In this document: positions 1-64,000 of the stretch, in pieces | How the letters are laid out: every line of letters begins with the position of its first letter | How positions within the stretch are numbered: position 1 is the first letter of the stretch | Assembly (NCBI GenBank): GCA_048538215.1 | Contig: JBLYPV010000001.1 | Span: 75,495 to 139,494, forward strand | Direction of reading: 5' to 3' | From: Patescibacteria group bacterium | Lineage (GTDB): Bacteria; Patescibacteriota; Minisyncoccia; Phycocordibacterales; GCA-2747955 | Length of the DNA stretch: 64,000 bases | Made by a program: the position numbers and the translations under genes | Notes under the pieces: model-generated | The model's database searches: none | The model's input: only the letters and a program-made list of their open reading frames with translations | What the model was told of the DNA's origin: nothing

Positions 1-227
1 GCATAGCGGGCCAAATAGGTGGCTTGCAAAAGATGATCGATCAGGAAAAATATTGTGTAGATATTATCACCCAATCTTCTGCAATACGGAGTGCACTTTC
101 AGCTCTTGAAGATCAGATGCTTGAAAATCACCTCTCGGAGCATGTGATACATCAGATGCAAAAGGGTGAATCAGATTTAGCAATTGAGGAAATTATTACT
201 ATCTTTAAAAAATCAAAGAAAAAATAA
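1..227 (+). CDS. csoR: CsoR/RcnR-family metal-sensing transcriptional repressor (5' end outside window)
   Basis: Translation ...YCVDIITQSSAIRSALSALEDQMLENHLSEHV... matches the DUF156/CsoR core with Cys and His ligands; reading frame is open to the window edge; sits upstream of a copper-export cluster. Confidence 0.55.
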   Translation, partial: IAGQIGGLQKMIDQEKYCVDIITQSSAIRSALSALEDQMLENHLSEHVIHQMQKGESDLAIEEIITIFKKSKKK

Positions 228-229
228 TT

Positions 230-706
230 ATGAAAAATAAATACAATATGAGCATTATCGTCTTGCTCGTGTTTATTGCGGGGCTTATCTTGGGGTACTT
301 ATTTGCTAATAATAAGCTATATCCAGGGTATATGATGAACAGCTCACATATAGATCAAGGCTTGTATGATTATTCTCCTGTTGAGAACAAAAATGAAATT
401 GAATTTTCAATAGAGCAAGAAGATGAATACACATATGATGATTTGGTGGCCAATGATGGAGAGCTCCAGCATATGATGGATGAAATGATGTTGATTGGGC
501 GCGGTAAAGAGGGGCAGGCATATGAGGAGGCTTGGTTGCGGGGGATGATTGCACATCACTTGGGAGCAATCGAAATGTCTAAAACATTACTAGAGCACAC
601 AAAGCGACCAGAATTACAAGAATTAGCAAATAATACTATCAATAATCAGTCTACCGAAATATCCCAAATGAAGGCATGGCTTGGAGATTGGTATAACAAT
701 GATTAA
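230..706 (+). CDS. DUF305-family protein (copper-resistance-associated), N-terminal TM anchor
   Basis: Motifs EAWLRGMIAHHLGAIEMS typical of DUF305; N-terminal hydrophobic segment. Confidence 0.55.
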   Translation: MKNKYNMSIIVLLVFIAGLILGYLFANNKLYPGYMMNSSHIDQGLYDYSPVENKNEIEFSIEQEDEYTYDDLVANDGELQHMMDEMMLIGRGKEGQAYEEAWLRGMIAHHLGAIEMSKTLLEHTKRPELQELANNTINNQSTEISQMKAWLGDWYNND

Positions 707-707
707 T

Positions 708-1187
708 ATGAAGACAAGTATTAGTGTATTAGCAATCGCAGGAATCGCTCTCATCGCGACAATAGCAAGTGGGACTTTCTCTACAAAAACTATTTTAGAT
801 GACAATAAGGAGCAGGTAGCGGAAGCTGTAATTTATAAATCCCCGAGTTGTGGTTGTTGTGGCAAGTATGCAGCATATTTACGAGAGGAAGATTATGATA
901 TTACTATTGAGGGGAAAAGAGATATGCAAGCAATCAAAGAGCAATTCCTTATTCCTTATGAAGTAGAAAGCTGTCATACAATGAAGATAGCGGGGTATGT
1001 AGTGGAAGGACATATACCAGAGCTCGTGATCAAAAAGCTACTTTCAGAGAAGCCAGATATTGCAGGTATAGGTATGGCGGGAATGCCATCAGGCTCACCA
1101 GGAATGCCCGGAATTAAAAATGCTGATTTTATCATATATACCATTACTCACGATGGCAAGAGAGGTGAGGTATATATGACTATTTAA
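708..1187 (+). CDS. DUF411-family metal-binding protein with signal peptide
   Basis: CGCCGKY and ESCHTMK motifs, Met/Gly/Pro-rich GMAGMPSGSPGMPG tail; ATG at 708 directly follows the upstream stop (ORF track begins 681). Confidence 0.5.
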   Translation: MKTSISVLAIAGIALIATIASGTFSTKTILDDNKEQVAEAVIYKSPSCGCCGKYAAYLREEDYDITIEGKRDMQAIKEQFLIPYEVESCHTMKIAGYVVEGHIPELVIKKLLSEKPDIAGIGMAGMPSGSPGMPGIKNADFIIYTITHDGKRGEVYMTI

Positions 1188-1216
1188 TTGTTATTAATTG
1201 TTAATAGTAAATTGCT

Positions 1217-1600
1217 ATGAATTACGGATATAAAAAACAAGTAGGCGTGGCGTACGACGAGGCAATAGAGCGGGTGAAGATGGAATTAACAAAAGAAGGA
1301 TTTGGGGTATTGAGCGAGATAGATGTGCAAGCCACCCTCAAAAAGAAATTAGATGTTGATTACGATAAGTATATAATTCTTGGAGCTTGTAATCCTTCTT
1401 TTGCCCATCAAGCTCTTTTAAGTGAGCCAGATATTGGATTGTTACTACCTTGTAATGTTGTGGTTTATGAAAGAGATGGAGCAGTCTTTGTTTCTGCGAT
1501 ACGGCCACAGGTAGCTATGAGTGTGGTAGATAGTAATGGATTAGAATCTATCGCTCAAGAAGTGGAGAGTAAATTAATACGAGTGATTGATAATCTATAA
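1217..1600 (+). CDS. DUF302-domain protein
   Basis: Sequence pattern GVLSEIDVQATLKKKLDVDYDKYIILGACNP characteristic of DUF302. Confidence 0.55.
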   Translation: MNYGYKKQVGVAYDEAIERVKMELTKEGFGVLSEIDVQATLKKKLDVDYDKYIILGACNPSFAHQALLSEPDIGLLLPCNVVVYERDGAVFVSAIRPQVAMSVVDSNGLESIAQEVESKLIRVIDNL

Positions 1601-1609
1601 ATATATAGT

Positions 1610-3610
1610 ATGACAACAAAAGATACCAAGCATAAGCACCATGGTGGGATAGGGATGGGGCATGGCTCTGCAGATCAATATTTGAAGCGGTTTTGGATTG
1701 TCACCTTTTTGCTTATCCCTCTTATATTTGCCAATGAAGGGATAGTCCAATTTTTGGGAATACCAGTATTGCCATATGCAAAGTGGATTGGGTTTGGTAT
1801 CGCTACAATTATTTTTGGCTTTTCTCTTGTGTTTTTCGAGCACGCTCTGCATGAGATACGGGCACGTAAGTATGGAATGATGACCCTCGTATCTCTTGCA
1901 GTGGGGGCTGGCTATCTTTTTTCGGTAGCTTCTACTTTTATTCCTGCACTGGAGGTAGAATTTTATCTTGAAATATCATCACTTATATGGGTACTTTTGT
2001 TTGGGCATTATCTAGAAGCAAAATCGAGCAGTATCGCAGGAAATGCCCTACAAGAGGTGGCAAAATTATTGCCCAAAAAGGCTCATAGATTGATTGGTGA
2101 TAAAGAAGAGGATGTAGACACCGCTGAGCTAAGAGAGGGAGATAGGGTGCTTGTTAAGCCAGGTGAAAAGATTCCAGCCGACGGCGTGATAGAAGAAGGG
2201 CGAGCTTTTACAGATGAATCGCATATTAGTGGTGAATCAATTCCAGTAGAAAAGAAAGTGGGCGATAGCGTCATTGCAGGTGCAATATGCTTGGATGGAT
2301 CTCTCACTATTGTTCTTTCTCGAGTCGGTGAGGATTCTACTATAGGGCAAATTCAAAATCTTATAGTACAAGCCCAAGCAACAAAGCCTCGTTCTCAAAA
2401 AATTGCAGATAAAGCTTCTGCTGTGCTTACGCTTGTGGCGGGGATTACTGCACTTCTTACTATCCTGGTATGGTCGGTCTTTTTAGGCGAATCATTTGTA
2501 TTTGCAATCACTCTCGGTATTACTGTCCTGGTAATTGCCTGCCCGCATGCGCTCGGCTTGGCTATTCCTACAGTCACCACTATTACCACATCCTTAGCGA
2601 TAAAAAATGGTGTCTTTATTAAGGATCTTTCAAAAATAGAGCTAATAAAAAAAGCTGATTATATTGTGTTTGATAAAACAGGTACTCTCACGGAGGGTAC
2701 ATTTGCTGTAAGAGATATAATTTCAATTGCTCATATTTCTGTAGATGAATTGATGGCTATTGCTACTTCTATAGAGAAACATTCTTCCCACATTATTGGG
2801 CAGGCGATCGTAAAGTATGCCCAAGAGCGGAAGATACATCATAAAGAAGCAAGAGAAGTGCAAAATATTGCAGGAAAAGGTATTACTGCAAAAATTGATG
2901 GGGTGAGGTATGCAGCTGGTAATCGTGCTCTTATGTATGAGCTAGATATTGCAAGTGAAGAAGCTGAGCAAAGAGCAGACAAGCTTGCCAAGCGTGGAGA
3001 AACGGTGATTTATCTTGCAGATGAAGAAAAAGTGATTGGTATCGTGGCTCTTGCCGATAGTATCAAAGCTTCGTCATACGAAGCGGTGCGGGAGCTCCAT
3101 AGCTTGGGAATACAGGTGGCTATGCTTACAGGTGATACTAAACAAGTAGCTCAAGGAGTAGCAGATGAGCTTGGGATAGATAGCTACTTTGCAGAGGTGT
3201 TGCCAGAAGATAAGTATACTCATATCAAAAAGCTTCAAGAGGAGGGAAACACGGTACTTATGGTGGGTGATGGGGTAAACGATGCTCCTGCGCTCACCCA
3301 AGCAGATGTAGGTATTGCAATTGGCGCAGGTACTGATGTGGCAGTGGAAGCAGGAGATGTAATTTTGACACGAAATAATCCACTTGATGTTGTACGCCTA
3401 GTCAAGCTTTCTCGGGCAGTCTATATCAAGATGATTCAAAATTTGGCTTGGGCATTGGGATACAATATTATTGCTATTCCAGCTGCTGCTGGTGTCTTTG
3501 CCTTTTGGGGATTCTTTTTACGCCCTGAAGTAGGGGCGCTTCTTATGAGTCTCTCGACCGTCATTGTGGTCATCAATGCTATGACACTCAAGCGAATTAA
3601 ATTATCATAA
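1610..3610 (+). CDS. copA: Copper-translocating P1B-type ATPase
   Basis: CPH metal-binding TM motif (IACPHALGLA), DKTGTLT phosphorylation site, GDGVNDAPAL hinge; His-rich N-terminus (HKHHGGIGMGHG) instead of a CxxC HMA domain. Confidence 0.85.
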   Translation: MTTKDTKHKHHGGIGMGHGSADQYLKRFWIVTFLLIPLIFANEGIVQFLGIPVLPYAKWIGFGIATIIFGFSLVFFEHALHEIRARKYGMMTLVSLAVGAGYLFSVASTFIPALEVEFYLEISSLIWVLLFGHYLEAKSSSIAGNALQEVAKLLPKKAHRLIGDKEEDVDTAELREGDRVLVKPGEKIPADGVIEEGRAFTDESHISGESIPVEKKVGDSVIAGAICLDGSLTIVLSRVGEDSTIGQIQNLIVQAQATKPRSQKIADKASAVLTLVAGITALLTILVWSVFLGESFVFAITLGITVLVIACPHALGLAIPTVTTITTSLAIKNGVFIKDLSKIELIKKADYIVFDKTGTLTEGTFAVRDIISIAHISVDELMAIATSIEKHSSHIIGQAIVKYAQERKIHHKEAREVQNIAGKGITAKIDGVRYAAGNRALMYELDIASEEAEQRADKLAKRGETVIYLADEEKVIGIVALADSIKASSYEAVRELHSLGIQVAMLTGDTKQVAQGVADELGIDSYFAEVLPEDKYTHIKKLQEEGNTVLMVGDGVNDAPALTQADVGIAIGAGTDVAVEAGDVILTRNNPLDVVRLVKLSRAVYIKMIQNLAWALGYNIIAIPAAAGVFAFWGFFLRPEVGALLMSLSTVIVVINAMTLKRIKLS

Positions 3611-3617
3611 TAGCTAA

Positions 3618-4208
3618 TTATAAATTATCTCGATTTCTTAATTTTCTATAGCGAAAGCAATCAGTAGTGTGATCGTGTACCATACCAACAGCCTGCATAT
3701 ACGAATACATAATAGTGGGCCCCACAAAGCTGAAGCCATGTTTTTTTAAATCTTTGCTAATTCTTTGTGATAATTCGGTCTGGGCTGGCACTTCTTCTGC
3801 ACTTTGCCAAGTATTATAGATAGGAGATCCACCAACAAAGCTCCATAGATAATCACTAAAACTACCGTATCCTTCTTGTATATTAAGAAAAGCTTGGGCA
3901 TTAGTGATAGCTGAATTAATTTTGCGTGCATTACGAATAATATTCTTATTGCTCATAAGCTGGGCGATCTTTTGTTTATCATATTTTGCTATTTTGTGTG
4001 GGTCAAAATTATCAAATGCTTGTCGGTAAGCTTCTCGTTTCCCGAGAACGGTGCGCCAGGATAATCCAGCTTGAGCTCCTTCAAGGATAAGAAGCTCAAA
4101 AAGTAAGGTATCGCTATCTGTGGGTACGCCCCATTGAGTGTCGTGATACTCGCACATAACAGCATCTTCTTCGCTGGCCCAGGCACATCGAATACTTTGA
4201 TCTTTCAT
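3618..4208 (-). CDS. tag: DNA-3-methyladenine glycosylase I
   Basis: CAWAS...YHDTQWGVP...LLFELLILEGAQAGLSW signature of Tag. Confidence 0.85.
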   Translation of the reverse strand: MKDQSIRCAWASEEDAVMCEYHDTQWGVPTDSDTLLFELLILEGAQAGLSWRTVLGKREAYRQAFDNFDPHKIAKYDKQKIAQLMSNKNIIRNARKINSAITNAQAFLNIQEGYGSFSDYLWSFVGGSPIYNTWQSAEEVPAQTELSQRISKDLKKHGFSFVGPTIMYSYMQAVGMVHDHTTDCFRYRKLRNRDNL

Positions 4209-4326
4209 ATATTAATTATCATACAACACCGATAAGGAGAGTCTATAGATTGAAAAAATATATATTTGTAGTATAGTTTTTGTGAAGGGTAATTGCTAAT
4301 TTTGGTATATACAAGGAGGGATCGAG

Positions 4327-4653
4327 ATGACTTATATCCAGCAGGTGCGAGCGCGCTTGATTATCACTTTTGAGCCTCAGGGCTCGAAGAGTGATGCGGG
4401 AGCCCTTTATGCTCACGGAGGATATGAAAAAAGTGGGGCAACCGTGCCTCTCAAGAGACAGGGTGATAGGCTCACCCTTTACTTCGGAGAGCTCAAGGGA
4501 GAGCCGATCAACATCACCTTCGATGTCCTCGAAGTCGATAATGATTTTGGCTACTATGCTTATCTCCTACACTGTAGAATGCTCGAGGGAGCCAGGCTGG
4601 CTCTTCACAGGAATTTCAAGGCGTGTGGATTTGAGCGAGTAGAAAATTCCTAG
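4327..4653 (+). CDS. Hypothetical protein (GC-rich ORFan, classical SD AAGGAGGG upstream)
   Basis: 108 aa ORF with markedly higher GC than neighbours, SD 8 nt upstream, strong terminator downstream; no recognisable motif. Confidence 0.4.
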   Translation: MTYIQQVRARLIITFEPQGSKSDAGALYAHGGYEKSGATVPLKRQGDRLTLYFGELKGEPINITFDVLEVDNDFGYYAYLLHCRMLEGARLALHRNFKACGFERVENS

Positions 4654-4685
4654 TTTAGACTAGGAGTAGCCCTAAAAAATGACGG

Positions 4686-4717
4686 GCGCCCACAGATGAT
4701 GTGGGCGCTTTTTCTTT
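4686..4717 (+). terminator. Rho-independent terminator (GCGCCCAC-loop-GTGGGCGC + T-run)
   Basis: 8 bp GC stem, 7 nt loop, followed by TTTTTCTTT. Confidence 0.7.
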
Positions 4718-4780
4718 GGCTACTAGCGCATAAAGGCTAGAGGGTCTAAGCATTCGAAGAAAGTGGGGGATAAGTGGGTA

Positions 4781-4809
4781 TTGACAGTGAACATTCGTTC
4801 ACCTATACT
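4781..4809 (+). promoter_or_regulatory. lexA promoter: -35 TTGACA, 17 nt spacer containing LexA/Cheo box GTGAACATTCGTTCAC (4787..4802), -10 TATACT
   Basis: Perfect palindrome GAAC-N4-GTTC between consensus -35 and -10 immediately upstream of lexA. Confidence 0.7.
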
Positions 4810-4833
4810 ACTACTATTCATTACTATATAAAT

Positions 4834-5397
4834 ATGGAAGAAAAAGCACAAATCATTCAATCATTTTATAAGCACAATAGGCGTATGCCAAGCTATGCAG
4901 AAATTTGTGAGCTCTTTGGCTATAAGAGCAAAAATGCTGCTGCCAAAATGGTACAAAAGCTTCAGCGATATGGTGTCTTAGAAAAAGATCCTACTGGTCG
5001 GCTCATTCCAAGTTTTAATCCTAGCTCTCTACGCTTACTTGGATATGTGGAAGCAGGCTTCCCATCGCCTGTAGAAGAGCAGGAGCTTGATACTATGACT
5101 CTCGATGATTGGCTTGTAAATGATGCTCTCGCTACATACATTCTCCGAGTCAAGGGAGATTCTATGATAGATGCCTCGATTGCTAATGGAGATTATATAC
5201 TTGTTGAGCGTACCCAGAATGTGCGTGTAGGTGATATTGTAGTGGCCTGTATTGATGGCGAATGGACGCTCAAATATCTTCGAGAAAAGAATGGTGCCCG
5301 CTATCTTGAGGCAGCTAATAGTGAATATGATGATATGTATCCACAAGAATCATTAGAAATTGAAGCTCGGGTAATTTCAGTCATTCGCAAGTATTAG
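4834..5397 (+). CDS. lexA: LexA repressor (S24 peptidase)
   Basis: N-terminal winged HTH, Ala-Gly cleavage region, C-terminal S24 catalytic region with Ser (GDSM) and conserved Lys; start taken at MEEKAQ rather than the upstream ATG. Confidence 0.85.
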   Translation: MEEKAQIIQSFYKHNRRMPSYAEICELFGYKSKNAAAKMVQKLQRYGVLEKDPTGRLIPSFNPSSLRLLGYVEAGFPSPVEEQELDTMTLDDWLVNDALATYILRVKGDSMIDASIANGDYILVERTQNVRVGDIVVACIDGEWTLKYLREKNGARYLEAANSEYDDMYPQESLEIEARVISVIRKY

Positions 5398-5464
5398 ATG
5401 AGGGGAAAGTATGATCATACAAGATGTAAAAGCCAGGCTTATATAGCAATAGCACATTAGATAT

Positions 5465-6745
5465 ATGAATAAAATAATTTTCCATATAGATGGGGATGCC
5501 TTTTTTGCATCCTGTGAGCAATCTACCAGGCTTGATTTGCGAGGCCGGGCGATTGCTGTGGGGCGTGAGCGGGGGGTGGCTACAGCATTTTCTTATGAAG
5601 CAAAAGCCATGGGGATTACTCGAGGGATGAGCGCTACAGAAATTGCTCGTGATTTTCCCAGCGTACTATTTATTTCTTCTGATTATCGCAAGTACGGCCT
5701 ATTTTCTACTCGAATGAATTGCATTACAAGGAAATATACAGAATTGATAGAACAGACCAGTATTGATGAGTGCTATGCAGATATGTCGGCAGTCGTTGTG
5801 GATACAGAGAAAGCCAAGGAGATAGCACTTAAGCTACAAAATGAGCTCTCTGTTAAATTAGGGCTTACTTTTTCGATTGGAATTGGTCCGAATAAAACAA
5901 TTGCAAAAATTGCCTCCAGTATGAATAAGCCACGAGGTATTACTCTCTTATTTCCCGATACCTTTGAGACAAATTTATATAATCTTAGCATTGATAAAGT
6001 AAGCGGGATTGGCCCCCAAAGCGCTATCAAATTTCATACAAAAAATATATATACTATTGGCCAATTTGTGGGGTGCAATGCAGTATGGGTGTATGAACAT
6101 TTTGCTAAGCCATTTGTGGAATTACATCGAGAGTTGCGAGGCCATTTTATACGAGAGCTTGAGCTTCTTCCCACAATACCTAAAAGTATTAGTAAGATCC
6201 GTGCCTTTAGTCCAGCCACTTCTTCTCAAGATATTTTGTATTCAGAATTTGTTCGTAATGCTGAGATAGTGGCGAGTAAATTATCGCACCTGAAATTGGA
6301 GGCAAAGCTTGTGGTATTTTCTATGAAGTGTGTAGATGGTACTCGTAGTAAACAAGAGGTACGCGCCGAATATCCCATTACAAGCTCATCTGACATTGTG
6401 GTGCATCTGAAACATATATTTAATCAATTATATGATAAGGATAAGCAATACCGATCTACTTCTGTAGCAGTATACAAACTAGGACCATTTGGGGCACAGC
6501 AATCATTGTTCACTAATAGTCGATCGGAGAGATATACACGAGAACGTATTGGTGATTTGCTTGCTGGTCTTACTAATCGTTTTGGTAAAGGGGCTGTAAG
6601 CTCGGCTAGTAGTATGGTAGCTCAAGCTCGTACGATACCGACAAGTGGGAGGAATAGTACGCCAACATCACAAAGAGGTACGCCACTTATTACAAATAAG
6701 GAAAATGGCCGAGCTCTTTATCTGCCATATCTAGGAAGAATCTGA
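5465..6745 (+). CDS. dinB: Y-family DNA polymerase (DinB/Pol IV-like)
   Basis: MNKIIFHIDGDAFFASCEQ... IDECYADM catalytic motifs of the UmuC/DinB family; immediately downstream of lexA. Confidence 0.8.
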   Translation: MNKIIFHIDGDAFFASCEQSTRLDLRGRAIAVGRERGVATAFSYEAKAMGITRGMSATEIARDFPSVLFISSDYRKYGLFSTRMNCITRKYTELIEQTSIDECYADMSAVVVDTEKAKEIALKLQNELSVKLGLTFSIGIGPNKTIAKIASSMNKPRGITLLFPDTFETNLYNLSIDKVSGIGPQSAIKFHTKNIYTIGQFVGCNAVWVYEHFAKPFVELHRELRGHFIRELELLPTIPKSISKIRAFSPATSSQDILYSEFVRNAEIVASKLSHLKLEAKLVVFSMKCVDGTRSKQEVRAEYPITSSSDIVVHLKHIFNQLYDKDKQYRSTSVAVYKLGPFGAQQSLFTNSRSERYTRERIGDLLAGLTNRFGKGAVSSASSMVAQARTIPTSGRNSTPTSQRGTPLITNKENGRALYLPYLGRI

Positions 6746-6758
6746 TACAATAATCGGT

Positions 6759-7295
6759 ATGCATATCCGATCTCTTGTATCTCTGCGCGCTATTCTCTTG
6801 GCCATTACTACAGCACTTTTGGTATTTTTTGTTTTATTAAGTATCGGCTTATATCAACACATATGGATTATTATAGTGAGTGATATTTTTAGTGGAAGTA
6901 CCGCGTTGTATGCGATCTTATTACTTTATCTAAATCCAGCAAATAATCTCACTCTAGCTTCTCTTTTTGCACTAAGCACGGTGGCTCTTCTCTCTGCCAT
7001 ACAAGCGCTCTTGCTGTATTACATATATCGTGTGCGTAAAGAAAAGATGCCTATCACAAAAAGTATGGGGAAGAGGGGGATTATTCCCACCCTCCTAGTG
7101 GGGCTTGGTATGGGATGCTCTGCTTGTGGCTCGGTGGTGATCCTTTCTGTCCTTTCTGTTTTTGGTGTAAGTGTGGGAGTGGCTACTAGCACTTGGCTTA
7201 CCTATCTTTTATTATTTAGTGCTATCCTCATTTTAAGCTATTCTAATTATCGCTTGTATCAACAAAGCAAACATCCTTTGGCTTGCCCTATTTAA
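6759..7295 (+). CDS. Integral membrane protein with membrane-proximal CxxC (GMGCSACGS)
   Basis: 4-5 predicted TM helices; Cys pair near a TM boundary; no family assignment. Confidence 0.4.
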   Translation: MHIRSLVSLRAILLAITTALLVFFVLLSIGLYQHIWIIIVSDIFSGSTALYAILLLYLNPANNLTLASLFALSTVALLSAIQALLLYYIYRVRKEKMPITKSMGKRGIIPTLLVGLGMGCSACGSVVILSVLSVFGVSVGVATSTWLTYLLLFSAILILSYSNYRLYQQSKHPLACPI

Positions 7296-7307
7296 TGGGT
7301 ATAATGG

Positions 7308-7826
7308 GTGCTTATGAAATACATAGTACGCAAATATTTACCAGAATGTGTGTATGGAGGTGTAGATGGCTTGGTGACTACTTTTGCTATCGTCACAGCT
7401 TCAATTGGTATTGGAGCGAGTGCGGGGACTATTCTAGTACTAGGGATAGCTAATGTGCTTGCCGATGCCTGGAGTATGGGATCATCGGATTATCTTTCAA
7501 GTCATAGTGAAGCCGATATGGGAGAAGGAAATCATGATGTGAAACCACCTTTTAATACAGCTTTTGCAACTTTTGCATCTTTTGTAATTATTGGCTTTGT
7601 GCCTCTTGTGCCATTTATTATTGCACTTTTTATACCAAGCTTTACTCTCTATGCTACCTGGACTGCCGTGGGAGCTACGATGATGACCTTTATATTGGTG
7701 GGATACATATCAGGAACTGTTAGTGGAGCAAGCCGGAAAAAATCAGCAATTAGAACTTTTATAGTAGGGGCAGTGGCAGCTATCATAGCTTTTGGTGTGG
7801 GCTATGTGCTTCGTGATTTGGCTTAG
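7308..7826 (+). CDS. VIT1/CCC1-family iron/manganese transporter
   Basis: VYGGVDGLVTTFAIVTA N-terminal motif and 5 TM topology of VIT family. Confidence 0.65.
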   Translation: MLMKYIVRKYLPECVYGGVDGLVTTFAIVTASIGIGASAGTILVLGIANVLADAWSMGSSDYLSSHSEADMGEGNHDVKPPFNTAFATFASFVIIGFVPLVPFIIALFIPSFTLYATWTAVGATMMTFILVGYISGTVSGASRKKSAIRTFIVGAVAAIIAFGVGYVLRDLA

Positions 7827-7899
7827 GGTGGCTTATTTTTTTAAAGTTTGAGAAGCTTCTGGTAAATAGGGAAGCTTTTTGTAATAAAAAACTCGCGGT

Positions 7900-7929
7900 C
7901 CCGGAAAGCGTGCTTGCACGCTTTCCGGG
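7900..7929. terminator. Perfect 14 bp hairpin between convergent genes (possible bidirectional terminator)
   Basis: CCCGGAAAGCGTGC-TT-GCACGCTTTCCGGG. Confidence 0.45.
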
Positions 7930-8197
7930 CTCCGTGAGTGGATGGTTCGGCTCCTGTGATTGAGGAGGAGCTCAGGGGGTAAGGATATAAAATGAGAAAC
8001 AAGCGAAAAAGAGAATCATCGCCCAAATGAGATCTATAAGAAACTCCTTGGGATTTTTTTGAAAAATTCTTTTTACCATTACGAAAATATTTTCTTTTTT
8101 CATTGCACTGCCCTCTATGCCTCAAGGTTCATACGGATTTTTATAAATCCGCTAAAACAATTATATATAATATGAATTATTTTGTCAAAATAGTGAC

Positions 8198-9439
8198 TTA
8201 GATACTATTGCCCGCCACAAAGCCAGTAGTCCAACATAATTGGAGAGAATAGCCACCTGATGGGCGATGTATGTTGAGCAAGTCACCAATGATATACAAC
8301 CCTTGATGCAAGGTGGATTCCATAGTCTGCATATGTATTTCAGACAGTGAAACACCCCCATCGGCAATAACGGCTCGGTCAAATCCCATTGTGCCGGTAA
8401 TCGGAAAGCGTATATCTTTGAGTGATTGTACCAAGCGCTTGCGATCCTCTTTCCCAAGATCTCCACTTGGGAGCTCGGCTCCCAAGTGGTTGTAATTGAT
8501 GATCTCTGTAGCGAGCTTTTTTGGTAGTAATTCGCTTAGTGTATTGAGGAGGGTTTTCTTAGGGTGAGTATCTAGTAGCTTACGGATGCGCTTATCAAGT
8601 AGGTCGAGCTCTGTATCGGGATATAAATCGATTGAGCACTCCACATCAGTGTACCAAGAGAGTAGCTCAGATACCTTATGGCTTATATTAAGAATCATTG
8701 GGCCGGAAATACCAAAATGTGTAAATAAGACTTTGCCCTTTATGTTTATTTTTTGCTTACGATCGGCGTAGAAGCGTACCTTTGCAAAGGACCAATCGAT
8801 GCCCGCAAGACGGTGGAGCCATTTAGCATTTGTCTTGAGGGGCACGATGCTGGGATTGGGCTTGGCGATAGTGTGGCCTTACGATGCAAGCCAAGAAAAG
8901 CCATCGCCGGTAGAGCCAGTCTCAGGAGCAGCGTAGCCACCCGTGGAGAGAATAAGCTTTGATGCTTGAAATGTGCCCTTACTTGTTGCTACTTGCCATA
9001 GGGTATCTTTTTTAGTGATTGTTTTTACTTGGTGATTTATTTGTATCTCGACACCACTTTCTCGGCAATAGCTCTGCATTGTGGTGGTCACATCTAAAGC
9101 TCGTTCGCTTCGTGGGAACATACGTGTACGAGCTTGGGTGACAAGTGGTAGACCTTTGGATTCAAAAAAATTAATAGTGTGCTGGACATTAAATATAGAA
9201 AAGGGAGTATAGAGATATTTTTTTGCACTTGGAAAACTTTCTAAAAAATCCTTGAAGTCGAGCTTGTGATTGGTGATATTGCATCGCCCACCTCCGGTAA
9301 TGGAAAGCTTTTTGCCCACCTTGCTATTTTTTTCTAGGAGGAGGACTCGCTTACCTCGCTCGCTTGCTCGACCAGCAGCCATCATGCCCGCTGGCCCAGC
9401 CCCAATCACAATAACATCATAGATTTGGGCGTTTTTCAT
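8198..9439 (-). pseudogene. HI0933-like NAD(P)/FAD-dependent oxidoreductase interrupted by one in-frame TAA
   Basis: N-terminal part VIVIGAGPAGMMAAG (Rossmann fold) and C-terminal part are in the same frame, separated only by TAA at 8879..8881 (...SWLAS*GHTIAKPNPSIVPLKT...). Confidence 0.7.
8463..8489. repeat. Palindromic repeat copy CCACTTGGGAGC-TCG-GCTCCCAAGTGG, in-frame inside the flavoprotein gene (encodes HLGAELPSG)
   Basis: 12 bp arms, 3 nt loop; identical core to copies at 15279 and 22415. Confidence 0.85.
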
Positions 9440-9559
9440 AATGCTTGCATTGTAGCAAATTTCAAAGCTAATACTCTATCTAACTAAATAAGCAGATAAG
9501 TACTGGAGCTTGCAATTTAAGGTGAAATCTGTATAGTGCCGATACATAATTCAAAAACT

Positions 9560-9892
9560 ATGGAAAAATTTGCAGTAATTAAGACAGGAGGTAAGCAGTA
9601 TCGGGTACAGGAGGGAGATATGCTCAAGGTAGAGCTACTTGGTGGCATTACTACTGAGCACGAAGCAGGGGAGAAAATGGTATTCGATGAAGTGCTTCTT
9701 ATTGATGATGGATCAAATATTAAGGTGGGGACACCCATTCTCGATGGTGCTCAAGTAGAAGCAGAATTTGTCGATCGAGTGAAAGGCAAGAAGCTTCGTA
9801 TTCAAAAATTTAAATCTAAATCAAATTACGACAAGGTGATAGGCCATCGACAGAAGTTTGACGAAATAAAAATTACTAAAATTGTTGATTAA
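9560..9892 (+). CDS. rplU: 50S ribosomal protein L21
   Basis: MEKFAVIKTGGKQYRVQEGD... canonical L21 N-terminus. Confidence 0.85.
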   Translation: MEKFAVIKTGGKQYRVQEGDMLKVELLGGITTEHEAGEKMVFDEVLLIDDGSNIKVGTPILDGAQVEAEFVDRVKGKKLRIQKFKSKSNYDKVIGHRQKFDEIKITKIVD

Positions 9893-9899
9893 GTATAAT

Positions 9900-9918
9900 C
9901 CCGCCTCAGGCGGGATTT
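9900..9918 (+). terminator. Rho-independent terminator after rplU (CCCGCC-TCA-GGCGGG + ATTT)
   Basis: 6 bp GC stem followed by T-rich tract. Confidence 0.55.
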
Positions 9919-9940
9919 GCTATACTACTCTTTTGTGAAG

Positions 9941-10771
9941 ATGCAAAAGATGCTATTTGAAGAATTGAAACAAGCGCTCTGGGGCTATTATGATACAGGT
10001 AGCCGTAATTTGTCTTGGAGAAAATCAATCACTCCTTATAAAGTGGTAGTGTCTGAGATTATGCTCCAGCAAACGCAAGTTTCGCGTGTGGAGCAGTACT
10101 TTGCTAAATGGATGCGAGATTTTCCCTCATGGAAAGCTTTGGCGGGGGCGAGTCGTAAAGATGTGCTTGGGCACTGGCAAGGCTTGGGCTATAATCGGCG
10201 TGCTCTTTATCTACATCGCACTGCTTGTATTGTGAGCAATCAGTATGGAGGCCGACTACCACGAGAAAGTAGTGAGCTTGTGGCCTTGCCTGGAATTGGA
10301 CCCTATACCTCTGGGGCGATCCGTGCTTTTGCCTTTAATATTCTTGATATTTTTTTAGAGACAAATATTCGTACTGTTTTGATACATCATTTTTTTGAAG
10401 CTGAGGCAGATCAAAAAATAGAGGAGAAAACATTGCTGACTATATTGCAGTCATATATTGAGTATGATGTACGAGCAAGAGAGGATCCTAGAGAGTTTTA
10501 CTATGCGCTTATGGATTATGGAGCTTATTTGAAAAAAGAAGTAGGAAATTTGAATATAAAATCTGCAAGGTATAATAAACAATCTCGTTTTGAAGGATCA
10601 CGCAGGCAATTGCGTGCTGGTATTTTACGCTATATTCTTGAGAATGGGCCTGTGTTAGAAACGAAGATTGTTTTTCAATCCAAGCGTACTAAAGAAGAAG
10701 TAGGTGAGCTATTACGTGAGCTAGAAAAGGAGGGGAGTGTGAGTAAGACGAAACAAGGTTATAAGGTATAG
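9941..10771 (+). CDS. HhH-GPD superfamily DNA glycosylase, MutY/EndoIII-like
   Basis: SEIMLQQTQVSRVEQYF... GLGYNRRALYL... LPGIGPYTSGAI helix-hairpin-helix/GPD motifs; no obvious 4-Cys cluster. Confidence 0.6.
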   Translation: MQKMLFEELKQALWGYYDTGSRNLSWRKSITPYKVVVSEIMLQQTQVSRVEQYFAKWMRDFPSWKALAGASRKDVLGHWQGLGYNRRALYLHRTACIVSNQYGGRLPRESSELVALPGIGPYTSGAIRAFAFNILDIFLETNIRTVLIHHFFEAEADQKIEEKTLLTILQSYIEYDVRAREDPREFYYALMDYGAYLKKEVGNLNIKSARYNKQSRFEGSRRQLRAGILRYILENGPVLETKIVFQSKRTKEEVGELLRELEKEGSVSKTKQGYKV

Positions 10772-10812
10772 TAAATGCAAAAAATAAAAAATATGGTATT
10801 CTAGCAAAACAC

Positions 10813-10899
10813 GGAGAGTTGCCAGAGTGGTCGAATGGGGCACCCTGCTAAGGTGTTAGGGGCGCAAGCCTCTCGAGGGTTCGAATCCCTCACTCTCCG
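10813..10899 (+). tRNA. tRNA-Ser (anticodon GCT), type II with long variable arm
   Basis: Acceptor GGAGAGT/ACTCTCC, anticodon loop CTGCTAA, T-loop GGTTCGAATCC. Confidence 0.85.
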
Positions 10900-11042
10900 C
10901 AAAATTAAAATTTAAGAGTTTTCAGGGGATGTATGTACACGTGGTGTATCAATCGGCAAAATCCTACGGATTTTACTTGTACAATGCTTGAACTCTACAC
11001 AAGACACTGTTAAAAAATTTCTCGCCCTTTGATGCAAAAATA

Positions 11043-12539
11043 TCAACGATGACGATAGGCAGTGCCAGCGTGTAGAGGGCCGTCTAGCAAATCACTAATA
11101 GTGACGAAAGTAAATCCTTGTTTTTTCAATTCCCTAATCACCTCAGGGATTGCCATTACAGTGGATTGATGAATATCATGGGCCAGGATGATCGCACCAC
11201 TTTGTGGGCTTGTCATTCTCCTGACAAGCTCAGCGTAGGGTGGCTTTTTCCAGTCTTCAGGATCTACGCTCCACAAGATGATAGGGCGGTCAATATGGGA
11301 AAGCACCTCGTCATTAAATGCACCATATGGCGGGCGAAGATAGAGTGGCTTTATGCCGGCTATGCTGTACAAAAGATCATCCGTTTTTCCTAATTCTTCA
11401 TCAATCTGGTCTCCCGCAAGGCTACGTAAATCTCTATGGCTCCAAGTGTGATTACCCAGCTCGTGCCCATCTTGTACTATGCGAAGAATAGTATCGGGCT
11501 GAATTTTAGCCGACCGCCCCAAGACAAAAAATGTGGCTGGCACATCATATTCCTTTAGGGTGTCTAATAGAGTATTGGTATAAATTGATGGGCCATCATC
11601 AAAGCTAAGGGCTACACACCTTGTTGCTCCACAATCCACCTCACTGTTGCTCGATTCTGGATAGATAGGCGGTATTACTGTGGTAGGGGGAAGGGGCTTG
11701 CTAATAGAAAATAGCTCTCGTAGTTTGGGTGTAATAATATCAGCAATATCTTCGATTGGTATTCGTATCTCAACAATACCATCCGACCCCGGGCCTACTT
11801 GATATTTATCAAAATAAATTATCAAGCTAGCACTCTCATCTACTACTAGCGTGTCAAAATTTTTTGCATTTGGGGCAGTCCCTACATCAATCGCTTGTTT
11901 TCTACTAATAATAAATTCAGAGATTGCTTGTTCTGACCCGTCGAGATTTTTGGCAGTTTCTTCTGCTCGTTTATATAATATATCTCGAGAAATCTTTGAT
12001 AATCTTTTTAGATAATCTTCATCAGTAAACAAAGATGCAAGAGGGATCTCTGTGCCAGTTTGTCGATTGAATATCTTGCTAGAGGTAATACCCATACCAG
12101 TACCACCAGTATCCAAATAGCGGTCAAAGACAAATGATATATAAGTTTCATCTGCAAATGATACATCAAAGTGTTGGGTGTAGTGAGTAATAGTGGTATA
12201 GGATTCCATACCAGTCTCCGCAAGATATTTCTGATATGCCTCTTCTTGGTCGGCAGCTGTTTGATAAAATAAATCAATAAATTCTTGTGAAAAATTTTCT
12301 ACTATATGATTGACAGCCTCATTTTCTGTTACTGGATAGGCCACATTTAATAAAGAACGGCCATCATTATCACGATACTCGATTGTCTTTACATTAATAT
12401 TGTCGTATTTTGATGATTGGATAGTGCTAGTCTCACCTTCTGTACTAGAGGGAGAAACATTTGAAAGGTAGGAACGCAGAGTCCATCCTAATACGGCAGT
12501 AGTAATTACGAGTACAATGATTGTTAGAATTTGTTTCAT
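11043..12539 (-). CDS. Membrane-anchored polysaccharide deacetylase (NodB domain), PdaC-like
   Basis: C-terminal NodB motifs FDDGP, HTWSH, LRPPYG, ILAHD; N-terminal TM plus about 280 aa extracellular region. Confidence 0.7.
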   Translation of the reverse strand: MKQILTIIVLVITTAVLGWTLRSYLSNVSPSSTEGETSTIQSSKYDNINVKTIEYRDNDGRSLLNVAYPVTENEAVNHIVENFSQEFIDLFYQTAADQEEAYQKYLAETGMESYTTITHYTQHFDVSFADETYISFVFDRYLDTGGTGMGITSSKIFNRQTGTEIPLASLFTDEDYLKRLSKISRDILYKRAEETAKNLDGSEQAISEFIISRKQAIDVGTAPNAKNFDTLVVDESASLIIYFDKYQVGPGSDGIVEIRIPIEDIADIITPKLRELFSISKPLPPTTVIPPIYPESSNSEVDCGATRCVALSFDDGPSIYTNTLLDTLKEYDVPATFFVLGRSAKIQPDTILRIVQDGHELGNHTWSHRDLRSLAGDQIDEELGKTDDLLYSIAGIKPLYLRPPYGAFNDEVLSHIDRPIILWSVDPEDWKKPPYAELVRRMTSPQSGAIILAHDIHQSTVMAIPEVIRELKKQGFTFVTISDLLDGPLHAGTAYRHR

Positions 12540-12649
12540 ATCAATATACTATAACGCAAATTGTTCTAAAAGAATACAAAAATATACATAGATCATTAAT
12601 AGTATTTTGCCTACTTTCAATGCTATGGGGATAGAGATAGAGGAGAGGG

Positions 12650-12658
12650 TGGTATAAT
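12650..12658 (+). promoter_or_regulatory. Extended -10 (TGGTATAAT) 8 nt upstream of rpiB ATG: candidate leaderless promoter
   Basis: TGnTATAAT at 12650..12658; ATG at 12666. Confidence 0.5.
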
Positions 12659-12665
12659 ATTTATT

Positions 12666-13187
12666 ATGAATAAAGGAAAGCTATACTTAGCTGCAGATCA
12701 TGCAGGGTTTGAGTATAAAAATATTTTGCACAAATATTTTGAGGATGTAGGATTAGATCATTACGAAGTGATAGATTTAGGAGCTTTTGTTTATAATGAG
12801 AGCGATGATTATCCAGACATTATTGCACGAGCTGGCCTTCTAGTATCAGCCAATCCTACTAGAGACAAGGCAATTATTTTTGGTGGCTCTGGGCAGGGTG
12901 AGGCGATAGTCGCCAATAAATTTGCTGGGGTACGCGCAGTAGTATACTATGGCTACAATCATGAAATTATTGCCCTCTCACGTGAGCATAATGATGCCAA
13001 TGTGCTCTCTATCGGCGCTCGATTCGTAAATGATAAGGAGATGGTCGAGGCAGCCAATCAATGGCTTGGTACTCCATTTTCAGACGAAAAGCGACACAAG
13101 CGAAGAATTGATCGTATCACTACTATAGAGAAAAATCGCGCTTGGAGATTCTTAGAGCGGATACTTAATCGTACTCCTAATAAATAA
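12666..13187 (+). CDS. rpiB: Ribose-5-phosphate isomerase B
   Basis: LYLAADHAGFEYKN... GGSGQGEAIVANK RpiB/LacAB motifs. Confidence 0.85.
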   Translation: MNKGKLYLAADHAGFEYKNILHKYFEDVGLDHYEVIDLGAFVYNESDDYPDIIARAGLLVSANPTRDKAIIFGGSGQGEAIVANKFAGVRAVVYYGYNHEIIALSREHNDANVLSIGARFVNDKEMVEAANQWLGTPFSDEKRHKRRIDRITTIEKNRAWRFLERILNRTPNK

Positions 13188-13192
13188 ATCGT

Positions 13193-14260
13193 ATGATAGA
13201 AATATCCCTCATTAAAGTTGTCTTATCTTGGTTGGTATCTTTTTTGATAGGATTTTTGATTACTCCCTATGTTATCAAGGTACTCACGCGCTTTCGTTGT
13301 TGGAAAAAGCGTTCTGGCAATACTCACTCTATGGGGAGCAATGGAGGCACACCTATATTCAACAAGCTACACGCTGATCGTGATACCAGGGTACCGCGTA
13401 TGGGAGGTATTGTAATCGTAATATCAGTATTGGCTACCACATCGATTTTTTGGGCAATAGGCTTCATCATCAGTGGTGGGCCATCAGGCGGTGATTTTGA
13501 TTTTCTTTCACGCACGCAGACCTGGCTTCCTCTAGCCGCCTTTGTGGCAGGGGCACTGATTGGATTTATTGATGATCTGCTCACCATTGGAGCAAGTAGA
13601 CGCTTCCCAAGCCTACAAGGGCTAGCACTTCGGTATAGGATTATTTTATCTACTGCTTTTGCCATACTCTCTGCCTATTGGTTTTATGTCAAGCTGGGTA
13701 TTGATAGTGTATTTGTGCCATGGTATGGAGATTTTGTGATGGGCTGGTGGTTTGTACCATTTTTTATCCTTGCTTTTATTGCAATTTTTGCCACTTCAAA
13801 TATCGACGGCTTAGATGGCTTGGCAGGTGGGGTAATGGCAATTATTTTTACCGCGATGGGAATTATCGCCTATTTCCAAAATCAGATAGATATCGCTGCT
13901 TTTTGCTTCGCAATAGTGGGGGGGACTCTTGCTTTTTTATGGTTTAATATCCCCCCTGCTCGATTTTATATGACAGAAGTGGGCTACAATGCTCTCTCTT
14001 TCTCGCTTGCTATTGTGGCATTTGCCACCGATACCATTTTAATCTTACCAGTATTGGCAGTGGTGCTCTTTATGACAGAAATTACTACAATATTACAAGT
14101 ATTATCCAAAAAAATCAGAGGTAAAAAAATATTTCGAGTAGCACCTATTCATCATCACTTCGAGGCTATTGGCTGGCCAGCTCATCAGGTAGTAATGCGA
14201 TATTGGATTGTTTCATTGATCGGAGCGGTGCTAGGGGTGATGCTCGCCTTCACAGCGTAG
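13193..14260 (+). CDS. mraY: Phospho-N-acetylmuramoyl-pentapeptide transferase
   Basis: NIDGLDGLAGG and PIHHHFE...GW motifs of MraY; 10 TM topology. Confidence 0.8.
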   Translation: MIEISLIKVVLSWLVSFLIGFLITPYVIKVLTRFRCWKKRSGNTHSMGSNGGTPIFNKLHADRDTRVPRMGGIVIVISVLATTSIFWAIGFIISGGPSGGDFDFLSRTQTWLPLAAFVAGALIGFIDDLLTIGASRRFPSLQGLALRYRIILSTAFAILSAYWFYVKLGIDSVFVPWYGDFVMGWWFVPFFILAFIAIFATSNIDGLDGLAGGVMAIIFTAMGIIAYFQNQIDIAAFCFAIVGGTLAFLWFNIPPARFYMTEVGYNALSFSLAIVAFATDTILILPVLAVVLFMTEITTILQVLSKKIRGKKIFRVAPIHHHFEAIGWPAHQVVMRYWIVSLIGAVLGVMLAFTA

Positions 14261-14294
14261 TTTGTTTTATATTATATGTATGGTATAAGTATAT

Positions 14295-14846
14295 TTGAAT
14301 GGAAAGGAGGTGATTGAAATGGATGGTACGAGCTACCTGATTAGCAGGGCTCAATTCGAGGAAATTACAAAGGAGTGGCACTATGGAGATCCACTTCCCC
14401 AAAAGCTACATCCAAGTATTTTTCGCCCCAATCGTGATGCCCACCCCTATTGGTTTGAGCCGGGAAAGGCTGCAGATCTTCGTGGGGCATACCACGAAGA
14501 GCGCCTCAAATATTTGATCGAGCTCGGCAAAGAAGAGGGGGAGCATGATTGGATCAGAGCAGTACGACTGAGCCCTGCCTATAGTGTTCGTGATAGGCGA
14601 GGGATTGATCTCACTCTGGATACTTGCTTTGGCAAGGTGCATGTCCAGGTAAAGAGTAGTCTTAGGGGGATGTGGAAATTTCTCAGCTATACCCCTAAAT
14701 TTTCGTCGAAGAAAGTTATTCCCTGCGTAGTCGTGCACACAGATATGACAGATGAAGAAATTCTCTATCAGTTTGTGCAAAAAGTGCGTCCATTTCTCCT
14801 GAAGAAGAAGCGTGAGAAAGAAGTATGGGATAGAGAGCACAAGTAG
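14295..14846 (+). CDS. Hypothetical protein, GC-rich ORFan; possible PD-(D/E)xK-like motif (GIDLTLD...VQVK)
   Basis: 183 aa; GC content visibly above flanking genes; weak D...QxK nuclease-like pattern only. Confidence 0.35.
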   Translation: MNGKEVIEMDGTSYLISRAQFEEITKEWHYGDPLPQKLHPSIFRPNRDAHPYWFEPGKAADLRGAYHEERLKYLIELGKEEGEHDWIRAVRLSPAYSVRDRRGIDLTLDTCFGKVHVQVKSSLRGMWKFLSYTPKFSSKKVIPCVVVHTDMTDEEILYQFVQKVRPFLLKKKREKEVWDREHK

Positions 14847-14865
14847 GACGCTCTATGCGGGCGTC

Positions 14866-16044
14866 CTACAGTGCCAAATTGCCGTCTACTCGAGTAATAC
14901 TACTCGGGTATTTTTTATGTATAAATCGTTGGTAGCCCGCCAGATTAATCATCAAAGCATTATCCCCTGAGAGAGAAAGATCGGGTAAATAGAGAGAAAT
15001 AGAATATTCATCAGCGAGTGTTTGAAATTGCTCTCGTAAATAGGCATTAGCCGATACCCCACCACCTACAATTAGATTTTGTACGTCATATGCCCCAATT
15101 GCTTGCCGAGTTTTATGTATCAATACTTCTGCTACTGCTTCTTCAAATTCAAGCGCGAGTTCTTGTTTGAATTTTTTTGATATACGAGCGCGTGATTCTA
15201 CAGCTCGACGCACAGCTGTTTTAAGCCCCGAAAAAGAAAAATTATAATCTCCACTGTGTATCATAGGCCGAGGCAGTCCCCACTTGGGAGCTCGGCTCCC
15301 AAGTAATCGAGCTAGATCTGCCTGGCGGGAAATTTCGGGGCCACCAGGGTAGGGGAGCCCAAGTAATCGAGCTGATTTATCAAAAGCTTCACCTACAGCA
15401 TCATCTAGCGTCTCACCAATAATTGTGTATCTATGTTTATCATCGATCCGTACAAGCTCAGTATGTCCACCAGAGATAAGTACCGCCAAGCTCGGATATG
15501 CTATTTGTTTTAGAGCGTAGCTATCATTATTTTTTGATTTTATTTTTTGTATTAAACTTGCGTATATATGCCCTTCCATATGATTCGTAGGAATAAGAGT
15601 GATATCCCAAATATGTGCTAGTGCTCGAGCAGTGTTGAATCCCGTCCAAAGTGCTATCTCGAGTCCAGGGCCGTATGTAACAGCAATGGCTTTAAGTAAG
15701 GGCTTTTTATATTGTTCGGCAAGAGTAATAATTTTTTCAGCAATCTCGGGATCTCTCTCAAGAATTGCGTGTATCGCTTTCTTATCTACAGCACTAAGCT
15801 CTTTTGGCTTTGTCCTAGCTTCAAGCAAGCCAGATTCTTTAAGAGCAGAAAATAAAAGAGGCATTATATTTTTCTGATGCTCTCTGCGTGCCAAGCTTGG
15901 ATATACGCCACCATATTTGCGATGTAGGGCAATTTGCGAATGAGTAAGATGTGAGAGTAGCTCAAACTCATTTTTATTACACCAATCAAGGATGGCAAGA
16001 GATGTTTCATCGCAAGATGTTTCTATCGAAAGTATTTTTGTCAT
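14866..16044 (-). CDS. tsaD: tRNA N6-adenosine threonylcarbamoyltransferase
   Basis: MTKILSIETSCDETS..., GLPYPGGP, SFSGLKTAV motifs of Kae1/TsaD; carries a palindromic repeat insertion. Confidence 0.85.
   Translation of the reverse strand: MTKILSIETSCDETSLAILDWCNKNEFELLSHLTHSQIALHRKYGGVYPSLARREHQKNIMPLLFSALKESGLLEARTKPKELSAVDKKAIHAILERDPEIAEKIITLAEQYKKPLLKAIAVTYGPGLEIALWTGFNTARALAHIWDITLIPTNHMEGHIYASLIQKIKSKNNDSYALKQIAYPSLAVLISGGHTELVRIDDKHRYTIIGETLDDAVGEAFDKSARLLGLPYPGGPEISRQADLARLLGSRAPKWGLPRPMIHSGDYNFSFSGLKTAVRRAVESRARISKKFKQELALEFEEAVAEVLIHKTRQAIGAYDVQNLIVGGGVSANAYLREQFQTLADEYSISLYLPDLSLSGDNALMINLAGYQRFIHKKYPSSITRVDGNLAL
15279..15304. repeat. Palindromic repeat copy inside tsaD (in-frame, encodes LGSRAPKWG)
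   Basis: CCACTTGGGAGCTCGGCTCCCAAGT; flanked by a 16 nt direct repeat CCCAAGTAATCGAGCT at 15298..15313 and 15358..15373. Confidence 0.85.
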
Positions 16045-16045
16045 A

Positions 16046-16624
16046 CTATTGATTCATTAGCTCGCGCCATTTTTTACGAGTTACAGAGCGATAGCTCTCG
16101 TTACCTCCTATCAAATTTTGAGGGCCGTCTTGGGCCACTTTTCCATCTTCATCGAATCGGAGTACCATGGTAGCTTTTTTCCCCGATTCATCAATCGTAC
16201 GAATTTCTCTAAGATCGTCAGCAATTGCTAAAAGCGCTTGCGATCCAGGGAAAAGCTCGCCTCGAAAATCAGTACGAAGCCCATAGGCCATTACAGGAAT
16301 ATCTAAGTCATCCACCACTTGCGCTACTTGCCACACCTGTTCTTTGCTAAGAAATTGAGCTTCATCTATCAAAACGCAATCAATGGCTTGCACGCTATGC
16401 TTATTTTGTATTTTTTCAAATAAATTTTCTTGTGGCGTAAATACATCACATTTTTTAGACACACCAATCCGCGAGCTAATCACATCACTACCATCTCGAT
16501 TATCGAGAGCTGGCTTGAGTAAATAAGGATGCATTTTTCGCTCCAAATAATTATGTGCGACCTGCAGGAGCATGGTACTTTTACCTGCATTCATTGCTGA
16601 GTAATGAAAATAGAGCTTTGCCAT
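16046..16624 (-). CDS. tdk: Thymidine kinase
   Basis: SAMNAGKSTMLL P-loop, DEAQF, C-terminal zinc-ribbon-like region. Confidence 0.85.
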   Translation of the reverse strand: MAKLYFHYSAMNAGKSTMLLQVAHNYLERKMHPYLLKPALDNRDGSDVISSRIGVSKKCDVFTPQENLFEKIQNKHSVQAIDCVLIDEAQFLSKEQVWQVAQVVDDLDIPVMAYGLRTDFRGELFPGSQALLAIADDLREIRTIDESGKKATMVLRFDEDGKVAQDGPQNLIGGNESYRSVTRKKWRELMNQ

Positions 16625-16688
16625 AAAGTCTATTTTAGCATATTATCTCTTGCCTCATATGCTGGGATTGGTATACTAGCTTTTACTT

Positions 16689-16765
16689 GGGTGATTAGCT
16701 CAGTTGGCTAGAGCGCCTCATTGACGTTGAGGAGGTCACAGGTTCAAATCCTGTATCGCCCACCA
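16689..16765 (+). tRNA. tRNA-Val (anticodon GAC), CCA encoded
   Basis: GGGTGATTAGCTCAGTTGG..., anticodon loop TTGACGT, T-loop GGTTCAAATCC. Confidence 0.85.
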
Positions 16766-16944
16766 GTATAGAAATTTCGGGTTCAAAACCAACTTTGTCA
16801 TGAGCGGTACTTCGTGCCGCCCGAGCACGCGGCGCGTGGCAGGTGTTCCGTTTGAAATGAGTTCGAGCTTGGTACAATAGAGACACCCATACACAAGCGA
16901 AAGTTACTTTTGCTTTTTATCTTAGTTTTAAAGAGTCTGTAGTG

Positions 16945-17017
16945 AGCCACCGGCGAGATTCGAACTCACGACCTCTATATTACGAATATATTGCTCTACC
17001 AACTGAGCTACGGTGGC
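16945..17017 (-). tRNA. tRNA-Thr (anticodon CGT)
   Basis: Reverse complement GCCACCGTAGCTCAGTTGGTAGAGC...TTCGTAA...GAGTTCGAATCTC...CGGTGGC. Confidence 0.8.
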
Positions 17018-17080
17018 ATTGAACTATGCTCTAGAATAATATCACACACTTATTTTTATAACATACATATTTTATAAATA

Positions 17081-17089
17081 TGGCATAAT
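17081..17089 (+). promoter_or_regulatory. Extended -10 TGGCATAAT 9 nt upstream of the HIT gene ATG
   Basis: Sequence position relative to ATG 17098. Confidence 0.45.
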
Positions 17090-17097
17090 ACAAGCAT

Positions 17098-17511
17098 ATG
17101 AGAGAACAAACAATTTTTGAAAAAATTATTAATCGCGAATTGCCTGCTGACATTATATACGAAGATGAGGAGCACTTGGTAATTCTTGATATTAATCCTT
17201 TTGAAAAAGGGCATATTCTAGTTATTCCCAAGCACCACTATGAAACGATTATGGATATGAGCGAAGAAGCATATCTGCAATTACAATCGTTAGTCCATCG
17301 CTTTGCGCTACGAATGCACCAGAGCTTTGGTGGGGGTATTAATGTGGTACAAAACAATTATCCAGAGGCACATCAAGTGGTCCCTCATGTGCATGTTCAT
17401 CTTATCCCGCGTACCGAAGACAAGCCGATGTATCATAGTGAGCTTCATACAGGAGGCTATGAATCAGATGAAGAAAAAGAGAGCTTTATCAGCAAGCTAA
17501 AATTGGTATAA
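17098..17511 (+). CDS. HIT-family (histidine triad) nucleotide hydrolase
   Basis: HVHVHLIP histidine triad, ...HILVIPKHH... Confidence 0.8.
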   Translation: MREQTIFEKIINRELPADIIYEDEEHLVILDINPFEKGHILVIPKHHYETIMDMSEEAYLQLQSLVHRFALRMHQSFGGGINVVQNNYPEAHQVVPHVHVHLIPRTEDKPMYHSELHTGGYESDEEKESFISKLKLV

Positions 17512-17909
17512 TGGGCGCTATGAAATTAGCAGAGCAATACGCCCGTACTTTATTGCAAGTAGCAGAGACAAAAGATGCAAAAGATTTTGATAAATTTTTT
17601 GATTTATTTATTGAATATCTGCGAGCACATCATCACGAAAAGCTCATACCACAAATATGCAAAAATGTAGTGCGCTTGAGCAAGTCTCAAGAGGCTTCCA
17701 ATAAAGCTACGATTACGGTGCGAGCCTTAGGAGAAGATAAGAAATTTTCTGATCTGATACATGAGCATCAAGATATGTTTGGCAATGCACCGCAAGTACA
17801 AGTGGATGCACACATTGTTGGGGGAGCTGTTTTGCGCAATCGCACACACCTAGTAGACGCAAGCTACCGCAAGGCCTTACTCGATCTTTATCAAACTCTG
17901 AAAAAATAA
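17511..17909 (+). CDS. atpH: F-type ATP synthase delta subunit (short, 132 aa)
   Basis: C-terminal ...HIVGGAVLRNRTHLVDASYRKALLDL pattern of OSCP/delta; position directly upstream of atpA. Confidence 0.55.
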   Translation: MGAMKLAEQYARTLLQVAETKDAKDFDKFFDLFIEYLRAHHHEKLIPQICKNVVRLSKSQEASNKATITVRALGEDKKFSDLIHEHQDMFGNAPQVQVDAHIVGGAVLRNRTHLVDASYRKALLDLYQTLKK

Positions 17910-17927
17910 TAAGTTTTTAATATAAAA

Positions 17928-17946
17928 ATCCGGGCCCTTAGGCCCA
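17928..17946 (-). terminator. Terminator for the minus-strand small membrane protein gene (GGGCC-TAAG-GGCCC then ATTTTTAT on minus strand)
   Basis: Hairpin plus T-tract only in minus orientation. Confidence 0.5.
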
Positions 17947-17990
17947 GATATGGTGTGCGAATCTTTAGAATAAGCTCCTCGAACGATTTA

Positions 17991-18233
17991 TTACTCGTCG
18001 GGGTCTTTTGTTGTAAGCCACAACGCGAAGAACCCCAAGAGCAAGATAAGGCAGAGGAGCAAGAAGGCAGTAGTCACCAAGGTCCAGAGCCAGATACTCT
18101 CCCACCCAAGGAGCATAGTAAGTAGGGTCTTCATGAGCCACACGAGCCCGATGAAGCCCAAGAGCTTCAAGGCAGGGAAGCAGTCGCGGATCATTCCCTG
18201 GAGCTCGGATTGTTCTTTCGTATGGTAAACCAT
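17991..18233 (-). CDS. Small 2-TM membrane protein (PLDc_N-like), encoded antisense between atpH and atpA
   Basis: 80 aa from MVYHTKEQ with SD AAAGGAGAG 7 nt upstream; hydrophobic WLW...LLLCLILLLGFFALW core; own terminator. Confidence 0.45.
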   Translation of the reverse strand: MVYHTKEQSELQGMIRDCFPALKLLGFIGLVWLMKTLLTMLLGWESIWLWTLVTTAFLLLCLILLLGFFALWLTTKDPDE

Positions 18234-18346
18234 TTTTTCTCTCCTTTCATCCTCACTTGCGCATAAGTGTAGCATAATCATTACACATTTGCTCGTCCTT
18301 TGGTATAATACGCGCGTATTAAACACTAATAATTTAAGAGAGCCCT

Positions 18347-19909
18347 ATGTCTAATCCAATTATTGAAAAGCTACAAAAAGAAATCAAAAATTTTTCAAAT
18401 AAAAGCACGGTAGAGTCTATTGGTACGGTCGTACAAGTAGCAGATGGAGTAGTGGAGATCGAAGGCCTCGAGGGGGTCAAAATGTCTGAGATGGTACGCT
18501 TTTCTTCAGATACAAGCAAGGCACTAGAAGAAGTGCTAGATAATACGAGCGAGGTATATGGCTTGATTCTTAATCTTGAAGAAGATGTGGTCAAGGCGGT
18601 AGTGATGGGAGATGCAAGCGGTATCAAGGAGGGTGATATGGTGGTCAAAACGGGCGAAATTCTTTCGGTACCAGTGTCAGAAGAAATACTCGGTAGAGTG
18701 GTAGACACACTCGCTCGCCCTATTGACGGAAAAGGAGCAATCAAAGAAGACAAGCAGATGCTTCTCGAGCGGGAGGCGTATTCGGTGATAGATCGAGCCC
18801 CAGTAAACACCCCTCTCCAAACGGGGATTAAAAGTATCGATGCACTTATTCCGATTGGGCGGGGACAGCGTGAGCTTATCATTGGAGATCGTGGCACAGG
18901 GAAGACCACCATTGCGATTGATACAATTATCAATCAAAAATATGAGCCAGAAGCAAAGCGTCCAATTTGTATATATGTCGCAATCGGACAAAAAGAATCA
19001 AAAACAGCCAAAATAGTTGAAGAGCTACGACAAGCGGGGGCCCTGGAATATTCAGTGATCGTATCAGCTCCAGCTTCTCGATCAGCTACTGAGCAATTCC
19101 TCGCTCCTTTTACTGGAGTAGCAATTGCCGAATACTTTATGGATCAGGGAAAGGATGTCCTAATCGCTTACGATGATCTTTCCAAGCAAGCTGCTGCTTA
19201 TCGACAAATGTCGCTTTTGCTCCGACGCCCACCAGGACGAGAAGCATACCCTGGTGATGTTTTTTATCTGCACTCCAGATTGCTCGAGCGGTCAGCCAAG
19301 GTGCATGAGGGATTAGGAGGAGGATCTATTACAGCTCTACCAATTATTGAGACGCAAGAGGGCGATGTATCCGGCTTTATTCCTACTAATGTGATCTCCA
19401 TTACCGATGGACAAATTTTCCTAGATACAAATTTGTTTAACAAAGGGATTCTACCAGCAATTGATGTAGGGCTCTCTGTGTCTCGTGTGGGCTCATCGGC
19501 TCAAACCAAAGCAATGAAGAAAGTGTCAGGGCGTATCAAGGTGGATTTGGCACAGTTTCGTGAGCTAGAGGCTTTTATGCAATTTTCTAGTGATCTTGAT
19601 GAGAACACCCGAGAAAAAATTGAATCTTCTGTACGGGTAGTAGAAATGCTTAAGCAAAAAAATAGCGCACCACTTCCTTTTGAAAAACAAGTCGTCACAC
19701 TTTACTTTGTATCAAATGGATTTGCTCGAGATTTTGAGGTAGATACACTCGCTGGAATTGAAAAAGAGCTTCATGAGCGAATTGAAGCAGAAAAGCCAGA
19801 AATACTTGGCACTATTCGTGAAAGTGGAAAATTGGAGGATGACACCAGGGATGCTCTGCATGATTTTCTAGAGCATTTTGTGGTCTCAAAAGGGGTAAAG
19901 CAATCATAG
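18347..19909 (+). CDS. atpA: F-type ATP synthase alpha subunit
   Basis: GDRGTGKTT Walker A and full alpha-subunit homology. Confidence 0.95.
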   Translation: MSNPIIEKLQKEIKNFSNKSTVESIGTVVQVADGVVEIEGLEGVKMSEMVRFSSDTSKALEEVLDNTSEVYGLILNLEEDVVKAVVMGDASGIKEGDMVVKTGEILSVPVSEEILGRVVDTLARPIDGKGAIKEDKQMLLEREAYSVIDRAPVNTPLQTGIKSIDALIPIGRGQRELIIGDRGTGKTTIAIDTIINQKYEPEAKRPICIYVAIGQKESKTAKIVEELRQAGALEYSVIVSAPASRSATEQFLAPFTGVAIAEYFMDQGKDVLIAYDDLSKQAAAYRQMSLLLRRPPGREAYPGDVFYLHSRLLERSAKVHEGLGGGSITALPIIETQEGDVSGFIPTNVISITDGQIFLDTNLFNKGILPAIDVGLSVSRVGSSAQTKAMKKVSGRIKVDLAQFRELEAFMQFSSDLDENTREKIESSVRVVEMLKQKNSAPLPFEKQVVTLYFVSNGFARDFEVDTLAGIEKELHERIEAEKPEILGTIRESGKLEDDTRDALHDFLEHFVVSKGVKQS

Positions 19910-19932
19910 ATTCCAAGTGATATAGATCAATT

Positions 19933-20865
19933 ATGGCACTCAAAGACATTAAAGAAAAAATACAATCGGTACAAAAGACAGCAAAAGTCACCAAAGCGAT
20001 GGAATCTGTTTCAGCGGTCAAGATGCGCCGAGCTCAAGAAGATGCTATTCGTTCTCGGCCTTATACGCACGCTGCGTTTTCTATTTTGCGCCACCTATCT
20101 TATGTATCAAAGATGAATGTTGATCAAATGTATGATTTTCATACCAAAGATTCAGGGCGGATATGTATTGTACTTATTACTTCATCCAAAGGACTTTCAG
20201 GAGCTTTAAATGCAAATATTTTTAAGAAATTAGAGAGTTTACTTGAGGTCAACAATTGGGATACACAAAATACTGATTTTATCTGCGTAGGGAAGAAAGG
20301 ACGAGAATATGTAGAGCGCAAGGGGTACAAGGTGATACATACAAGAGATCAATTTGATGATAATGATGCTGGGCCAGTATTACGGGAAATTTCTGATTTG
20401 TGCCTTGATCTATTTCATCATCACGACTATCAGCAGATTCATACGGTATACACTAATTTTATCAGCACGACAGAGCAAGAGGCAGTGAGTGGTAAAATAC
20501 TACCAATCAAGCATAAAGAGATAGAGGAATTTATTCGTGAGGCGATCCCACGATCAGGACGCTATAGCAATATGCATGATTTTGATTTTGATAAAGAAAC
20601 AGAGCAAACATCGGAATACCTCTATGAGCCTGATCCGGAGACTCTTATCAAGCATCTAGTGCCACATTTATTATATATTGGGCTCTACCATTCGTTGCTC
20701 GAATCTAAAGCATCCGAGCATTCTGCACGGATGATTGCAATGAAGAATGCAACAGACAAAGCAAATGAAGTAGCTAGTGATTTGAACCGTGAGTACAACA
20801 AGGCTCGACAAGCTGCTATTACTCAGGAAATTTCCGAGATTGTGACAGGAATGGAGACGATGTAG
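19933..20865 (+). CDS. atpG: F-type ATP synthase gamma subunit
   Basis: MALKDIKEKIQSVQKTAKVTKAMESVSAVKMRRAQE N-terminus, conserved C-terminal helix. Confidence 0.85.
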   Translation: MALKDIKEKIQSVQKTAKVTKAMESVSAVKMRRAQEDAIRSRPYTHAAFSILRHLSYVSKMNVDQMYDFHTKDSGRICIVLITSSKGLSGALNANIFKKLESLLEVNNWDTQNTDFICVGKKGREYVERKGYKVIHTRDQFDDNDAGPVLREISDLCLDLFHHHDYQQIHTVYTNFISTTEQEAVSGKILPIKHKEIEEFIREAIPRSGRYSNMHDFDFDKETEQTSEYLYEPDPETLIKHLVPHLLYIGLYHSLLESKASEHSARMIAMKNATDKANEVASDLNREYNKARQAAITQEISEIVTGMETM

Positions 20866-20993
20866 AGCACACAAATTATCCACAAGGGTATCCACAAGAG
20901 CAAATTGCAAAAAAAATAGAAAAAGGTACTATGTATTTATTGGACGACTTGTCGTTCAATATGTCCATCTCTTCGGAGGTGCGACAGCAAATT

Positions 20994-21016
20994 CGCCCTT
21001 CGGGGCGTTTTTGTTT
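20994..21016 (+). terminator. Rho-independent terminator after atpG (CGCCC-TTCG-GGGCG + TTTTT)
   Basis: GC stem with TTCG tetraloop and T-run. Confidence 0.75.
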
Positions 21017-21049
21017 TATAGGTAGAATATTGGGTGTATACTAGGTGGT

Positions 21050-21643
21050 ATGGATGCTTATTTTCAAAAAATCAAAAAGGAGATTATGAATGATCCTGCA
21101 AATAGGGATTACACTAAAAAGGGGATAGAGCCACTATTTACTGCTTCTCGCAAAGCAAAAATCATTATTATTGGGCAAGCCCCAGGCAAAAAGGCACAAG
21201 ATGCTGGTATTATATGGGATGATATGAGTGGTGATAATTTGCGAGAATACTTGGGAGTGAGTAGGGAAATTTTTTATGATGATGAGCAGATAGCACTTAT
21301 TCCTATGGATTTTTATTTTCCAGGCAAGGGAAGAAATGGTGATCTAGCTCCTAGAAAAGAGTTTGCAAAAAAATGGCATACACCTATTTTTAACGAGCTT
21401 AGGGATGATGCTTTGGTGATAGTGGTAGGGCAGTATGCTCAGAAAGAATATTTGCCAGATAATATACGATACGCCAACCTTACAGAAAATGTAGAGCATT
21501 ATAAAGAATTTTTAAAATTCAATATTTTTCCTCTACCCCATCCTTCTCCAAGAAATAATATTTGGCTAAGCAAGCACCCTTGGTTTAAAAAAGATGTCGT
21601 TCCTGTTCTTCAAAGAGAAGTAGCAAAAAGATTATCTATATAG
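21050..21643 (+). CDS. Uracil-DNA glycosylase superfamily protein (family 4/5-like)
   Basis: IIGQAPG motif A and HPSPRN motif B. Confidence 0.6.
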   Translation: MDAYFQKIKKEIMNDPANRDYTKKGIEPLFTASRKAKIIIIGQAPGKKAQDAGIIWDDMSGDNLREYLGVSREIFYDDEQIALIPMDFYFPGKGRNGDLAPRKEFAKKWHTPIFNELRDDALVIVVGQYAQKEYLPDNIRYANLTENVEHYKEFLKFNIFPLPHPSPRNNIWLSKHPWFKKDVVPVLQREVAKRLSI

Positions 21644-21646
21644 AAG

Positions 21647-21672
21647 CCACTTAGGGACCGGGTCCCTAAGTG
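21647..21672. repeat. Variant palindromic repeat CCACTTAGGGACC-G-GGTCCCTAAGTG directly after the UDG stop
   Basis: 12 bp perfect arms; shares CCACTT...AAGTG termini with the main palindrome family. Confidence 0.75.
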
Positions 21673-21733
21673 AATCGGATTACTTGCACCCCATAGTCAT
21701 TTTGATATACTATCGAGCACTCACTGAGCTAGA

Positions 21734-21794
21734 TATCTCGTAAAACTGCCTAATAATATAGAATCCACATCGCGGAGTGGAGAAATGGTATCTC
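21734..21794 (+). repeat. Direct repeat copy 1 (61 nt): tRNA leader plus 5' fragment (acceptor strand and D-arm) of tRNA-fMet
   Basis: Identical to 21833..21893; followed by an inverted fragment of the fMet anticodon arm (GGTTATGAGCC, 21818..21828). Confidence 0.85.
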
Positions 21795-21832
21795 CAGGTG
21801 AGAATCAGAGCGAATAAGGGTTATGAGCCGGG

Positions 21833-21893
21833 TATCTCGTAAAACTGCCTAATAATATAGAATCCACATCGCGGAGTGGAGAAATGGTATCTC
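21833..21893 (+). repeat. Direct repeat copy 2 (61 nt) running into the complete tRNA-fMet
   Basis: Exact 61 nt identity with copy 1, 99 nt period. Confidence 0.85.
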
Positions 21894-21940
21894 GGGAGGC
21901 TCATAACCTCCAGAAGTTGGTTCGATTCCAACCTCCGCAA
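21870..21940 (+). tRNA. tRNA-fMet, putative initiator (anticodon CAT, C1:A72 mismatch)
   Basis: Acceptor CGCGGAG/CTCCGCA with unpaired C1-A72, D-stem GAGA/TCTC, anticodon loop CTCATAA, T-loop TTCGATT; anticodon stem GGAGG/CCTCC has only two of the three canonical initiator G:C pairs. Confidence 0.7.
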
Positions 21941-21980
21941 CAAGTTAGACCGAGGGCGACTAACCCGAGAACTTGCTTCT

Positions 21981-21998
21981 CTAGAGCAAAAGCTCTAG
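21981..21998 (+). other. Hairpin CTAGAGC-AAAA-GCTCTAG between two tRNA genes
   Basis: 7 bp perfect stem; possible processing or structural element. Confidence 0.35.
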
Positions 21999-22010
21999 CC
22001 CAGATTATTT

Positions 22011-22087
22011 GTCAGGGTAGCTCAGATGGTTAGAGCGCAGCACTCATAACGCTGAGGTCGTGGGTTCAATCCCCACCCTTGACACCA
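22011..22087 (+). tRNA. tRNA with CAT anticodon (elongator Met or lysidine-modified Ile2), CCA encoded
   Basis: GTCAGGGTAGCTCAGATGGTTAGAGC..., anticodon loop CTCATAA, T-arm GTGGGTTCAATCCCCAC. Confidence 0.75.
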
Positions 22088-22168
22088 ATAAGTATTCAGA
22101 TCTTGCATTTATCAATAGTTTGGATATACTTTCAAAAAATTTTGTGCGTAATCACACTAAACTAAAAA

Positions 22169-22210
22169 AATAAGCCAAGCATATTATATATATGCGGTCG
22201 TAGCTCAACT
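22169..22210 (+). repeat. Direct repeat copy 1 (42 nt): leader plus 5' fragment of tRNA-Asp
   Basis: AATAAGCCAAGCATATTATATATATGCGGTCGTAGCTCAACT identical to 22267..22308. Confidence 0.85.
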
Positions 22211-22266
22211 CAAGGTAAGAATAAAGCGAGCACTTGGTGCGGATATCACCTAAAACTATCGAAAGG

Positions 22267-22308
22267 AATAAGCCAAGCATATTATATATATGCGGTCGTA
22301 GCTCAACT
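22267..22308 (+). repeat. Direct repeat copy 2 (42 nt) running into the complete tRNA-Asp
   Basis: Exact identity with copy 1, 98 nt period. Confidence 0.85.
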
Positions 22309-22368
22309 GGTTAGAGCACCCGCCTGTCACGCGGGAGGCTGAGGGTTCAAATCCCTTCGACCGCGCCA
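22292..22368 (+). tRNA. tRNA-Asp (anticodon GTC), CCA encoded
   Basis: GCGGTCGTAGCTCAACTGGTTAGAGC, anticodon loop CTGTCAC, T-loop GGTTCAAATCC. Confidence 0.85.
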
Positions 22369-22375
22369 AGTAAAG

Positions 22376-22395
22376 TCGCCTTTAGAGGCGATTTT
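22376..22395 (+). terminator. Rho-independent terminator (TCGCCT-TTAG-AGGCGA + TTTT)
   Basis: 6 bp stem, T-run; ends the plus-strand tRNA cluster. Confidence 0.65.
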
Positions 22396-22414
22396 GTCTT
22401 ACAGGAAAGAAAGC

Positions 22415-22447
22415 AAGCCACTTGGGAGCTCGGCTCCCAAGTGGCTT
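22415..22447. repeat. Palindromic repeat, longest intergenic copy AAGCCACTTGGGAGC-TCG-GCTCCCAAGTGGCTT (15 bp arms)
   Basis: Perfect inverted arms; lies between convergent tRNA clusters. Confidence 0.85.
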
Positions 22448-22467
22448 ATGTAGTACCAAATAATGAA

Positions 22468-22485
22468 AAGACCTTTTCAGGTCTT
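22468..22485 (-). terminator. Hairpin AAGACC-TGAAAA-GGTCTT plus T-rich tract on minus strand, terminator for tRNA-Thr(GGT)
   Basis: 6 bp stem immediately 3' of the minus-strand tRNA. Confidence 0.5.
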
Positions 22486-22487
22486 TG

Positions 22488-22563
22488 TGGAGCCACCGCG
22501 CAGGGTCGAACTGCGGACCTCATCCTTACCATGGATGCGCTCTACCTACTGAGCTACGGCGGC
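22488..22563 (-). tRNA. tRNA-Thr (anticodon GGT), CCA encoded
   Basis: Reverse complement GCCGCCGTAGCTCAGTAGGTAGAGC...ATGGTAA...GCAGTTCGACCCTGC...CGGTGGCTCCA. Confidence 0.8.
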
Positions 22564-22650
22564 TTAGACTCCGCGGGGAATAGTGTACTATATTGCCCCA
22601 GCTATTTCAAATAATCCTTCTTAGAAAAAATCTGCTACAATACTTTTATT

Positions 22651-23331
22651 ATGGGTACACTATTTGTGGTCGCTACACCAATTGGAAATCTAGAGGATAT
22701 TACTTATCGAGCGGTACGTATTTTGGGCGAGGTAGACACTATTTTATGTGAGGATACTCGGGTCACCAAGCGCTTACTTACTCATTATAATATTGATACA
22801 CCAGTTTTATCTTATCACGCGCACAGCGAGAGCTCGCGTAGTGATGATATTATAGAGCGTCTTGTCGGTGGTGAAAAAATGGCACTAGTATCTGATGCAG
22901 GCACGCCCACCATCTCTGATCCGGGTGTACAGCTCGTATCTCGAATCTATAGCGAATATCTTGATAAAATTCAGGTCATAGCAATTCCAGGACCTTCGGC
23001 GCTTACTACCGCTTTCTCAATTTCTGGCGTGGGTGGCAATCAATTTATTTTTATGGGCTATTTCCCGCACAAAAAAGGCAGGGAGACTTTATTTAACGAA
23101 ATAGCTTCAAGTGCCCGCCCTGTAATATTTTATGAATCACCTCACCGTATCGAAAAGACCCTCGCTTCTTTGGCAGAGCACTTAGAAGCTACACGACGAG
23201 TAATCATCGCTCGAGAGCTTACCAAAATTCACGAGCAGGTAGTACAAGGCACTGCTCAAGAAGTACAAGCATATTTTATTGAACATCCAGATAAGGTACG
23301 AGGGGAATTCGTAGTAGTTGTGGATAATTAA
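22651..23331 (+). CDS. rsmI: 16S rRNA (cytidine1402-2'-O)-methyltransferase
   Basis: GTLFVVATPIGNLEDIT... tetrapyrrole-methylase fold motifs of RsmI. Confidence 0.85.
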   Translation: MGTLFVVATPIGNLEDITYRAVRILGEVDTILCEDTRVTKRLLTHYNIDTPVLSYHAHSESSRSDDIIERLVGGEKMALVSDAGTPTISDPGVQLVSRIYSEYLDKIQVIAIPGPSALTTAFSISGVGGNQFIFMGYFPHKKGRETLFNEIASSARPVIFYESPHRIEKTLASLAEHLEATRRVIIARELTKIHEQVVQGTAQEVQAYFIEHPDKVRGEFVVVVDN

Positions 23332-23399
23332 TTTTTATATTTTTCCTACTCACACGCAATGTGCTGGTGTGCATATGCTCTCAAGCTATACTGCAGAGT

Positions 23400-25142
23400 A
23401 TGTGCGGTATCTATGCAATCACCAGTCAGAAATCAAATACAGCCGAGCGTGTTTTTAAGGGGCTACAGATTTTGGAGTATCGCGGCTATGATAGTTGGGG
23501 GATAGCAGCGCGCACAAATAGCCAAAAATTTGAGCGTATTCGCCACATCGGTAAAATATCTGATTCGGCTTGTGAAGTGCCGGAAAGCAGTGAGTCGCTC
23601 GGGCACACGCGTTGGGCTACTTGCGGTGAAGTATCTGAGGCGAATACTCATCCACACACATCAGGGAGCATCACTCTTGTACACAATGGCATAGTAGAAA
23701 ATTTTCAATCTCTCAAAGAAGAGCTCGAGAGTCTGGGCTATTTTTTTGTATCACATACCGATTCAGAAGTACTAGCAGGATTGATAGATTACAGCTTGAA
23801 AGACCAAAAAAATAAGCTCAAAGCTTTACAATCTGTAGTAGAAAAAATCGAAGGTCGATCATCGGTAGTGTTTGCTATCCAGGGAGAAAGAGGTATGTAT
23901 GCCTTCACTACAGGATTAGCTCTTGTTGTTGGCTTTGAGGAAGAAGAAAGTATGATTGCTTCTGATCCTATGGCGTTTACTGCTCGGGCGCAAGAAGTAG
24001 TGTATATGGAGCCTGGGCAGGCAGGATATTTTAATACATCTCAAAGAGAATTCTATAATTTAGATACAGGCGAAGTAGTATACCCATCGTCTGAGAAGTG
24101 GGCCCTTAGTGATACGCCAAGTAGTGAAAAAGCTTGTAATGAGCACTATATGCTGAGGGAGATAATGGAGCAGAAAAAGCTTGTGAGAAAAGTAATGGAG
24201 CAGAGCGAATGTATTGCACAATTAGGACAAGCTATAAAAAATGCCAAGCAAGTATATCTTACAGGCTGTGGCACAGCGCATAAGGTGGCAATGCTGGGCG
24301 CCTATTATCTACATCTTTGCGGTATTGATGCAAAGGCGGTAGTTGCAAGTGAGATAGATGAATATTTAGGGCTCATTAATAAAGATACGCTCTGTATTGC
24401 AATTTCTCAATCAGGCGAGACAGCAGATGTACTCTGTGGTATCGAAAGAGTGCAAGCTCAGGGGGCCGAGATAGCAGCTATTACCAATGTAGCCCACTCA
24501 TCACTTGCAAGAAAAGCAAGTACTGTGCTTCCAATATATGCCGGGGCAGAGCTTGCGGTAGCGTCTACTAAAGCTTGTATGAACCAAATAGCAGTACTTT
24601 ATCAAGTCGCTTGTAGTATATCCAAGAATATACCAAGTACCGATCAAGACGCCTTAGAAGAAAGCCTAGCTTATATACTAAGTGATACCTCGCAAGATGC
24701 CATCTCTTACTTTGCGCAGAGTATCTCGAGCATAAGAGAAATATTCCTTATAGGTAGTGGCGCATACTATCCACTCGCTCTTGAAGGGGCTATCAAGATA
24801 GCTGAAGTATCCTATATCAATGCCCAAGGATTTGCCACAGGCGAGCTCAAGCACGGCCCCCTAGCTTTGATAGAAAAGGGCAGGGTATGTATCGTCCTGG
24901 GGAGCGAGGCAAAAGATCTGCGTGCTGCAGCTCAGATGAGGGCACGAGGCGCTTATATCGTAGGTATTGCAGTAGATACTAGCCCAGAATTTGATATTCA
25001 TATTCCAAGCAGGGGAGAGGGATTTATTGCCCATATGAGCACCTTAGCAATTCTTCAATTGCTTTCTTACCATCTTTCGCTAGCACGAGGTATCAATCCA
25101 GATCGTCCACGTAATTTAGCAAAGAGTGTGACCGTCCAATAA
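23400..25142 (+). CDS. glmS: Glutamine--fructose-6-phosphate aminotransferase
   Basis: N-terminal MCGI (Cys1 nucleophile) after TATACT -10 placed 8 nt upstream; two SIS domains; start moved to 23400 from ORF-track 23361. Confidence 0.9.
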   Translation: MCGIYAITSQKSNTAERVFKGLQILEYRGYDSWGIAARTNSQKFERIRHIGKISDSACEVPESSESLGHTRWATCGEVSEANTHPHTSGSITLVHNGIVENFQSLKEELESLGYFFVSHTDSEVLAGLIDYSLKDQKNKLKALQSVVEKIEGRSSVVFAIQGERGMYAFTTGLALVVGFEEEESMIASDPMAFTARAQEVVYMEPGQAGYFNTSQREFYNLDTGEVVYPSSEKWALSDTPSSEKACNEHYMLREIMEQKKLVRKVMEQSECIAQLGQAIKNAKQVYLTGCGTAHKVAMLGAYYLHLCGIDAKAVVASEIDEYLGLINKDTLCIAISQSGETADVLCGIERVQAQGAEIAAITNVAHSSLARKASTVLPIYAGAELAVASTKACMNQIAVLYQVACSISKNIPSTDQDALEESLAYILSDTSQDAISYFAQSISSIREIFLIGSGAYYPLALEGAIKIAEVSYINAQGFATGELKHGPLALIEKGRVCIVLGSEAKDLRAAAQMRARGAYIVGIAVDTSPEFDIHIPSRGEGFIAHMSTLAILQLLSYHLSLARGINPDRPRNLAKSVTVQ

Positions 25143-25230
25143 ATAGTGTCAAAAAAGAAAGCATAAAGCGAGGCTAAAATAAAAAGGAGAACATACAATA
25201 TATACCCACCTTTGTATGTCTTGTAGCACG

Positions 25231-26916
25231 TTAATTACAATGCCGAATCACATCTTTGAGCTTGAATCGTGGGCGGACTTTTTTGCCAGGATTAAAGATG
25301 TCATTAGGGTCACATACCTGCTCGAGCTTACTAAAAATTTCTAGCACTTCTTTGCTAAACATAGTATCAAGATAGGGTGTACGTATAATGCCGTCATTGT
25401 GTTCACCACAGATACTACCACCTAGTGAAGTAGCAAGAGCAAAAAATTCTTGAGCCATTACCTGTATATTTTCTACTGTATTGGCTTGAGTAAAATCTAT
25501 AAGCGGATAAAAGTGTAAATGTCCATTGCCAGCGTGGCCATAAACAAGAGCCTCTACGTCATATTTATCAAATAGCTCTCTAATTCCATAGAGAAAATCA
25601 CCGAATCGTGCTGGAGGCACTGCCATATCTTCAAGAAATGGGGCAGGGCGCTTGTCGGGGTAGGCAAGCTTTGAGAGTGAATATGCAGCAGAGCGAATTT
25701 GCCAGAGCATAGCACCTTCTCCGGGATCAGTGATTTGATGTGCTCGAGTCTTATAATTACGAGATATCTCAGCGACTAATTTATGTGCAAAAGAAGCTTC
25801 ATCAGCTGGAAGAGTGACGAGCAGGATATATGCTGGTATGCGACGCATTAATTTAAAATTATAGTGCTTGCGAAGAGAGGTGTGAAACAATCGGTAATCT
25901 TCGCTACTCAGCTCCTGTTTGAAATAATCCATTCTTTTTTGAGCCCTTCGATAGGTAGCCCCATCAAATATTTCAATATCAATAGGATGATATTTTGAAA
26001 GATGGGTGAGTATTTCTCCCGCACGGCTCACATCATTAAGTGATATAGCTACAAGGCTCGTATCTTCTTCTTTGGGAATTGCTTGTACCCAAATACGGCT
26101 AATGATGCCCAAAGTGCCCTGCGAGCCAGAAAAAATCTGAGTGAGATCAAATACTCCTCTATTCTGCATAAATTCCTCTACCGTGGTGGATACCACATCC
26201 CACAATGCATAGCCAGCAGAGTTTTTGCGTACTTGCGGGCGAGCTTTGATTATAAGCTCTTCATGATGTAAGCAGAGCTCCCATATATGGCGATAGATTT
26301 CACCAAGCAAATCATCTCGTTTGAGCTCGACTTGAAATTCATCCCAAGAGAGCGGGCGAATATGATATTCTATTCCATCTGCAAGGATGACATTGAGGGC
26401 TCGTACATATTGAGCAGTTTGTCCATAACGGTAGCTATGAGCTCCAGCCGCATTATTGGCCACCATCCCACCAATAGTGCACATATCTTTTGAGGCTGGA
26501 TATGAAGGAATGTACACTCCTGCTTTATCCATCACTTCTTCCAAATCTCTATACAAGACTCCCGGATCACATTCATAAATAATGCCATCATCATTAAGCT
26601 CCTCATTAATGATAGCGTGTAAATTAGTATGAGTGTCAATGATTACACCATCATTGAGAGATCCTCCTGTAAGCCCAGTCCCAGCTCCTCGTGGAGTAAG
26701 GTGAAGCGGGAAGGCGTTTGTATTCAAGCTCTGTATACTGGTGACGGTGCGTATAATGTCCTGTGTGTGCAGAGGAAAGAGCACAAGCTCTGGCTCGAGA
26801 TAAAAAATACTTTCATCACTTGCATATTGCGTGCGCGTATCTCGAGAGCTGTCAATTTTGCCTTCAAATCCAGCTTTGATTAAGTAATCTTCTAGTTGTG
26901 TGTACACACTACTCAT
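25231..26916 (-). CDS. FAD-linked oxidase (GlcD/D-lactate dehydrogenase family)
   Basis: FAD_binding_4 motif PRGAGTGLTGGS and C-terminal FAD-oxidase domain. Confidence 0.75.
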   Translation of the reverse strand: MSSVYTQLEDYLIKAGFEGKIDSSRDTRTQYASDESIFYLEPELVLFPLHTQDIIRTVTSIQSLNTNAFPLHLTPRGAGTGLTGGSLNDGVIIDTHTNLHAIINEELNDDGIIYECDPGVLYRDLEEVMDKAGVYIPSYPASKDMCTIGGMVANNAAGAHSYRYGQTAQYVRALNVILADGIEYHIRPLSWDEFQVELKRDDLLGEIYRHIWELCLHHEELIIKARPQVRKNSAGYALWDVVSTTVEEFMQNRGVFDLTQIFSGSQGTLGIISRIWVQAIPKEEDTSLVAISLNDVSRAGEILTHLSKYHPIDIEIFDGATYRRAQKRMDYFKQELSSEDYRLFHTSLRKHYNFKLMRRIPAYILLVTLPADEASFAHKLVAEISRNYKTRAHQITDPGEGAMLWQIRSAAYSLSKLAYPDKRPAPFLEDMAVPPARFGDFLYGIRELFDKYDVEALVYGHAGNGHLHFYPLIDFTQANTVENIQVMAQEFFALATSLGGSICGEHNDGIIRTPYLDTMFSKEVLEIFSKLEQVCDPNDIFNPGKKVRPRFKLKDVIRHCN

Positions 26917-26960
26917 TGGATGTATTATATCAGTGATTTTTTGTTATAATACTCTCCATT

Positions 26961-27692
26961 ATGAACAAGTTTACAATTAGTATTATCGTTTTATTAGTAG
27001 CTTTTGGAGTCTTAATTTTTATGGCCTCAAGAAATGGCACGCAGAGTAATTTATCAGACCAAGATCGAGCAGATATTCTTGCTATACAAGCAGATGATCA
27101 TATACAGGGCAATCCTGATGCCGATGTAGTATTAGTAGAGTATGCAGATTTAGAGTGCCCAGCTTGTGCCGCTTTTCATCCTCTCGTGCAAGAAGTGCTG
27201 GCTCAATATGGAGATAGCATTGCAGTGGTATCACGACATTTTCCACTTTCAATTCATCAGAATTCCCGCACCGCCGCTTGGGCAGTGGAAGCTGCCGCCC
27301 TTCAAGGCAAATATTATGAGATGGCAGATATGCTTTATACTCGACAATCAGAATGGTCTGGTAAAATTGCCAATGTATCAATCTTTGAGCCATATGCCGA
27401 GGAGCTAGGGCTAGATATGGCACAATACCGAGCTGATGTATTGAGCGACGAGGTGAAGGCTCGAGTAGAAAAAGATCTACAGGAGTCACGCACTCTAGGG
27501 CTTAATTCTACCCCCACATTCTTCCTACAAGGCGAAAAGCTCGTGGGAGTAGGAAATGCAAATGCTTTTGCACAAGCAATCGAAGGGGCTATAGCAAAAG
27601 CTAATGCTCTAGTCCAGGAAGAAGAGGAAACAAATACAAGTATCACCACCAGCACAAGCTCGATGAGTACAAGTACCGCTACAAGCTCCTAG
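26961..27692 (+). CDS. DsbA-family thiol:disulfide oxidoreductase, membrane anchored, Ser/Thr-rich C-terminal tail
   Basis: CPACAAFH active site in thioredoxin fold; tail EEEETNTSITTSTSSMSTSTATSS. Confidence 0.65.
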   Translation: MNKFTISIIVLLVAFGVLIFMASRNGTQSNLSDQDRADILAIQADDHIQGNPDADVVLVEYADLECPACAAFHPLVQEVLAQYGDSIAVVSRHFPLSIHQNSRTAAWAVEAAALQGKYYEMADMLYTRQSEWSGKIANVSIFEPYAEELGLDMAQYRADVLSDEVKARVEKDLQESRTLGLNSTPTFFLQGEKLVGVGNANAFAQAIEGAIAKANALVQEEEETNTSITTSTSSMSTSTATSS

Positions 27693-27724
27693 TAGAGTTT
27701 TTTATAGACAATCCTCGATAAAAA

Positions 27725-27747
27725 AGCGCTCGAAGGGCGCTTTTTTA
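27725..27747 (+). terminator. Rho-independent terminator after the DsbA-like gene (AGCGC-TCGAAGG-GCGCT + TTTTTT)
   Basis: GC stem and T-run. Confidence 0.7.
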
Positions 27748-27819
27748 TTGATTTAATTGGGTATTTGTAGCTTATGAGGTATACTGGATATATTAGTAAT
27801 ATTAATCCTAAATACAGAT

Positions 27820-28203
27820 ATGAATTATTTTTATGGAAATATAGAGGAGCTTACTTTAGCAAATGATGATTTTCGCCAAGTGATATATACTGGGCCACAA
27901 AGCCAATTAGTCTTGATGACATTACAAGCTGGTGAGGAAATTGGATTTGAGGTACATAATGAAAATGATCAATTTTTTCGACTCGAAGAAGGGAAGGCAG
28001 AATTCACTATCAATGAAGATGCTTTTGTAGTTGGGGCGGATGAAGCAGTGATTGTCCCTAGGGGGGCCAAGCATAATGTGCGAAATGTAGGTGAGGGAGC
28101 ACTACGGCTCTACACCATTTATACTCCAGCCCATCATCCAGATGGTACTGTGCATCACACCAAAGCTGAGGCAGATGCCTATGAAGAAGCAGGGGATCAT
28201 TAA
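27820..28203 (+). CDS. Cupin-domain protein
   Basis: Conserved cupin motifs around GFEVHNENDQFF and PRGAKHNVRNVG. Confidence 0.55.
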   Translation: MNYFYGNIEELTLANDDFRQVIYTGPQSQLVLMTLQAGEEIGFEVHNENDQFFRLEEGKAEFTINEDAFVVGADEAVIVPRGAKHNVRNVGEGALRLYTIYTPAHHPDGTVHHTKAEADAYEEAGDH

Positions 28204-28251
28204 TCTCGAGTATGAGCAGGATTATCTGCTGTGAGTTCACGGATAGAAAAT

Positions 28252-28275
28252 GCCACGACAAGCGTGGCTGTTTTC
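28252..28275 (+). terminator. Rho-independent terminator (GCCACG-ACAAG-CGTGGC + TGTTTTC)
   Basis: 6 bp stem and T-run. Confidence 0.7.
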
Positions 28276-28283
28276 TATACTTG

Positions 28284-28355
28284 TGACCCCACGGAGAATC
28301 GAACTCCGATTTCCAGGATGAAAACCTGATGTCCTAGCCGTTAGACGATGGGGCC
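28284..28355 (-). tRNA. tRNA-Glu (anticodon TTC)
   Basis: Reverse complement GGCCCCATCGTCTAACGGCTAGGAC...TTTTCAT...CGGAGTTCGATTCTCCG...TGGGGTC. Confidence 0.8.
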
Positions 28356-28489
28356 GTAGATCATACCTTATTGCAAAATTGCAAAGATAGGCATTACAAA
28401 TTTTCAATATTTATAAATGAAAATTGTCTGGGCATTATATACAAAGCGTAGTAAAAATCAATATTCCCAGACATCGGGAGTCTGGGGAG

Positions 28490-29611
28490 CTAGAGCTCCT
28501 TGCTCCGTATCTCTGGCTTCTGGTCTTTGCGCACTACTGTAAAGGGGATGCGCCCAATTTCACGATCAAAATTGGTAGTAATACGCACTCGCCATTCACC
28601 AAGGGCTGGATTTTGTACAAAGGAATACCAGCGAAATCCATCATCTCGTCCGCCGGTAAGATTATATTTGCTTTCTAGTACATCCTGCCACTTTTCAGTT
28701 TTCGGATTATACCACTGCCATTTGTGATAAATAGGAGCATTCAAGCCACTAGGCCCAAAGACCGAAGCCAAAATAAACACCGTATCACTCGCAGATGTTT
28801 TTACAAATTCTCTACGATCAAAATATTGATTGATTTGCCACCAAGGCTCATATTCATAGGTGACCGTGTAAGTAGATGGCCCACTACGGATGACGCTGTA
28901 GTAAATATCACCGTGCTTGAGAGAGAGGGGGATAGGGGGGATAATATTGGCAAAATAGAGTAAATTAAAAATTACAAAGATAAAAAAGATATTTCGTCGG
29001 ATTTTCCACCGTCGCCTATCGCTAATACTTGGTAGGAGAGCATACATCCCTTTCAAGTAGATTGCGATAAGAGCGATACTCACTATCCCCGAAAGGATAA
29101 AAATCATATCACCCACCATACCAAGCATCGTAGGTACAAAGAAAATTGCCATTGCAAGAATAGCTCCAAAGAGCATCCCTGTTTGCACTTCAAGACGCCG
29201 ATAGTAATCACGCATCCTATCATTTGCCAAGAAGAGTAAAATAAGGGCTAGCATAAATGGCCAGGCCACATACCAAGAAGCAGATTTAGAATAGAAAATC
29301 ACGAAGCCAGACAATAATCCACCAAATGCAAATTGAGCAAGATAGAGAGCAAGAGGAGAAAGACGATGGATGATCTCGCTTCCAAATCGCTCTTCAATAT
29401 CAGTATTAATTATCAAAATCGCGAGCGCCCCCAGAAAAAGATAAGTGAGAAGAATGGCATTATCAAACCACTGGTCAATTCGATTAAGAGTGATCAAGTC
29501 TAAGCCAAATCCGCCCACAAAAGCACCCGATGTCACCATACGCTCATTGGTGCGCACCCATTCTTTGAGTCGGCTGATATTGTCTTTAGTACGGTGGTAT
29601 CGATGCTTCAT
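28490..29611 (-). CDS. Polytopic membrane protein with C-terminal extracytoplasmic beta-rich domain (DUF2914-like, tentative)
   Basis: About 6 TM helices then Trp/Tyr-rich C-terminal domain (YHKWQWYNP, GFRWYSF). Confidence 0.4.
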   Translation of the reverse strand: MKHRYHRTKDNISRLKEWVRTNERMVTSGAFVGGFGLDLITLNRIDQWFDNAILLTYLFLGALAILIINTDIEERFGSEIIHRLSPLALYLAQFAFGGLLSGFVIFYSKSASWYVAWPFMLALILLFLANDRMRDYYRRLEVQTGMLFGAILAMAIFFVPTMLGMVGDMIFILSGIVSIALIAIYLKGMYALLPSISDRRRWKIRRNIFFIFVIFNLLYFANIIPPIPLSLKHGDIYYSVIRSGPSTYTVTYEYEPWWQINQYFDRREFVKTSASDTVFILASVFGPSGLNAPIYHKWQWYNPKTEKWQDVLESKYNLTGGRDDGFRWYSFVQNPALGEWRVRITTNFDREIGRIPFTVVRKDQKPEIRSKEL

Positions 29612-29635
29612 TATATATGTGCTAGTATAGCAGAT

Positions 29636-30214
29636 ATGTCGACTCCACTCTATGAAGAATATCTACTTGTAAATATCGTTCCAGAGCTTGCACAGGGGCG
29701 CCCAGATTGGGATCTGCCCCATACACTCAAGGTTGTGGAGTATGTAAAAATCATTACTGATATACATAGTGCAGAGCCTTCTCTCAATCGAGATGTGCTG
29801 ATTATCTCCGCATATTTGCACGACTACGGCTATAGGTATTTTCTTGATGATATTATCCCTCATCGTCCCACATTGGGAGGAAGAGCAAAAGAAGAGCATG
29901 CCCTAAAGAGTGCAGAGAAATGGCAAGAGATTAAAAATCACGAGGTATTTAATTTTTTAAGCGAGGAAGACAAAGATCAGATTGAGCATTTAATTCTTGT
30001 ACACGACAAGGTCTACGATTTGCAAGATATTGATGAGCTTGTTCTTATGGAGGCAGATACTCTCGGAGCGCTCGGGACAAAAAGCCAAGTAGATGTCACA
30101 AGCGATGCCTATCAGCGCTATCTTCGTGCTACTCAAGAGAAAAGAATTAGCCGATTTATTACTCCTTATGCCAAAGATGAGGCAGAGCGATTACTCAGCG
30201 AGCTCCTCATCTAG
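29636..30214 (+). CDS. HD-domain phosphohydrolase
   Basis: H...HD motif (HTLKV...AYLHDYG); start moved to MSTPLYEEY (29636), 8 nt after a TAGTAT -10. Confidence 0.6.
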   Translation: MSTPLYEEYLLVNIVPELAQGRPDWDLPHTLKVVEYVKIITDIHSAEPSLNRDVLIISAYLHDYGYRYFLDDIIPHRPTLGGRAKEEHALKSAEKWQEIKNHEVFNFLSEEDKDQIEHLILVHDKVYDLQDIDELVLMEADTLGALGTKSQVDVTSDAYQRYLRATQEKRISRFITPYAKDEAERLLSELLI

Positions 30215-30350
30215 GGGTGTAATTTGTATCATCTTTAGTAAATTCTGTGGATAACAAATATAGATAGCTAATACTTTGGGATTTTAGTCCGGGATTCTCA
30301 AAATGGGCGCTTAATAGGGGGGATAGTTTACGGATGGTACAATATGTTGT

Positions 30351-31310
30351 ATGAATTTAGAAGTCACTACGCTGGCTCTTGCTCTTCCAGTATTTATTAT
30401 CTCACTTTTTGTACTTGTAAAGGGAGCAGATTATTTAATTAGAGGATCAGAAAGAATTGGGCGCTACTTGGGCCTGCCATCATTTGTCATTGGCGCATTG
30501 ATTGTGGGGATAGGTACGTCGCTACCAGAGCTTGCGGCTTCTTTTGCAGCTATTACTGGAGGGTCATCAGAAATTGTGGTCGCAAATGCTGTAGGATCAA
30601 ACATAGCAAATATCTTGCTGGTTGCAGGATTAGCAGCAGTCATTGGTCGCAAGATTGTGACCACCAAAAATTTGCTTGATATTGAGGTGCCACTTTTGGT
30701 CTCTTCCTCAGTACTTTTTTTGGGGACAGCCCTTGATGGCAGAATTACACAATTAGAGTCAAGCCTTTTATTTGCTGGCTTTATTGCGTATATTTCTTAT
30801 CTCTTAATTCACCCAGACGAATCGGAAATTGATGCAGACTACAAAGAGAAAAAGGTAAAAACATTGCACGCAGTAGATTTTATAATGCTTGCAAGTGGTG
30901 GGGTAGGGCTTGTTTTAGGAGCTCATTATCTCATTCAATCAGTACAGGTAATTGCTCAAAGTATTGGAGTGAGCGAGGGAGTGGTGGCAATTTCAGCTGT
31001 AGCACTTGGCACATCTCTTCCTGAAATAATCGTATCAATTACCGCAGTTATGAGAGGCAAAATGGACTTGGCCTTTGGTAATGTGTTTGGATCAAATGTA
31101 TTCAATATCTTGATGATGGTGGGATTTGTGGGGCTTTTTACCGAATTACCTATTGATCCACAAACGATGCAGATTGGGCTACCGGTCTTTGCAGCAGTCA
31201 CCATTATGTTTGTTGTTTCAGCAATGTCTAAACACATTTATATCTGGGAAGGTTTGATGTTTTTGATTGTCTATCTCTTCTTCATTATGAAGATATTTGG
31301 CTTAGGCTAG
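30351..31310 (+). CDS. Ca2+/cation antiporter, CaCA family (YrbG-like)
   Basis: Two alpha-repeats GTSLPEL...GSN(I/V)(A/F)NIL; 10 TM; TGGTACAAT -10 8 nt upstream of ATG. Confidence 0.8.
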   Translation: MNLEVTTLALALPVFIISLFVLVKGADYLIRGSERIGRYLGLPSFVIGALIVGIGTSLPELAASFAAITGGSSEIVVANAVGSNIANILLVAGLAAVIGRKIVTTKNLLDIEVPLLVSSSVLFLGTALDGRITQLESSLLFAGFIAYISYLLIHPDESEIDADYKEKKVKTLHAVDFIMLASGGVGLVLGAHYLIQSVQVIAQSIGVSEGVVAISAVALGTSLPEIIVSITAVMRGKMDLAFGNVFGSNVFNILMMVGFVGLFTELPIDPQTMQIGLPVFAAVTIMFVVSAMSKHIYIWEGLMFLIVYLFFIMKIFGLG

Positions 31311-31317
31311 AAGGGGA

Positions 31318-31361
31318 GTGATGTAGCCACGAGAGCTTCGGAGTTCTCGTGGCTACATCAC
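31318..31361. repeat. Long near-perfect hairpin (18 bp stem) GTGATGTAGCCACGAGAG...CTCGTGGCTACATCAC
   Basis: 17/18 paired positions plus one G-U, 8 nt loop; no T-run. Confidence 0.6.
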
Positions 31362-31456
31362 TCACGGTGTGCCGAATGTCTTCTTGAAAGATACTGAAAA
31401 TGAATGAATTTGACTATTAAGAAAATAAATGTTATTAATAATTAATAATAAAAAAT

Positions 31457-32497
31457 ATGCGAGTAGTAAGTTTTAATCCAGAGCGGATAATTGAATCAAT
31501 ATTAGCTGATTTGCCAGAGCGATCGCGTGATGTTGTACGCAAGCGTTTTGGTTTGCATGGAGGTCGCCGAGAAACTCTCGAATCAATCGGAGATAGCTAT
31601 CACATCACTCGCGAACGAGTACGACAAATCGAAAATCTTGCCAAAGAGCAAATCAAAAAAAGTGAGCACTTTATAAGTGGCGCACACGATGCTTTGGATG
31701 AATTAAAAAATATCGTAGAAGAGATGGGAGGAATCGTTGAAGAAGAGACTTTGCTTGATGCAGTGTCCCCATCAGAAAAGGAGAAAAATCACCTCTATCT
31801 ATTGCTTGAATTAGGAGAATATTTTGGCTACGCCAAAGAGGATGATGATACATACAAAAATTGGTATACCAATGTGCGAAATGCAGATATGGTCAAAAAA
31901 TCTCTTAAAAAATTATACAAAGAATTAGATACTGATGAAATTCTCACCAAAGAAGAGATCCTAGCTCGTTTTATGCAATTGATAGAAGAAGATTTGGAAG
32001 ATGGTGTAGCAGATACTGAGCTTGCAAAAATGTGGCTAGCTATGTCAAAGCGAGTAGGTAAAAATCCTATGGGTCGCTGGGGCCGTACCGATTCATCAAA
32101 TATCAAAACGCGCGGAGTACGAGATTACGCCTATTTAGTATTGCGTGAGCACGGAGAGCCGATGCATTTTAGAGATATTGCCCAAGAGACAAGTAAATAC
32201 TTCAACAAAAAAATTAATACTGCCACTATGCATAATGAGCTTATTAGAGATGATCGCTTTGCTCTCGTGGGGCGCGGGCTCTATGCGCTCAATGATTGGG
32301 GGCTTTATGGAGGTACAGTCAAAGAGCTAATTATCGAAATTTTGAAAGAAAATAAAGCTCCTATGACAGAAGATGCGATTATCAAGAAAGTACTTGATCG
32401 CAAGCTTGTCAAAGAATCTACCATCCGCATCAATCTCAAAGATAAAAAACATTTTTATCAGGATAAAGAAACTAAGCTATATTCTTTAGCAAAGTAG
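31457..32497 (+). CDS. DNA-binding protein: sigma-70 region-4-like HTH followed by two HARE-HTH-like domains
   Basis: RKRFGLHGGRRETLESIGDSYHITRERVRQIE resembles sigma region 4.2; C-terminal PMHFRDIAQE...DDRFALVGRGLYALNDWG matches HARE-HTH (RpoE-delta N-domain-like). Confidence 0.5.
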   Translation: MRVVSFNPERIIESILADLPERSRDVVRKRFGLHGGRRETLESIGDSYHITRERVRQIENLAKEQIKKSEHFISGAHDALDELKNIVEEMGGIVEEETLLDAVSPSEKEKNHLYLLLELGEYFGYAKEDDDTYKNWYTNVRNADMVKKSLKKLYKELDTDEILTKEEILARFMQLIEEDLEDGVADTELAKMWLAMSKRVGKNPMGRWGRTDSSNIKTRGVRDYAYLVLREHGEPMHFRDIAQETSKYFNKKINTATMHNELIRDDRFALVGRGLYALNDWGLYGGTVKELIIEILKENKAPMTEDAIIKKVLDRKLVKESTIRINLKDKKHFYQDKETKLYSLAK

Positions 32498-32590
32498 CTT
32501 GTAAGTACTTGTAAGTAGGAGTGCTTGTGCTAGCTCCACCAGCACACTAGTTTCATACACAGTCTAGTACTCGAGCTTGTCGCTCCTAGC

Positions 32591-32599
32591 TGGTATAAT
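32591..32599 (+). promoter_or_regulatory. Extended -10 TGGTATAAT; downstream ATG at 32606 is 7 nt away (leaderless start)
   Basis: ORF-track ATG at 32600 abuts the -10, so 32606 is preferred. Confidence 0.5.
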
Positions 32600-32605
32600 A
32601 TGCAA

Positions 32606-33934
32606 ATGGATCCTGTGCTACTAGGAAATGTCGTCTATTTAGTGCTTTTTGCGCTACCATTTCTTTTTGCGTACATTGTAATTCTTGAACTATGGAATTA
32701 CATACACGAATATTTATGGTACAAGTGGTACCTTGGTAATGAATATATTACCCTCGAGATTCGCTTACCTAAAGAGCAGAAAAAGACTCCTGTAGCGATG
32801 GAATACTTATTTAATGGCTTGTATGAGCCAGGTGATAGTAGTGGATGGAAAGAATCATGGTTTGGGGTCAATACTTTACCGATCTTATCATTTGAGGTGG
32901 CTTCGATTGGTGGCTCAATACATTTTTTCTTTTGGGTGCCAAAGAAATTTAAGGCTCGAGTAGAAGCTCACACTTACGCCCAATTTCCTCAGGCTGAGGT
33001 GATAGAGGTGCCTGATTATACGCGATTGGTTGATTTTGATTTTGATACCCACAGAATTATGGGCTTTGATTATAGGCTGGAGCGAGCTGATCCCATCCCA
33101 ATCAAAACATATAAGATGCTCAAGCTCGATATGCCTGGCACCAAAGAAGAAGAAAAAATTGATCCTATTACTCAAACACTCGAAGTAATGGCATCAATTG
33201 GGCCTCATGAGCAAATGTGGTGGCAAATTGTGACTCGGGCAAATAAATCGAAATATACCAAAACACTTAGCTTTAGGGAGCGATTGGCAAAAGCCTTCGC
33301 AGATAAAAATCCTCTTCAACTTTTCTATAATGAAAAGACAAATTGGCAAGCACAAGCAAAAGAAGTGATAGACAAAATTCGTGAGCAGTATAAGCCAGCA
33401 TCAAAAGATGAATTGCTCCCTATGGGGGGAATGGCCACCCCACAAGACAATGAATTCCTCAAGCTCGTATCAGAAAATGCTTCTAAGGTAAATTTTGAAT
33501 GCGGTATGCGTACCATTTATTTTGCCCCTAAAGAACATTTTGATAGTGCACAGCCCAGCAATATGGGTAGTATGTTTAAGGCGTATGGAGCAGGAGAGCC
33601 ATACAATAATTTCAAACCAGCCTTTGTGGCAGCCACGAATGATAAATGGTGGGAGCCAGGGCAGGGGGAGGCGATTACTGAGCTCAAAAAATTAATGCAT
33701 CCCGATTACGCAGGTAGGAGATTCTTTAATATGCATGGCACTGTGGGATATGGCTATTATAAAAATCAATATACTACCTTTGCTTTGTCTACCGAAGAAT
33801 TAGCTACTCTCTACCACTTCCCAGGCTCCGTATCACAAACACCTACCTTCGAACGAATTCCGAGTGCCACCTCTCAAGCCCCAGCTAATTTACCCATCGG
33901 TGGCTCTACTTTTGCTCATCTACCGAGAACTTAA
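32606..33934 (+). CDS. Hypothetical membrane-anchored protein (ORFan, 442 aa)
   Basis: N-terminal TM (VVYLVLFALPFLFAYIVILELW) then large soluble domain; no motif recognised. Confidence 0.35.
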   Translation: MDPVLLGNVVYLVLFALPFLFAYIVILELWNYIHEYLWYKWYLGNEYITLEIRLPKEQKKTPVAMEYLFNGLYEPGDSSGWKESWFGVNTLPILSFEVASIGGSIHFFFWVPKKFKARVEAHTYAQFPQAEVIEVPDYTRLVDFDFDTHRIMGFDYRLERADPIPIKTYKMLKLDMPGTKEEEKIDPITQTLEVMASIGPHEQMWWQIVTRANKSKYTKTLSFRERLAKAFADKNPLQLFYNEKTNWQAQAKEVIDKIREQYKPASKDELLPMGGMATPQDNEFLKLVSENASKVNFECGMRTIYFAPKEHFDSAQPSNMGSMFKAYGAGEPYNNFKPAFVAATNDKWWEPGQGEAITELKKLMHPDYAGRRFFNMHGTVGYGYYKNQYTTFALSTEELATLYHFPGSVSQTPTFERIPSATSQAPANLPIGGSTFAHLPRT

Positions 33935-33948
33935 AGATACAATATATA

Positions 33949-34956
33949 ATGCATCCACGAGAAGTACAATCAAATAATCTATTTCGTCGCTATCACCTAC
34001 CTACCCTAGGGGCAATTTTTGGAGGAATTATTATTTGTACAGCTACGCTATGGTATATATACAAGCTCCCCTATAGCCCCCCGGGAATTACGAGCTTGGA
34101 TACCTATATACAAATTGCTCCTGGTAGTACAGCTAGTGGAGTGGCAGAACAGCTTGAGACCCAAGGAGTTATCCGTGATGCAGGGCTATTTATCATACTA
34201 CTGAGAGCACAAAACCTTACTGGAGAAATTAAAAGTGGCACCTATTATTTTAATGACCCGGAAAGCTTAGACACCATTATCGATAGAATTACTTCAGGCC
34301 GGTATGGCTTGCCCACTATCAAGATCACTTTGCCTGAGGGGCAAGCAAATTATCAGTATGCCAACCTATTAGCAGAACGCCTAGAATATATCTCAGCTTC
34401 TCGTTTTCGTACCCTTGCTGCGCCTTATGAGGGCTATCTATTCCCTGATACCTACTTTTTCCCCAAACGTAGCACTGCTCAAGAGCTTATTGACATAATG
34501 CGAGCACAATTTGATAAACAAATTACCCCTCTAGCGGGAGAAATTGAAGCATCACCTTATACTTTAGATGAGATAGTCATTATGGCATCATTGGTAGAGA
34601 GTGAAGCAGGAAGTGCTAGCTACGCTACAAAACAACGCGTAGCAGGTGTCTTATGGCGCAGAATTAAAGAAGGAATGCCTCTGCAGGCAGATGCAGTATT
34701 TAGCTATATTTATCAAATGCACTTACCACGAGTACTTTATCGACATCTCGAAGTGGATTCTCCATATAATGTGTATAAAAATGGAGGGCTTCCCCCAGGC
34801 CCAATAGGTAATCCGGGGATTGATTCCATAAAAGCTACTCTTGATCCCATCGATGAAGGCTATCGGTATTATTTGACAGGCAATGATGGCACCTTCCATT
34901 TTGCTAAAACTTTAGTAAAACACGAGCAAAATCGTAGTTTATATCTTCAATACTAA
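33949..34956 (+). CDS. mltG: Endolytic murein transglycosylase (YceG family)
   Basis: N-terminal TM; C-terminal GLPPGPIGNPG...YYLTGNDGTFHFAKTL signature; TACAAT -10 8 nt upstream. Confidence 0.8.
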   Translation: MHPREVQSNNLFRRYHLPTLGAIFGGIIICTATLWYIYKLPYSPPGITSLDTYIQIAPGSTASGVAEQLETQGVIRDAGLFIILLRAQNLTGEIKSGTYYFNDPESLDTIIDRITSGRYGLPTIKITLPEGQANYQYANLLAERLEYISASRFRTLAAPYEGYLFPDTYFFPKRSTAQELIDIMRAQFDKQITPLAGEIEASPYTLDEIVIMASLVESEAGSASYATKQRVAGVLWRRIKEGMPLQADAVFSYIYQMHLPRVLYRHLEVDSPYNVYKNGGLPPGPIGNPGIDSIKATLDPIDEGYRYYLTGNDGTFHFAKTLVKHEQNRSLYLQY

Positions 34957-34970
34957 AATACATTATTATA

Positions 34971-35004
34971 AAACAAACAAGCTCTTTTGGAGCTCGTTTG
35001 TTTT
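34971..35004. terminator. Bidirectional terminator between mltG and hsp20 (AAACAAACAAGCTC-TTTTG-GAGCTCGTTTGTTTT)
   Basis: 14 bp stem (1 mismatch) flanked by A/T tracts on both sides. Confidence 0.65.
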
Positions 35005-35019
35005 AAATGAGTAATGAAT

Positions 35020-35460
35020 CTAGCTCACCGTGAGCTTGGTGCGACGATCTTTATCTATTTTGGGAAGAGTAATATGAAGTACTCCATGTTTTGATTTAGC
35101 TTTAGCTCCTTCTATATCAATTTCTTTTGGGAGAGAAATAGTGCGGGCAAAGACTCCCCATGAAAGCTCTTGCTCGTAGTAATTTTCGTCACTTATACTA
35201 GCTTCGCGATAAGATTGACCCTTCAGGGTGATGCTATCTCGTGCAATATCGATGTCTAGATTTTCGGGATTAATTCCCGGAATAAAGGCTTTGATATATA
35301 GATTATTTTCATCTTGATACACATCAACAGCAAGGGGCTCATCTTCTTTTATTGGAGATTCATCATCCCATAGTGATTCAATATCCTCGCCCCCTAAATC
35401 TTCGAAAGCATCATACTCATCATCTGTGTGTCCAGTAATTTTATTAAATAGTTTACGCAT
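35020..35460 (-). CDS. Hsp20/alpha-crystallin family small heat-shock protein
   Basis: Alpha-crystallin domain (VDVYQDENNLYIKAFIPGI...IDIARDSITLKG). Confidence 0.8.
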   Translation of the reverse strand: MRKLFNKITGHTDDEYDAFEDLGGEDIESLWDDESPIKEDEPLAVDVYQDENNLYIKAFIPGINPENLDIDIARDSITLKGQSYREASISDENYYEQELSWGVFARTISLPKEIDIEGAKAKSKHGVLHITLPKIDKDRRTKLTVS

Positions 35461-35525
35461 AAATTTATGATTATGTATTTTTAGTATACCAAATTATTGC
35501 ATATGCTCCAGAGGATATATACAGG

Positions 35526-36254
35526 TTAAAACTCATAATTATTCCAATCAATTTCTGGCGGACAAGAGGGCGCACGCAGGAGCTCGATAGCGATGACGAT
35601 AAACATAAATAAGAACCAGGTGGCGGCAAAAGCGAGGATCACTGTATGTGCACTCTCTCCTGTTACTAAAAAATTGAAGCCAAGATGGATGATGACGGCA
35701 AGCAAAAGCCCAATAATTAAGCCAAAAAATTTTATAATTTTTGATTTAAAAAATACGAGTGATAAGCACACCCCCACTACTCCCGTGGCCACCATATGAA
35801 GAATAGTAGCTCCAATGATCCGCTTACCTCCTTCTATGGTGGCAATATCTAAATTGAAATTATTTAGATATTGCAAAAAGTAGAGAATATTTTCGAGGGC
35901 AGCAAAGCCTAGCGCGGTAGTGGTGAGATAAATAATTGGGTCAATTCTCTCATTGTAATAAGGATTGCCTTGTATAGAGCTAAACCAAGCGCCAATGTAT
36001 TTAGCATACTCTTCCACTGAAACAAACAAAATCATAGCAAGAAAAGTGCTTGTGCCAAAAAGTGTTACGACAAGTGATTGGGTAGGGAGAGTGAAAAGAG
36101 CAGCAAGGCCACCAAAAATAAATGCACTAAAAAGGTGTGTTCGTGGCTCTGGACAAAATCTATCACGGCGAGACCAAAACAAAAGCCAAAATACCGAGGG
36201 AATAAGAGAGCCAGCAAGGGCAATCATAACAAGCTCTTGTGGGGTATCAAGCAT
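35526..36254 (-). CDS. PrsW-family intramembrane metalloprotease
   Basis: EEYAKY, FAALEN and HMVATG motifs in TM helices. Confidence 0.6.
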   Translation of the reverse strand: MLDTPQELVMIALAGSLIPSVFWLLFWSRRDRFCPEPRTHLFSAFIFGGLAALFTLPTQSLVVTLFGTSTFLAMILFVSVEEYAKYIGAWFSSIQGNPYYNERIDPIIYLTTTALGFAALENILYFLQYLNNFNLDIATIEGGKRIIGATILHMVATGVVGVCLSLVFFKSKIIKFFGLIIGLLLAVIIHLGFNFLVTGESAHTVILAFAATWFLFMFIVIAIELLRAPSCPPEIDWNNYEF

Positions 36255-36434
36255 AGCTCTATTATTATGACATAAAATTATCGTTTTTATCTGTGGACTA
36301 ACGATTAGTAGCTAGTAACTAGTTTGTTGGTAGGCTAGTGTTCTGGTGGTATTTATTGTGCTTGATCGATATAAATAATAAAACACATCAAACTTTTCTT
36401 TTTGTTATAAAGCCAATCCTATTCAAACAAACCA

Positions 36435-36455
36435 GTCTACTAGATACCAGTAGAC
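36435..36455 (-). terminator. Hairpin GTCTACT-loop-AGTAGAC with T-rich tract on minus strand, downstream of tRNA-Arg
   Basis: 7 bp stem; minus-strand continuation TTTGTTTG. Confidence 0.45.
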
Positions 36456-36470
36456 CAGAATGCCCGTATG

Positions 36471-36542
36471 TCCTCCCGGCGGGAATCGAACCTGCATTTA
36501 ATCCTTAGGAGGGATTTGTTCTATCCATTGAACTACAGGAGG
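36471..36542 (-). tRNA. tRNA-Arg (anticodon CCT)
   Basis: Reverse complement CCTCCTGTAGTTCAATGGATAGAAC...CTCCTAA...GCAGGTTCGATTCCCGC...CGGGAGG; one A-C mismatch in T-stem. Confidence 0.7.
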
Positions 36543-36657
36543 AGGAATAATTATGCATACTCTCACAAAATAAGAGTTATGACAATTTTGTCCATTATAC
36601 AATTATATCCCCAGAATCAATCTCGCAGCCAAGCACGCATCGTGATACTATTGCAAT

Positions 36658-37863
36658 ATGACGCTGTATAAGTACTCTGCTATTGATCGTGATGGCAATG
36701 AGCGTGCTGGTGAAATTGAAGCGCACAATCAGGACATCGCGATTAATTCCTTGCAAGAGCGAGGGTTTATCATTTCTTCTATTAAGGAGGCAAGTGCCAA
36801 GGGGCTACTTGAGATGAACATTACCTTAGGAGGTGTAAAGAATAAAGATATCGTTATTCTTTCCAAACAGCTTTCTACTTTATTTGAAGCCCAAGTGTCT
36901 GCGCTACGGGTGTTCCGTCTTTTGTCAGCCGAATCAGAATCACAAATTTTGCGTGAGACACTTGAGGAAATAGCTGCCGATATTTCAGATGGATCTTCTA
37001 TTACCAATGCTCTCAAAAAACACCCCCAAGTATTTTCCAATTTTTATGTCAATATGGTGGCAGCGGGTGAGCAATCAGGAAAGCTATCCCAAACATTCAC
37101 CTATTTGTCTGATTACCTTGATCGTTCATACGAGCTGACATCAAAGGCAAAAAATGCCCTTATTTATCCCGCTTTTATTGTGTCGGTCTTTGTCATTGTA
37201 ATGTATCTGATGATGACTATGGTAATCCCCAAGATTTCCAAGATTCTTACCGACGCGGGCCAAGAGCTACCTTTCTTTACCAAGGTCACTATTGGGGTGT
37301 CAAATTTTCTGGTAGATTATGGTATTTTTCTCATCATTGCTTTTATTATCGGTGGCTTCTTTCTGTATCGTTATTCTCAAACAGAAGCAGGGTCTACTAT
37401 ATTTGATGATGCCAAGCTCCGTATACCTTATGTAGGTACTCTATATGAGAGGCTTTACCTGGCGCGCATATCGGGCAACATATCTATGATGCTCGCCTCG
37501 GGTATTTCAATGGTTAAAACTCTGGAAAATACAGCTTCGGTTGTAGACAATAAAATATACGAGAATATCTTACTCGATGTCACGGATCAGGTGACTAATG
37601 GTAAATCAGTATCTGAAGCATTTGCTACCTATCCACAAATCCCTGGTATTTTTACCCAAATGGTCAAGGTGGGTGAGGAGACAGGCCGCATTTCAAATGT
37701 ACTCGATACTATGGCAAAGTTTTATGAGCGAGAGGTGGTAAACGCAGTAGATTCTTTAGTAGGATTGATTGAACCTATAATGATTGTGCTTCTCGGTGTG
37801 GGCGTTGGTGGGCTTCTCGCTTCCGTGCTCATTCCAATTTACAATATTACCGGTACCGTCTAG
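36658..37863 (+). CDS. pilC: Type IV pilus / T2SS inner-membrane platform protein (GspF/PilC family)
   Basis: Two T2SSF domains, 3 TM segments. Confidence 0.8.
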   Translation: MTLYKYSAIDRDGNERAGEIEAHNQDIAINSLQERGFIISSIKEASAKGLLEMNITLGGVKNKDIVILSKQLSTLFEAQVSALRVFRLLSAESESQILRETLEEIAADISDGSSITNALKKHPQVFSNFYVNMVAAGEQSGKLSQTFTYLSDYLDRSYELTSKAKNALIYPAFIVSVFVIVMYLMMTMVIPKISKILTDAGQELPFFTKVTIGVSNFLVDYGIFLIIAFIIGGFFLYRYSQTEAGSTIFDDAKLRIPYVGTLYERLYLARISGNISMMLASGISMVKTLENTASVVDNKIYENILLDVTDQVTNGKSVSEAFATYPQIPGIFTQMVKVGEETGRISNVLDTMAKFYEREVVNAVDSLVGLIEPIMIVLLGVGVGGLLASVLIPIYNITGTV

Positions 37864-37958
37864 ATATATTTTATCAAGCCATATACAGAATAGAATATCG
37901 CAATAAAGTGATAAGCACTGTTGCATTATAAAGATTATCTGATAAACTACTCGCTACT

Positions 37959-38177
37959 ATGAGTAGCCGAATGCGAGAGACAAAAGGACATACAGGGAAT
38001 CGCCGTAGTCATCACAAGATTACAGCCCCTCGCCTTTCTGTGTGTTCTAATTGCAAAGAATATCACAAGCGTCATTCTGCTTGCGCACACTGTGGCCATT
38101 ACCGAGGTAAGGCGCTTGGTGTGATGAAAACATCTACTACTGCCAGTGTTTCAAAAGAAGAGAGCGGTGCTAAGTAG
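37959..38177 (+). CDS. rpmF: 50S ribosomal protein L32
   Basis: RRSHHKI...CSNCKEYHKRHSACAHCGHYRGK zinc-ribbon L32 pattern. Confidence 0.8.
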   Translation: MSSRMRETKGHTGNRRSHHKITAPRLSVCSNCKEYHKRHSACAHCGHYRGKALGVMKTSTTASVSKEESGAK

Positions 38178-38193
38178 ACCAAAAGCGATAATA

Positions 38194-38218
38194 AAAATGC
38201 CCCATAGAGGGCATTTTT
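38194..38218 (+). terminator. Rho-independent terminator after rpmF (AAAATGCCC-loop-GGGCATTTT)
   Basis: 9 bp stem, T-run. Confidence 0.7.
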
Positions 38219-38330
38219 ATAGACTTATTTATAAATTCTAGTATAATCTAGTATAGGCAAATCTGGTTGTTTAAGTATATATCTTGAACAATAAGATTTG
38301 TTTTATTGATATGATCATTTTCTGACACAT

Positions 38331-39218
38331 ATGTCCCTACGCCACTTAGCCAGACAGGTAGTCGTTCAGTCATTGTTTACATGGGATTTCTACAATCAGG
38401 ATGCTGATCGTGTGGATGAATTTTTGAATTGGAATTTGGATCGCTATCGAGATACTTTGGTGGACGCAGATTTTCCTCGTACTTCTTATGAGGGAGTAAT
38501 AAAAAAAGTAGATGTTATAGATCAGATTATCACCAAAGCCGCTCCACAGTGGCCTATTGATCGGATCGCTTCTGTAGATAGAAATATTCTTCGGTTGGGG
38601 ATATATGAGATGCTTTTTGCCAAATCAGGCGATGTGCCTCCTCGAGTGGCCATCAATGAAGCGATTGAGCTCGGGAAAACTTTTGGTGGAGTCAATACCT
38701 ATAAATTTATTTCAGGAGTGCTTGGCTCAGTATATGAAGCATCTGATTTGAAAAAAAGCGATACCTATATTCCTAAGGTCGAAGATCCAGACACTTTTCC
38801 CACCGTAGCAAAGGTAGGAGCTGTAGTATATGCCGAAGATGAGAAGGGGGCGCTTTTGGTTGCACTCGTGCATGACATTTTTGGCAAATGGACTCTTTCC
38901 AAGGGTGGCGCTCTCGAAGGAGAAAGTGAAGAAGAGACTTGCGCTCGATCGGTAAAAAAAGAAATTGGAATCGAGGTTGAGGTAGGCAAAAAAATTACAC
39001 GCACAGAATATATAGCGCGACACCCTAAGATGGGCAAAATTAAAAAGCAGGTCACCTACTATGTATGCAGGTCGGATTATCTTCCACTCGAGCTCGAACA
39101 AGAAAATGATGGGCTCAATGATGCTCGCTGGATTCATTTAGATGAGCTGGAAAATCTCGAAACCTATGATGATATAAAGCCAATTATTTATGAAGGAATT
39201 CGTATGGCTACCCAATAA
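38331..39218 (+). CDS. nusB: NusB antitermination factor fused to a C-terminal Nudix hydrolase domain
   Basis: Residues 1-140: RIASVDRNILRLGIYEMLF...VAINEAIELGKTFGG...FISGVLG (NusB); residues about 170-290: Nudix-like box GGALEGESEEETCARSVKKEIGIEV. Confidence 0.7.
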   Translation: MSLRHLARQVVVQSLFTWDFYNQDADRVDEFLNWNLDRYRDTLVDADFPRTSYEGVIKKVDVIDQIITKAAPQWPIDRIASVDRNILRLGIYEMLFAKSGDVPPRVAINEAIELGKTFGGVNTYKFISGVLGSVYEASDLKKSDTYIPKVEDPDTFPTVAKVGAVVYAEDEKGALLVALVHDIFGKWTLSKGGALEGESEEETCARSVKKEIGIEVEVGKKITRTEYIARHPKMGKIKKQVTYYVCRSDYLPLELEQENDGLNDARWIHLDELENLETYDDIKPIIYEGIRMATQ

Positions 39219-39231
39219 CGAATAGTAATAT

Positions 39232-39930
39232 ATGGATACACTACCACTTACACAATTCCAAGAAGCAATCGGGATACAATTTAATGATAGTGATGTACTA
39301 GAGCGGGCATTTACCCACCGCTCTTATCTTAATGAGCAAATAGAAAATGAATCCCGCCACAATGAGCGATTAGAATTTTTAGGTGATGCGGTATTAGAGC
39401 TCGTTATTACAGATTTTTTGTACCAAAAATTTCCCCGTGAAAAAGAAGGGGTGCTCACCGCCTATCGTGCTGCTTTAGTGAATACAGATTCGCTTGCAAT
39501 GAGCGCGCGTGCTCTAGAAATGGATGAGTATTTGCGTATGTCGAAAGGAGAGCGAATGGATACACAAAAAGGCCGCCAACACATTCTCGCTAATACTTTT
39601 GAAGCATTTGTCGGGGCGCTATATGTTGATCAAGGTTATGGGCAGGCACGAGATTTTATTGCTAGCCAGCTCTTTCCTAAAATTGATACTATTATAAAAA
39701 ATAAGCTTTTTCGTGATCCAAAATCTTATTTTCAAGAACAAGCCCAAGACCGCCAACGCATTACCCCACATTACGCTCTTGTAGACGAAGAGGGGCCTGA
39801 CCACGACAAGGAATTTGTAATGGCAGCCTATCTCGAGAATGAAGAAATAGCTCGTGGCAAGGGGCCTAGTAAGCAAAAGGCAGAAACAAATGCTGCTCAA
39901 AATGCTTTAGAGGCCTTGGGTTGGGATTGA
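39232..39930 (+). CDS. rnc: Ribonuclease III
   Basis: ERLEFLGDAVLEL signature plus C-terminal dsRBD. Confidence 0.9.
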   Translation: MDTLPLTQFQEAIGIQFNDSDVLERAFTHRSYLNEQIENESRHNERLEFLGDAVLELVITDFLYQKFPREKEGVLTAYRAALVNTDSLAMSARALEMDEYLRMSKGERMDTQKGRQHILANTFEAFVGALYVDQGYGQARDFIASQLFPKIDTIIKNKLFRDPKSYFQEQAQDRQRITPHYALVDEEGPDHDKEFVMAAYLENEEIARGKGPSKQKAETNAAQNALEALGWD

Positions 39931-39987
39931 TAGAGATGATAGCGTATGACTAGCGTTTGGTAGTATTTTTGATACACTTGACTCATT

Positions 39988-40458
39988 ATGAATCAAGATA
40001 AAGTATTTATTACCAAAGAAAAATACGATGAGCTTAAAATAGAATTTGCAAATTTGACTACAAATTCTCGCACCGAAATTGCTGAGCGCCTTGATTCAGC
40101 TAAAGCCCTAGGGGATTTGAAAGAAAATGCCGAGTATCATCAAGCACGAGAGGATCAGGCCATCCTAGAAGAACGAATCAATCGTATTCAATCGATATTA
40201 AAAAATGCCGAAATTATTAAGACTACCGAGCATCAACAAGTAGAAATCGGGGCTCTAGTGACTATTGCTCGTAAAGGCTCAAGTGCCAAACAAAGCTATC
40301 AAATCGTCGGGCAAGAAGAATCAGACGCCCAAAATGGCAAGCTTTCACATCACTCGCCATTAGTTGTGGCAATGCTTGGTAAGAAAGAGGGAGATTTTTT
40401 TAATTTCACCACTCCTGGAGGAGAGCAGGTAACTTGGAAGGTAGTAGAAGTAAAATAG
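39988..40458 (+). CDS. greA: Transcription elongation factor GreA
   Basis: N-terminal coiled coil with GDLKENAEYH, C-terminal FKBP-like domain. Confidence 0.85.
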   Translation: MNQDKVFITKEKYDELKIEFANLTTNSRTEIAERLDSAKALGDLKENAEYHQAREDQAILEERINRIQSILKNAEIIKTTEHQQVEIGALVTIARKGSSAKQSYQIVGQEESDAQNGKLSHHSPLVVAMLGKKEGDFFNFTTPGGEQVTWKVVEVK

Positions 40459-40459
40459 T

Positions 40460-41182
40460 ATGCACCCTGATCCAATTTCATCCACTAAAGCGCAGGAAAT
40501 TATTTTTAAAAATAAAGTGTATGAGCGTATTCTTATACGGACTCCACGAATAGATGCTGGTAGTGATCTTGGCCATATTATTATTGAAAGCTACAAGGGC
40601 GAGTGGTATGACGGAGACATACTTTGTATTGCTGAATCGGTAGTAGCAATTAGCCAGCATCGTGCTTATAAAATTAGTGATATTACTCCTGGATTTACTG
40701 CTCGTTTATTAGCTCGCTTTGTACAAAAGACTCCACAAGGCATTGGCTTGGGAATGAGTGAGACTATGCAATTAGCCTTAGAAGAAATCGGCTATCTTCG
40801 ATTATATAGCGCAGCTATTATCGGGGGCATTACCAAGCTTTTAGGAAGACGAGGAGATTTTTATCGAATTGCAGGTGAAAAAGCTCGAGGCATAGATGGA
40901 CCTACCTCTAATACTCTCCCACCATACAATGAATATGCCACCCTTTTACCCAAAGATCCTCAGAAAGTAGTGGATACTTTAGAAGCATACCTTACTGAAA
41001 AAACGACAAAGCGGATTGAGATTATTATTGTAGATGCCAATGATATTGGGGTAAACATAATTGGAGCTCGTAGCAAAGAGCAAGAAGCACTGGGAAAGGC
41101 TCTGTGTGCCGACAATCCAATGGGGCAAGGGCATGAGCAGACTCCCATTTTACTTGCGCGAGTACAAGACAAGAATACCTAG
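40460..41182 (+). CDS. F420-0:gamma-glutamyl ligase-like (CofE family) protein, tentative
   Basis: Pattern GDILCIAESVVAISQHRAYK...GIGLGMSE...LRLYSAAIIGGITK resembles PF01996. Confidence 0.45.
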   Translation: MHPDPISSTKAQEIIFKNKVYERILIRTPRIDAGSDLGHIIIESYKGEWYDGDILCIAESVVAISQHRAYKISDITPGFTARLLARFVQKTPQGIGLGMSETMQLALEEIGYLRLYSAAIIGGITKLLGRRGDFYRIAGEKARGIDGPTSNTLPPYNEYATLLPKDPQKVVDTLEAYLTEKTTKRIEIIIVDANDIGVNIIGARSKEQEALGKALCADNPMGQGHEQTPILLARVQDKNT

Positions 41183-41269
41183 GATATCAATAGCTTTTTC
41201 TTATCACCCCCCATTTATACACAAGCCCCCACTTATCAAACACCCAATAATTAGCTACTATAAAGCTAT

Positions 41270-41719
41270 ATGAAACACATACTCAAAAACACCACACTCG
41301 TCTTGGGAGGTATTGCCCTTGCTATAGGCAGTATGGTATTCGCTGCTACCTGGCAAGGCACTGATACTATTCAAAATGGACAAATCATAGAAGCAGATGT
41401 TATTAAAGATAATTTTGATTATTTGTATGAGCTAGTAGGGGAAGTGAAAGCTAGTTGTAGTGGAGGAGGAAGTATTATCCTAGGAAAGAACCCTATTACG
41501 GGTGAAAATATCACTCAATCACTACCAGCTAATGGAGGAGAGCATCTACAAGTAGCAGGAGCAGATGGAACAGTATACCAGTGTCTTGATGGTAGCTGGA
41601 ACGCTATCAATATGGGCTCAGGAGCAACATCTAATAATCCATGTCCTCCTGGACAGCAATTGGTGAATTCTGGTGGTGGGATGATGGTATGTAATCCAGG
41701 CGCTGGAGGCCCACAATAA
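41270..41719 (+). CDS. Hypothetical secreted Gly/Cys-containing protein
   Basis: N-terminal signal/TM; TATAAA -10 7 nt upstream. Confidence 0.35.
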   Translation: MKHILKNTTLVLGGIALAIGSMVFAATWQGTDTIQNGQIIEADVIKDNFDYLYELVGEVKASCSGGGSIILGKNPITGENITQSLPANGGEHLQVAGADGTVYQCLDGSWNAINMGSGATSNNPCPPGQQLVNSGGGMMVCNPGAGGPQ

Positions 41720-41849
41720 AAAGGGCAAGCCAAGCCCACAGAGACTCGCAACAAAAGCAAAACAAGCGCTTTGTTTTTGTTTTATTCTAAGAATGTGAGG
41801 ATGTTTGCTTACCCCCATAATCTTTCAAGCTTTTATTCTACTCCTAGTC

Positions 41850-41859
41850 TGGGTATAAT
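41850..41859 (+). promoter_or_regulatory. -10 element TGGGTATAAT 8 nt upstream of lysS ATG (leaderless)
   Basis: Positions 41854..41859 TATAAT; ATG 41867. Confidence 0.5.
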
Positions 41860-41866
41860 AGGTGGT

Positions 41867-43351
41867 ATGTCACGAGAGCAAGAAATTCGAAGTAATCGAA
41901 TAGAAAAGAAAAAAAGAATTGAAGAGGCGGGGATGGAGGCATACGCTACCAGTACAAAACAGGGTATTACTTTAGGTGAATTAAAAAAAACTTTTGCTAC
42001 TTTATATAAAAAAAATAAAGATACTAAATATCGCATAGTAGGGCGAATAATGTCTCAAAGGGGAAGTGGTAAGATTTCTTTTGTGTCGCTCTTTGATGGC
42101 ACTGATTCTTTTCAAGTTGTTTTTCGTGTTGATGACTTGGGTAAAGAAAAGATGCAATTTTTTACTAAAAATTTTGATATTGGTGATTTCGTGGAAGTAC
42201 ACGGATATTTAGGTAAGACAAAATCAAAAGCACAATCGCTTTTTGTCACTAAGTACTCAATGCTTACTAAAGCCTTACTCCCATTGCCAGATGCTCACTA
42301 TGGATTGGTAGACGAAGAGCTCAAATACCGCAAGCGCTACCTTGATGCGCTACTTGATCAGGAAGTACGAAAAAGATTTGTCTTGAGAGCTCAAGTCATT
42401 AAAACTATTCGTGAATTTTTGAATGACAAAGGCCTACTTGAGGTAGAAACCCCCATTCTACAATCACAAGCAGGAGGAGCGATGGCAGAAGTATTTGATA
42501 CTCATCATAAAGATTTTGATCAAAATATGCATTTGCGTATTGCGCTTGAGCTCGATCACAAAATGATGATGATTGCTGGATATCCGGGTGTTTATGAGAT
42601 TGGTAAGTGTTTTCGTAATGAAGGATCTGATCCTACCCATCATCAAGAATTTACTATGCTCGAGTGGTACGCTGCATATCAAGACCTCAAGACTAATATG
42701 CGCTGGATGCAGGAGCTTATCAAAAAGCTTGCCAAGCTTACCGGGGAAAAAGAGTTTATTGTTTATGATAATCAAGGCCTCGGCACCAGTATTTCTTTTG
42801 GTGGAAAGTGGCCGGTAGTCTCATTTAGGGATTTGGTAAAAAAATATGCAAAATTAGATATTCATAAAGCCGATAGAAAGACAATTGAATCTAAGGCACT
42901 AGAATATGGAATGACTAAGAAAGAAATTAAAATCAAGGGAGATGCTAATCTGCTTGATTTTATATATAAAAAATCTGCACGAAGTAAAATAATCAACCCT
43001 ACTTTTGTCGTGGGCTATCCAAGTGATTTAATTCCACTTGCACAAAAGAATGATGATGGCACCGCAGATATGTATCAGCTCGTTGTAGGAGGAGCGGAAG
43101 TCGTCAAATCCTTTAACGAGCTCGTAGATCCACTGCTCCAGAGAGAGCTTTTAGAGCGACAATCACATTTTAAGACACAGGGGGATCATGAAGCGATGGA
43201 GATAGATGAGCGTTTTCTTGAGGCAATGGAATATGGCATGCCTCCGATGACCGGCTGTGGTATGGGAATCGATCGTTTGATGGCAATTCTTTGTAGTCGA
43301 AAAAATCTTAAAGACGTCATATTCTTCCCATTGATGAAAGATGCTAAATAG
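41867..43351 (+). CDS. lysS: Lysyl-tRNA synthetase (class II)
   Basis: OB anticodon-binding domain, class II motifs (FRNEGSDPTHHQEFTMLEWY, GMGIDRL); start at MSREQE rather than ORF-track 41771. Confidence 0.9.
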   Translation: MSREQEIRSNRIEKKKRIEEAGMEAYATSTKQGITLGELKKTFATLYKKNKDTKYRIVGRIMSQRGSGKISFVSLFDGTDSFQVVFRVDDLGKEKMQFFTKNFDIGDFVEVHGYLGKTKSKAQSLFVTKYSMLTKALLPLPDAHYGLVDEELKYRKRYLDALLDQEVRKRFVLRAQVIKTIREFLNDKGLLEVETPILQSQAGGAMAEVFDTHHKDFDQNMHLRIALELDHKMMMIAGYPGVYEIGKCFRNEGSDPTHHQEFTMLEWYAAYQDLKTNMRWMQELIKKLAKLTGEKEFIVYDNQGLGTSISFGGKWPVVSFRDLVKKYAKLDIHKADRKTIESKALEYGMTKKEIKIKGDANLLDFIYKKSARSKIINPTFVVGYPSDLIPLAQKNDDGTADMYQLVVGGAEVVKSFNELVDPLLQRELLERQSHFKTQGDHEAMEIDERFLEAMEYGMPPMTGCGMGIDRLMAILCSRKNLKDVIFFPLMKDAK

Positions 43352-43358
43352 TAGCTAT

Positions 43359-43679
43359 ATGAATAGTAAGATTGTACTTATTTTTATTGCTATTTTAATA
43401 ATTGGAATATCTTCATTTTTTATATTTAGTGAGCCCACCAATCCTACTCGTGCAAATATTATATCTGCAATTGAGGAGGCAAATTACTGCACATTTGATA
43501 CAGATTGTGTCGTGCTTGAGAGCAAATGCCCCTTTGATTGCTATGTCTATGTGCATAGCAATGAAGCAGAAAGAATTTCGAAGCTTATTGAATCATTTGA
43601 GTCGAGGTGCGCCTATGGATGTGTAGCTCCTCCTGAGGTGGTCTGTATAGATAGCCGTTGCACGGGTATTTTTGAATAA
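43359..43679 (+). CDS. Small Cys-rich exported protein, hypothetical
   Basis: Signal/TM then 8 Cys. Confidence 0.3.
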   Translation: MNSKIVLIFIAILIIGISSFFIFSEPTNPTRANIISAIEEANYCTFDTDCVVLESKCPFDCYVYVHSNEAERISKLIESFESRCAYGCVAPPEVVCIDSRCTGIFE

Positions 43680-43743
43680 TACAGAAGTGCTACAAGTGGC
43701 TATTCTACTAAAGCTTCCACAGGGGCTTTTTTCTTTAGTCGTT

Positions 43744-43749
43744 TATAAT
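43744..43749 (+). promoter_or_regulatory. -10 TATAAT 8 nt upstream of the P-type ATPase ATG (leaderless)
   Basis: GTTTATAATACATAGGATG. Confidence 0.5.
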
Positions 43750-43756
43750 ACATAGG

Positions 43757-46432
43757 ATGCATCGATCAAACATTTTTTCTCAGATACATACTCGGAGCGT
43801 CGCGGATGCTCTTCTTATTGCACAAACGAGTAAAGAGCGTGGGCTTTCTCAATCCCAATACAGCAAACGTTTAGCACTGTATGGAGAAAATAGGATAAGC
43901 GACGCGCCTTCATCATCACTCCTTTTATCAATACTCAAAGAGCTACAAAATCCACTTGCTATCATTCTCCTTGTTGCAGCGCTATTTACTATTATTCTTG
44001 GAGAGTATATTGATACAATAGTAATTCTTATTGCCACGGTAATTAATGTGGTAATCTCTCTATATCAAGAGCGCCAAGCACACGATGCCTTTCGAGCGCT
44101 TTCGCGCTTGCGAGCACATAGCGCGGTAGTCATGCGGGCAGGAGTCAAGGAGCTCGTCCCTGCAGAAGGGCTTGTTCTTGGGGATGTTGTATTACTGAAG
44201 GCAGGAGATTATATCCCAGCAGATGGAAGGATTATCCAAGCTACTCGCCTGCAAGTCAATCAGGTGGTATTTACTGGAGAGAGTAGGGCGGTCGATAAGA
44301 GCACACGAACAAGTGATGAGGATCATCCTTTTGATAGAAAGAATATGCTTTTTATGGGCTGTACCGTGGTGAGCGGGGAAGGAAGTATGATAGTAACAGC
44401 CACGGGTGATTGGAGCCGATTTGGCACGATTGCCAAGCGAGTACAGGATATCAAAAAAGATCTCTCTCCTGTACAGCGTATGACGCAGACAATTGCTACT
44501 TGGATAGGGGTATCCACAGTAGGTGCTGTCATTATATTGCTTGGAGTAGGGGTATTGCAGGGGCAAGAGATATATACGACCTTACTCTTAGCAGTAGCGG
44601 TAGGGGTCTCGGCTGTCCCTGAGGGTTTACTTTCAGCAGTCACTGTAGTTCTTGCTTTTGGTGCTCGTAATATAATGAAGCAAGGTGCGTTGGTAAAAAA
44701 TCTTTCATCAGCAGAAACGCTTGGCTCAGCAAGCTACATTCTTACAGATAAAACAGGGACACTCACCTACGGCAAGCTCAAGGTAGAGAAGTGGTATAGC
44801 GATGGTGTATCCGATGAAGTATTCAAGCAGTACGCAGTACTAGCGACTGATGTATTTTATGATATCCCACACAAGCGTTTTGTAGGTGACGAGATGGACA
44901 CAGCTATTGTGCAAGCCGTATTTCCACAAGGTGATAATTATCAAGAATTTATAGATAGTCATATCAAGCTAGATACTATTCCTTTTGATTCGAGCTATAA
45001 ATTCTTTGCTTCCTTAAGTGCAAATGAAGAGAATGAGGTAGAGCTTTATATCAAAGGTGCTCCTGAAATACTTTTGGCTCACTCGGCGTATATAGCAAGC
45101 GATGATGATGGTGGCTATCGCAAGCTCAGTGATACAAAGAAAAAGGAAATTGAGAAATTATTACATAGGGAATCATCTCGGGGGAGAAGATTAGTGGCGG
45201 TAGTAAAGCGCTCAGCATATTCCAAGAAAAATCTTGATGATTTATGGGAAGATGATGAGGCACATCTCCCTTCAGGGCTTGTTTGGTGTGGTGTCGTTTC
45301 TTTTTATGACCGTATTCGTCGAGATGTGCCCGAGGTAATAGCCGAGATGAGAAAGGATGATGGGATAGAAATAGTGATGCTTACTGGTGATAATCCAGAA
45401 ACGGCCCAGCGTGTTGCATTTGAATCAGGAGTGGTAAGTGACAGAAATACTAAAGTATATACAGGTCAGGATATAGATAAGATGGAAGATGAAGAGCTAG
45501 CGGGATTGATTTTAATAAATGGAGCTCGAATATTTGCACGAGTAGTACCCACGCACAAGCTACGACTAGCACGGATTTTACACGAAGCCGGAGAGGTAGT
45601 GGCAATGACGGGGGATGGGGTAAATGACGCCCTAGCCCTCTCTCAGGCTACGATTGGCATATCACTCTCGTCGTCTACAGAGGTAGCTAAAGAGGCTGCT
45701 GATCTTGTACTTATTGATGATGCCTTTGGTGCGATTGTTGCGGCGATTCGTGAAGGAAGACGAATGATGACGAATATTAAGAAGACTATAATCTACCTGC
45801 TTTCTACCTCATTTTCGGAAGTAATCGTTTTGCTGGCTTCCTTCATAATGTCAGGACCGCTTCCTTTTTATCCCACACAAATTTTATGGGCAAATATTAT
45901 TGAAGAGGGATTGATGAATTTTGCCTTTATTTTTGAGCCACGGGAGCGTAATCCACATCCCGATGAAGGTAATCGTAGGCAGATGGTGGGAAAGCATACG
46001 CGGAGGATGGTTGTCTCTGTGGGGCTGCTCAACGGAGCTATCCTTATCGCACTTTATCTCATTCTACTCACCTTTGATATTAGTGATGATACGCTCCGCA
46101 CATATATGTTTGCCGCGCTCTCTATTGATAGTATTTTCTTTGCCTTAGCTCTGAAATCACTTTATAACCCAATTTGGCGATTGCGATTATTCTCTAATAT
46201 GTACTTAATTGGCTCATCGATTATTTCTTTTGCTCTCCTTGTTATAGCTATGACGATTCCATTTTTACAAAAAGCCCTTCATCTCGAACCGATAGGGATT
46301 AAAGGATTTAGTATATTGCTCTTATTTGGAGCTATGAATTTACTTGCAATTGAGCTTGTTAAGGCATGGCACAGACCAAGAGAGCGAGATACTTCTATAG
46401 TAAGTAAAAGGCAAGTGGGGCAAGGAGCCTAG
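43757..46432 (+). CDS. Cation-transporting P-type ATPase, type IIA (Ca2+ pump-like)
   Basis: DKTGTLT, TGDGVNDALAL, 10 TM architecture. Confidence 0.85.
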   Translation: MHRSNIFSQIHTRSVADALLIAQTSKERGLSQSQYSKRLALYGENRISDAPSSSLLLSILKELQNPLAIILLVAALFTIILGEYIDTIVILIATVINVVISLYQERQAHDAFRALSRLRAHSAVVMRAGVKELVPAEGLVLGDVVLLKAGDYIPADGRIIQATRLQVNQVVFTGESRAVDKSTRTSDEDHPFDRKNMLFMGCTVVSGEGSMIVTATGDWSRFGTIAKRVQDIKKDLSPVQRMTQTIATWIGVSTVGAVIILLGVGVLQGQEIYTTLLLAVAVGVSAVPEGLLSAVTVVLAFGARNIMKQGALVKNLSSAETLGSASYILTDKTGTLTYGKLKVEKWYSDGVSDEVFKQYAVLATDVFYDIPHKRFVGDEMDTAIVQAVFPQGDNYQEFIDSHIKLDTIPFDSSYKFFASLSANEENEVELYIKGAPEILLAHSAYIASDDDGGYRKLSDTKKKEIEKLLHRESSRGRRLVAVVKRSAYSKKNLDDLWEDDEAHLPSGLVWCGVVSFYDRIRRDVPEVIAEMRKDDGIEIVMLTGDNPETAQRVAFESGVVSDRNTKVYTGQDIDKMEDEELAGLILINGARIFARVVPTHKLRLARILHEAGEVVAMTGDGVNDALALSQATIGISLSSSTEVAKEAADLVLIDDAFGAIVAAIREGRRMMTNIKKTIIYLLSTSFSEVIVLLASFIMSGPLPFYPTQILWANIIEEGLMNFAFIFEPRERNPHPDEGNRRQMVGKHTRRMVVSVGLLNGAILIALYLILLTFDISDDTLRTYMFAALSIDSIFFALALKSLYNPIWRLRLFSNMYLIGSSIISFALLVIAMTIPFLQKALHLEPIGIKGFSILLLFGAMNLLAIELVKAWHRPRERDTSIVSKRQVGQGA

Positions 46433-46486
46433 CAGAGTGCACACTCTTGCATTTTCAGTGCTTTGTAGTAAGATATCCGCCATATT

Positions 46487-47014
46487 ATGTTAAGCATTCG
46501 ATTACAACGAGTAGGGCGCAGACACGATCCATCTTTTCGTATTGTGGCAACAGATTCACGAAGTGGCCCCAAGACAAACAAGCATTGTGCTATTTTAGGC
46601 AATTACGATACCATTCGTAAAACAACCAATATCAATGATATAGATAAGGTAAAAAAATATATCTCTTGTGGAGCACAGCTCACTGATACGGTATATAATA
46701 TTTTTGTAGATCAAGGAATTATTGAAGGCAAGAAAAAGAATGCTTTACCTAGAAAATCTCCTATTATTGATGAAGAAGCTCTAGCTCGTGAAGCAGAAGC
46801 AAAGGCGGCCGCCGAGGCAGTCGAAAAAGAAGCCGAGCACACAGAAGCTACCGAAGAATTAAGTGAGGCGGACAGAGCTCAGGAAGCTCAAGCCGAGACA
46901 GAAGCAGATGAAGTGGTAGAGGAATCTGCTCAAGAAGAAGAAAAAGAAGAGGAAGCCCAAGTTGCTTCAGAAGAAGAAGCAGAGGCAAAGGAAGAAGATA
47001 AAAAAGAAGAATAA
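46487..47014 (+). CDS. rpsP: 30S ribosomal protein S16 with about 90 aa acidic Glu/Ala-rich C-terminal extension
   Basis: MLSIRLQRVGRRHDPSFRIVATDSR S16 core; low-complexity EAEAKAAAEAVEKEAE... tail. Confidence 0.85.
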   Translation: MLSIRLQRVGRRHDPSFRIVATDSRSGPKTNKHCAILGNYDTIRKTTNINDIDKVKKYISCGAQLTDTVYNIFVDQGIIEGKKKNALPRKSPIIDEEALAREAEAKAAAEAVEKEAEHTEATEELSEADRAQEAQAETEADEVVEESAQEEEKEEEAQVASEEEAEAKEEDKKEE

Positions 47015-47020
47015 ATAAAA

Positions 47021-47046
47021 AACGAGCCGAGGCTCGTTTTTTATTT
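47021..47046 (+). terminator. Rho-independent terminator after rpsP (AACGAGCC-GA-GGCTCGTT + TTTTT)
   Basis: Stem and T-run. Confidence 0.7.
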
Positions 47047-47146
47047 GTAATATAGGCAATATCTGTTACTATATGCGACATTATTGTATCTCGTATGCTT
47101 ATCGTTATTATGCATATGAGATAAAGTAATAATTAATAAGTAACAA

Positions 47147-47836
47147 TTGTCTAATAACAATATGTCATCCAAAGACACTACACAGGCAATGATTGAGGCA
47201 GGAGTACACTTTGGGTATTCAAAACGATCTGCTCATCCGTCAATGTCGCCCTTCGTATATGGGTTGAAAGACGGTGTATCAATCTTTGACTTGGAGAAAA
47301 CCCAAGAACAACTAGAAAAAGCCAAGGCATATCTTGCCGAGGTGAGCCAAAGCGGAAAAGTAATTTTCTGTGGCTCAAAGAATGAGGCTCGTAGCATTAT
47401 CAAAAAAAATGCAGAAGCTACTCATATGCCCTTTGTGACCACTCGCTGGGTGGGGGGTACACTTACCAATTGGAGCGAGATTTCTAAGCGTGTATCAAAG
47501 CTTGTACGAATGCGTGACGAGCGTGAGCGAGGCGAATTTGAAAAATATACCAAAAAAGAGCGTTTAGAATTTGATCGTGACATTGCTAAGCTTGAGAGAA
47601 ATTATGGAGGATTAGTAGGAATGAAGGAGCTCCCTAAAGCACTCATTGTTATAGATCCAAAAGCTGAAGAGGTGGCAGTAAAGGAAGCTCAGGATAAAAA
47701 TATTCCTATCATCGCCATTGCATCATCAGATTGTGATGTTACAGGTATTCAGTATGTTATTCCAGCAAATGATAATGCCCGTGCATCACTAAATATATTG
47801 ATGGGAGAATTAGCAAAAGCTATTACCAACGATTAA
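47147..47836 (+). CDS. rpsB: 30S ribosomal protein S2
   Basis: AGVHFGYSKRSAHPSMSPFVYG... canonical S2. Confidence 0.9.
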   Translation: MSNNNMSSKDTTQAMIEAGVHFGYSKRSAHPSMSPFVYGLKDGVSIFDLEKTQEQLEKAKAYLAEVSQSGKVIFCGSKNEARSIIKKNAEATHMPFVTTRWVGGTLTNWSEISKRVSKLVRMRDERERGEFEKYTKKERLEFDRDIAKLERNYGGLVGMKELPKALIVIDPKAEEVAVKEAQDKNIPIIAIASSDCDVTGIQYVIPANDNARASLNILMGELAKAITND

Positions 47837-47848
47837 GTATTACAGAGT

Positions 47849-48604
47849 ATGAGTGAAATATCACTAGAACAAGTAAAAGAATTACGAAATAAAACAGGAG
47901 TGTCTATTATGCAATGCAAGAAAGCACTCGAAGAATCAGAGGGAGATATGGAGCGTGCTTTGATTCATTTAACCAAAAAATCAGGCGAAATAGCTGCAAA
48001 AAAGGGAGATCGCGAACTACACGCGGGTACCATTGCCTCACATAATGGGGTAATGGTAGAGCTTGCTTGTGAGACAGATTTTGTATCTAACAATGAGGAA
48101 TTTCGTGCCTATGCCACAAAAATAGCAGAGCTTATTTCTCAAGAGGCAGATAAGGATGCACTCAAGGTGCTCACTGATGAAGCTACACAAAAATTTGGAG
48201 AGCGGGTGGAAATTACACGCTATCAATCACATAGTGATCAAGCAGGGGTATATGTCCATTCAAATTATTCTGTAGGAGCAATTGTAGAGTTTCAAGGTAA
48301 TGCTGGAGAATTAGCACGTAATATTGCTATGCATATTGCGGCTCAAAATCCTAGATATCTTACACGAGAGGATATTCCTGCAGAGGAGATGGACAAGGCG
48401 CGTGCAGTACTTATGGAGGAAGTGGCCGACAAGCCAGCAGATATGCAAGAAAAAATATTAGAGGGAAAGATTAATGCTTATTTTAAAGAGCGCGTCTTAC
48501 TCGAACAGAGCTACATTATGGACCCATCACAAACAGTCGCCCAGATATTGCCTGATGGAGTATCTATCACAAGCTATACTCGATTTGGAGTTGGTGAAGC
48601 ATAG
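47849..48604 (+). CDS. tsf: Elongation factor Ts
   Basis: VKELRNKTGVSIMQCKKALEESEGDMERA UBA-like N-terminus. Confidence 0.9.
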   Translation: MSEISLEQVKELRNKTGVSIMQCKKALEESEGDMERALIHLTKKSGEIAAKKGDRELHAGTIASHNGVMVELACETDFVSNNEEFRAYATKIAELISQEADKDALKVLTDEATQKFGERVEITRYQSHSDQAGVYVHSNYSVGAIVEFQGNAGELARNIAMHIAAQNPRYLTREDIPAEEMDKARAVLMEEVADKPADMQEKILEGKINAYFKERVLLEQSYIMDPSQTVAQILPDGVSITSYTRFGVGEA

Positions 48605-48652
48605 AAAATATTTTAGGAAGATTGAAATCAAAATGCGTCCTTTGGGCGTATT

Positions 48653-49138
48653 TTGTATTGGGGAAAACAAAGCAATTGGTGGGAAGAAGAGGCAGGGTAT
48701 AATAGGGCAATGAATGATGCACACTACCTCAAGCTTGAAAAGCTTTTTGAGCTCACTACAGACGTTGCTAATACTAGAGATGAAAAAGATTATAAAAAGA
48801 AGCTCAAGGGAGTGCCGTCCAACACATTTGGTGATCAGCTTTGGTGTATTCTTGGCGCACGAGAATCTTACCTACGCGTACTGCAAACGGGAAATAGCTT
48901 TGTATTTAGCTGTAGTATTGACAACCGCGCCAATAAATTACAGATGATGAAATCTCTCTTTGAGTCGAGTAGAGCTATCCTTGATTGGCTCGAACAAAAT
49001 AATTTAGATAGCGCCACACTACCAATTATTCTTAATATTCTCGAACATGAAGCTCAGCATCACGGCCAGCTTATTCGCTATTTTTATGGTAATAGATGGA
49101 TTTTTCCTCAGTCTTGGAAAGATTATTACAGAGTGTAA
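48653..49138 (+). CDS. DinB_2/YfiT-like four-helix-bundle protein (metal-dependent hydrolase superfamily)
   Basis: His-containing helices incl. EHEAQHHGQL; start ambiguous (alternative Met at 48711). Confidence 0.45.
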   Translation: MYWGKQSNWWEEEAGYNRAMNDAHYLKLEKLFELTTDVANTRDEKDYKKKLKGVPSNTFGDQLWCILGARESYLRVLQTGNSFVFSCSIDNRANKLQMMKSLFESSRAILDWLEQNNLDSATLPIILNILEHEAQHHGQLIRYFYGNRWIFPQSWKDYYRV

Positions 49139-49440
49139 GAAGCCCCGAGGTACAGCTTTTAGTTTTGTTTGAGTGTCTTTATAACTTCACTTGAACTTGC
49201 TTTATCAAAAATTCCTAACTAGTAAAAGTCCTGCCACTGCCTTACTCCGCTCGGCAACCCCGAAAGAAAAAACACTCCTTGCATTTCTGATTTGCGCGCG
49301 CTCGATTTTTTCTGGTAAAGGAGGGGTGCTTTTTTCGGGGTTCTGCCCTCCAAGTATTCGGGCAGTGTGGCGGGGCTCCAATACGGACTCGGCAAAGCGA
49401 AAATCTTTTTTTCTGGAGGGAAGGATTTTTCGCTTTGACT

Positions 49441-49520
49441 TAGCTGATTTCTCGCCCGCAGGAGGGGTCTGGGGAGGAATGCGGGCGGGATTCGCCCTGT
49501 GGAAAAGTTGTTTGCGAATT
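49441..49520 (+). mobile_element. MITE-like repeat remnant, copy 1 (retains 30 nt core GGAGGGGTCTGGGGAGGAATGCGGGCGGGA and 3' inverted terminus AAGTTGTTTGCGAA)
   Basis: Core identical to 51971..52000; 3' flank is the reverse complement of the copy-2 5' flank. Confidence 0.55.
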
Positions 49521-49560
49521 AAAATAATGCTAGAATAAAAATCTCTTAAATTTCAATACT

Positions 49561-50253
49561 ATGGCTAACCCAAAACTAAGTGAATATGTTAAAACTTCGT
49601 TGGCGCAAGGTAAACCAAAGGAAGAAATATACAAAGAGCTTCTTGGACAGGGCTGGACTATTGAAGTTATCCAAGAAAGTTTTAACTCAATCGGAACAGA
49701 ACAAGAGAAAGAAGATGCCTCAAAAAGGACTATCCGCATAATTGTAACCATTGGTGCCGTTCTTGTGGGAGCTGGAATTTTCTCTTTTGTCGCCGCTAAT
49801 TGGCTCGAAATGACAAAACCGATCAAAATCGGAATTATTTTAATCTCAATGGTTGTGTCTTACGGCGCAGGATGGTATCTCAAAGAAAAGTCGGAACTTC
49901 AAAAAACTGGTGATGCGTTAATTTTACTCGCGTCGATAATTTATGGCGCAGGAATATTTTTAGTTGCGCAAATGTTCAATATCCGAGCCAATTGGCCTGA
50001 CGGTTTTATTCTATGGATGATAGGAACAATCGCCATGGCTTTTGCGGTTGAATCGTACCCGCTTTTTTACCTCGCTATTCCGCTTGGTATCATTGCGTTA
50101 ATCGGACATCCATTCGGAATTTTCACGGGCTTTGGATATAATTCATTCTTGCTTACTTCGTCATTTCTGCTTCTTGTTGCAACAATTATCACTTTTGCCA
50201 CCGGATGGATAGTCCGCAAGAAAATACCGGCGGAACTTAAAGAATTTTATTAA
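49561..50253 (+). CDS. DUF2157-like membrane protein (soluble N-domain plus 5 TM)
   Basis: Topology and genomic association with DUF4401-like and GDYXXLXY genes. Confidence 0.45.
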   Translation: MANPKLSEYVKTSLAQGKPKEEIYKELLGQGWTIEVIQESFNSIGTEQEKEDASKRTIRIIVTIGAVLVGAGIFSFVAANWLEMTKPIKIGIILISMVVSYGAGWYLKEKSELQKTGDALILLASIIYGAGIFLVAQMFNIRANWPDGFILWMIGTIAMAFAVESYPLFYLAIPLGIIALIGHPFGIFTGFGYNSFLLTSSFLLLVATIITFATGWIVRKKIPAELKEFY

Positions 50254-50259
50254 ACCATT

Positions 50260-51366
50260 ATGTTTATCTTTAGCATATTATCATTTCTTTTTTGGCCAAT
50301 AGTTATCATCGGACTCATCGTATTTTTTGCTCGACACAGAAAGAAAAGCGGACATCCAGCAACGGATAAAGAATGGTATCTGCAATTTGCGTTATCTAAA
50401 GAAGACGCGGTTAGTCAATTTTTCCTCCTCTTGTCCGTTTTCTTTCTCGGCGTAACATTACTTGCTTTCAATAAAGATTTGGGCGATCCGTTTTCATGGC
50501 GAACTATTTTGTTTATCACTTCGGCTCTTAGCTTAGTTAGCGCATACTACTTGAAAGCACTTTACTCGCTCACCTTTGGTTTAATCGCTATTATTGCGTG
50601 GTGGGGCGCACAGGCCGCCGAATGGATACAGAGTAAAGATATTACATCATCTGCAATCTTTGTTGGATTAGCTTTTGTGGCATTACTTTTTTATTTACTA
50701 GGACATCTCCATGAAAGAGAAATGAAGTGGAAGCGATTTGCTCTCATGTACTTGGTTTTTGGGATTACCTCAATCACTGGCGCTTTATTCTTCTTTTCTT
50801 CCAAGCCGGGCCTTTCTGTTCTTGGGGAAATGACAAAAGGAGTTTCATTTTTTGGCTCGTGGCAAATAACATTATCGTTGTTTATCTTTCTAGCATCTCT
50901 CGTTGGAGTGGCGTTATACACAGTCGCCAAAAAATTAGTTTCTCCTTTAGAATTTCTTGCCGTCCTTCTGCTCACACTTTTGTTTGGTGCAATTGCTTTA
51001 CTTCCACAACAAAGTATGTTTCTTCAAGCGGGCAACTCTTACAGCTTCTACTCCGGAGGTCAAGAATTATCTAGTAGCGGTGTCTTGTGGGCTATTATCT
51101 TTAATTTTGCAGTATTCTTTGAATTACTCGGTTTGATTTTTTCTGGATATCTTCGTAGAGAAACTTGGCTTATAAATTTAGGCGCACTTTTCTTATTCCT
51201 GCTCATTATTGTTAAATACTTTGATTGGTTCTTCACCTTCCTCGACAAAAGTATCTTCTTTGTTGGTGCAGGTATTCTACTTATTGCAGTGGGTTGGTTT
51301 ATGGAAAAAGGTAGACGAATGATGATTTCGAATATCAAAGCACAAACGCAACAAATTCCACAATAA
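50260..51366 (+). CDS. DUF4401-like polytopic membrane protein (about 11 TM)
   Basis: Highly hydrophobic 368 aa; conserved trio context. Confidence 0.45.
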   Translation: MFIFSILSFLFWPIVIIGLIVFFARHRKKSGHPATDKEWYLQFALSKEDAVSQFFLLLSVFFLGVTLLAFNKDLGDPFSWRTILFITSALSLVSAYYLKALYSLTFGLIAIIAWWGAQAAEWIQSKDITSSAIFVGLAFVALLFYLLGHLHEREMKWKRFALMYLVFGITSITGALFFFSSKPGLSVLGEMTKGVSFFGSWQITLSLFIFLASLVGVALYTVAKKLVSPLEFLAVLLLTLLFGAIALLPQQSMFLQAGNSYSFYSGGQELSSSGVLWAIIFNFAVFFELLGLIFSGYLRRETWLINLGALFLFLLIIVKYFDWFFTFLDKSIFFVGAGILLIAVGWFMEKGRRMMISNIKAQTQQIPQ

Positions 51367-51368
51367 TT

Positions 51369-51923
51369 ATGATGACGAAACAGACAAAATTTATTTTAGC
51401 GATAGCTCTGCAAGTGATAATTATTTTCGCTATCGTCATTTTCAAAATGTCCGTCCTGACTGGTGGCACAGATGTTTTGTTGAAAATTGCACCAGTTGAT
51501 CCTCGAGATATGTTACGAGGAGATTATGCCACTTTTCAATACGATATCTCCAATCTTGATTCATACATTTCAGGTGGACAACAAATCAGAAACGGCGACA
51601 CAGTTTATGTTGCCTTGAGACAAAGTGGAAAATATTATTTTGCGCAAAATGTTCAAAAAACTAAACCTACTGACGGAGGAATTTTCATCAAGGGCACGGT
51701 AGCGAGTGGCGGAGTAGATACACAATCAGATGTTTTTCAAAATCAAAATTCCGGTAATTCTCGTCTCCACGTTGTTTATGGTGTAGAAGATTACTTTATT
51801 CCGGAAGGAAAGGGTCAAGGGTTTAGTTTTTGGAACAAAGAGGCCGCGGCAAGAGTCGTGGTTGATGAGAACGGCAACGCCGTTCTCAAACAGCTTTATG
51901 TTGACGATAAACCCTGGCCTTAA
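51369..51923 (+). CDS. GDYXXLXY-domain protein
   Basis: N-terminal TM then RDMLRGDYATFQYDIS (GDYxx[LF]xY signature). Confidence 0.6.
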   Translation: MMTKQTKFILAIALQVIIIFAIVIFKMSVLTGGTDVLLKIAPVDPRDMLRGDYATFQYDISNLDSYISGGQQIRNGDTVYVALRQSGKYYFAQNVQKTKPTDGGIFIKGTVASGGVDTQSDVFQNQNSGNSRLHVVYGVEDYFIPEGKGQGFSFWNKEAAARVVVDENGNAVLKQLYVDDKPWP

Positions 51924-51929
51924 TTAGTT

Positions 51930-52000
51930 TTCGCAAACAACTTTGCCTCGGCTGATTCCCCGCTCACGAAGGAGGGGTCTGGGGAGGAATGCGGGCGGGA
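51930..52000 (+). mobile_element. MITE-like repeat remnant, copy 2 (retains 5' terminus TTCGCAAACAACTT and the 30 nt core)
   Basis: Exact 30 nt core; homologous but diverged stem flanks with partly compensatory changes. Confidence 0.55.
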
Positions 52001-52006
52001 AATCAG

Positions 52007-52049
52007 TGGGACGCGCTTCGCACGTCCCACGCTATGGGGTCTTCTGTAT
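52007..52049 (+). terminator. Hairpin GTGGGACG-loop-CGTCCCAC followed by T-run (terminator of the cassette)
   Basis: 8 bp GC stem; TCTTTTTTT 10 nt downstream. Confidence 0.5.
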
Positions 52050-52074
52050 CTTTTTTTATAAAACTGGAGCCACT

Positions 52075-52150
52075 TGTCAGATTCGAACTGACGACCTACG
52101 GTTTACAAAACCGTTGCTCTACCAACTGAGCTAAAGTGGCGTGCCGAGGG
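52075..52150 (-). tRNA. tRNA-Thr (anticodon TGT), CCA encoded
   Basis: Reverse complement GCCACTTTAGCTCAGTTGGTAGAGC...TTTGTAA...GTCAGTTCGAATCTGAC...AAGTGGCTCCA. Confidence 0.85.
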
Positions 52151-52151
52151 A

Positions 52152-52233
52152 GGGAATCGAACCCTCACTCCCGAAGGAACACGATTTTGAGTCGTGCGCG
52201 TCTACCAATTCCGCCACCTCGGCATTGTTATGG
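52152..52233 (-). tRNA. tRNA-Leu (anticodon CAA), type II
   Basis: Reverse complement GCCGAGGTGGCGGAATTGGTAGACGCG...CTCAAAA...long variable arm...GGGTTCGATTCCC; 1 nt from the adjacent tRNA-Thr. Confidence 0.85.
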
Positions 52234-52375
52234 CGGCACTGTGTAAGACTGAGACTCGTATTCCTTCGAATGCAGGTATTCTAGCAGAAGATTTTATTGG
52301 TGCAAGATAAAAATAGATATCAAATTTTGATTTTTGTAATTATAATCCTGGGTGGTAGTATAGCTATGTTTGTAT

Positions 52376-52446
52376 CGGACCATAGTATAGTGGAAGTATA
52401 GGCCCATGGGGTGGGTCAGGCTCGAGTTCGATTCTCGGTGGTCCGA
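52376..52446 (+). tRNA. tRNA-Pro (anticodon GGG), noncanonical D-arm spacing
   Basis: Acceptor CGGACCA/TGGTCCG, D-stem TATA/TATA, anticodon stem-loop GGCCC-ATGGGGT-GGGTC (G37), T-arm TCGAG-TTCGATT-CTCGG; 3 nt between acceptor and D-stem and none at position 26. Confidence 0.55.
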
Positions 52447-52532
52447 CAAAGAAAAGATATATACGAGGCACCAGGGCTTTAATACATAAGGCGATACTTG
52501 TGAGTAGTGTCTATTCTCTGAAAAGGTACCCA

Positions 52533-52541
52533 TGCTATAAT
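52533..52541 (+). promoter_or_regulatory. Extended -10 TGCTATAAT 8 nt upstream of the parB ATG (leaderless)
   Basis: ORF-track ATG at 52540 lies inside the -10, so 52549 is preferred. Confidence 0.5.
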
Positions 52542-52548
52542 GTTTCTT

Positions 52549-54126
52549 ATGAACGACTTACAAGTTATTAATTCTGTCTTTAATATAGAAATTGAAAAGA
52601 TAGATCCTAATCCCAATCAGCCACGCAAGCATTTTTCTGATGAATCTTTGCGTGATTTGGCAGAATCAATTCGTCGTTATGGCGTTATGCAACCAATTAC
52701 TGTTGTGCGTCGTGAGCAAGAGACAGCAGGAGGGGGGATTATTACTCGTTATGAGATAGTAGCAGGGGAGCGACGATGGCGCGCATCAGTAATAGCAGGG
52801 ATGTCTACCATACCTGCTATTATTCGGGAGGATGCAGATAGTGAGCAAGAGCGATTTGAATTATCGGTTTTGGAAAATTTACAAAGAGAGGATCTGAATC
52901 CAGTAGATAGGGCTAGATCCTTTGAACGGCTAGTTAATGAATTTGGTATGCGTCATGCAGAGATTGCTGATCGACTGGGTAAATCTCGAGAGTATGTGAC
53001 TAATTCAATGCGAATTTTGGATTTGCCTGATAATGTACTCGACGCTCTTTCAGCAGGGGAGATATATGAAGGACATACTCGCCCAATGCTTTCTATTAAA
53101 GATCACCCAGAAGAATTGCAGGTACTATTTCAAGAAATTAAAGCAAAACATCTTACCGTCCGCCAAGCCGAAACAATGGCTAAGGCTTTGGTAGGTAAAG
53201 GTCCCAAGCCCAGTCGAGGGTCATCATCAGTGAAGCAAGATCAATATGCGCGTGATCCCGAAATCCTTGCTCTGCAAGCAAAGCTCTCTGATACATTTGG
53301 CACTAAGGTTTCAATTGATGCAAAAGATGATGGTGGTAAGCTGACCATAGATTTTTTTTCTCGTGATGACTTAAAAAAAATATTAGATTTAGTAGGCACT
53401 AATACAAGCTCGCAATATTCAGCAAATAATAATCAAAGTAGTAGCCAAGATAGTCGCCAAGAGGTGCCCCCTAAGGGGGAATTGGATGTGGATAATGACT
53501 TTCAAATTATTCCTCGCCCTAGCCACCAAGCATTTTATACCTCAAAAGCTTATTCTGATGAGAATAAATCAATTACAGATTCACCATTTAGTAGTAATGA
53601 TGCTCGAGAAGGCAAGAAAGATATCTTTGATGATATGCCACTAGGGAATGAAAGGCATATACATTTTGATGGAGAAAATCTTACAAAGCCTTTTCCACAA
53701 GAGCCAGCTTTTTCTGCACGGGAAGAAAATCCTATAGAAGAGAAAATATTAAATAATCAAGAGAATATAGATGCTCATCAAGTGGAAAATCATATACCAG
53801 ACGTGAAATCAAAGCCCGTGGGGCAATTAGGCGATGAATTTGTACCTCAAGTAGCCCCAAAAGGAATTGGGGCAGAGCTTGATTCCTCGGTATCTTTTGG
53901 TGAGGATTTTATCCCTAGAAATAGCCAATCACAAGAAAACGATCATACCCAGCCAATTTCTCGTGATGCAAAAATTACTATGGGAGGTATGGGCATGGGA
54001 GATCACCTAGGTATTGATACTAGGCAAAGAGCAACACCGAGTGCTCCTATTGATGATGCCTACATAAAATCTTTACATTCACAAGATGATGATGATCCCT
54101 ATCGTTTAGATAATTTTTCTATTTAG
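52549..54126 (+). CDS. parB: ParB/Spo0J-family partition protein with about 250 aa low-complexity C-terminal extension
   Basis: ParB N-domain (GERRWRA arginine patch, HTH); long disordered acidic/Ser-rich tail; no parA adjacent. Confidence 0.75.
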   Translation: MNDLQVINSVFNIEIEKIDPNPNQPRKHFSDESLRDLAESIRRYGVMQPITVVRREQETAGGGIITRYEIVAGERRWRASVIAGMSTIPAIIREDADSEQERFELSVLENLQREDLNPVDRARSFERLVNEFGMRHAEIADRLGKSREYVTNSMRILDLPDNVLDALSAGEIYEGHTRPMLSIKDHPEELQVLFQEIKAKHLTVRQAETMAKALVGKGPKPSRGSSSVKQDQYARDPEILALQAKLSDTFGTKVSIDAKDDGGKLTIDFFSRDDLKKILDLVGTNTSSQYSANNNQSSSQDSRQEVPPKGELDVDNDFQIIPRPSHQAFYTSKAYSDENKSITDSPFSSNDAREGKKDIFDDMPLGNERHIHFDGENLTKPFPQEPAFSAREENPIEEKILNNQENIDAHQVENHIPDVKSKPVGQLGDEFVPQVAPKGIGAELDSSVSFGEDFIPRNSQSQENDHTQPISRDAKITMGGMGMGDHLGIDTRQRATPSAPIDDAYIKSLHSQDDDDPYRLDNFSI

Positions 54127-54133
54127 ATAGATA

Positions 54134-54856
54134 TTAAAGAGAGTTTAAAAATGCATTCAGTTCTTCTCTGTTAAGTTCACGATAAGCTCCAGGGGCAAGT
54201 TTGCCAAGCTCTAAATTATTAATGCGTATGCGTTTGAGATCTTTGACCTGATAGCCAAGAGCAGCACACATTCGTCTAATTTGGTGTTTCTTGCCTTCGG
54301 TCAAAGTAATATGAAATACGCGTGGCTGTATTTTTTTTACTACTGTCGGCTTAGTTTGATACCCTTCTATCTTGACTCCATTTTGCATTGCTTGGATAAA
54401 ATTTTTATCAATGCGCTTATCTACTTCTACCACATATTCCTTACTATGATTATGCGATGGATTGAGTAGGGCATCTACAATCCTCCCATCATTAGAGAGA
54501 AGCAGGAGCCCATGAGATGCTTTGTCTAATCTACCTATAGGAGAAAGAGCTACAGGGATATCCTTGAAGTATGACTCGATACTTCGCTCTCCAAATTGCG
54601 GATTATGTGATACTACTCCAATGGGCTTATTAAAAATAATGTACCACTTCTTTTCTTGTATTTGTTTGTGGGCTTTTTTAGTAAAGCTAATAACATCTTT
54701 TTGTGATACTTGTTGTCCAAGTTTTGCTGGTATGTTATTGATGAGTACCCCACCTTCAGAGATCAATCGATCTGCAGCACGACGAGAGCAAAATCCCTTG
54801 AGAAATAAATAGCGATTAATCCGTATAGGATATTCAAGAGGAGCAGATGTATTCAT
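54134..54856 (-). CDS. rRNA pseudouridine synthase, RsuA/RluB family
   Basis: N-terminal S4 domain; catalytic motif HGLLLLSNDGRI with Asp. Confidence 0.8.
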   Translation of the reverse strand: MNTSAPLEYPIRINRYLFLKGFCSRRAADRLISEGGVLINNIPAKLGQQVSQKDVISFTKKAHKQIQEKKWYIIFNKPIGVVSHNPQFGERSIESYFKDIPVALSPIGRLDKASHGLLLLSNDGRIVDALLNPSHNHSKEYVVEVDKRIDKNFIQAMQNGVKIEGYQTKPTVVKKIQPRVFHITLTEGKKHQIRRMCAALGYQVKDLKRIRINNLELGKLAPGAYRELNREELNAFLNSL

Positions 54857-54951
54857 TTTTGTATTATTGCATAATTTTCACACTAATAAAGAATTTATAT
54901 TTATATATCCTTGTGTGGAAAGAATAATTGGGGAAATACTAGCCCAAGCGG

Positions 54952-54957
54952 TATAAT
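54952..54957 (+). promoter_or_regulatory. -10 TATAAT 8 nt upstream of in-frame ATG 54965 (leaderless)
   Basis: GCGGTATAATGAAATGCATGG. Confidence 0.45.
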
Positions 54958-54964
54958 GAAATGC

Positions 54965-56158
54965 ATGGCGCACACACCACGATTTTTGCGGTCATTTGAT
55001 GGTCGTTATACCGAGCTTGTTTTGAGCTATCTTTCTGATAATGTGGCAGCTACTCTTTATTATCATAGCAAGGATGCTGAGCCACGGGTACTCGCACACA
55101 TTCAAAAGAGTCTACCTGTTTTTAAGCGTCACCCTAGTCGCCGAGAGATTATAGATGAATCTCTTTTTCTTAGCAAAAGTGTTTGCGAAGAGGTACTTCG
55201 TGAAGCATACGAGCTCTATCAAATTAAAGATTTACTCAAAGATGATCAAAGAATTGATAAGGTTTCTTGTTTTCTTTCCGTACCTTGGCTACGATACGAG
55301 CACTACAACTGCCACCTTGAATTTGACACTCTCGAGCGTATTGATAAAGATACAATCAACAAAGAGCTCCGTGAGAATATCCCTCAAGCGCATATGCGTG
55401 TAGATAGGCACATCGCTCCTATTTTTGCTAATGGCTATGCTACTCGATTGGATGTAGCCTTATCTAACAAGATCCGTACCCTAAGTTTTGGAGTAATAGA
55501 AAGCTTTGCTCGCCTCGATGAACTTGAAACACTTTATCAACTACTTCTTACCGAGCTCAATATTGAGCCAAATCAATTATCTTTTTATTCGGTAGGAAAT
55601 AACTTGCGTGCATTTACTCAAGCGCAATATGCTCCTGAACGAGAATATGTATCTGCTCATATTCATGGCTACTCTAGTGATGTAGTGGTAGTAGAGCAAG
55701 GAGAGATTAGCTATGCTGGATTGATTAATTATGGCTACTATGATTTTATTGATCGTCTGAAAAGGTCAGGGATTGCTCCTGATTTTCAAAGTGTTTGGAG
55801 TATACTTGCAATGAGGAGTCGTAATGAGCTTGATGATGCCACGAAAGAGCAAGTACTAAAAGTTGGCAAGGTGATAGTAGAAGACTACGAGCAAGCAATT
55901 AAAATATCTATGGCTGATCAGCTAGGACTTAGTGAGCAAATATGGACAGAAATACCTCGAGATTGGTACGTATTGGGTGATCAATCTATAGGAAGATATT
56001 TTGCTCAATTTTTATACGATGAGGATCCTACGCGACGTGTCGTTGCTCCGCTAGCTCGGGAGGAACAGAAGTATGACCACGCATCTCACATACAGGTACT
56101 TCACAACGCTCTTATTCGTTATCGGCAAGAGCAAAGTGGTTTGGTGCTCGTACAATAA
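54965..56158 (+). CDS. Actin-fold (ASKHA) protein, PilM/FtsA-like (tentative)
   Basis: Segments LVLSYLSDNVAATLY and HIHGYSSDVVVVEQGEISYAGLINYGYYDFIDRL align to the PilM phosphate-binding loops. Confidence 0.4.
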   Translation: MAHTPRFLRSFDGRYTELVLSYLSDNVAATLYYHSKDAEPRVLAHIQKSLPVFKRHPSRREIIDESLFLSKSVCEEVLREAYELYQIKDLLKDDQRIDKVSCFLSVPWLRYEHYNCHLEFDTLERIDKDTINKELRENIPQAHMRVDRHIAPIFANGYATRLDVALSNKIRTLSFGVIESFARLDELETLYQLLLTELNIEPNQLSFYSVGNNLRAFTQAQYAPEREYVSAHIHGYSSDVVVVEQGEISYAGLINYGYYDFIDRLKRSGIAPDFQSVWSILAMRSRNELDDATKEQVLKVGKVIVEDYEQAIKISMADQLGLSEQIWTEIPRDWYVLGDQSIGRYFAQFLYDEDPTRRVVAPLAREEQKYDHASHIQVLHNALIRYRQEQSGLVLVQ

Positions 56159-56216
56159 TGCTTTTATTTGACCCTGTGTATGGTATCATTCTCATTGTTA
56201 GTAATATCTTTGTCTT

Positions 56217-58962
<2,746 letters not shown>

Positions 58963-58975
58963 GTAATAGATTGAT

Positions 58976-59218
58976 ATGAATTTTTTCCCTTTACAAGTAT
59001 TAAAAATTGATGAGGTTATATTTAGTGGAGAAGCCCTTTCTCTACAGGCACCGGGAAGCCTTGGGGAGCTTACGGTGCTTGCACAACATGAAACAATACT
59101 TACTTCGCTTAGGCAAGGAGAGCTAATCATCAAGCCAAAGAAGGGAGATGAGATACGGATTGAGATAGAGCAAGGCTTTCTTGAGGCAGACCGCAATAAG
59201 GTGACCGTCTTGTTGTGA
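58976..59218 (+). CDS. atpC: F-type ATP synthase epsilon subunit, truncated to the N-terminal beta-sandwich (80 aa)
   Basis: Beta-sandwich pattern; lacks the C-terminal helical hairpin. Confidence 0.6.
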   Translation: MNFFPLQVLKIDEVIFSGEALSLQAPGSLGELTVLAQHETILTSLRQGELIIKPKKGDEIRIEIEQGFLEADRNKVTVLL

Positions 59219-59265
59219 TATTTCTATCGCCGACAAAATTTTGAAGCAGGGCAAGTCGTGTTACA

Positions 59266-59631
59266 ATGTATATGTATACAAATAATATGTTTACCAAGAT
59301 TAATCCATTCAACAAAAAAGGAGATCAAGATGCTCAGGATCAAAGTAAGCCAGTATCCACGGACAAGCAGAAGAGTGAAAAAAAAGGATTTTTTGCTGGA
59401 ATAAAAGACAAGGCTACTCTCCGAATACTTGAAAAGCAATTAGCAGGCGTACCAGAGGCACAGAGAGAAATGCTTACTAGGGCTATCCAAAATAATCCTG
59501 AATTTTTTGAAAAGCTTGCTGGAAAAATCAAAGAGGAGGAAAAGCGCAATGGAGGTAATCAAATGGCAGCGAGTATGAAAGTGATGCGTGAGCATCAAAA
59601 TGAGCTCGTTAAAATTATTAGTGGTCGTTAA
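59266..59631 (+). CDS. Hypothetical protein
   Basis: ORF only; Lys/Glu-rich; possible leaderless start after TACAAT. Confidence 0.3.
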   Translation: MYMYTNNMFTKINPFNKKGDQDAQDQSKPVSTDKQKSEKKGFFAGIKDKATLRILEKQLAGVPEAQREMLTRAIQNNPEFFEKLAGKIKEEEKRNGGNQMAASMKVMREHQNELVKIISGR

Positions 59632-59641
59632 TTGATAGCTT

Positions 59642-59902
59642 ATGACTAATTCAATCCCAAGTAAATTAGGAGATCAATCATTATACCGAAAAGAACATCG
59701 AGTACTTTTAGGAATGTTTGAGATGTATCAAAATTCCTCCGTAATAGAGCACCTTAGCTTTGCTCAGTATTTTGATTCTTTGATGAGATTAGATTCTGCT
59801 CGTCATAATCATGAGATTCATAATTTTTTCAAGACCGAACACTCTCTGCAAGAGCATTTCCCCTTTGCTGATATAGATGATATATCAGATGATATTTTAT
59901 AA
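59642..59902 (+). CDS. Hypothetical small acidic protein
   Basis: ORF only. Confidence 0.3.
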   Translation: MTNSIPSKLGDQSLYRKEHRVLLGMFEMYQNSSVIEHLSFAQYFDSLMRLDSARHNHEIHNFFKTEHSLQEHFPFADIDDISDDIL

Positions 59903-59913
59903 ATCGTATAATT

Positions 59914-60300
59914 ATGGCTGACGAGCATACAAGAAAATATAATGATTGGAATATCGTCAAACCACAGCGCTCACCTAAAAAAAGAGCCCGTGTAGATGCA
60001 GGGGATACTCTAGATATTGAAGATACCTCCACAATTTTTAATCAACAAGATCTCAGTACAGAAGATACAAGCTTTGCGACTAATCCATTTATTGCACACG
60101 AAGATACATCCGCTAATAATCAAGAAGGAAGATATATATCATCTCAGACTCCCCAGGCTACTGCTCCTGCCAGCTTCATCAATGATAAACAAGTAGCACA
60201 AGATTATGATAATCAAATGAATATTGATCCAGACACAGGACTCCCTGTGCCAGATTATCTCAAACCTTACACCAAAAAAGATACAAATTCATCTACTTAG
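59914..60300 (+). CDS. Hypothetical, predicted intrinsically disordered protein
   Basis: ORF only; Thr/Asp/Gln-rich low complexity. Confidence 0.3.
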   Translation: MADEHTRKYNDWNIVKPQRSPKKRARVDAGDTLDIEDTSTIFNQQDLSTEDTSFATNPFIAHEDTSANNQEGRYISSQTPQATAPASFINDKQVAQDYDNQMNIDPDTGLPVPDYLKPYTKKDTNSST

Positions 60301-60317
60301 TATAATTAATATATTCT

Positions 60318-61424
60318 ATGTCAAAATTATCAATTGGAATCGTGGGTTTACCGAATGTAGGAAAATCCACACTCTTTAATGCGCTTACTAAGAAAGAAGT
60401 GGATGCAGAAAATTATCCTTTTTGTACCATTGATCCTTCAGTGGGCGTGGTGCAGGTGCCTGATAGTAGGCTTGATGATCTAAGTGAGTTTTCACAGACG
60501 GCAAAGAAAATTCCTGCAGTAGTTGAGTTTGTAGATATTGCTGGTTTGGTACGAGGGGCTTCACAGGGTGAAGGATTGGGCAATAAATTTTTAGCAAACA
60601 TACGAGAGACAGATGCTATCGCACATGTAGTCCGCGTATTCGAGAACGATAGTATTATTCATGTTGAAAATAGAATTGACCCACTTACCGATATTGAAAT
60701 CATTAATTATGAATTGATTGCCTCCGATAAAGAGACCATCAGTAAGCGTCGAAATAAATTACAAAAAGAGATTAAGCAAGGAGATAAGGAAGCCAAAGCA
60801 CTATCACTTGTTTTAGATAAGGCAGAGGCCACTTTGAATGATGACCGTCTCATTTCACAATACTTAGAAAGTTATAGCGAGGAGGAGCTATCATTACTCA
60901 AATCACTTCACTTAATCACTGCAAAGCCAGTACTATATGTACTCAACAAAGATAGCTCGGCTAAAAATCTAGACGAAATTGATGATGAGCGCTATGATGA
61001 TCTGATGCGCTATTTGAGGGATCAAGACGCTCAATGGATAAGTGTTGATGCCAAAACAGAAATTGAGCTCAATGAATTTGATTTTTATGAACGAGCTAGT
61101 ATGCGTCAGGATTTAGGAGGAGCGATCGATGATATAGATTTATTGATCCGCCGAGGATACGAGCTTTTAGATTTAATTTCCTATTTCACCACAGGGGCAG
61201 TTGAGACGAGAGCCTGGACTGTTCCCCGGGGCAGTACTGCTCCTCGGGCAGGACGAGCTATTCATGGTGACTTTGAAGAAAAATTCATTAGAGCACAAGT
61301 AATTAGCTATCGTGATTTACTTGCGTGCAATTCCAAAAGCGAAGCACGCGATAAGGGACTTATTCGCACCGAAGGAAAGGATTATATTGTACAAGATGGT
61401 GATGTGATTGAATTTCTTATATAG
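60318..61424 (+). CDS. ychF: Ribosome-binding ATPase YchF
   Basis: GIVGLPNVGKSTLFNALT G1 motif, TGS domain. Confidence 0.9.
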   Translation: MSKLSIGIVGLPNVGKSTLFNALTKKEVDAENYPFCTIDPSVGVVQVPDSRLDDLSEFSQTAKKIPAVVEFVDIAGLVRGASQGEGLGNKFLANIRETDAIAHVVRVFENDSIIHVENRIDPLTDIEIINYELIASDKETISKRRNKLQKEIKQGDKEAKALSLVLDKAEATLNDDRLISQYLESYSEEELSLLKSLHLITAKPVLYVLNKDSSAKNLDEIDDERYDDLMRYLRDQDAQWISVDAKTEIELNEFDFYERASMRQDLGGAIDDIDLLIRRGYELLDLISYFTTGAVETRAWTVPRGSTAPRAGRAIHGDFEEKFIRAQVISYRDLLACNSKSEARDKGLIRTEGKDYIVQDGDVIEFLI

Positions 61425-61488
61425 CAAAATATATAATACGATTAATATCTTCATTTTATTTTTATCAATAACTATTACATTTTAAAAT

Positions 61489-62640
61489 ATGAATTTTGAA
61501 CAAAAATCAATAGAATTACACGCTATACACAAAGGCAAATTAGAAGTATCATCACGCATAGCGATAGACAATATTACACAATTAAGCATCGCATATAGTC
61601 CAGGCGTGGCAGGGCCATGTAGAGAAATTGAAGCCGACCAGTCTCGCTACGCCGAGCTTACCTCCGCAGGTAATACCGTGGCAATTATTTCAGATGGATC
61701 TGCTGTCTTGGGGCTTGGAAATATAGGTGCCAAGCCATCGATGCCGGTAATGGAAGGAAAGGCAGTGCTGATGAAAGAATTTGCAGGCCTAAATAGCTTT
61801 CCAATCGTGCTTGATACCCAAGATACCGAAGAAATTATTAGCACGATCAAGCATATCGCCCCATCATTTGCGGCTATTAATATTGAAGATATTAGTGCCC
61901 CCCGTTGTTTTGAAATTGAAGAAAGGCTTAAAAAAGAATTAGATATCCCCGTAATGCATGATGATCAGCATGGGACGGCTATTGTAGTATTAGCTGGTAT
62001 AATTAATGCACTCAAGGTGACAAATCGTGATGATATTGCTGATGTAAAAATAGTGATCAATGGGGCAGGGGCAGCAGGGATAGCTATTTGCAAACTTCTA
62101 CTCACATACGGGGCAAAAAATATCATAGTTTGCGATTCCCAGGGTATCATTTCTCCAGACAGAACCAATCTACACAGTAGTAAGAAAGAGCTTTTGCTCA
62201 ACACTAATGTAAATAAACAAACAGGCACCTTGATCGACGCTCTGAATGATGCTGATATTTTTATTGGGGTATCAAAGGCACATATTCTTGGAGAGCAAGA
62301 AATTAAGGTAATGAAGCCTGAGCCAATCGTTTTTGCGTTAGCGAATCCCATTCCTGAGATTGACCCAGCGCAAGCTCATCTATATGGCGTTGCTGTTCTC
62401 GCTACTGGACGATCAGATTTGCCAAATCAGGTGAACAATGTCCTTGCTTTTCCAGGTATTTTTAAGGGAGCTATCAAGGCAGGAGTTCGTGATATAGATG
62501 ATAAAATAAAAATACGATCAGCAGAAGCTATTGCTGGCTTAGTAGATTCTCCACAGTCTAGTCAAATCATACCTGATATTTTTGACAGGAGAGTTACGGA
62601 GGAAGTGGCACGAGCTGTGGAGGACTCAGTCTCAGACTAG
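61489..62640 (+). CDS. NAD(P)-dependent malic enzyme (short form)
   Basis: SIAYSPGVAGPC and GAGAAGIA NAD-binding motifs. Confidence 0.85.
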   Translation: MNFEQKSIELHAIHKGKLEVSSRIAIDNITQLSIAYSPGVAGPCREIEADQSRYAELTSAGNTVAIISDGSAVLGLGNIGAKPSMPVMEGKAVLMKEFAGLNSFPIVLDTQDTEEIISTIKHIAPSFAAINIEDISAPRCFEIEERLKKELDIPVMHDDQHGTAIVVLAGIINALKVTNRDDIADVKIVINGAGAAGIAICKLLLTYGAKNIIVCDSQGIISPDRTNLHSSKKELLLNTNVNKQTGTLIDALNDADIFIGVSKAHILGEQEIKVMKPEPIVFALANPIPEIDPAQAHLYGVAVLATGRSDLPNQVNNVLAFPGIFKGAIKAGVRDIDDKIKIRSAEAIAGLVDSPQSSQIIPDIFDRRVTEEVARAVEDSVSD

Positions 62641-62717
62641 TTGGCTTTACTGATGAGTAAGACAAAAAAGAGTATATCCTCTTTTCTTTTTGTCTTAGAT
62701 TTTGTTATATTGGAGGG

Positions 62718-62960
62718 ATGACTAACGAAAGTTTTAAGAATAATAATGAAATTTCTAAGGAAAAACATGCCTACTCTCTCAATGATTTAGAGCAGTATGG
62801 TCAAATGATATTTAATAATCTAGCTCCAACGGGTGCACTTGATGAAGAATGGGGCCACATAAATGGATATCTAGCACAAGCAAGACGAAACATTATTTCT
62901 CCTCAAGAAGCTCGAGAGCGTATTGATACGTATTTGAAAAAAAGAAGTAGCTATCACTAA
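62718..62960 (+). CDS. Hypothetical small protein
   Basis: ORF only. Confidence 0.25.
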   Translation: MTNESFKNNNEISKEKHAYSLNDLEQYGQMIFNNLAPTGALDEEWGHINGYLAQARRNIISPQEARERIDTYLKKRSSYH

Positions 62961-62999
62961 ACTTGCTAATTCGTAGAATGTACTGTATAAAGCAGGTAA

Positions 63000-63578
63000 T
63001 TGAAACTTAAAGCGATGGTGGCGCTAATGACCCAAAAAGATATGTTCCCTGGGTATGACCTTGGCTTGAGTATGGATGCGGTGATCGATCCACAAGACAC
63101 TGGTGACGAGTGGTCTCTATGGCGAGTATGGCAACATAAGGGCTTTGCAGGCATCACCGATATAGATGCCCTCGCTTTGCGTCAATGGCTTATGATGCCG
63201 AATTGTCCTCTCGGCCAAGACAGTAAGGATCATTATCTCGATTCCTATGCCTGGGAAGCTCTCAATAGAGAGCGGATGCTTATGATTAATCAGTTTTTCC
63301 GCTTGCATACGACCGTGTGGGGTATCCGATTGGCAATTCGCAAGAATCCAAATATTCGACTCGTACATCTGGGCGAGCGGGAATTTGGAAAAGTGATTGG
63401 TAGTAAGCCACAGAAATTGCTCCGACCGAGTGATGGCAAAGCTATCTGGACCAAGCAATTACTGCCACAGCGGGCATTCCGTGGCTGTTTGTACAGCTGC
63501 CTCAATGATGTACGCAAGAAAGGAGGAGTCGGCTATCTCTTGGGACGTGCAGAACAACTCAATATGAAATGGCACTAG
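63000..63578 (+). CDS. Hypothetical protein, GC-rich ORFan
   Basis: GC clearly above flanks; followed by GC-rich hairpin GGGCTGCGC-TTAC-GCGCGGCCC. Confidence 0.35.
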   Translation: MKLKAMVALMTQKDMFPGYDLGLSMDAVIDPQDTGDEWSLWRVWQHKGFAGITDIDALALRQWLMMPNCPLGQDSKDHYLDSYAWEALNRERMLMINQFFRLHTTVWGIRLAIRKNPNIRLVHLGEREFGKVIGSKPQKLLRPSDGKAIWTKQLLPQRAFRGCLYSCLNDVRKKGGVGYLLGRAEQLNMKWH

Positions 63579-63635
63579 CAAAGGAATCATGGGCTGCGCT
63601 TACGCGCGGCCCTGTTACTTTGCTATAATCAATCT

Positions 63636-63914
63636 ATGCAGACAAATAAAAAAAGCAAACAATTAATATATGTAGTACTGTTCTTGTTTGGGGCCTTTAT
63701 TTTTGGCGTATTTCTCTATTTTATAGTGCTATGGGCGAGCTTTGATTATCAAGCTAATTTTATAAAACAAGAGCGATGTATTCAATCTGGAGGCGTATGG
63801 TCTATTAGTGATAATCGTTGCTGGTATGCAGGCCAATGTGAAGACTTAGGAGGATTTTGGTATCCGATAGAGAAGCGCTGTGTATATGATGTAGATACAA
63901 TCAAGCTAAAGTAG
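63636..63914 (+). CDS. Small membrane-anchored Cys-containing protein, hypothetical
   Basis: N-terminal TM; TGCTATAAT -10 7 nt upstream (leaderless). Confidence 0.3.
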   Translation: MQTNKKSKQLIYVVLFLFGAFIFGVFLYFIVLWASFDYQANFIKQERCIQSGGVWSISDNRCWYAGQCEDLGGFWYPIEKRCVYDVDTIKLK

Positions 63915-63934
63915 GTATGCTATAATTTGTGCCT

Positions 63935-64000
63935 ATGACAGAAGTAATTACTCGCTTTCCACCTTCTCCAACTGGAGAAATTCACATTGGAAATATTCGT
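63935..64000 (+). CDS. gltX: Glutamyl-tRNA synthetase, N-terminal 22 codons (runs off window)
   Basis: MTEVITRFPPSPTGEIHIGNIR (class I HIGN motif); TATAAT 9 nt upstream. Confidence 0.7.
   Translation, partial: MTEVITRFPPSPTGEIHIGNIR

Follow-up and report, generated by a model that had tools for sequence, protein, structure and literature searches.

Short palindromic hairpins within and between genes of a Patescibacteria bacterium are probably REP-like elements of a RAYT-like transposase system

A short palindrome recurs in the 64-kb window (the whole stretch of Patescibacteria DNA analyzed here) both between genes and, in frame, within genes, which raises the questions of what kind of element it is and how it comes to occupy coding sequence. 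Three copies share the core ACTTGGGAGC-TCG-GCTCCCAAGT, and a fourth is a variant (Table 1). A search with CCACTTGGGAGCNNNGCTCCCAAGTGG allowing up to three mismatches returned exactly three sites in the window, two without mismatches (8463-8489 and 22418-22444) and one (15280-15306) with two, both of them the final two bases; the same search returned no match in 100 dinucleotide-preserving shuffles. As single-stranded DNA, all four copies folded into hairpins (-10.6 to -18.4 kcal/mol, with z-scores of -4.2 to -8.1), and none of 200 shuffles folded as well. The pattern search, the shuffles, and the folding bear out the original prediction of three core copies and a diverged fourth. Its description of 12- to 15-bp arms around a 3-nt loop holds for copies 1 and 3 and for the loop, which is 3 nt long and reads TCG on the + strand in each of copies 1 to 3, but not for the tsaD copy, with its 10-bp arms. 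Overall, the palindromes span 23 to 33 nt, have perfect arms of 10 to 15 bp, and occur in the window as singletons 0.8 to 7 kb apart.

Table 1. Hairpin copies and host genes in the 64-kb window
Feature	Position	Strand	Sequence and structure	Context
Hairpin copy 1	8463..8489		CCACTTGGGAGC-TCG-GCTCCCAAGTGG; 12-bp arms 8463-8474 / 8478-8489	Inside HI0933-like flavoprotein gene
Hairpin copy 2	15280..15304		10-bp arms 15282-15291 / 15295-15304	Inside tsaD
Hairpin copy 3	22415..22447		AAGCCACTTGGGAGC-TCG-GCTCCCAAGTGGCTT; 15-bp arms 22415-22429 / 22433-22447	Intergenic
Hairpin copy 4 (variant)	21648..21672		ACTTAGGGAC-CGG-GTCCCTAAGT (10+3+10), plus one outer C:G pair	
Solitary left arm	558..567	+	ACTTGGGAGC	Inside ORF 230..706, codons HHLGA; excluded from copy count
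Host gene 1, HI0933-like FAD flavoprotein	8198..9439	-		In-frame TAA at 8879-8881 splits gene
Host gene 2, tsaD	14866..16044	-		Intact, 392 aa

The intergenic copy 3 sits between convergent genes for tRNA-Asp (22292-22368, +) and tRNA-Thr (22488-22563, -), and copy 4 starts 5 nt past the stop codon of ORF 21050..21643; the two have the 5' flank AAGCC in common. Copy 4 can alternatively be parsed as CACTTAGGGACC-G-GGTCCCTAAGTG. Its stem departs from that of the main family at three positions, each with a compensating change on the opposite arm, and is of the ACTT(G/A)G.... type seen in RAYT-linked variants of other genomes. No T-run follows copy 3 or 4, the next sequence being ATGTAGTACC and AATCGGATTA, respectively, and copies 1 and 2 lie mid-ORF, so the hairpins were rejected as intrinsic terminators. 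Other long, terminator-like palindromes are present in the window at 27718, 38191, and 47013. The solitary arm probably belongs to the native sequence or matches by chance.

The hairpin, defined as the 10-bp stem ACTTGGGAGC with a 3-nt loop and variable outer pairs, is not peculiar to this organism. A scan of genome contigs found 77 exact copies of the 10+3+10 hairpin in 63 stretches from 33 other genomes, in which the identical 23-mer is present, giving 80 copies in 34 genomes with the window added; these copy numbers count exact matches only and are thus lower bounds. All 33 genomes are Patescibacteria-type MAGs, and the family is confined to Patescibacteria. The most copies found in any one genome among the scanned stretches was seven, and the largest contig scanned (RAAC4, 693,530 bp) has five exact copies, three of them at a transposase gene. 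The loop is nearly uniform inside one genome and varies from genome to genome: it is common, up to reverse complement, to 88 of 97 within-genome copy pairs, against a mean of 23 and a maximum of 41 of 97 pairs in 2,000 shuffles. Variants from many genera have the outer stem ACTTRG in common. No conserved motif was found in the flanks of 81 copies, and a conserved GTAG or CGTC tag is absent, with GTAG or CTAC occurring within 10 nt of only 2 of the 81. A few adjacent hairpin pairs are present outside the window (L047, L038, L020, and L025).

The related genomes provide a candidate for the enzyme that acts on these hairpins. A protein of ~218 aa matching Pfam Y1_Tnp (29.3 bits; cutoff, 23) is encoded in 13 of the 63 stretches, and in these 13 and in 80 metagenome loci, the gene for this IS200-like HUH tyrosine transposase is immediately flanked by hairpins, directly 5' of its start codon and directly 3' of its stop codon. 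The upstream and downstream hairpins are one and the same perfect palindrome, and the hairpin alone is dispersed. At least one perfect hairpin is present in 73 of the 82 complete transposase family genes with flanks, and in 53 of the 82, a common core is found in at least two of the three hairpins (upstream, internal, and downstream). The stem varies among loci (ACTTGGGGAC, ACTTGGCGGT, ACTTAGAAAC, CAGATAGGGGC, and others) but is common within each locus. Two conserved sites of the transposase gene (codons 50 to 69 and 140 to 169) hold the internal hairpins, which are read in frame. Both sites are kept, with covariation, across homologs of 34 to 80% identity; at the first site, the peptides of 120 homologs follow the palindrome covariation (LGSxAPK, FGSxAPK, LRSxASK, LGGETSK, and FRGSTSK). 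The HxH motif of the transposase (H80 and H82) is invariant, as are Y133 and Y140. In the AlphaFold model (pLDDT, 84.6; pTM, 0.83), residues 55 to 63, which the hairpin encodes, are disordered, and a long helical extension forms the C terminus. Among PDB structures, the fold most resembles 4ER8, in which the E. coli RAYT (REP-associated transposase) is bound to a REP hairpin (E value, 3.2e-5; TM-score, 0.69, normalized to the target), with the IS608 and ISDra2 TnpA proteins next. A profile search with the transposase family against PDB sequences gave no match at an E value of ≤1, and the score against NCBIfam REP_Tyr_transpos (NF047646) was 18.3 bits, far below the cutoff of 80; judged by sequence, the transposase is a lineage distant from the curated REP_Tyr_transpos family.

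Taken together, the palindromes are probably REP-like DNA hairpins, part of a system that a RAYT-like Y1 HUH tyrosine transposase drives. No transposase gene was found in the window (best tblastn E value, 0.3), and the hairpin-transposase link therefore rests here on related genomes; for this organism, it is suggested by analogy with 11 other genomes having the same stem. The transposase would presumably be encoded elsewhere in the ~0.62-Mb genome (622,806-bp contig).

The genic copies were compared with orthologs. Copy 1, on the - strand in ORF 8198..8845(-), encodes HLGAELPSG, and copy 2, also on the - strand, encodes LGSRAPKWG (LGSRAPKW for hairpin 15280..15304 itself) in TsaD, both as originally predicted. 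The HI0933-like gene may be a pseudogene because of its in-frame TAA, 390 nt from the hairpin. tsaD can be aligned over its full length with its orthologs, and the identical tsaD hairpin is present in an independent Logan assembly (L066); its peptide lies between GGPEISRQADLAR and LPRPM, in a variable loop on the protein surface. The prediction of a dispersed palindromic family read in frame inside genes also stands, with 30 of 55 dispersed copies in other genomes (~55%) lying deep inside long ORFs. Most of these copies occupy surface or variable parts of housekeeping genes, whose products include PurA, DprA, Fmt, LigA, GatB, Tgt, IF-2, a Mur ligase, and KsgA, and they leave the reading frame unbroken; they are in unrelated proteins, at nonconserved positions, and are missing from close orthologs. 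As predicted, all six frames of the 27-mer are free of stop codons. This was thought to explain how genes tolerate it, which is incomplete: the 30 genic copies use the reading frames very unequally (21:8:1), and in genomes with a TAA or TGA loop, which puts a stop codon in one frame, the opposite orientation is used instead.

The two genic copies in the window had been described as 9-codon insertions, which they are not, because orthologs are equal in length there: 34 orthologs match the HI0933-like region in length, and the tsaD loop has 10 residues, as in the hairpin-free ortholog L065. New genic copies thus appear, from these alignments, to replace native codons with a net gain of 0 to 9 residues. 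The hairpin peptides resemble native residues, as with LPSG in the HI0933-like protein and the change from FPxYGF to LPSWGF in RNase HII. Orthologs do already have the same residues at the HI0933-like site, which the original prediction had associated with a chance palindrome, but chance is not the explanation, since the ortholog carries its own compensated hairpin variant. In this sister genome (L147/L148), CCACTTGGGTGC-TAA-GCACCCAAGTGG occupies the identical HI0933-like codons that hold CCACTTGGGAGC-CGA-GCTCCCAAGTGG in the window, both arms and the loop having changed to match its own genome's family, and the Ser codon has gone from TCN to AGT, which is more than a single-step change. The variant stem is also that of an intergenic copy (L064) from the same sample, L147 and L064 being assumed to be one genome. 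Such a compensated variant at the same codons points to concerted evolution at this site.

If the hairpins belong to a RAYT-like system, the enzyme would, like IS608 TnpA and the TnpA-REP of E. coli, recognize them in single-stranded DNA, and cleavage and strand transfer would copy hairpins to new places and rewrite existing copies. Such rewriting could keep the family of one genome uniform. A new genic copy would then be a templated patch replacing ~0 to 9 native codons rather than a plain 27-nt addition, and selection would retain events that are in frame, free of stop codons, and compatible with the local protein, which would explain why the frames are used unequally and why the hairpin peptides resemble native residues. 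No Y1 transposase is known to replace target sequence by a tract of equal length. It is only tentatively proposed that the enzyme overwrites ~23 to 33 nt in place (0 to 9 codons) and rewrites copies so that stem and loop change in concert, with the hairpins of the transposase gene possibly serving as master copies.

The original prediction had taken the palindromes for an undescribed class of element. That the hairpins flank and lie inside a RAYT-like Y1 HUH transposase gene in related genomes argues otherwise, and they are best compared with REP/RAYT systems (REPtrons; especially group 3 TnpA-REP in Stenotrophomonas and Pseudomonas), which likewise consist of short perfect palindromes scattered through the genome (PMC8266576, PMC2817692, and PMC3116915) and a Y1 HUH transposase gene flanked by those same palindromes, here in related genomes. 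Enzyme and hairpin sequence covary between genomes in both, and the predicted fold is nearest to that of E. coli TnpA-REP (4ER8). At 23 to 33 nt, and folding as single-stranded DNA, the hairpins also fall within the 20- to 50-nt size range of REP palindromes. REP palindromes have a conserved tetranucleotide, GTAG or CGTC, at their foot (PMC8266576 and PMC3733652), whereas the Patescibacteria hairpins lack the GTAG tag, and they are present in a handful of copies rather than hundreds, as singletons in the window rather than as inverted dimers (BIMEs or REPINs), and with over half of the dispersed copies within ORFs rather than mostly in intergenic regions. In addition, hairpins lie in frame at two conserved sites of the transposase ORF here, and the protein, of a different phylum, is very distant in sequence and carries the long C-terminal extension. 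The system would thus be of the REP/RAYT type but atypical in its missing tag, low copy number, and genic copies. Nor is the in-frame behavior undescribed: intragenic REPs and short RPE-4 and RPE-6 repeats lie wholly within ORFs, in frame, in other phyla (Di Nocera et al. 2013, PMC3733652). Those palindromes are also read through in frame, often in hosts of DNA/RNA metabolism such as DNA ligase and tRNA-modifying enzymes, but they make up the smaller part of a large family that is mainly intergenic and carries a GTAG or CGTC tag, and they are described as inserts, often dimers encoding 20 to 30 residues (PMC3733652), whereas a single 23- to 33-nt hairpin, usually replacing codons, is found here.

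Two further kinds of element are similar in part. Rickettsia palindromic elements (RPE-1), to which the original prediction likened the palindrome, are palindromic repeats tolerated in frame in protein-coding genes. They are ~100 to 150 bp long, lengthen the host protein by 30 to 50 residues, and are not known to be linked to a transposase; the hairpins here are 23 to 33 nt long and transposase linked, and the two proteins in the window are not lengthened (TsaD compared with L065). In the IS200/IS605 family (IS608 and ISDra2), hairpins recognized on single-stranded DNA also bracket a Y1 HUH transposase gene. However, each IS has two dissimilar, imperfect end hairpins with guide sequences, rather than identical perfect palindromes; the whole IS, rather than the hairpin alone, is the repeated unit; and the IS is added, on insertion, 3' of a target tetranucleotide.

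The hairpins could instead be structural or regulatory elements selected by the host (terminators, mRNA stabilizers, or autoregulatory sites), with a domesticated transposase and functional genic copies. The placement of copies 3 and 4 would suit such a role, as would the hairpins directly after the stop codon of the transposase gene and overlapping the promoter region of that gene, the two covarying internal sites kept across divergent homologs, and the housekeeping-gene-like behavior of RAYTs in general (PMC5581495). The missing T-runs and the scatter of genic copies over unrelated proteins speak against it, and the frame bias and stop avoidance suggest tolerance, not function. This reading is unlikely, although it can be compatible with the transposase explanation and need not replace it. 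Still less probable is maintenance of the hairpin by a process other than transposition, either a DNA uptake-type signal (point mutation with biased uptake or recombination) or a binding site for another protein. Patescibacteria may depend on DNA uptake, the outer stem is conserved over many genera, and DNA uptake sequences (Neisseria DUS and Pasteurellaceae USS) are likewise short genic motifs with preferred frames that arise in place without indels, as here where native codons are swapped without a change in length, and are often paired as inverted repeats. Uptake sequences, however, occur about once per kb, are not known to be linked to a transposase gene, and are fixed in sequence across a species family, whereas the hairpin occurs about once per 100 kb (~1 per 140 kb on RAAC4), and its stems differ between close relatives, such as the window and the sister genome, yet always match the stems flanking the transposase gene. 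The window also contains no graded near-matches between the perfect copies and the background, and the Ser codon change is not single-step. Chance matches, ordinary intrinsic terminators, or assembly artifacts, for which the other terminator-like palindromes in the window might be cited, can be dismissed given the empty shuffles, the identical 23-mer in 33 other genomes, the two mid-ORF copies, and the same tsaD copy in an independent assembly.

A RAYT-like system thus remains the preferred explanation, and it bears on the host proteins as well as on the elements. Housekeeping proteins of minimal genomes (TsaD, LigA, IF-2, GatB, RNase HII, and others) hold peptide patches dictated by hairpins, which affects annotation, alignment-based phylogeny, and structural modeling of these proteins. 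Simple cut-and-paste or peel-and-paste models predict neither replacement with a net gain of 0 to 9 residues nor concerted change of arms and loop. Because most of the dispersed copies are in conserved genes, orthologs that have a copy can be aligned by codon with those that lack one, and the states before and after can be read at single-base resolution. If the overwriting reading is true, the long-unsolved mechanism of REP dissemination would become directly inferable from this family.

Searching the window with CCACTTGGGAGCNNNGCTCCCAAGTGG (≤3 mismatches) returned exactly three sites, listed as copies 1 to 3 in the table, and no match was obtained in 100 dinucleotide-preserving shuffles, so the dispersed palindrome copies of the original prediction are real. 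The frame check also confirmed that the 27-mer has no stop codon in any of the six frames and that the copies in the HI0933-like flavoprotein gene and in tsaD encode HLGAELPSG and LGSRAPKWG, respectively. In the fourth hairpin, three stem positions are altered relative to the main family, all three are compensated on the opposite arm, and the 5' flank AAGCC is common to this hairpin and copy 3. All four copies are predicted to fold into strong single-stranded DNA hairpins. An Rfam scan of 21000-23000 detected only tRNAs and subthreshold noise, leaving the hairpin without an Rfam family. tsaD is intact in the window, its hairpin is identical in an independent Logan assembly, and the exact-protein match of the window TsaD is a 2.5-kb Logan contig. 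The HI0933-like gene has an in-frame TAA that is unrelated to the hairpin and reflects either an error in sequencing or a nonsense mutation that makes the gene a pseudogene; with Leu restored at this codon (LGHTI), the query can be aligned from end to end with orthologues of similar size (404-424 aa).

Hairpins and neighboring features, in window positions unless a genome stretch (L) is named
Feature	Position	Description	Basis
Copy 1, HI0933-like gene	8463-8489	12-bp perfect arms, TCG loop on + strand	pattern search
Copy 2, tsaD	15280-15306	10-bp perfect arms, TCG loop on + strand	pattern search
Copy 3, intergenic (tRNA-Asp/tRNA-Thr)	22418-22444	pattern match; 15-bp perfect arms extend over 22415-22447, TCG loop on + strand	pattern search
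Fourth hairpin	21648-21672	readable as ACTTAGGGAC-CGG-GTCCCTAAGT, 10+3+10 architecture like the main family	
In-frame TAA, HI0933-like gene	8879-8881	resulting ORFs 8879..9439 and 8198..8845	
Palindrome inside CDS	51866-51888	TGAGAACGGC-AAC-GCCGTTCTCA, perfect 10+3+10; ORF 51369..51923, peptide DENGNAVLK	
Lone left arm	558-567	ACTTGGGAGC in ORF 230..706, coding HHLGA within ...MIAHHLGAIEMSK...	
Tandem duplication, tRNA-Met at 21870	21725-21794 / 21824-21893	period ~98-99 nt, 70 nt repeated, 96% identical	
Tandem duplication, tRNA-Asp at 22292	22164-22210 / 22262-22308	period ~98-99 nt, 47 nt repeated, 96% identical	
183-aa ORF	14295-14846	no family assigned here; between MraY-like glycosyltransferase gene and tsaD	
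tRNA-Met/Met/Asp cluster	21650-22650	orientation against rsmI and tRNA-Thr reversed between L064 and the window	
Hairpins in L070	3976-4669	TGACCTAAAC-TTA-GTTTAGGTCA three times, in addition to the ACTT(G/A)GGTGT pair of its transposase gene	
Hairpins in L073	3390-5489	ACTTGGGGAC at the transposase gene, ACTTGGCGGT inside another gene	
Hairpins in L038	1785-1834	one ORF holds two different hairpin families next to each other	

The palindrome at 51866-51888 (-11.6 kcal/mol, z-score -5.3) has the family's architecture and an unrelated stem; it may have arisen by chance or be the single representative of a different hairpin family. The lone left arm is probably native sequence; the chance expectation of such 10-mers in the window is ~0.1. 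Each tandem duplication consists of an AT-rich upstream stretch plus the start of a tRNA gene (its first ~17-25 nt). L064, a contig of the sister genome, shares the duplication at tRNA-Met, and GGGTTATGAGCCGGG, which lies between the Met copies, resembles an initiator-type anticodon arm read in antisense. The hairpin lies on opposite sides of tRNA-Thr in the window and in the L064 genome. In L064 and L065, which are syntenic here, the MraY-like glycosyltransferase gene and tsaD are adjacent.

Exact matches to ACTTGGGAGC-N3-GCTCCCAAGT were sought in 185,579 species, each represented by one genome; the window's genome is not among these representatives (0 of 63 stretches overlap the window). The pattern was found in 63 stretches from 33 genomes, all of them Patescibacteria-type MAGs, a few with other labels. 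The stem is identical across all 63 stretches and the loop differs between genomes (TCG, GAA, TAA, TCA, CTG, and others). Up to reverse complement, the loops agree in 88 of the 97 within-genome copy pairs, far above the mean of 23 and maximum of 41 agreeing pairs in 2000 trials of shuffling loops among genomes, so copying or homogenization, rather than independent origin, links the copies of one genome. A single genome can hold several hairpin families, as in L070, L073, and L038.

In several genomes, three copies spaced repeatedly by ~215 and ~490 nt bracket, and sit inside, a 218-aa ORF. Its Pfam hit, above the cutoff, is Y1_Tnp ("Transposase IS200 like"); the NCBIfam model of the REP-associated tyrosine transposase is matched only weakly. 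Homologues occur in 13 of the 63 stretches; the family has >7,700 clusters at E <= 1e-10, some members carrying the JGI label "REP element-mobilizing transposase RayT." The upstream hairpin closely precedes the start codon (ATG) of the gene and a TATACT-like box, and the downstream hairpin lies 0-4 nt after its stop codon. A metagenome scan with the transposase protein alignment added 80 loci (34-60% identity). Perfect hairpins lie near 73 of the 82 complete genes with flanking sequence, and 53 of the 82 have a core common to two or three of their hairpins (upstream, internal, downstream). The stem is constant within a locus and differs between loci (for example, ACTTGGGGAC, ACTTGGGGGT, ACTTGGAAAC, ACTTGGCGGT, ACTTAGAAAC, and CAGATAGGGGC). 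Only 2 of 93 transposase loci have recJ as a neighbor, and conserved synteny was therefore dropped as a sign of vertical inheritance. In the 64-kb window, no transposase gene was found, tblastn with the homologue from L013 giving only noise (E >= 0.3).

Hairpins internal to the transposase gene cluster at codons 50-69 and 140-169. At the first of these sites, the peptides of 120 homologues show palindrome covariation (LGSxAPK, FGSxAPK, LRSxASK, LGGETSK, and FRGSTSK); the DNA hairpin is conserved and the peptide is not. In the AlphaFold model (pLDDT 84.6), residues 55-63, which the hairpin encodes, lie in a predicted disordered loop. Among solved structures, the model is best matched by the REP-associated tyrosine transposase of E. 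coli bound to a REP hairpin (4ER8), followed by IS608 and ISDra2 TnpA. A PDB search with the sequence profile found nothing at E <= 1, and the link comes only from the fold comparison; the Patescibacteria transposase is therefore a distant lineage of the RAYT family.

Of 80 exact copies (an exact-match lower bound from 8-kb stretches with mechanically called ORFs), 25 are at transposase loci, 30 are well inside other long ORFs, 5 are at ORF edges, and 20 are intergenic or in short ORFs. Pfam-checked host genes encode adenylosuccinate synthetase, DprA, formyltransferase, PIF1-like helicase, NAD-dependent DNA ligase, GatB, Tgt, IF-2, a Mur ligase, and KsgA. The 30 genic copies use the frames LGAxLPS, LGSxAPK, and TWExxSQV 21, 8, and 1 times (chi-square p = 3e-5). 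In genomes with TAA or TGA loops, which put a stop in one frame, genic copies occur only in the orientation reading TTA or TCA. A stop-free 27-mer is therefore necessary, yet it does not explain the frame pattern, which must also involve a preference for certain sites or selection acting on the peptide encoded.

The genic copies had been taken for insertions, and their lengths speak against simple insertion. The hairpin region of the HI0933-like gene shows zero length difference across 34 orthologues, distant ones reading ...KIIKDIPSSEI... or ...KIEVRLPSGQV... over an equal codon count, and the right arm reproduces the native (L/I)PS(G/S) motif, with Ser as AGT instead of TCN. In tsaD, the 30 nt containing the hairpin correspond to 30 unrelated nt in L065 and to 63 nt in L064. 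Compared with orthologues lacking the hairpin, the net difference is 0 residues in ATP synthase gamma, RNase HII, and a Mur ligase, +1 in DNA ligase and formyltransferase, +2 in DprA, +4 in RsmI (against the window's rsmI), +5 at KsgA site 1, and +8 or +9 at KsgA site 2 and the second formyltransferase site. Descriptively, a ~27-nt patch replaces 0-9 native codons, and the alignments show equal-length replacement. In RNase HII, the hairpin coincides with FPxYGF, a motif of wide conservation that extends to E. coli, and changes it to LPSWGF without an indel, thereby excluding an ancient insertion that decayed in other lineages. In some pairs (RNase HII, Mur ligase, and HI0933 LPSG), the native DNA at the replaced sites is partly similar to one arm, which, in so few pairs, may reflect mechanistic seeding by microhomology or selection for similar residues.

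The closest available relative (JGI sample 3300038702, 72-73% amino acid identity) has CCACTTGGGTGC-TAA-GCACCCAAGTGG (HLGAKHPSG) at the HI0933 codons where the window has CCACTTGGGAGC-CGA-GCTCCCAAGTGG. The same A:T -> T:A swap and new loop recur in the relative's intergenic copy beside tRNA-Thr (L064:1861-1903), with L147, which carries the HI0933 copy, and L064 assumed to belong to one genome. Orthologous DNA ligase copies in L022 and L028 each have their own genome's loop, and the loop of the helicase copy is flipped in L016 relative to L057. These comparisons indicate that a copy staying at its locus changes together with the rest of its genome's family, as shown at the HI0933 site. The orthologous pair in L073 and L070 has different variants at one site and is suggestive only, the L070 copy having 2 mismatches and matching neither family in its contig. 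A second TsaD (P0069) has LGSHAPK in the same loop; its DNA (CTTGGAAGC-CAT-GCCCCCAAA) is not palindromic, is either a decayed copy or a coincidence, and was not used as evidence.

By analogy, the best-supported explanation is a REP/RAYT-type system in which the hairpin would be the DNA substrate of the linked Y1 HUH enzyme. A hairpin selected by the host for regulation scores lower and can coexist with such a system. An uptake-signal-like motif likewise scores lower than the REP/RAYT-type explanation. Chance or a terminator also scores lower. The system works like a REPtron, its protein having the fold and the HUH/Tyr features, and its repeat lacks three features that define REPs, namely a GTAG tag, a high copy number (by exact-match lower bounds), and a mainly intergenic location; it also forms no dimers. 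Intragenic in-frame REPs are on record for Opitutus, Rickettsia, and others (PMC3733652), and the proposal of an undescribed class was therefore too strong. In the open-access literature, we found no description of a Patescibacteria/Candidate Phyla Radiation lineage of the RAYT/REPtron system, a predominance of genic copies, hairpins conserved within the transposase ORF, hairpin replacement instead of insertion, or concerted change that can be demonstrated at a coding site shared by orthologues. In the REP/RAYT-type system, the enzyme may recognize the hairpin as a single strand, with cleavage and strand transfer as the putative chemistry of copying and rewriting, for which PMC8266576 and the IS608 structures provide the analogy. 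It would thereby copy the hairpin and keep a genome's copies uniform, the hairpins at the transposase gene may act as master copies, and the copies in genes are best read as surviving where the encoded patch is tolerated.

Follow-up and report, generated by a model that had tools for sequence, protein, structure and literature searches.

The main finding of this study is that about half of the genes in a 64,000-nt window of Patescibacteria (CPR) DNA carry a -10 box placed just 5-10 bases ahead of the start codon. The transcripts of these genes thus very probably start with the AUG itself and lack a leader for ribosome binding. The window, by which we mean the whole stretch analysed, lies on a 622,806-bp contig of a MAG with a genome of ~0.6 Mb and 41% GC. 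Comparison of its lysS product with GTDB representatives revealed no close relative (best match 54% amino acid identity), and a search of metagenome contigs with the FAD-oxidase gene gave no match; the relatives used here are syntenic contigs from two other samples with ~72% nucleotide identity, of which L081 and L084 come from a single JGI sample and L085 from a Logan assembly. We scored a start as -10 proximal when a TATAAT-like hexamer with at most one mismatch preceded it at a spacer of 5-10 nt, the spacer being the nucleotides that separate the hexamer from the ATG. This is the case for 35 of the 67 curated starts in the window (52%) and for 5% of other ATGs, and all 35 starts are ATG. 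The spacer is 5 nt in two genes, 6 in seven, 7 in 13, 8 in five, 9 in five and 10 in three, which gives a mode of 7 and 25/35 genes at 6-8 nt; under a relaxed rule, 41/67 of all genes qualify. The original prediction of a -10 element close to the start codon in 13 or more genes was borne out in all 14 genes that it named, although their spacers are 5-8 nt (6-9 when the A of the ATG is included) and not 7-9 nt, and the 35 include genes upstream of the range considered then (6759, 7314, 9439 on the minus strand, 9560 and 12539 on the minus strand). The weaker matches—AATAAT at 31457, TCTAAT at 47162, and TATAAA at 41270 and 59914—could be due to chance in AT-rich DNA, the expectation being ~5-12% of genes.

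Table 1. Start-proximal -10 elements and leadered or Shine-Dalgarno (SD) contrasts in the window.
Feature	Position	Strand	Element	Spacer (nt)	Start codon	Remarks
4327 ORF	4312..4329	+	strong SD AAGGAGGG	7	ATG 4327	contrast
6759 gene	6743..6761	+	TGaTACAAT	7	ATG 6759	promoter within 3' end of dinB; L081: TGaTATACT, 6 nt
VIT1 gene	7300..7316	+	TATAAT	8	ATG 7314	L081: TATAAT, 9 nt
HI0933-like gene	9437..9457	-	TGcTACAAT	9	ATG 9439	L081: TGaTACAAT, 9 nt
rpiB	12650..12668	+	TGgTATAAT	7	ATG 12666	Pfam LacAB_rpiB
14319 gene	14303..14321	+	SD AAAGGAGGTGAT	5	ATG 14319	contrast; 11-nt match to canonical anti-SD tail; promoter TGgTATAAG 29 nt upstream
tdk	16622..16640	-	TGcTAAAAT	7	ATG	N-terminus MAKLYFHYSAMNAGKST; L084 ortholog: TGaTAAAAT, 7 nt
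HIT gene	17081..17100	+	TGgCATAAT	8	ATG 17098	L084: TGtTAAAAT, 7 nt
atpH	17504..17522	+	TGgTATAAT	7	ATG 17520	NCBI start; in-frame ATG 17511 inside -10; L084: TGgTATAATcacggctATG, without upstream ATG
atpA	18301..18349	+	TGgTATAAT	37	ATG 18347	leadered contrast; L084: 35 nt
rsmI-like (TP_methylase)	22633..22653	+	TGcTACAAT	9	ATG	L084: identical hexamer, 9 nt, spacer sequence changed
glmS	23387..23402	+	TATACT	7	ATG 23400	ATG-TGC-GGT (Met-Cys-Gly); NCBI protein (580 aa) identical; -10 at 8 nt (L084) and 9 nt (L085) before ATGTGTGG
FAD-oxidase / DsbA-like divergent promoters	26914..26963	both	TGaTATAAT (-); TGtTATAAT (+)	7 (-); 10 (+)	ATG 26916 (-, FAD-oxidase); ATG 26961 (+, DsbA-like)	44-bp gap between starts
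HD-domain gene	29620..29638	+	TGcTAGTAT	7	ATG 29636	NCBI start; gene 29636-30214; opposite strand of the 13 bp at 29620-29632: TGcTATACT, 12 nt before ATG 29611 (-)
CaCA antiporter	30335..30353	+	TGgTACAAT	7	ATG 30351	
ORFan	32591..32608	+	TGgTATAAT	6	ATG 32606	NCBI start is ATG 32600, abutting -10
mltG	33938..33951	+	TACAAT	5	ATG 33949	
41270 ORF	41259..41272	+	TATAAA	5	ATG	weaker case
lysS	41854..41869	+	TATAAT	7	ATG 41867	NCBI start
P-type ATPase	43744..43759	+	TATAAT	7	ATG 43757	
parB	52533..52551	+	TGcTATAAT	7	ATG 52549	ATG 52540 inside -10
Hypothetical 397-aa gene	54952..54967	+	TATAAT	7	ATG 54965	ATG 54956 inside -10
63636 ORF	63621..63638	+	TGcTATAAT	6	ATG	
gltX	63918..63937	+	TGcTATAAT	8	ATG 63935	N-terminus MTEVITRFPPSPTG...

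Several of the start codons from which these distances are measured (Table 1) can be fixed by other means. Conserved N-termini pin those of glmS, tdk, the HIT gene, gltX, rpsP and atpD: the Cys that follows Met in GlmS is the obligatory N-terminal nucleophile, the Tdk N-terminus matches that of E. coli Tdk, and GltX begins with the canonical GluRS N-terminus. NCBI annotates the identical start at 17 of the 18 -10-proximal ATGs tested, an agreement that is not fully independent because the NCBI starts are called by GeneMarkS-2, which models a near-start promoter. As anticipated, an ATG further upstream in the same frame overlaps the -10 box or directly adjoins it at five positions (17511, 52540, 54956, 59266 and 32600); the adjusted starts proposed at the time match the NCBI annotation and are thus not new, except at 32600. 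Conservation points the same way. Ten orthologous gene families keep a -10 element at 6-10 nt in L081, L084 and L085 while the spacer sequence differs, and the leadered genes atpA, lexA and cupin stay leadered in relatives (3/3). Two divergent pairs of start codons, 44 bp (26916/26961) and 24 bp (29611/29636) apart, each have two -10 boxes between them, and gaps of 24-44 bp leave no space for leaders or other promoters; the back-to-back promoters of the wider pair are conserved in L084 and L085. Regarding gene identities, assignment of the HD gene to 25231-26916 on the minus strand was ruled out, that gene being the FAD-linked oxidase, and the "PilM-like" label once given to the gene at 54965 found no confirmation, with no Pfam hit. 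Separately, TGA stops are rare (4/70); recoding of TGA was rejected, as code 11 leaves glmS and the other genes intact, and a TAA is what breaks the sole interrupted gene.

The identity of the motif is the next significant point. Judged by its composition, it is a true sigma70 extended -10 element, and its promoter nature is supported by the TG extension, the T1/A2/T6 pattern and the presence at tRNA genes. TG is found at -15/-14 in 18 of the 35 cases (p = 4e-13; 6.3% expected), with T in 21 and G in 24 when the columns are taken singly, consistent with the earlier claim that the element is often TGnTATAAT, and T1, A2 and T6 are present in 28, 34 and 31 of 35, respectively. The consensus of the start-proximal promoters is TGnTAtAATa, and of the 11 perfect TGnTATAAT sites that the window contains, eight are located 6-10 nt before a start codon. 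A search of the aligned promoters for a -35 element found none, no column between -25 and -17 relative to the hexamer being conserved; a TG one base upstream and an absent or dispensable -35 are the features of the extended -10 promoter class. The same motif occurs upstream of tRNA genes and in the lexA promoter, where a TTGACA -35 and a Cheo box accompany it; in leadered lexA and atpA it lies 24-37 nt upstream.

Transcription starts are centred 7 bp downstream of the -10 element, and RNA polymerases favour a purine start after a pyrimidine, 6-9 bases from it (PMC12641261). Applying a -10-to-start spacing of 7 ± 1 bp and this pyrimidine(-1)/purine(+1) rule, we infer that RNA polymerase would initiate on the A of the start codon or 1-3 nt before it, most transcription units being driven by sigma70-type extended -10 promoters with no recognisable -35. 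Such an mRNA would have no room for an SD and would enter the leaderless route, in which the ribosome and initiator tRNA recognise the 5'-terminal AUG directly, a mode of loading that is likewise inferred. T(-1)A(+1), present at 27/35 starts, fits the preferred initiation dinucleotide. Spacers of 9-10 nt (eight genes) likely leave a short leader of 1-3 nt, or 1-4 nt in some transcripts. Taken together, it is likely that these genes have extended -10 promoters from which transcription starts on the AUG or no more than 3 nt away, and that their mRNAs are leaderless; as originally predicted, this is the best explanation on every sequence-based test, i.e., motif identity, spacing, pinned starts and conservation.

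The alternative that survives best accepts the promoters but has RNA synthesis begin a few bases ahead of the AUG, yielding 5' UTRs of 2-5 nt in which U(-1) is part of the message and aids start recognition via extended pairing with A37 of the initiator tRNA. With a spacer mode of 7 and 13/35 genes at 8-10 nt, starts at the canonical 7th base would indeed fall at -1 to -4. Moreover, T occupies -1 in 81% of all starts whatever their class, including 27/32 of those with no nearby -10, and because it is equally frequent in the latter, it may be a translational context signal that needs to be transcribed, hence transcription from -1 or further upstream. By convention, UTRs of up to 5 nt count as leaderless, and this alternative differs little in function from our main explanation. 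However, the pyrimidine/purine preference 6-9 bases from the -10 (PMC12641261) argues for initiation at the A of ATG where the spacer is 5-8 nt long (27/35), and we regard UTRs of 2-5 nt as unlikely, if worth keeping in mind.

Leaderless initiation, our preferred reading, goes together with a near absence of SD sites. Strong SDs are found in 2/67 genes (4327 and 14319), both among the 32 non-leaderless genes, most of which lack an SD altogether. Random ATGs are preceded by SD motifs more often than starts are, and the mean anti-SD duplex energy is -1.0 kcal/mol vs. -2.5 kcal/mol at control ATGs. The two strong sites are perfect and long, suggesting that the anti-SD may still be present in this genome, whose 16S gene lies outside the window; for the gene at 14319, NCBI annotates TTG 14295, and the SD-ATG alternative is better. 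In the original proposal that two initiation modes coexist, SD use had been overstated: the atpA leader contains only AAGAGAG (dG -4.6). The first 36 nt of the coding region are unstructured (-1.9 vs. -4.7 kcal/mol, p = 2e-9), which is seen in all genes. The motif precedes 27/45 first-in-unit genes under the strict rule (60%) and 8/22 genes lying <40 nt behind another gene (36%), a difference that does not reach significance in a sample of this size (Fisher p = 0.12). Genes just behind another mostly have neither a -10 nor an SD and would probably rely on SD-independent initiation or re-initiation, perhaps aided by U at -1 and the unstructured start region.

If SD sites are almost absent, some other signal is needed, and the TATAAT-like motif could be that signal—a non-SD ribosome- or S1-binding site, as in GeneMarkS-2 group B—on leadered mRNAs from upstream promoters, which would also account for its presence in 8/22 closely following genes. 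We find this very improbable: the TG and T1/A2/T6 reflect contacts made specifically by sigma70, the motif is also found ahead of tRNA genes, which are not translated, and is clearly a promoter at its distance from lexA and atpA, genes with no -10 show no positional motif at -14 to -2, and the divergent gaps are too small for other promoters.

Blind to promoters, a test on the first ATG of 69 ORFs found the element at 29 (42%) vs. 104 of 2028 other ATGs (5%; Fisher 2.6e-18), with a positional peak at 6-9 and ~1.4 per bin elsewhere upstream. A perfect TATAAT-N5-10-ATG was found 19 times vs. 10.5 ± 3.2 in shuffles, 13 of the 19 being at gene starts. The notion that AT-rich DNA yields hexamers to which starts were fitted has in its favour that at 41% GC a perfect TATAAT-N5-10-ATG is expected about ten times and that the 85 TG-extended matches away from starts are mostly near chance level (~82), but it is refuted, with next to no probability left, by the sharp peak of this naive test, by starts fixed by homology, by the same -10-near-start pattern in JGI gene calls for L081, by conservation of the element in relatives and by depletion in low-GC Ignavibacteria loci under identical analysis (6/162).

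What our findings may mean for the lineage as a whole is a more speculative matter. Leaderless initiation is regarded as ancestral and common to all domains of life, and its genome-scale documentation comes mainly from Actinobacteria, Deinococcus and archaea. A dominant leaderless mode and SD near-absence in an ultrasmall CPR bacterium would tie the ribosome oddities of this group to its initiation strategy. In the same superphylum, Tsurumaki et al. (2022, PMC9297842) describe an anti-SD motif missing in about half of Parcubacteria and a shortened bS1, which fits reduced SD reliance; leaderless genes are not reported there. A literature search for leaderless genes in Patescibacteria, CPR or Saccharibacteria returned incidental mentions only, and CPR genomes may already be classed in GeneMarkS-2 group C. 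We tentatively propose, with a little less than even confidence, that expression in this lineage is nearly leader-free and SD-free, at least 60% of units being leaderless and the rest SD-independent (U at -1, open structure); that extended -10 promoters with no -35 abut the functional 5' end of mRNAs and tRNAs; and that this recurs patchily in Kaiserbacteria, some Saccharibacteria, Paceibacterota and Dojkabacteria as a lineage-level trait, undescribed in the literature and tied to the reduced ribosome of CPR, with its short bS1 and frequent loss of the anti-SD. There are practical consequences as well. Gene calling in CPR metagenome bins is affected, the JGI and Logan callers having mis-set the glmS start in two relatives, and TGnTATAAT, 6-7 nt, ATG could serve as a simple rule for building expression constructs in those few Patescibacteria that are genetically tractable.

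Comparison with known systems highlights both similarities and differences. Leaderless transcription in Actinobacteria and Deinococcus-Thermus was reportedly documented by Cortes et al. in 2013 and de Groot et al. in 2014. Symmetric bidirectional promoters with overlapping -10 elements are likewise said to have been described by Warman et al. in 2021; the 29620-29632 segment resembles these in reading as a -10 on both strands, with predicted starts ~18 bp apart, but it is the only such site in the window and not the main phenomenon. SD-poor lineages—the Bacteroidetes of group B, cyanobacteria and chloroplasts—share the near absence of SD, an unstructured AU-rich start and a preference for a particular nucleotide upstream, in our case U at -1 (Baez et al. 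2019, PMC6847099; Nakagawa et al. 2017, PMC5397173). Their mRNAs are leadered and their upstream motif is not a promoter, however, whereas the dominant motif here is an extended -10 promoter. The closest parallel is group C, which comprises Actinobacteria (Mycobacterium, Streptomyces, Corynebacterium) and Deinococcus-Thermus, and has its Pribnow box 6-8 nt ahead of the start (Lomsadze et al. 2018, PMC6028130). As in group C, the box sits at this distance from operon-first genes that begin with AUG and lack an SD, and the proportion of first-in-unit genes concerned falls within the 25-50% or more of transcription units affected there. Unlike in group C, the host is a low-GC ~0.6-Mb Patescibacteria genome; the element is a near-perfect TATAAT with frequent TG where high-GC actinobacteria have a degenerate TANNNT; spacers have a mode of 7 nt and not the 6 nt typical of Mycobacterium; and operon-internal and leadered genes, in which SD is normal in group C and an SD-type RBS would be expected, also lack it here (strong SD in 2/32). 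The best reading is that of a group C architecture occurring in a new lineage, with a patchy distribution among other CPR loci.

The main finding of this analysis is that a -10 hexamer standing almost directly before the start codon is pervasive in the window, to an extent that exceeds the original prediction of at least 13 genes. A hexamer with at most one mismatch and a spacer (the nucleotides between the hexamer and the A of the ATG) of 5-10 nt precedes 35 of 67 curated starts (52%), with 2, 7, 13, 5, 5 and 3 genes at spacers of 5, 6, 7, 8, 9 and 10 nt, respectively. All 14 genes named in that prediction have a TATAAT-like hexamer before the ATG; its closeness to the start was borne out, but the distance measures 5-8 nt rather than 7-9 nt. 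Under a relaxed rule (spacer 4-12 nt; TG plus TANNNT, up to two mismatches) 41/67 starts match, versus 7.3% of control ATGs. As a control for circularity, the same test was applied to the naive first ATG of every ORF and found 29/69 matches versus 104/2028 for other ATGs (Fisher, P = 2.6e-18), with a peak at 6-9 nt and about 1.4 matches per position elsewhere in those upstream regions. Perfect TATAAT-N5-10-ATG occurs 19 times in the window, 13 of them at gene starts, versus 10.5 +/- 3.2 times in dinucleotide shuffles. Among 11 perfect TGnTATAAT sites, eight sit 6-10 nt ahead of a start codon and one more belongs to the atpA promoter. Away from starts, the count of TG-extended matches, 85, is near the number expected by chance (about 82, a rough hand calculation from base frequencies), and the excess is therefore confined to starts. 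The close -10 is found at 27/45 genes that are first in their unit versus 8/22 genes that follow another at a distance below 40 nt (P = 0.12); some promoters thus lie within the 3' end of the gene before. Two pairs of divergent start codons are separated by 24 and 44 bp, with two -10 boxes in each gap, so that no other promoter position is possible.

The motif itself is that of sigma70 promoters of the extended -10 class. Alignment of the 35 sites on the hexamer gives T 28, A 34, T 29 (C 5), A 35, A 31 and T 31, preceded by the extended -10 positions T (21/35) and G (24/35) and followed by A (20/35); the TG extension is present in 18/35 sites versus a TG frequency of 6.3% (P = 4e-13), and the -35 region of these sites has no conserved column. 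A reading of the close hexamer as a translational signal instead of a promoter is unlikely, because the same motif precedes tRNA genes (TGgTATACT 11 nt before tRNA-Val and TGcATAAT 7 nt before tRNA-Arg) and is also found 24 nt before lexA and 37 nt before atpA. With boxes this close, tRNA precursors would also have almost no 5' leader, which suggests that setting promoters against the functional 5' end is a genome-wide habit. For several tRNAs, -10-like boxes lie about 4-14 nt before the mature 5' end (Ser 10, Val 11, Asp 6, Glu 4, Arg 7).

The gene set consists of ORFs scored by codon usage, with the 67 starts curated from first ATGs, NCBI starts and conserved N-termini. Several starts are set by biology, independently of gene finders. 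GlmS must begin with Met-Cys because the Cys is its N-terminal nucleophile, and the glmS start is ATG-TGC-GGT, after TATACT. The N-termini of tdk (MAKLYFHYSAMNAGKST), the HIT gene (MREQTIFEKII), gltX (MTEVITRFPPSPTG), rpsP and atpD are the canonical ones of their families, as known from the E. coli proteins. The NCBI start is the -10-proximal ATG in 17/18 genes tested, the sole disagreement being 32600 (NCBI) versus 32606, an agreement that is not fully independent because GeneMarkS-2 in PGAP models promoters near starts. In line with the prediction that in-frame ATGs inside a -10 are not starts, NCBI uses 17520, 52549, 54965 and 59272 at the four genes with such an upstream ATG.

The window (41% GC, 12 tRNA genes, no other Rfam family found) carries nearly all its genes on the plus strand. 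The protein encoded by its glmS has an identical counterpart at NCBI, assigned to a Patescibacteria group bacterium MAG with a contig of 622,806 bp, and 26 further proteins have exact matches in NCBI (MFW08709xx, locus tags ACKKL4_00xxx). The closest lysS genes among GTDB representative genomes, from Minisyncoccia, Saccharibacteria and Paceibacterota MAGs, are only 50-54% identical, and the organism therefore belongs to a deep-branching CPR lineage.

Relatives were reached via a LexA cluster member (L081, a 90-kb JGI contig from sample 3300038702) and via the two closest glmS homologues (L084, from the same sample, and L085, Logan SRR31818012). These contigs are syntenic with the window at 4.8-9.4 kb and 14.9-28.2 kb, with about 72% nucleotide identity. 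In 10 orthologous families the -10 and its distance are kept while the spacer sequence has changed, the window's leadered genes (atpA, lexA and a cupin gene) have leaders in the relative as well, and tsaD, atpG and dinB lack a nearby -10 in both (table). The atpH -10 of L084, TATAATC, contains no in-frame ATG, which confirms the downstream atpH start. In L084 and L085 glmS is mis-called, by JGI as 542 aa from an internal ATG (L084 9887) and by Logan as 592 aa from an upstream TTG (L085 757), and the Met-Cys-Gly codons follow the conserved TATACT; standard gene callers thus mis-set starts in such genomes. The HI0933-like flavoprotein gene has one in-frame TAA where L081 has Leu (WLES-L-GHTI versus WLAS-*-GHTI in the window), a difference due either to a recent nonsense mutation, making it a pseudogene, or to an error in the assembly; TGA recoding was rejected, the interrupting codon being TAA. 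Among 70 genes TGA stops are rare (4, versus 36 TAA and 30 TAG).

Coordinates of features in the window, with distances from the -10 to the start codon (nt) in the window and in relatives
Feature	Window position	Distance, window	Distance, relative(s)	Position in relative
tdk		7	7	
HIT gene		8	7	
atpH		7	7	
rsmI		9	9	
glmS	23400	7	8 (L084), 9 (L085)	
FAD oxidase		7	7, 7	
DsbA-like		10	10	
176-aa gene		7	6	
VIT1		8	9	
HI0933-like gene	8198-9439 (-); TAA 8879-8881	9	9	
atpA		37	35	
lexA		24	34	
Cupin gene		34	36	
lexA promoter region	4781-4836			L081, about 9950-10003
lexA -35/-10 promoter (Cheo box in its spacer)	4781-4809			
atpA palindrome	18307-18320			L084, about 3095-3110
Divergent starts, 44 bp	26916/26961			
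Divergent starts, 24 bp (DUF2914/HD)	29611/29636			
Putative bidirectional promoter	29620-29632			
Region with AGGTGGT spacer, gene 21050	21037-21052			
Region with AGGTGGT spacer, lysS	41854-41869			
ACKKL4_00520 start region	14284-14321			
ychF	60318-61424			
tRNA genes with close -10-like boxes (examples)	10813, 16689, 22292, 28355 (-), 36542 (-)			

Across 49 bacteria, transcription starts are centred on the seventh base past the -10, at a purine preceded by a pyrimidine (PMC12641261). In 27/35 genes the 5-8 nt spacer makes the A of the ATG the sixth to ninth base, and T(-1)A(+1), the preferred start context, is present at 27/35 starts. The most likely outcome for these spacers is an mRNA 5' end at the AUG, while the eight genes with 9-10 nt spacers would likely have a leader of 1-3 nt; no SD fits in either case. 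By analogy with known leaderless mRNAs, the ribosome would load onto the 5'-terminal AUG. Leaderless transcription is a well-supported prediction from sequence and comparative evidence.

The lexA promoter (TTGACA-17 bp-TATACT) is the sole clear -35/-10 promoter within the window, and its spacer holds a Cheo box of Gram-positive SOS type, GAACATTCGTTC, which is kept in L081 together with the -10. The lexA leader is about 17 nt and has no SD. In atpA, also among the few leadered genes, a 14-bp sequence with perfect palindromic symmetry, AATACGCGCGTATT, overlaps both the -10, at its end, and the beginning of the 37-nt leader; it is kept in L084 and may act as an operator or form a hairpin at the 5' end. 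Between the divergent HD and DUF2914 genes, TGCTAGTATAGCA can be read as an extended -10 in either direction (TGcTAGTAT plus, TGcTATACT minus), with hexamers overlapping by 5 bp and predicted start sites about 18 bp apart. It resembles the symmetric bidirectional promoters reportedly described by Warman et al. in 2021. The spacer AGGTGGT is identical in two unrelated genes, with GGAGGG in its place at 62718; these are purine-rich discriminators, too near the ATG for an SD role.

The prediction that SD and leaderless initiation coexist held for 4327 (AAGGAGGG, then 7 nt to the start), but strong SDs are limited to this start and 14319 (AAAGGAGGTGAT, which matches the canonical 16S tail over 11 nt and stands 5 nt from the start) among the 67. 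Predicted pairing with the anti-SD averages -1.0 to -1.5 kcal/mol ahead of the starts, a weaker duplex than the -2.5 kcal/mol at random ATGs. Although the 16S gene lies outside the window, the presence of two long SDs suggests a retained anti-SD. NCBI starts ACKKL4_00520 at TTG 14295, 5 nt after TGgTATAAG; ATG 14319, behind the best SD of the window, looks the better start, and the promoter-proximity model may have been over-applied. T at -1, found at 54/67 starts (81%) equally with and without a nearby -10 versus 43% of in-frame ATGs inside genes, is a general signal of start context, possibly reflecting the Y-1 rule for transcription starts or U(-1):A37 pairing with initiator tRNA. The first 36 nt of coding sequences are much less structured than internal controls (-1.9 versus -4.7 kcal/mol, P about 1e-8 to 1e-9). 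The window also encodes YchF (N-terminus MSKLSIGIVGLPNVGKSTLF), with its start 11 nt after TATAAT; YchF is reported to modulate the translation of leaderless mRNAs in E. coli and to be kept in CPR (PMC12641178).

The naive first-ATG test, run on all retrieved loci of other genomes, found 38/146 genes (26%) in pooled CPR loci, with an approximately 2.4-fold peak at 6-11 nt and the TG extension in 11/36, versus a depleted 6/162 in eight loci of low-GC Ignavibacteria. By independent gene calls, 6/20 genes of a Kaiserbacteria contig (L087) are of the close -10 type, including glmS at 7 nt, and such genes are few in a Peregrinibacteria contig (L086) and two other CPR contigs (L088, L089). The trait is therefore patchy in CPR and strongest in the lineage of the window.

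Our full-text literature search found no paper tying leaderless expression to Patescibacteria/CPR. Tsurumaki et al. (2022) reported, without addressing leaderless genes, that about half of Parcubacteria have lost the anti-SD motif and that bS1 is short (PMC9297842), and UTRs are not a topic of the transcriptome paper on N. lyticus TM7x. Such genomes may already be classed in group C, the GeneMarkS-2 class for bacteria with leaderless transcription, in its supplement or in PGAP internals. If leaderless, SD-free expression were a defining CPR trait tied to the reduced CPR ribosome, the observation would carry greater weight. Group C is defined by a Pribnow box that lies 6-8 nt ahead of the start codon in first genes, and it is common among Actinobacteria (90%) and Deinococcus-Thermus (97%) (PMC6028130). 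The layout of the window fits this definition but differs in its near-consensus extended -10, its spacer mode of 7 nt, its low-GC ultrasmall genome and the near absence of SDs at the remaining genes. What we describe extends a known architecture to a new lineage and involves no new mechanism.

Follow-up and report, generated by a model that had tools for sequence, protein, structure and literature searches.

In REPtrons (REP/RAYT systems), a transposase gene is flanked by copies of a palindrome (Bertels & Rainey 2011, PMC3116915; Di Nocera 2013, PMC3733652). Further accounts of these systems are those of Nunvar 2010, Ton-Hoang 2012, and Bertels 2017 (PMC5581495). Low-copy families tied to some RAYT groups are already known (PMC5581495), as are intragenic REPs and the palindromic elements of Rickettsia (PMC3733652). 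The ultra-small genomes of Patescibacteria carry a palindrome family that is REP/RAYT-like, and no earlier description of it was found; the literature on RAYT or REP in Patescibacteria/CPR, and on the core sequence given below, yielded nothing relevant. The Rickettsia palindromic elements (RPEs), reportedly described by Ogata in 2000, are said to be selfish palindromes of 100-150 bp that are inserted in frame in protein genes and add 30-50 residues. Templated mutagenesis by transient misalignment or template switching, known from the work of Ripley, Kunkel, and Lovett, is a mutational process acting at direct and quasi-palindromic repeats rather than a genetic element.

The window, which is the whole stretch of 64 kb analysed here, holds an intact tsaD gene of 392 aa (14866..16044, minus strand) that is host to a palindrome and to a 16-nt direct repeat. 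The palindrome is a copy of the REP-like, RAYT-like-associated family that replaces a variable loop, and the 16-mer is a composite that probably arose via templated copying. The ORF is identified as TsaD, the essential tRNA t6A37 threonylcarbamoyltransferase, by Pfam PF00814 (247.7 bits, E=2e-73), and the protein is 100% identical to that of an NCBI Patescibacteria MAG. The family-invariant residues are all kept, and the HxxxH metal site and the GGP, LPRP, and SGLK motifs are present. The AF2 model of this TsaD has a mean pLDDT of 95.9, with residues 234-247 as a helix and residues 248-259 as a coil, where the pLDDT is the lowest of the whole protein. Because of this placement, the palindrome is predicted to code the end of the helix and the loop, and the loop would be exposed at the surface. 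The nearest relatives, P0002 and P0003, are only 73% identical and do not provide an empty-site allele. Between mraY and tsaD, the window also has a 183-aa ORF (14295-14846, plus strand), which is missing from the syntenic loci L064 and L065, where mraY abuts tsaD. Pfam and NCBIfam scans of this ORF gave zero matches.

The core ACTTGGGAGC-TCG-GCTCCCAAGT occurs three times in the 64-kb window, compared with 0 in shuffles. The tsaD copy (core 15282..15304) has 10-nt arms and a 3-nt loop, and its in-frame reading is (L)LGSRAPKW. Its extension is one-sided, with CC at 15280-15281 and AA on the opposite side, where the other two copies have GG; on the tsaD coding strand, TT stands where both other copies carry CC. 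The second copy (8463..8489, core 8465-8487) is perfect with 12-nt arms (CC...GG), lies in the C-terminal part of an HI0933-like flavoprotein gene, and uses another frame than the tsaD copy, HLGAELPSG. It is accompanied, after a 4-nt gap, by a partial arm CTTGGGA. The third copy (22417..22445, core 22420-22442) is perfect with 13-nt arms and is intergenic, being located between the terminator-like hairpins of convergent tRNA-Asp(+) and tRNA-Thr(-). The predicted RNA hairpins of the copies range from -18 to -29 kcal/mol, with the tsaD copy at about -18. An Rfam gathering scan of the window gave tRNAs only, the palindrome being without an Rfam family.

The asymmetric loop reads TCG on the plus strand in each of the three window copies, and this shared orientation may reflect a strand bias relative to replication, although 3/3 is weak evidence (p=0.25). 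The HI0933-like gene (aminoacetone-oxidase family; 8198-9439, minus strand) has an in-frame TAA at 8879-8881 (GDGFSWLAS*GHTIAKPNPSIVPL), and its conserved VHS(I/V)TK motif is overwritten by the palindrome. The gene is probably a pseudogene; alternatively, the TAA could be a sequencing error.

Across the Patescibacteria, the core ACTTGGGAGC-N3-GCTCCCAAGT is present at more than 200 sites in dozens of assemblies. A scan of one genome per species for the core with any loop gives 63 loci, nearly all from about 35 Patescibacteria MAGs, and a metagenome scan adds 117 further stretches. The taxa include Nomura-, Kaiser-, Yonath-, and Paceibacterota, RAAC4_OD1_1, and others. Exact arms were imposed by the search, and the arm identity across species is thus partly an artefact. 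The 3-nt loop varies between genomes and is mostly constant, in either orientation, within one genome. Conserved flanks, a target motif (e.g. TTAC), and the GTAG/CGTC tag were sought around 80 sites, and none was found. A locus-specific complementary extension of at least 2 bp occurs at 30/79 sites, compared with 4.9 expected, and at 31/100 sites, compared with 6.3 expected.

Copies within open frames of at least 100 codons, with at least 25 codons on each side, account for 42/80 in the genome set and 50/100 in the metagenome set. These copies read almost only LGSxAPK or LGAxLPS, and rarely TWExxSQV; the core is stop-free in all frames unless the loop makes a stop. Half of the copies are thus translated, and the housekeeping proteins concerned comprise TsaD (three separate times), LigA, GatB, PurA, and DprA. 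The host proteins PurA (adenylosuccinate synthetase), DprA, LigA, GatB, and AsnB (asparagine synthase) are intact, with the DprA copy located in an interdomain linker. A PIF1-like helicase is a further host. Orthologous PIF1-like helicases (L016 1462 and L043 326) have the palindrome in the same C-terminal linker in different frames, LGAELPS and TWEPGSQV. The difference in frame implies independent acquisitions in one permissive linker. Orthologous sites are also common to L022 and L028 (LigA) and to L009 and L042 (Fmt-like), where the loop variant is each genome's own.

Partial or overlapping tandem arms adjoin copies at L020 7701, L025 2248, L047 1064, L024 3453, L080 1279/1303, and window 8451-8456 (e.g. 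CCCAAGTgggagctcagctcccaagt). Arm 6-mers (CTTGGG/CCCAAG) show a slight excess within 15 nt of the copies only, which stems from these partial tandem arms, and at 30-200 nt from the copies they are at the background density of 0.5 per kb. The tandem arms and the slight excess suggest local slippage or repeated hits at the hairpin.

At several loci, three palindromes with spacings of about 215 and 488 nt surround an ORF of 218-232 aa. This ORF is an IS200-like Y1 transposase (Pfam PF01797, 29.1 and 24.7 bits, with a gathering score of 23) and has the conserved HUH (NHYHFIL) and tyrosine (YLLHLSVYVNLN) motifs. One palindrome is found before the start of the gene, one after its stop, and one in frame inside it (QLGSRAPK). 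The transposase gene adjoins copies at 13/63 genome loci and 19/80 metagenome loci (32 in total). The internal palindrome peptide is at the same place in 25/120 of the transposase homologues listed (QLGSxAPK; e.g. L013 719-741 and L061 2449-2471), and the L007/L059 subclade has a palindrome at a different internal site. Some of the homologues are named 'REP element-mobilizing transposase RayT' by JGI. The only NCBIfam match is the RAYT equivalog NF047646, which has a cut-off of 80 but scores just 18.1 and 17.0 bits; the protein is therefore RAYT-like and not a RAYT equivalog. No transposase gene of this family lies within the 64-kb window, and none of the best 120 homologues comes from the source contig of tsaD. 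The association seen in other genomes suggests that the palindrome may be mobilised by a Y1 transposase.

The family resembles REPtrons in that a palindrome of 23-29 nt, short and rich in G+C, recurs around Patescibacteria genomes, each genome has its own sequence variant, and a single Y1/HUH transposase-like gene is flanked by the same palindrome in genomes other than that of the window. In contrast, the Patescibacteria palindromes lack the GTAG/CGTC tag, have no conserved flanks, and are perfect rather than bulged. The copies per genome are few, and about 50% are intragenic and in frame, whereas those of REPtrons are mainly extragenic. A conserved palindrome within the transposase ORF itself, and a protein far under the NCBIfam RAYT cut-off, are further differences. 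When compared to RPEs, the palindromes are likewise translated in frame in housekeeping proteins of a reduced genome, occupy loops and linkers, and leave their hosts intact. However, the Patescibacteria unit is 23-27 nt, replaces native residues in every aligned case, and has no sequence relationship to RPEs.

A host-selected, non-mobile site, such as an operator, a DNA-uptake or segregation signal, or an mRNA stability or translation hairpin, kept in tsaD for its function, would also give a repeated palindrome, but is an improbable explanation. Many species share identical 10-nt arms, even though the transposase gene next to them diverges to 46% identity, as selection by the host would have it; the arm identity, however, comes partly from the exact-arm search. 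The hairpins are stable (-18 to -29 kcal/mol), complementary flanks particular to each locus lengthen about 40% of copies, and one copy lies between convergent tRNA genes; against this, the copies have no consistent T-run or promoter context and no Rfam family. A host site also does not account for the low and patchy copy number, the specific association with the Y1 transposase gene, or the decaying copy in the TsaD homologue P0069. A terminator or operator role as the main explanation was rejected, since half of the copies lie within ORFs of unrelated genes, at positions that are not orthologous.

The preliminary description of this DNA placed 13 inserted residues before the PRPM of TsaD. In an alignment of 120 TsaD homologues, the spacer from GGP to LPRP is mostly 19-21 aa. 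It is 20 aa in the window TsaD (EISRQADLAR LLGSRAPKWG) and likewise 20 aa in P0004, P0008, and P0009 (e.g. LVSQQAELAR QTGGNKGRLS). P0002 and P0003, at 73% identity, have EISRQADLARQ followed by a longer, unrelated loop. The ancestral parts of the window TsaD are therefore the LPRP after the loop and the helix EISRQADLAR, in which the second Ala-Arg lies. The novel part is 30 nt (15277..15306, minus strand), which codes residues 247-256 (LLGSRAPKWG) at the position of the 10-residue variable loop of the relatives (QTGGNKGRLS in P0004). As judged from the aligned sequences, only these 10 residues are new, and 10 native variable-loop residues are replaced. TsaD stays intact because the palindrome replaces the loop residue for residue. 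The 13-residue insertion is thus contradicted by the equal spacers (20 and 20 aa) with ancestral AR and LPRP, and also on the structural side, where the region is only 5-6 residues longer than in solved TsaD structures. A second ARLLG is present in none of the TsaD orthologues.

Two further TsaD genes of Patescibacteria bear the palindrome. In TsaD of P0069 (51% identical; L066 2083-2105), the same loop holds a decayed copy, ACTTGGaAGC-cat-GCcCCCAAaT, which keeps the register to LPRP and 17/20 arm bases, with no 16-nt repeat alongside. TsaD of L138 (44% identical) has an intact palindrome at 733-755 in a different loop, before the LPD...DN motif, with a net gain of 2 residues. The longer loop of L064 was considered as the same palindrome and rejected, its sequence being unrelated on inspection by eye. 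A metagenome search gave 0 matches to a palindrome that keeps this register to the LPRP codons. In the TsaD homologues P0006 and P0007 (579 aa), the GGP-to-LPRP loop accommodates an entire histidine-phosphatase domain (PF00300, about 190 aa), which shows that this loop tolerates very large insertions.

Comparable lengths with and without the palindrome are found in other aligned cases. While the TsaD loop has 20 aa in both states, the HI0933-like stretch has 15 aa with the palindrome and 16 aa without, and the second site of the RAYT-like gene (L007/L059) has 8-12 aa with and 13 aa without. The change in L138 TsaD is a net +2 aa. The main internal site of the RAYT-like gene is less clean, with 9-14 residues in the presence of the palindrome and 8 in L007, which lacks it there. 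The palindromes mark permissive loops, and in the aligned cases they appear to replace native residues rather than to add sequence, with little or no net change in length. Such length-neutral replacement is not predicted by simple Y1 transposition. It could result from an insertion that was then offset by selected deletion, or from overwriting by a template switch. The family bears on how REP-type elements move and on how far selfish DNA shapes protein loops in reduced genomes.

The 16-nt sequence AGCTCGATTACTTGGG occurs exactly twice in the 64-kb window, both times on the minus strand (15373..15358 and 15313..15298), with a period of 60 and 44 nt between the copies. The closest match elsewhere in the window differs at 3 positions. 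The minus strand reads, in order, AAATC, AGCTCGATTACTTGGG, CTCCCC, the 44-nt spacer, GATCT, AGCTCGATTACTTGGG, and AGCCGAGCTCCCAAGTGGGG, and AGCCGAGCTCCCAAGTGG is directly after the second copy. The window has 3 local exact direct repeats of at least 16 nt at spacings of up to 300 nt, compared with 0.0 in 30 Markov-1 random sequences. The earlier report of a 16-nt duplication with a 60-nt period beside the palindrome in tsaD is therefore borne out as exact in the window and non-random, and the translations quoted with it, ARLLGLPYPGGP followed by ARLLGSRAPKWGLPRPM, are correct.

The two copies differ in their make-up. The first (15358..15373) comprises the third base of the Ser224 codon and the codons Ala225-Arg-Leu-Leu-Gly229 of the conserved ARLLGLPYPGG motif. 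The second (15298..15313) is a composite of 7 ancestral nt, TT, and 7 nt of the palindrome arm. The ancestral part, A + GCT CGA (15307-15313), is the end of the Leu244 codon and the codons Ala245-Arg246; TT (15305-15306) stands between these codons and the arm; and ACTTGGG (15298-15304) is the palindrome arm, which overlaps the repeat by 7 nt. Around the second Ala-Arg, the codons of the relative L064 are GAT TTG GCT CGA CAA; as GCT CGA is shared with L064 at this Ala-Arg, it is ancestral.

The repeat had been attributed to insertion of the element, which would have left a 16-nt target-site duplication, or to slippage at the hairpin, either of which would also have produced the 13-residue loop ARLLGSRAPKWGL. 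The repeat is real and non-random and abuts the palindrome, and a short direct repeat beside a repeated element is reminiscent of the target-site duplications of IS elements and MITEs. However, those duplications bracket the element, are of fixed length, and recur, whereas in tsaD the second copy overlaps the arm by 7 nt, the first is 44 nt upstream, and the other side of the palindrome is empty. The tsaD junction is also unique among 464 junctions (232 sites) in having a repeat of more than 3 nt of flank within 200 nt; a comparable repeat is present at 0/463 of the others. IS200/Y1-type transposition is not known to make a target duplication. Simple slippage at the hairpin should repeat the entire 60-nt unit, which is not the case here. 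Since neither the second AR nor the L of LPRP is new and there is no gain in length against P0004, P0008, and P0009, an insertion footprint is very unlikely. The outcome for tsaD is mostly a correction, as the gene is intact and has neither the 13-residue insertion nor a footprint of transposition. What remains of the proposed link to an element is that the palindrome belongs to a repeated element that is probably mobile and that the 16-nt identity is too improbable for chance, which together make element-linked copying plausible.

Pure coincidence would require that the element came to lie after Ala-Arg at the start of the variable loop, that its arm spells Leu-Gly, and that TT arose by ordinary mutation, with no copying at all. 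Ancestral codons and the invariant arm explain 14 of the 16 nt. The other two window copies have CC where tsaD has TT, and a change such as CCA to TTA would avoid proline; as TTA and CTT are common Leu codons here, TT could come from selection for Leu plus luck. Under a codon-usage model with the genome's own usage, however, the probability of the 16-nt identity is about 2e-5 (random flank) to 2e-4 (flank being a Leu codon that ends in A), even with the position of the palindrome right after Ala-Arg and the reading frame taken as given. When compared to L064, the first site also differs at exactly the three synonymous positions that together make it equal to the second site. At 73% protein identity, these three differences are only suggestive of copying. 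Coincidence is thus considered unlikely, and templated copying is likely because the 16-nt identity is too improbable under codon usage.

The 16-nt repeat would accordingly represent a one-off event, in which a single microhomology-guided templated copying took place between two look-alike sites. A copy of the REP-like palindrome now lies in the loop between helix 234-247 and the conserved LPRP. The start of its arm, ACTTGGG, matches the Leu-Gly codons found 60 nt upstream in the conserved ARLLG motif. The putative copying tract has microhomologies of 7 nt on each side, AGCTCGA and ACTTGGG. The copying may date from acquisition of the element, when the nascent strand could have moved by slippage from one AGCTCGA site to the other and exploited the match of ACTTGGG to the palindrome arm. 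Alternatively, a short tract may have been homogenised between the two look-alike sites after acquisition. Exact identity between nearby look-alike sites via 7-nt microhomologies is in line with templated mutagenesis, which can be length-neutral; in tsaD, its operation is suggested by improbability only.

A broader and rather doubtful conjecture is that the palindromes spread by length-neutral overwriting of tolerant stretches, through microhomology-primed template switches in replication, and not by classical insertion. In tsaD, a slip from the second AGCTCGA back to the first would be followed by copying of TTACTTGGG, by a jump via ACTTGGG into a palindrome, and finally by a return. If this were true, selfish hairpins would rewrite surface loops of essential proteins in minimal genomes, and tsaD would be a frozen record of the process.

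A further rival explanation is an artefact of assembly or sequencing, for example an inverted chimera or a short-repeat mis-join in the MAG. The source is a MAG, and palindromes can be library artefacts. Nevertheless, the same core is present in more than 60 independent assemblies from different projects, and the tsaD frame and conserved residues are intact on both sides of the palindrome. An artefact is therefore extremely unlikely.

Just upstream of the third palindrome copy, the window has two direct repeats at tRNA genes. The first (21734-21794 and 21833-21893) is 61 nt long with a spacing of 99, and contains the upstream region and the start of tRNA-Met (21870). The second (22169-22210 and 22267-22308) is 42 nt long with a spacing of 98, and contains the upstream region and the start of tRNA-Asp (22292). 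These duplications cover the first 17-24 nt or so of the tRNA gene. The 38 nt behind the first partial tRNA-Met copy include GGTTATGAGCC, which is the reverse complement of its anticodon arm.

Follow-up and report, generated by a model that had tools for sequence, protein, structure and literature searches.

The sequence upstream of the initiator tRNA gene in the stretch of DNA analyzed here (64 kb of a CPR/Patescibacteria genome, hereafter the window) is best explained, taking both loci described below together and at a probability of about 0.55, as a dead tandem copy of that gene kept as an anti-tRNA leader, with the similar repeat at the nearby tRNA-Asp gene representing a younger duplication. 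The features of the two loci, all on the + strand, are the following.

21684..21711, +, promoter of the fMet-Met operon: TTGCAC (-35), 16-nt spacer, TATACT (-10), upstream of the pseudo-copy
21712..21770, +, unit-1 leader: about 20 nt of ancestral promoter-proximal sequence, then a copy of the unit-2 leader
21771..21794, +, pseudo-tRNA-fMet nt 1-24 (the "decoy": 5' acceptor strand and D-arm), 24/24 identical to 21870-21893
21795..21832, +, conserved core (X') of the remodeled pseudo-tRNA body, with invariant blocks TCAGAGCGAATAA (21805-21817) and GGTTATGAGCCG (21819-21830)
21819..21829, +, anti-anticodon element GGTTATGAGCC, perfect complement of tRNA nt 29-39, at the former T-arm GG-TTCGATT-CC
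21833..21869, +, unit-2 leader: identical in sequence to 21734-21770 and extending to the RNase P site
21870..21941, +, functional initiator tRNA-fMet gene: tRNA-Met(CAT) by ARAGORN and Rfam (59.9 bits), CCA not encoded
22011..22087, +, elongator tRNA-Met, second gene of the fMet operon (ARAGORN and Rfam)
22103..22130, +, tRNA-Asp promoter TTGCAT-N16-TATACT, conserved in L092 and other relatives
22131..22193, +, Asp leader, unit 1: ortholog of the one Asp leader present in each of L092, L095, and L096
22194..22210, +, additional tRNA-Asp nt 1-17, within the exact repeat pair 22169-22210 = 22267-22308
22211..22291, +, Asp inter-copy segment: a junction of about 23 nt, CAAGGTAAGAATAAAGCGAGCAC, then a second Asp leader copy
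22292..22368, +, functional tRNA-Asp(GTC) gene (ARAGORN and Rfam, 73.8 bits)

A sequence-only reading of this DNA had reported exact direct repeats of 61 and 42 nt at offsets of 98-99 nt, and these are confirmed, 21734-21794 being identical to 21833-21893 at the fMet locus (period 99), and 22169-22210 to 22267-22308 at the Asp locus (period 98); with a few mismatches allowed, the repeats reach 70 and 47 nt, respectively. Both repeats had been described as spanning the D-arm, which holds for fMet, where leader plus tRNA nt 1-24 (acceptor strand and complete D-arm) are repeated, and is slightly overstated for Asp, because that copy consists of leader plus tRNA nt 1-17 only and ends inside the D-loop. 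The presence of one architecture at two loci is real and recurrent. A search for further tandem copies of this kind, as had been proposed, found none at the other 10 tRNA genes of the window, and similar 5' pseudo-copies are found at tRNA genes of other Patescibacteria. Neither pseudo-copy is any longer recognizable as a tRNA, with no ARAGORN call and no Rfam tRNA match at E<=10 in 21771-21869 or in 22194-22291. The functional tRNA-fMet carries initiator features that can be read from its sequence (a C1xA72 mismatch and an A11:U24 pair) and is 71/72 identical to its counterpart in the relative L092. The two fMet leaders are built alike, unit 1 having a hairpin (TGAG, 21725-21728; CTCG, 21737-21740) followed by TAAAACTG (21741-21748), and unit 2 a hairpin (21824-21839) followed by TAAAACTG (21840-21847), a variable part, and ATCCACAT, and the copied part of the unit-1 leader is identical or near-identical to 21824-21869. 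A boxB/boxA-type Nus site was considered for hairpin plus UAAAACU, as a speculative reading.

Relatives were located through AtpG, as synteny scans of GTDB and JGI via RsmI or UDG gave no close relatives. The fMet tandem arrangement is present in the window, in L092 (period about 100-102), and in L099 (period 99), the segment between the copies measuring 75 nt in the window and 75-78 nt in the two relatives. The more distant L095, L096, L100, and L101 have a single copy with a leader of 27-33 nt, while L102 has a decayed decoy of 12 nt, its core apparently lost without replacement. In the AtpG tree, the fMet duplication falls in two sister clades. As the arrangement recurs in two other genomes, in independent assemblies (NCBI, JGI, and ENA), with the two copies diverged in L092, there is next to no room for an assembly artefact, which the sequence-only reading had named as a possible undoing of its observation, or for the excision scar of an integrative element (attL/attR, excised or decayed), which it had proposed as one mechanism; both are strongly disfavored. 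Partial tRNA genes do usually originate from integration of genetic elements (PMC9897764), and one classical 3' scar lies beside tRNA-Asp in L092. The copies described here are nt 1-24 and nt 1-17 and lie upstream, as opposed to the part carried by elements, which is normally the 3' part, and they are separated by 75-81 nt holding no ORF, cargo, or integrase, so that the absence of cargo noted before is confirmed. Precise excision of an integrative element leaves no duplication. Furthermore, three species share a conserved fMet inter-copy segment that is collinear with the tRNA, and a search of related genomes for an element occupying the site, proposed as a check, found none, the relatives having either the segment of the same length class or a single copy.

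The origin of the fMet pseudo-copy is best seen in L099. Its unit 1 measures 99 nt, as do its tRNA-fMet plus the spacer to tRNA-Met, so that the repeat period equals the length of gene plus spacer (the period in the window is also 99), and the two align over their whole length, indicating that the pseudo-copy is, to judge from the alignment, a decayed full-length tandem duplicate of the tRNA. Unit positions 61-99 of L099 are similar, in register, to tRNA nt 59-73 plus spacer (p=0.0026), and the same test against the L096 outgroup gives p=0.0006, three controls being not significant; the whole unit beyond nt 25 likewise resembles tRNA plus spacer (z=3.9, p=0.001). The term truncated duplicate, used before, is thus misleading for fMet, the unit being a decayed duplicate of the full-length tRNA and spacer. 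The inverted fragment of the anticodon arm that had been noted in the fMet spacer is indeed an exact match of 11 nt, GGTTATGAGCC (21819-21829) being the reverse complement of tRNA-fMet nt 29-39 (21898-21908), and the 11-mer and its complement occur once each within the window (shuffle p ~0.001), but its position is that of the former T-loop of the pseudo-copy: in L092 and L099 it lies at unit positions 50-60, which is where the real tRNA has its T-arm. The real T-arm sequence is GGUUCGAUUCC and its counterpart in the pseudo-copy is GGUUAUGAGCC, the former T-loop having changed, through just five specific substitutions, from TTCGATT to TTATGAG, which perfectly complements the initiator anticodon loop; the chance of this is about 1e-3, or perhaps 1e-2 allowing for other "interesting" targets.

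The evolution of the unit since then can be followed in part. As L099 has a short, unrelated leader of 30 nt at the unit-1 position, the reach of the repeat into the leader in the window and L092 is a secondary extension, to 61-70 nt, in the lineage of these two. The decoy is conserved at 23 of its 24 positions in L092 and matches its own tRNA at all 24 in L099, G9 and G6 variants are common to decoy and gene, and the variable part of the leader is species-specific, yet matches in both units of one genome. This pattern in nt 1-24 and in parts of the leader is evidently one of concerted evolution of the copies within each genome.

A number of other origins were considered and rejected. A simple tandem duplication of upstream DNA, in effect a promoter copy, finds no similarity between X' and the ancestral fMet promoter or leader (z ~0). 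A spacer made of an inverted copy of the 3' two-thirds of the tRNA, including the T-arm, shows weak similarity outside the 11-mer (p=0.05), and the fit worsens in L092 and L099 although the T-arm is invariant. An in-situ inversion of tRNA nt 25-60 fits poorly upon in-register inspection of the sequences. A dispersed repeat or a mobile element is also rejected, X' and the Asp insertion having no other copy in about 840 kb of sequence searched, elsewhere in the window, or in viral contigs.

The motif TTGC-N18/19-TATACT has three matches in the 64 kb, versus 0.48 expected, all of them directly upstream of tRNA genes (Val, fMet, and Asp), and the promoter upstream of fMet is conserved in L092, L099, L102, L095, L096, and L100. 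At the duplicated loci, the motif is present upstream of unit 1 only; no promoter in unit 2 is conserved among the window, L092, and L099, no promoter motif is found in the interval from fMet to Met, and no terminator-like site lies on the + strand between the promoter and the tRNA. With the sole conserved promoter upstream of it, the pseudo-copy should be transcribed as part of a 5' leader of 125-155 nt, as we infer from conservation of the promoter motif. The same data bear on the proposal of a tandem promoter duplication, in which a promoter in unit 2 would raise expression or the first copy would be kept as the initially transcribed part of the promoter. In the window, unit 2 does have a -10-like sequence 6 nt before the tRNA (TAGAAT for fMet, TATTAT for Asp), unit 2 of tRNA-Val in L103 contains TTGAAT-N16-TACTAT, and the piece that is retained is always promoter-proximal. 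However, the -10-like sequences in the window lack a -35, neither L092 (CAACAATCC) nor L099 retains them, and X' shares nothing with the ancestral promoter, making this explanation, one of those offered by the sequence-only reading, very unlikely for fMet.

An indication that the fMet leader is more than debris comes from its core. Third codon positions are 41-48% identical between the genomes, with synonymous sites saturated, while X' is 85% identical between the window and L092 and 97% identical, over 39 nt, between L092 and L099; the leader adjoining it is 52-61% identical, versus 85-97% for the core of about 40 nt. Such a contrast, in the three genomes that carry the core, points to purifying selection on the core. 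The perfect complement of 11 nt to the tRNA is kept in all three carriers, and the z-scores for the X':tRNA duplex are -4.7, -3.9, and -3.9, complementarity outside the block of 11-12 nt being significant in the window only (z -3.5, versus -1.5 and -0.4). Substitutions avoid the columns complementary to the tRNA (2/33 versus 10/21; Fisher p=0.0006, for a structure that itself comes from these three sequences). As the tRNA partner does not vary, the pairing of leader and tRNA shows no compensatory changes that could prove it. The predicted sequestered folds have energies, compared with the best cloverleaf folds, of -60.5/-52.7, -54.7/-54.7 (L092, isoenergetic), and -52.2/-47.6 kcal/mol, energies that disregard tertiary structure, modifications, and co-transcriptional folding, and in three single-copy outgroups the fold of minimum free energy (MFE) is the cloverleaf. 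Leader-sequestered folds predicted to be at least as stable as the cloverleaf suggest a cis-acting role in maturation of the initiator tRNA.

Could all this be a neutral relic? Both repeats would then be decaying, functionless duplications, with the 5' identity due to gene conversion and the core and its complementarity due to coincidence or hitch-hiking. Decayed 5' pseudo-copies are common in the Patescibacteria sampled (7/50 genes) and mostly have no complementarity to the tRNA, the core appears lost in L102, the Asp copy looks neutral, and X' has no fold of its own. However, X' has no second copy to convert against, and yet it is conserved far beyond third codon positions and the adjoining leader, the substitutions in it are placed non-randomly, and a useless direct repeat of 99 nt would be expected to be deleted from a small CPR genome. 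We therefore consider a relic rather unlikely.

Several specific properties that the core might have had were examined and rejected. An autonomous structure is not apparent, X' alone having no notable fold (z ~0) and an MFE structure that differs from genome to genome. A micro-ORF starting from the AUG of the 11-mer would have 9, >18, and 6 codons in the three genomes by hand translation. A palindromic DNA operator, ATAACCGGTTAT, is broken in the window by a deletion of 1 nt. As to known RNA families, only tRNAs were recovered by Rfam, whether the locus was scanned at E<=10 or the entire window at gathering thresholds.

For the fMet locus, the preferred explanation, a dead copy turned anti-tRNA leader, would run as follows. 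In the ancestor of a small Paceibacterota-like CPR clade, a 99-nt unit of tRNA-fMet and its 3' spacer was presumably duplicated in tandem, and the upstream copy would have lost its tRNA identity, yet been retained between the sole conserved promoter and the functional gene. The pseudo-copy would be transcribed as the 5' leader and removed by RNase P, both transcription and processing being inferred. Its nt 1-24 would be held identical or near-identical to the gene through concerted evolution, while its middle would have been remodeled into the nearly invariant core of about 40 nt, with the former T-loop now UUAUGAG inside GGUUAUGAGCC, perfectly complementary to the initiator anticodon stem-loop. 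The 5' strand of the decoy and the anti-anticodon element may base-pair, in the nascent tRNA, with the 3' acceptor strand and the anticodon arm, producing a non-cloverleaf conformer predicted to be about as stable as the native one, and until cleavage of the leader this conformer may delay or modulate processing by RNase P or initiator tRNA usage. A cis-acting anti-tRNA leader is thus the most likely role that can be proposed.

A bolder version of the same idea, which we put forward tentatively, is a self-sensing riboregulator of initiator tRNA, in which the anti-anticodon loop and the decoy would gate maturation by RNase P or titrate initiator tRNA, with Patescibacteria habitually keeping 5' decoys. 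The 7-nt anti-anticodon loop would pair with the CAU loop, either in cis, on the nascent tRNA, or in trans, on mature tRNA-fMet, and the retained 5' acceptor strand would compete for the 3' acceptor strand, a T-box-like logic applied to the tRNA gene itself and made from a dead copy of the gene. Action of the leader RNA wholly in trans, as a sponge or an anti-tRNA that blocks MetRS or the 30S subunit via a 7-nt loop-loop contact, or service of the core as a protein or DNA site, appears unlikely. The conserved core and its perfect complement of the entire 7-nt anticodon loop would be accounted for, E. coli tyrT provides a precedent in RttR, a repeat-derived small RNA with part of a tRNA sequence, and a near-palindrome, ATAAC(C/T)GGTTAT, is found in L092 and L099. 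However, with leader and tRNA produced in a 1:1 ratio, differential stability would be needed for a sponge, and the palindrome, interrupted in the window, makes the site no more than a candidate.

The Asp locus shares the architecture of the fMet locus but not demonstrably its function, as the Asp copy lacks an anti-anticodon and is not significantly complementary to its own tRNA (z -1.0). It also has no in-register residual similarity of the kind expected of a full tRNA duplicate (z=0.9). The Asp leaders have a hairpin of their own (unit 1: TGTG, 22143-22146, and CACA, 22153-22156, then TAAACTA, 22158-22164; second copy: GGTG, 22236-22239, and CACC, 22247-22250, then TAAAACTA, 22251-22258), and this hairpin covaries; the leaders also pair with the 3' end of the tRNA, compensatory changes being seen. 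The gene is single-copy in L092, L099, L095, L096, and L100 and duplicated in the window only, and the inter-copy segment plus nt 1-17 make up exactly the 98 nt that L092 lacks. By this comparison, the Asp arrangement is a younger, lineage-specific 98-nt duplication of leader plus tRNA nt 1-17. The inter-copy segment is similar to the fMet spacer and leader (p=0.0004), to the promoter-proximal fMet leader (p=0.0002), and to its own unit-1 leader (p=0.0004). As the junction appears to be a paralog of the fMet leader cassette, which lies 420 nt upstream, the duplication probably arose via ectopic conversion or template switching between two similar leaders; template switching, also proposed by the sequence-only reading, is thus reasonable for the junction of this younger duplication and does not apply to fMet. 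Selection on the Asp duplication is not evident in these comparisons.

The 5' pseudo-copies in the Patescibacteria loci sampled are all promoter-proximal and represent about six independent loci, and the survey reveals a polarity, with 5' pieces found only upstream and 3' pieces only downstream. Complementarity to the tRNA as a general property of such decoys was rejected, being present in the fMet lineage only; a 10-mer in L021 corresponds to its own decayed anticodon stem. Searches of Rfam and of the literature found no natural leader element that recognizes the anticodon of its own tRNA. Supply of initiator tRNA sets the capacity for translation initiation, and if the leader modulates maturation, a dead gene copy would have been reused as a regulator of its living twin, giving a new way into tRNA biogenesis in CPR bacteria, which are uncultivated and poorly understood. 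Even without a function, the frequent and polar retention of 5' pseudo-copies would be an unexplained mutational or selective bias in reduced genomes, and the fragments could mislead tRNA annotation and prediction of att sites.

Parts of this arrangement have counterparts in known systems. Tandem initiator tRNA genes exist in E. coli as metZWV. The fMet locus is like tandem tRNA duplicates and pseudogenes in having a head-to-tail unit of tRNA plus spacer, a period of about 100 nt, and concerted evolution, and unlike them in that the upstream copy is not a tRNA, only nt 1-24 being kept and the middle being remodeled and conserved, and in that this copy appears to serve the surviving gene, at a minimum, as a portion of its 5' leader. 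The E. coli tyrTV-rttR region also has tandem repeats beside a tRNA gene that hold a terminal piece of that tRNA, in this case 178-nt repeats, each with the 3'-terminal ~19 nt of tRNA-Tyr, in a region annotated as the small RNA RttR, which is co-transcribed with tyrT and released by processing. In tyrT, however, the piece is 3' and downstream, with no known anticodon complement, whereas here it is 5' and upstream, between the promoter and the gene. Fragments derived from integrated elements (PMC9897764) similarly adjoin a complete tRNA gene, and the present copies differ from them in representing the 5' end, on the upstream side, with no cargo and with a conserved sequence between the copies. 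Like a T-box, the fMet leader is a 5' leader with a sequence complementary to a tRNA anticodon, and UGGU in its pseudo D-loop, read from the sequence, could pair with the ACCA 3' end. It has no Rfam match to the T-box covariance model at E<=10 in 21500-22700, where only tRNAs and noise are recovered, and, unlike a T-box, it has no Stem I, specifier loop architecture, terminator/antiterminator, or SD sequestrator, it precedes a tRNA gene and not an aminoacyl-tRNA synthetase or amino-acid gene, and its complement is 11 nt and not a codon. A further parallel is with leaders that control RNase P: sequestration by the leader controls cleavage in a designed RNase P riboswitch (PMC7897497), and pairing of the leader with 3'-RCCA inhibits bacterial RNase P (PMC9433436). 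The principle shared with these is that pairing by the 5' leader alters maturation of the tRNA by RNase P; they employ short leader-acceptor pairing or an engineered aptamer, while here this role would fall to the 5' part of a pseudo-copy and an anti-anticodon element.

Two of the twelve tRNA genes in the window, those for the initiator tRNA-fMet and for tRNA-Asp, are preceded by an exact direct repeat of their own leader plus the 5' end of the tRNA, as the sequence-only reading had claimed, with the copy extending to tRNA nt 24 for fMet and to nt 17 for Asp. No comparable 5' copy was found at the remaining ten tRNA genes of the window. The claim of an inverted anticodon-arm fragment in the fMet spacer also stands, in the form of GGTTATGAGCC, an exact complement of tRNA-fMet nt 29-39 (shuffle p ~0.001). 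The tRNA-Met(CAT) gene in question is assigned as the initiator by its C1xA72 mismatch and A11:U24 pair. Here, unit 1 is the upstream repeat unit, containing the dead tRNA copy (pseudo-copy), and unit 2 is the leader with the functional gene.

21684-21711, promoter motif of the fMet locus, upstream of the first, truncated copy
21725-21748 and 21824-21847, hairpin plus (N)UAAA(A)CU module in the fMet units
21734-21794 and 21833-21893, fMet direct repeat, 61 nt exact, period 99
21771-21794, decoy (pseudo-tRNA nt 1-24)
21795-21832, core (X'), the remodelled middle of the pseudo-tRNA
21819-21829, GGTTATGAGCC, within the core
21870-21941, initiator tRNA-Met(CAT)
22103-22130, promoter motif of the Asp locus, upstream of the first, truncated copy
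22143-22164 and 22236-22258, the same module in the Asp leaders
22169-22210 and 22267-22308, Asp direct repeat, 42 nt exact, period 98
22292-22368, tRNA-Asp

The proteins flanking the locus are CPR/Patescibacteria, Paceibacterota or Kaiserbacteria-like, and syntenic contigs of relatives were reached via RsmI and AtpG homologues. Two of these, L092 and L099 (78 and 70% AtpG/RsmI identity), carry an fMet tandem arrangement like the window's, and a third, L102, has an fMet leader of 133 nt with a decayed, 12-nt decoy, while four (L095, L096, L100, and L101; 68-70%) possess one fMet gene, 27-33 nt downstream of the same promoter type. In the AtpG tree the carriers fall in two sister clades, and the duplication is accordingly derived and old. 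As to an assembly artefact, the arrangement is seen in NCBI, JGI and ENA assemblies, and the L092 copies are only ~90% identical to each other, which rules this explanation out; the fMet arrangement is a real feature. The orientation of the tRNA cluster relative to atpG/rsmI is plus in the window, L096 and L100 and minus in L092, L099 and L095, implying at least three inversions.

The origin of the pseudo-copy is best followed in L099, where conversion has gone least far: the direct repeat there comprises tRNA nt 1-24 only, with the copies 75 nt apart, and the first leader is short and of the ancestral type. Unit 1 thus measures 24 + 75 = 99 nt, as does the real tRNA-fMet with its spacer to tRNA-Met, and unit positions 61-99 align in register with tRNA nt 59-73 plus spacer (p=0.0026; against L096, p=0.0006; three controls not significant), the whole-unit alignment beyond nt 25 giving z=3.9. 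No relationship of X' to the ancestral promoter or leader was found. By length and alignment, therefore, unit 1 is a decayed full-length tandem copy and not the partial duplicate originally described, and the pseudo-copy very probably arose as a tandem tRNA gene duplicate. In the same alignment GGTTATGAGCC occupies unit positions 50-60, the exact place of the T-arm GG-TTCGATT-CC, and it took five substitutions to make the T-loop complementary to CTCATAA, the anticodon loop. In the window and L092 the repeat is longer, with a leader copy inside unit 1, through a secondary extension. Excision of an integrative element had also been proposed, but the features that define integration scars (PMC9897764) were looked for and do not apply here.

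Identity between the window and L092 is only 41-48% at third codon positions (atpA, atpG, rsmI), which are thus saturated. Over the same distance 23 of 24 decoy positions are identical, the fMet spacer retains 85% identity, and the 15-mer ATCTCGTAAAACTGC is the same in all four units of the two genomes; the 39-nt core is 97% identical between L092 and L099. The variable leader parts (52-61% identity, window versus L092) are species-specific, yet match across both units within one genome, indicative of concerted evolution. However, no second copy of the core exists in all the sequence examined, so its conservation is not attributable to conversion, and purifying selection on it is highly likely. 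At tRNA-fMet nt 9 (21878) the window has G, and L092, L099 and all outgroups have A; as G9 is the decoy variant in both the window (21779) and L092, a gene conversion with the pseudo-copy as donor and the functional gene as recipient is suggested.

The motif TTGC-N18/19-TATACT has three matches in the 64 kb (0.48 expected), each directly upstream of a tRNA (Val, fMet, Asp). At both repeat loci it precedes the first copy, which speaks against promoter duplication, another of the mechanisms initially suggested; the fMet pseudo-copy is likely transcribed as a leader. Predicted X':tRNA duplex energies are far beyond those of shuffles in three carriers (z -4.7, -3.9, and -3.9), mainly due to an 11-12-nt block, while X' folded alone is nothing special. 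In the consensus fold built from the three genomes, the 3' acceptor strand is base-paired to the decoy, and the T, variable and anticodon regions to blocks of X'; 2/33 paired columns carry substitutions, versus 10/21 unpaired ones (p=0.0006, in a partly circular test). The best sequestered and cloverleaf folds of the three carriers (-60.5/-52.7, -54.7/-54.7, and -52.2/-47.6 kcal/mol) place the sequestered form at or above the cloverleaf in stability in all three, and the minimum-energy fold is the cloverleaf in three single-copy outgroups. Consistent with these predictions, the leader would compete with native folding of the initiator tRNA. RNase P is known to respond to pairing of the leader (PMC9433436, PMC7897497). 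That the fMet leader functions through pairing with its tRNA is suggested tentatively. As a whole, a conserved tandem-duplicate relic, transcribed as a leader and pairing with the tRNA, is the best explanation, at a probability of about 0.55.

Between the fMet and Met genes, the spacer block GCGACTAACCCGAGA, which the window and L092 share without a difference, contains CCCGAGA (21965-21971). This heptamer perfectly complements tRNA-fMet nt 21-27, UCUCGGG (21890-21896), as well as the leader motif UCUCG, and may be an additional long-range pairing element. The initiator gene does not encode CCA (21940-21944, ...GCAACAAG); tRNA-Met (22085-22087) and tRNA-Asp (22366-22368) of the same cluster do. 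Two related palindromic, terminator-like hairpins (AAGCCACTTRGG...; 21644-21672 and 22415-22447) flank the fMet-Met-Asp cluster (21870-22368). All family members (also L092, L095, L096, L099, and L100) have, ahead of tRNA-Asp, a small module in which (N)UAAA(A)CU follows a 4-5-bp hairpin, and this module is present in the derived fMet leader as well. In 12 copies its stem retains four of four canonical or wobble pairs, with U-A, G-C, C-G or U-G as the closing pair. The module may serve as a Nus site similar to boxB/boxA, or as a signal for processing.

The Asp locus presents a different history. The gene is single-copy in L092, L099, L095, L096, and L100, and the window equals L092 plus exactly 98 nt, made up of a ~23-nt junction, a diverged second Asp leader and tRNA nt 1-17. 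Junction and leader resemble the fMet spacer plus leader (p=0.0004), the fMet promoter-proximal leader (p=0.0002) and the Asp unit-1 leader (p=0.0004); the insert is neither significantly complementary to tRNA-Asp nor collinear with the body of the tRNA. The Asp repeat is read as a younger duplication, apparently shaped by ectopic exchange between neighbouring similar leader cassettes, and no indication of function was found for it. The window's Asp leader (22232-22242) pairs with the 3' acceptor end and trailer (22361-22371), ACUUGGUGCGG with CCGCGCCAAGU, and in L092, whose tRNA-Asp lacks CCA (GCGCAAAA), UUUUGUGCG pairs with CGCGCAAAA at the 3' end, a compensatory change that tracks the encoding of CCA. 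L092 also has a 22-nt copy of the tRNA-Asp 3' end (8482-8503 versus 8684-8705) 202 nt downstream of the gene, across a GC-rich interval of ~180 nt, an arrangement classically left by small elements, integrated or decayed, at the 3' ends of tRNAs, in contrast to the 5' upstream copies of the window.

Across 50 tRNA genes from all sampled loci, same-strand copies within 200 nt upstream were found for nt 1-12 in seven and for nt 13-24 in five, and never for internal or 3' pieces; downstream and antisense controls for 5' pieces were likewise zero, and 3'-terminal pieces occurred downstream only (2/50). The distance is 95-112 nt in six of the seven copies. About six of the seven events are independent. 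Examples from other Patescibacteria loci, each with its own 5' copy upstream, are:

L020, 2303-2375, tRNA-Ile, copy at -95, a decayed full copy (p=0.001)
L021, 5119-5193, tRNA-Asn, copy at -112
L034, 3780-3850, tRNA-Pro, copy at -41
L103, 5356-5430, tRNA-Val, copy at -104

The leader and trailer of the tRNA-Pro share a perfect 14-nt complement, and unit 2 of the tRNA-Val has a promoter-like TTGAAT-N16-TACTAT.

Among known systems, a T-box leader was considered and rejected, Rfam returning tRNAs only at the locus even at E<=10. Of the classical cases E. coli tyrTV comes closest, with 178-nt tandem repeats that each include the last ~19 nt of tRNA-Tyr, in a region annotated as the small RNA RttR; it is the 3'/downstream mirror image of the 5'/upstream arrangement in the window.
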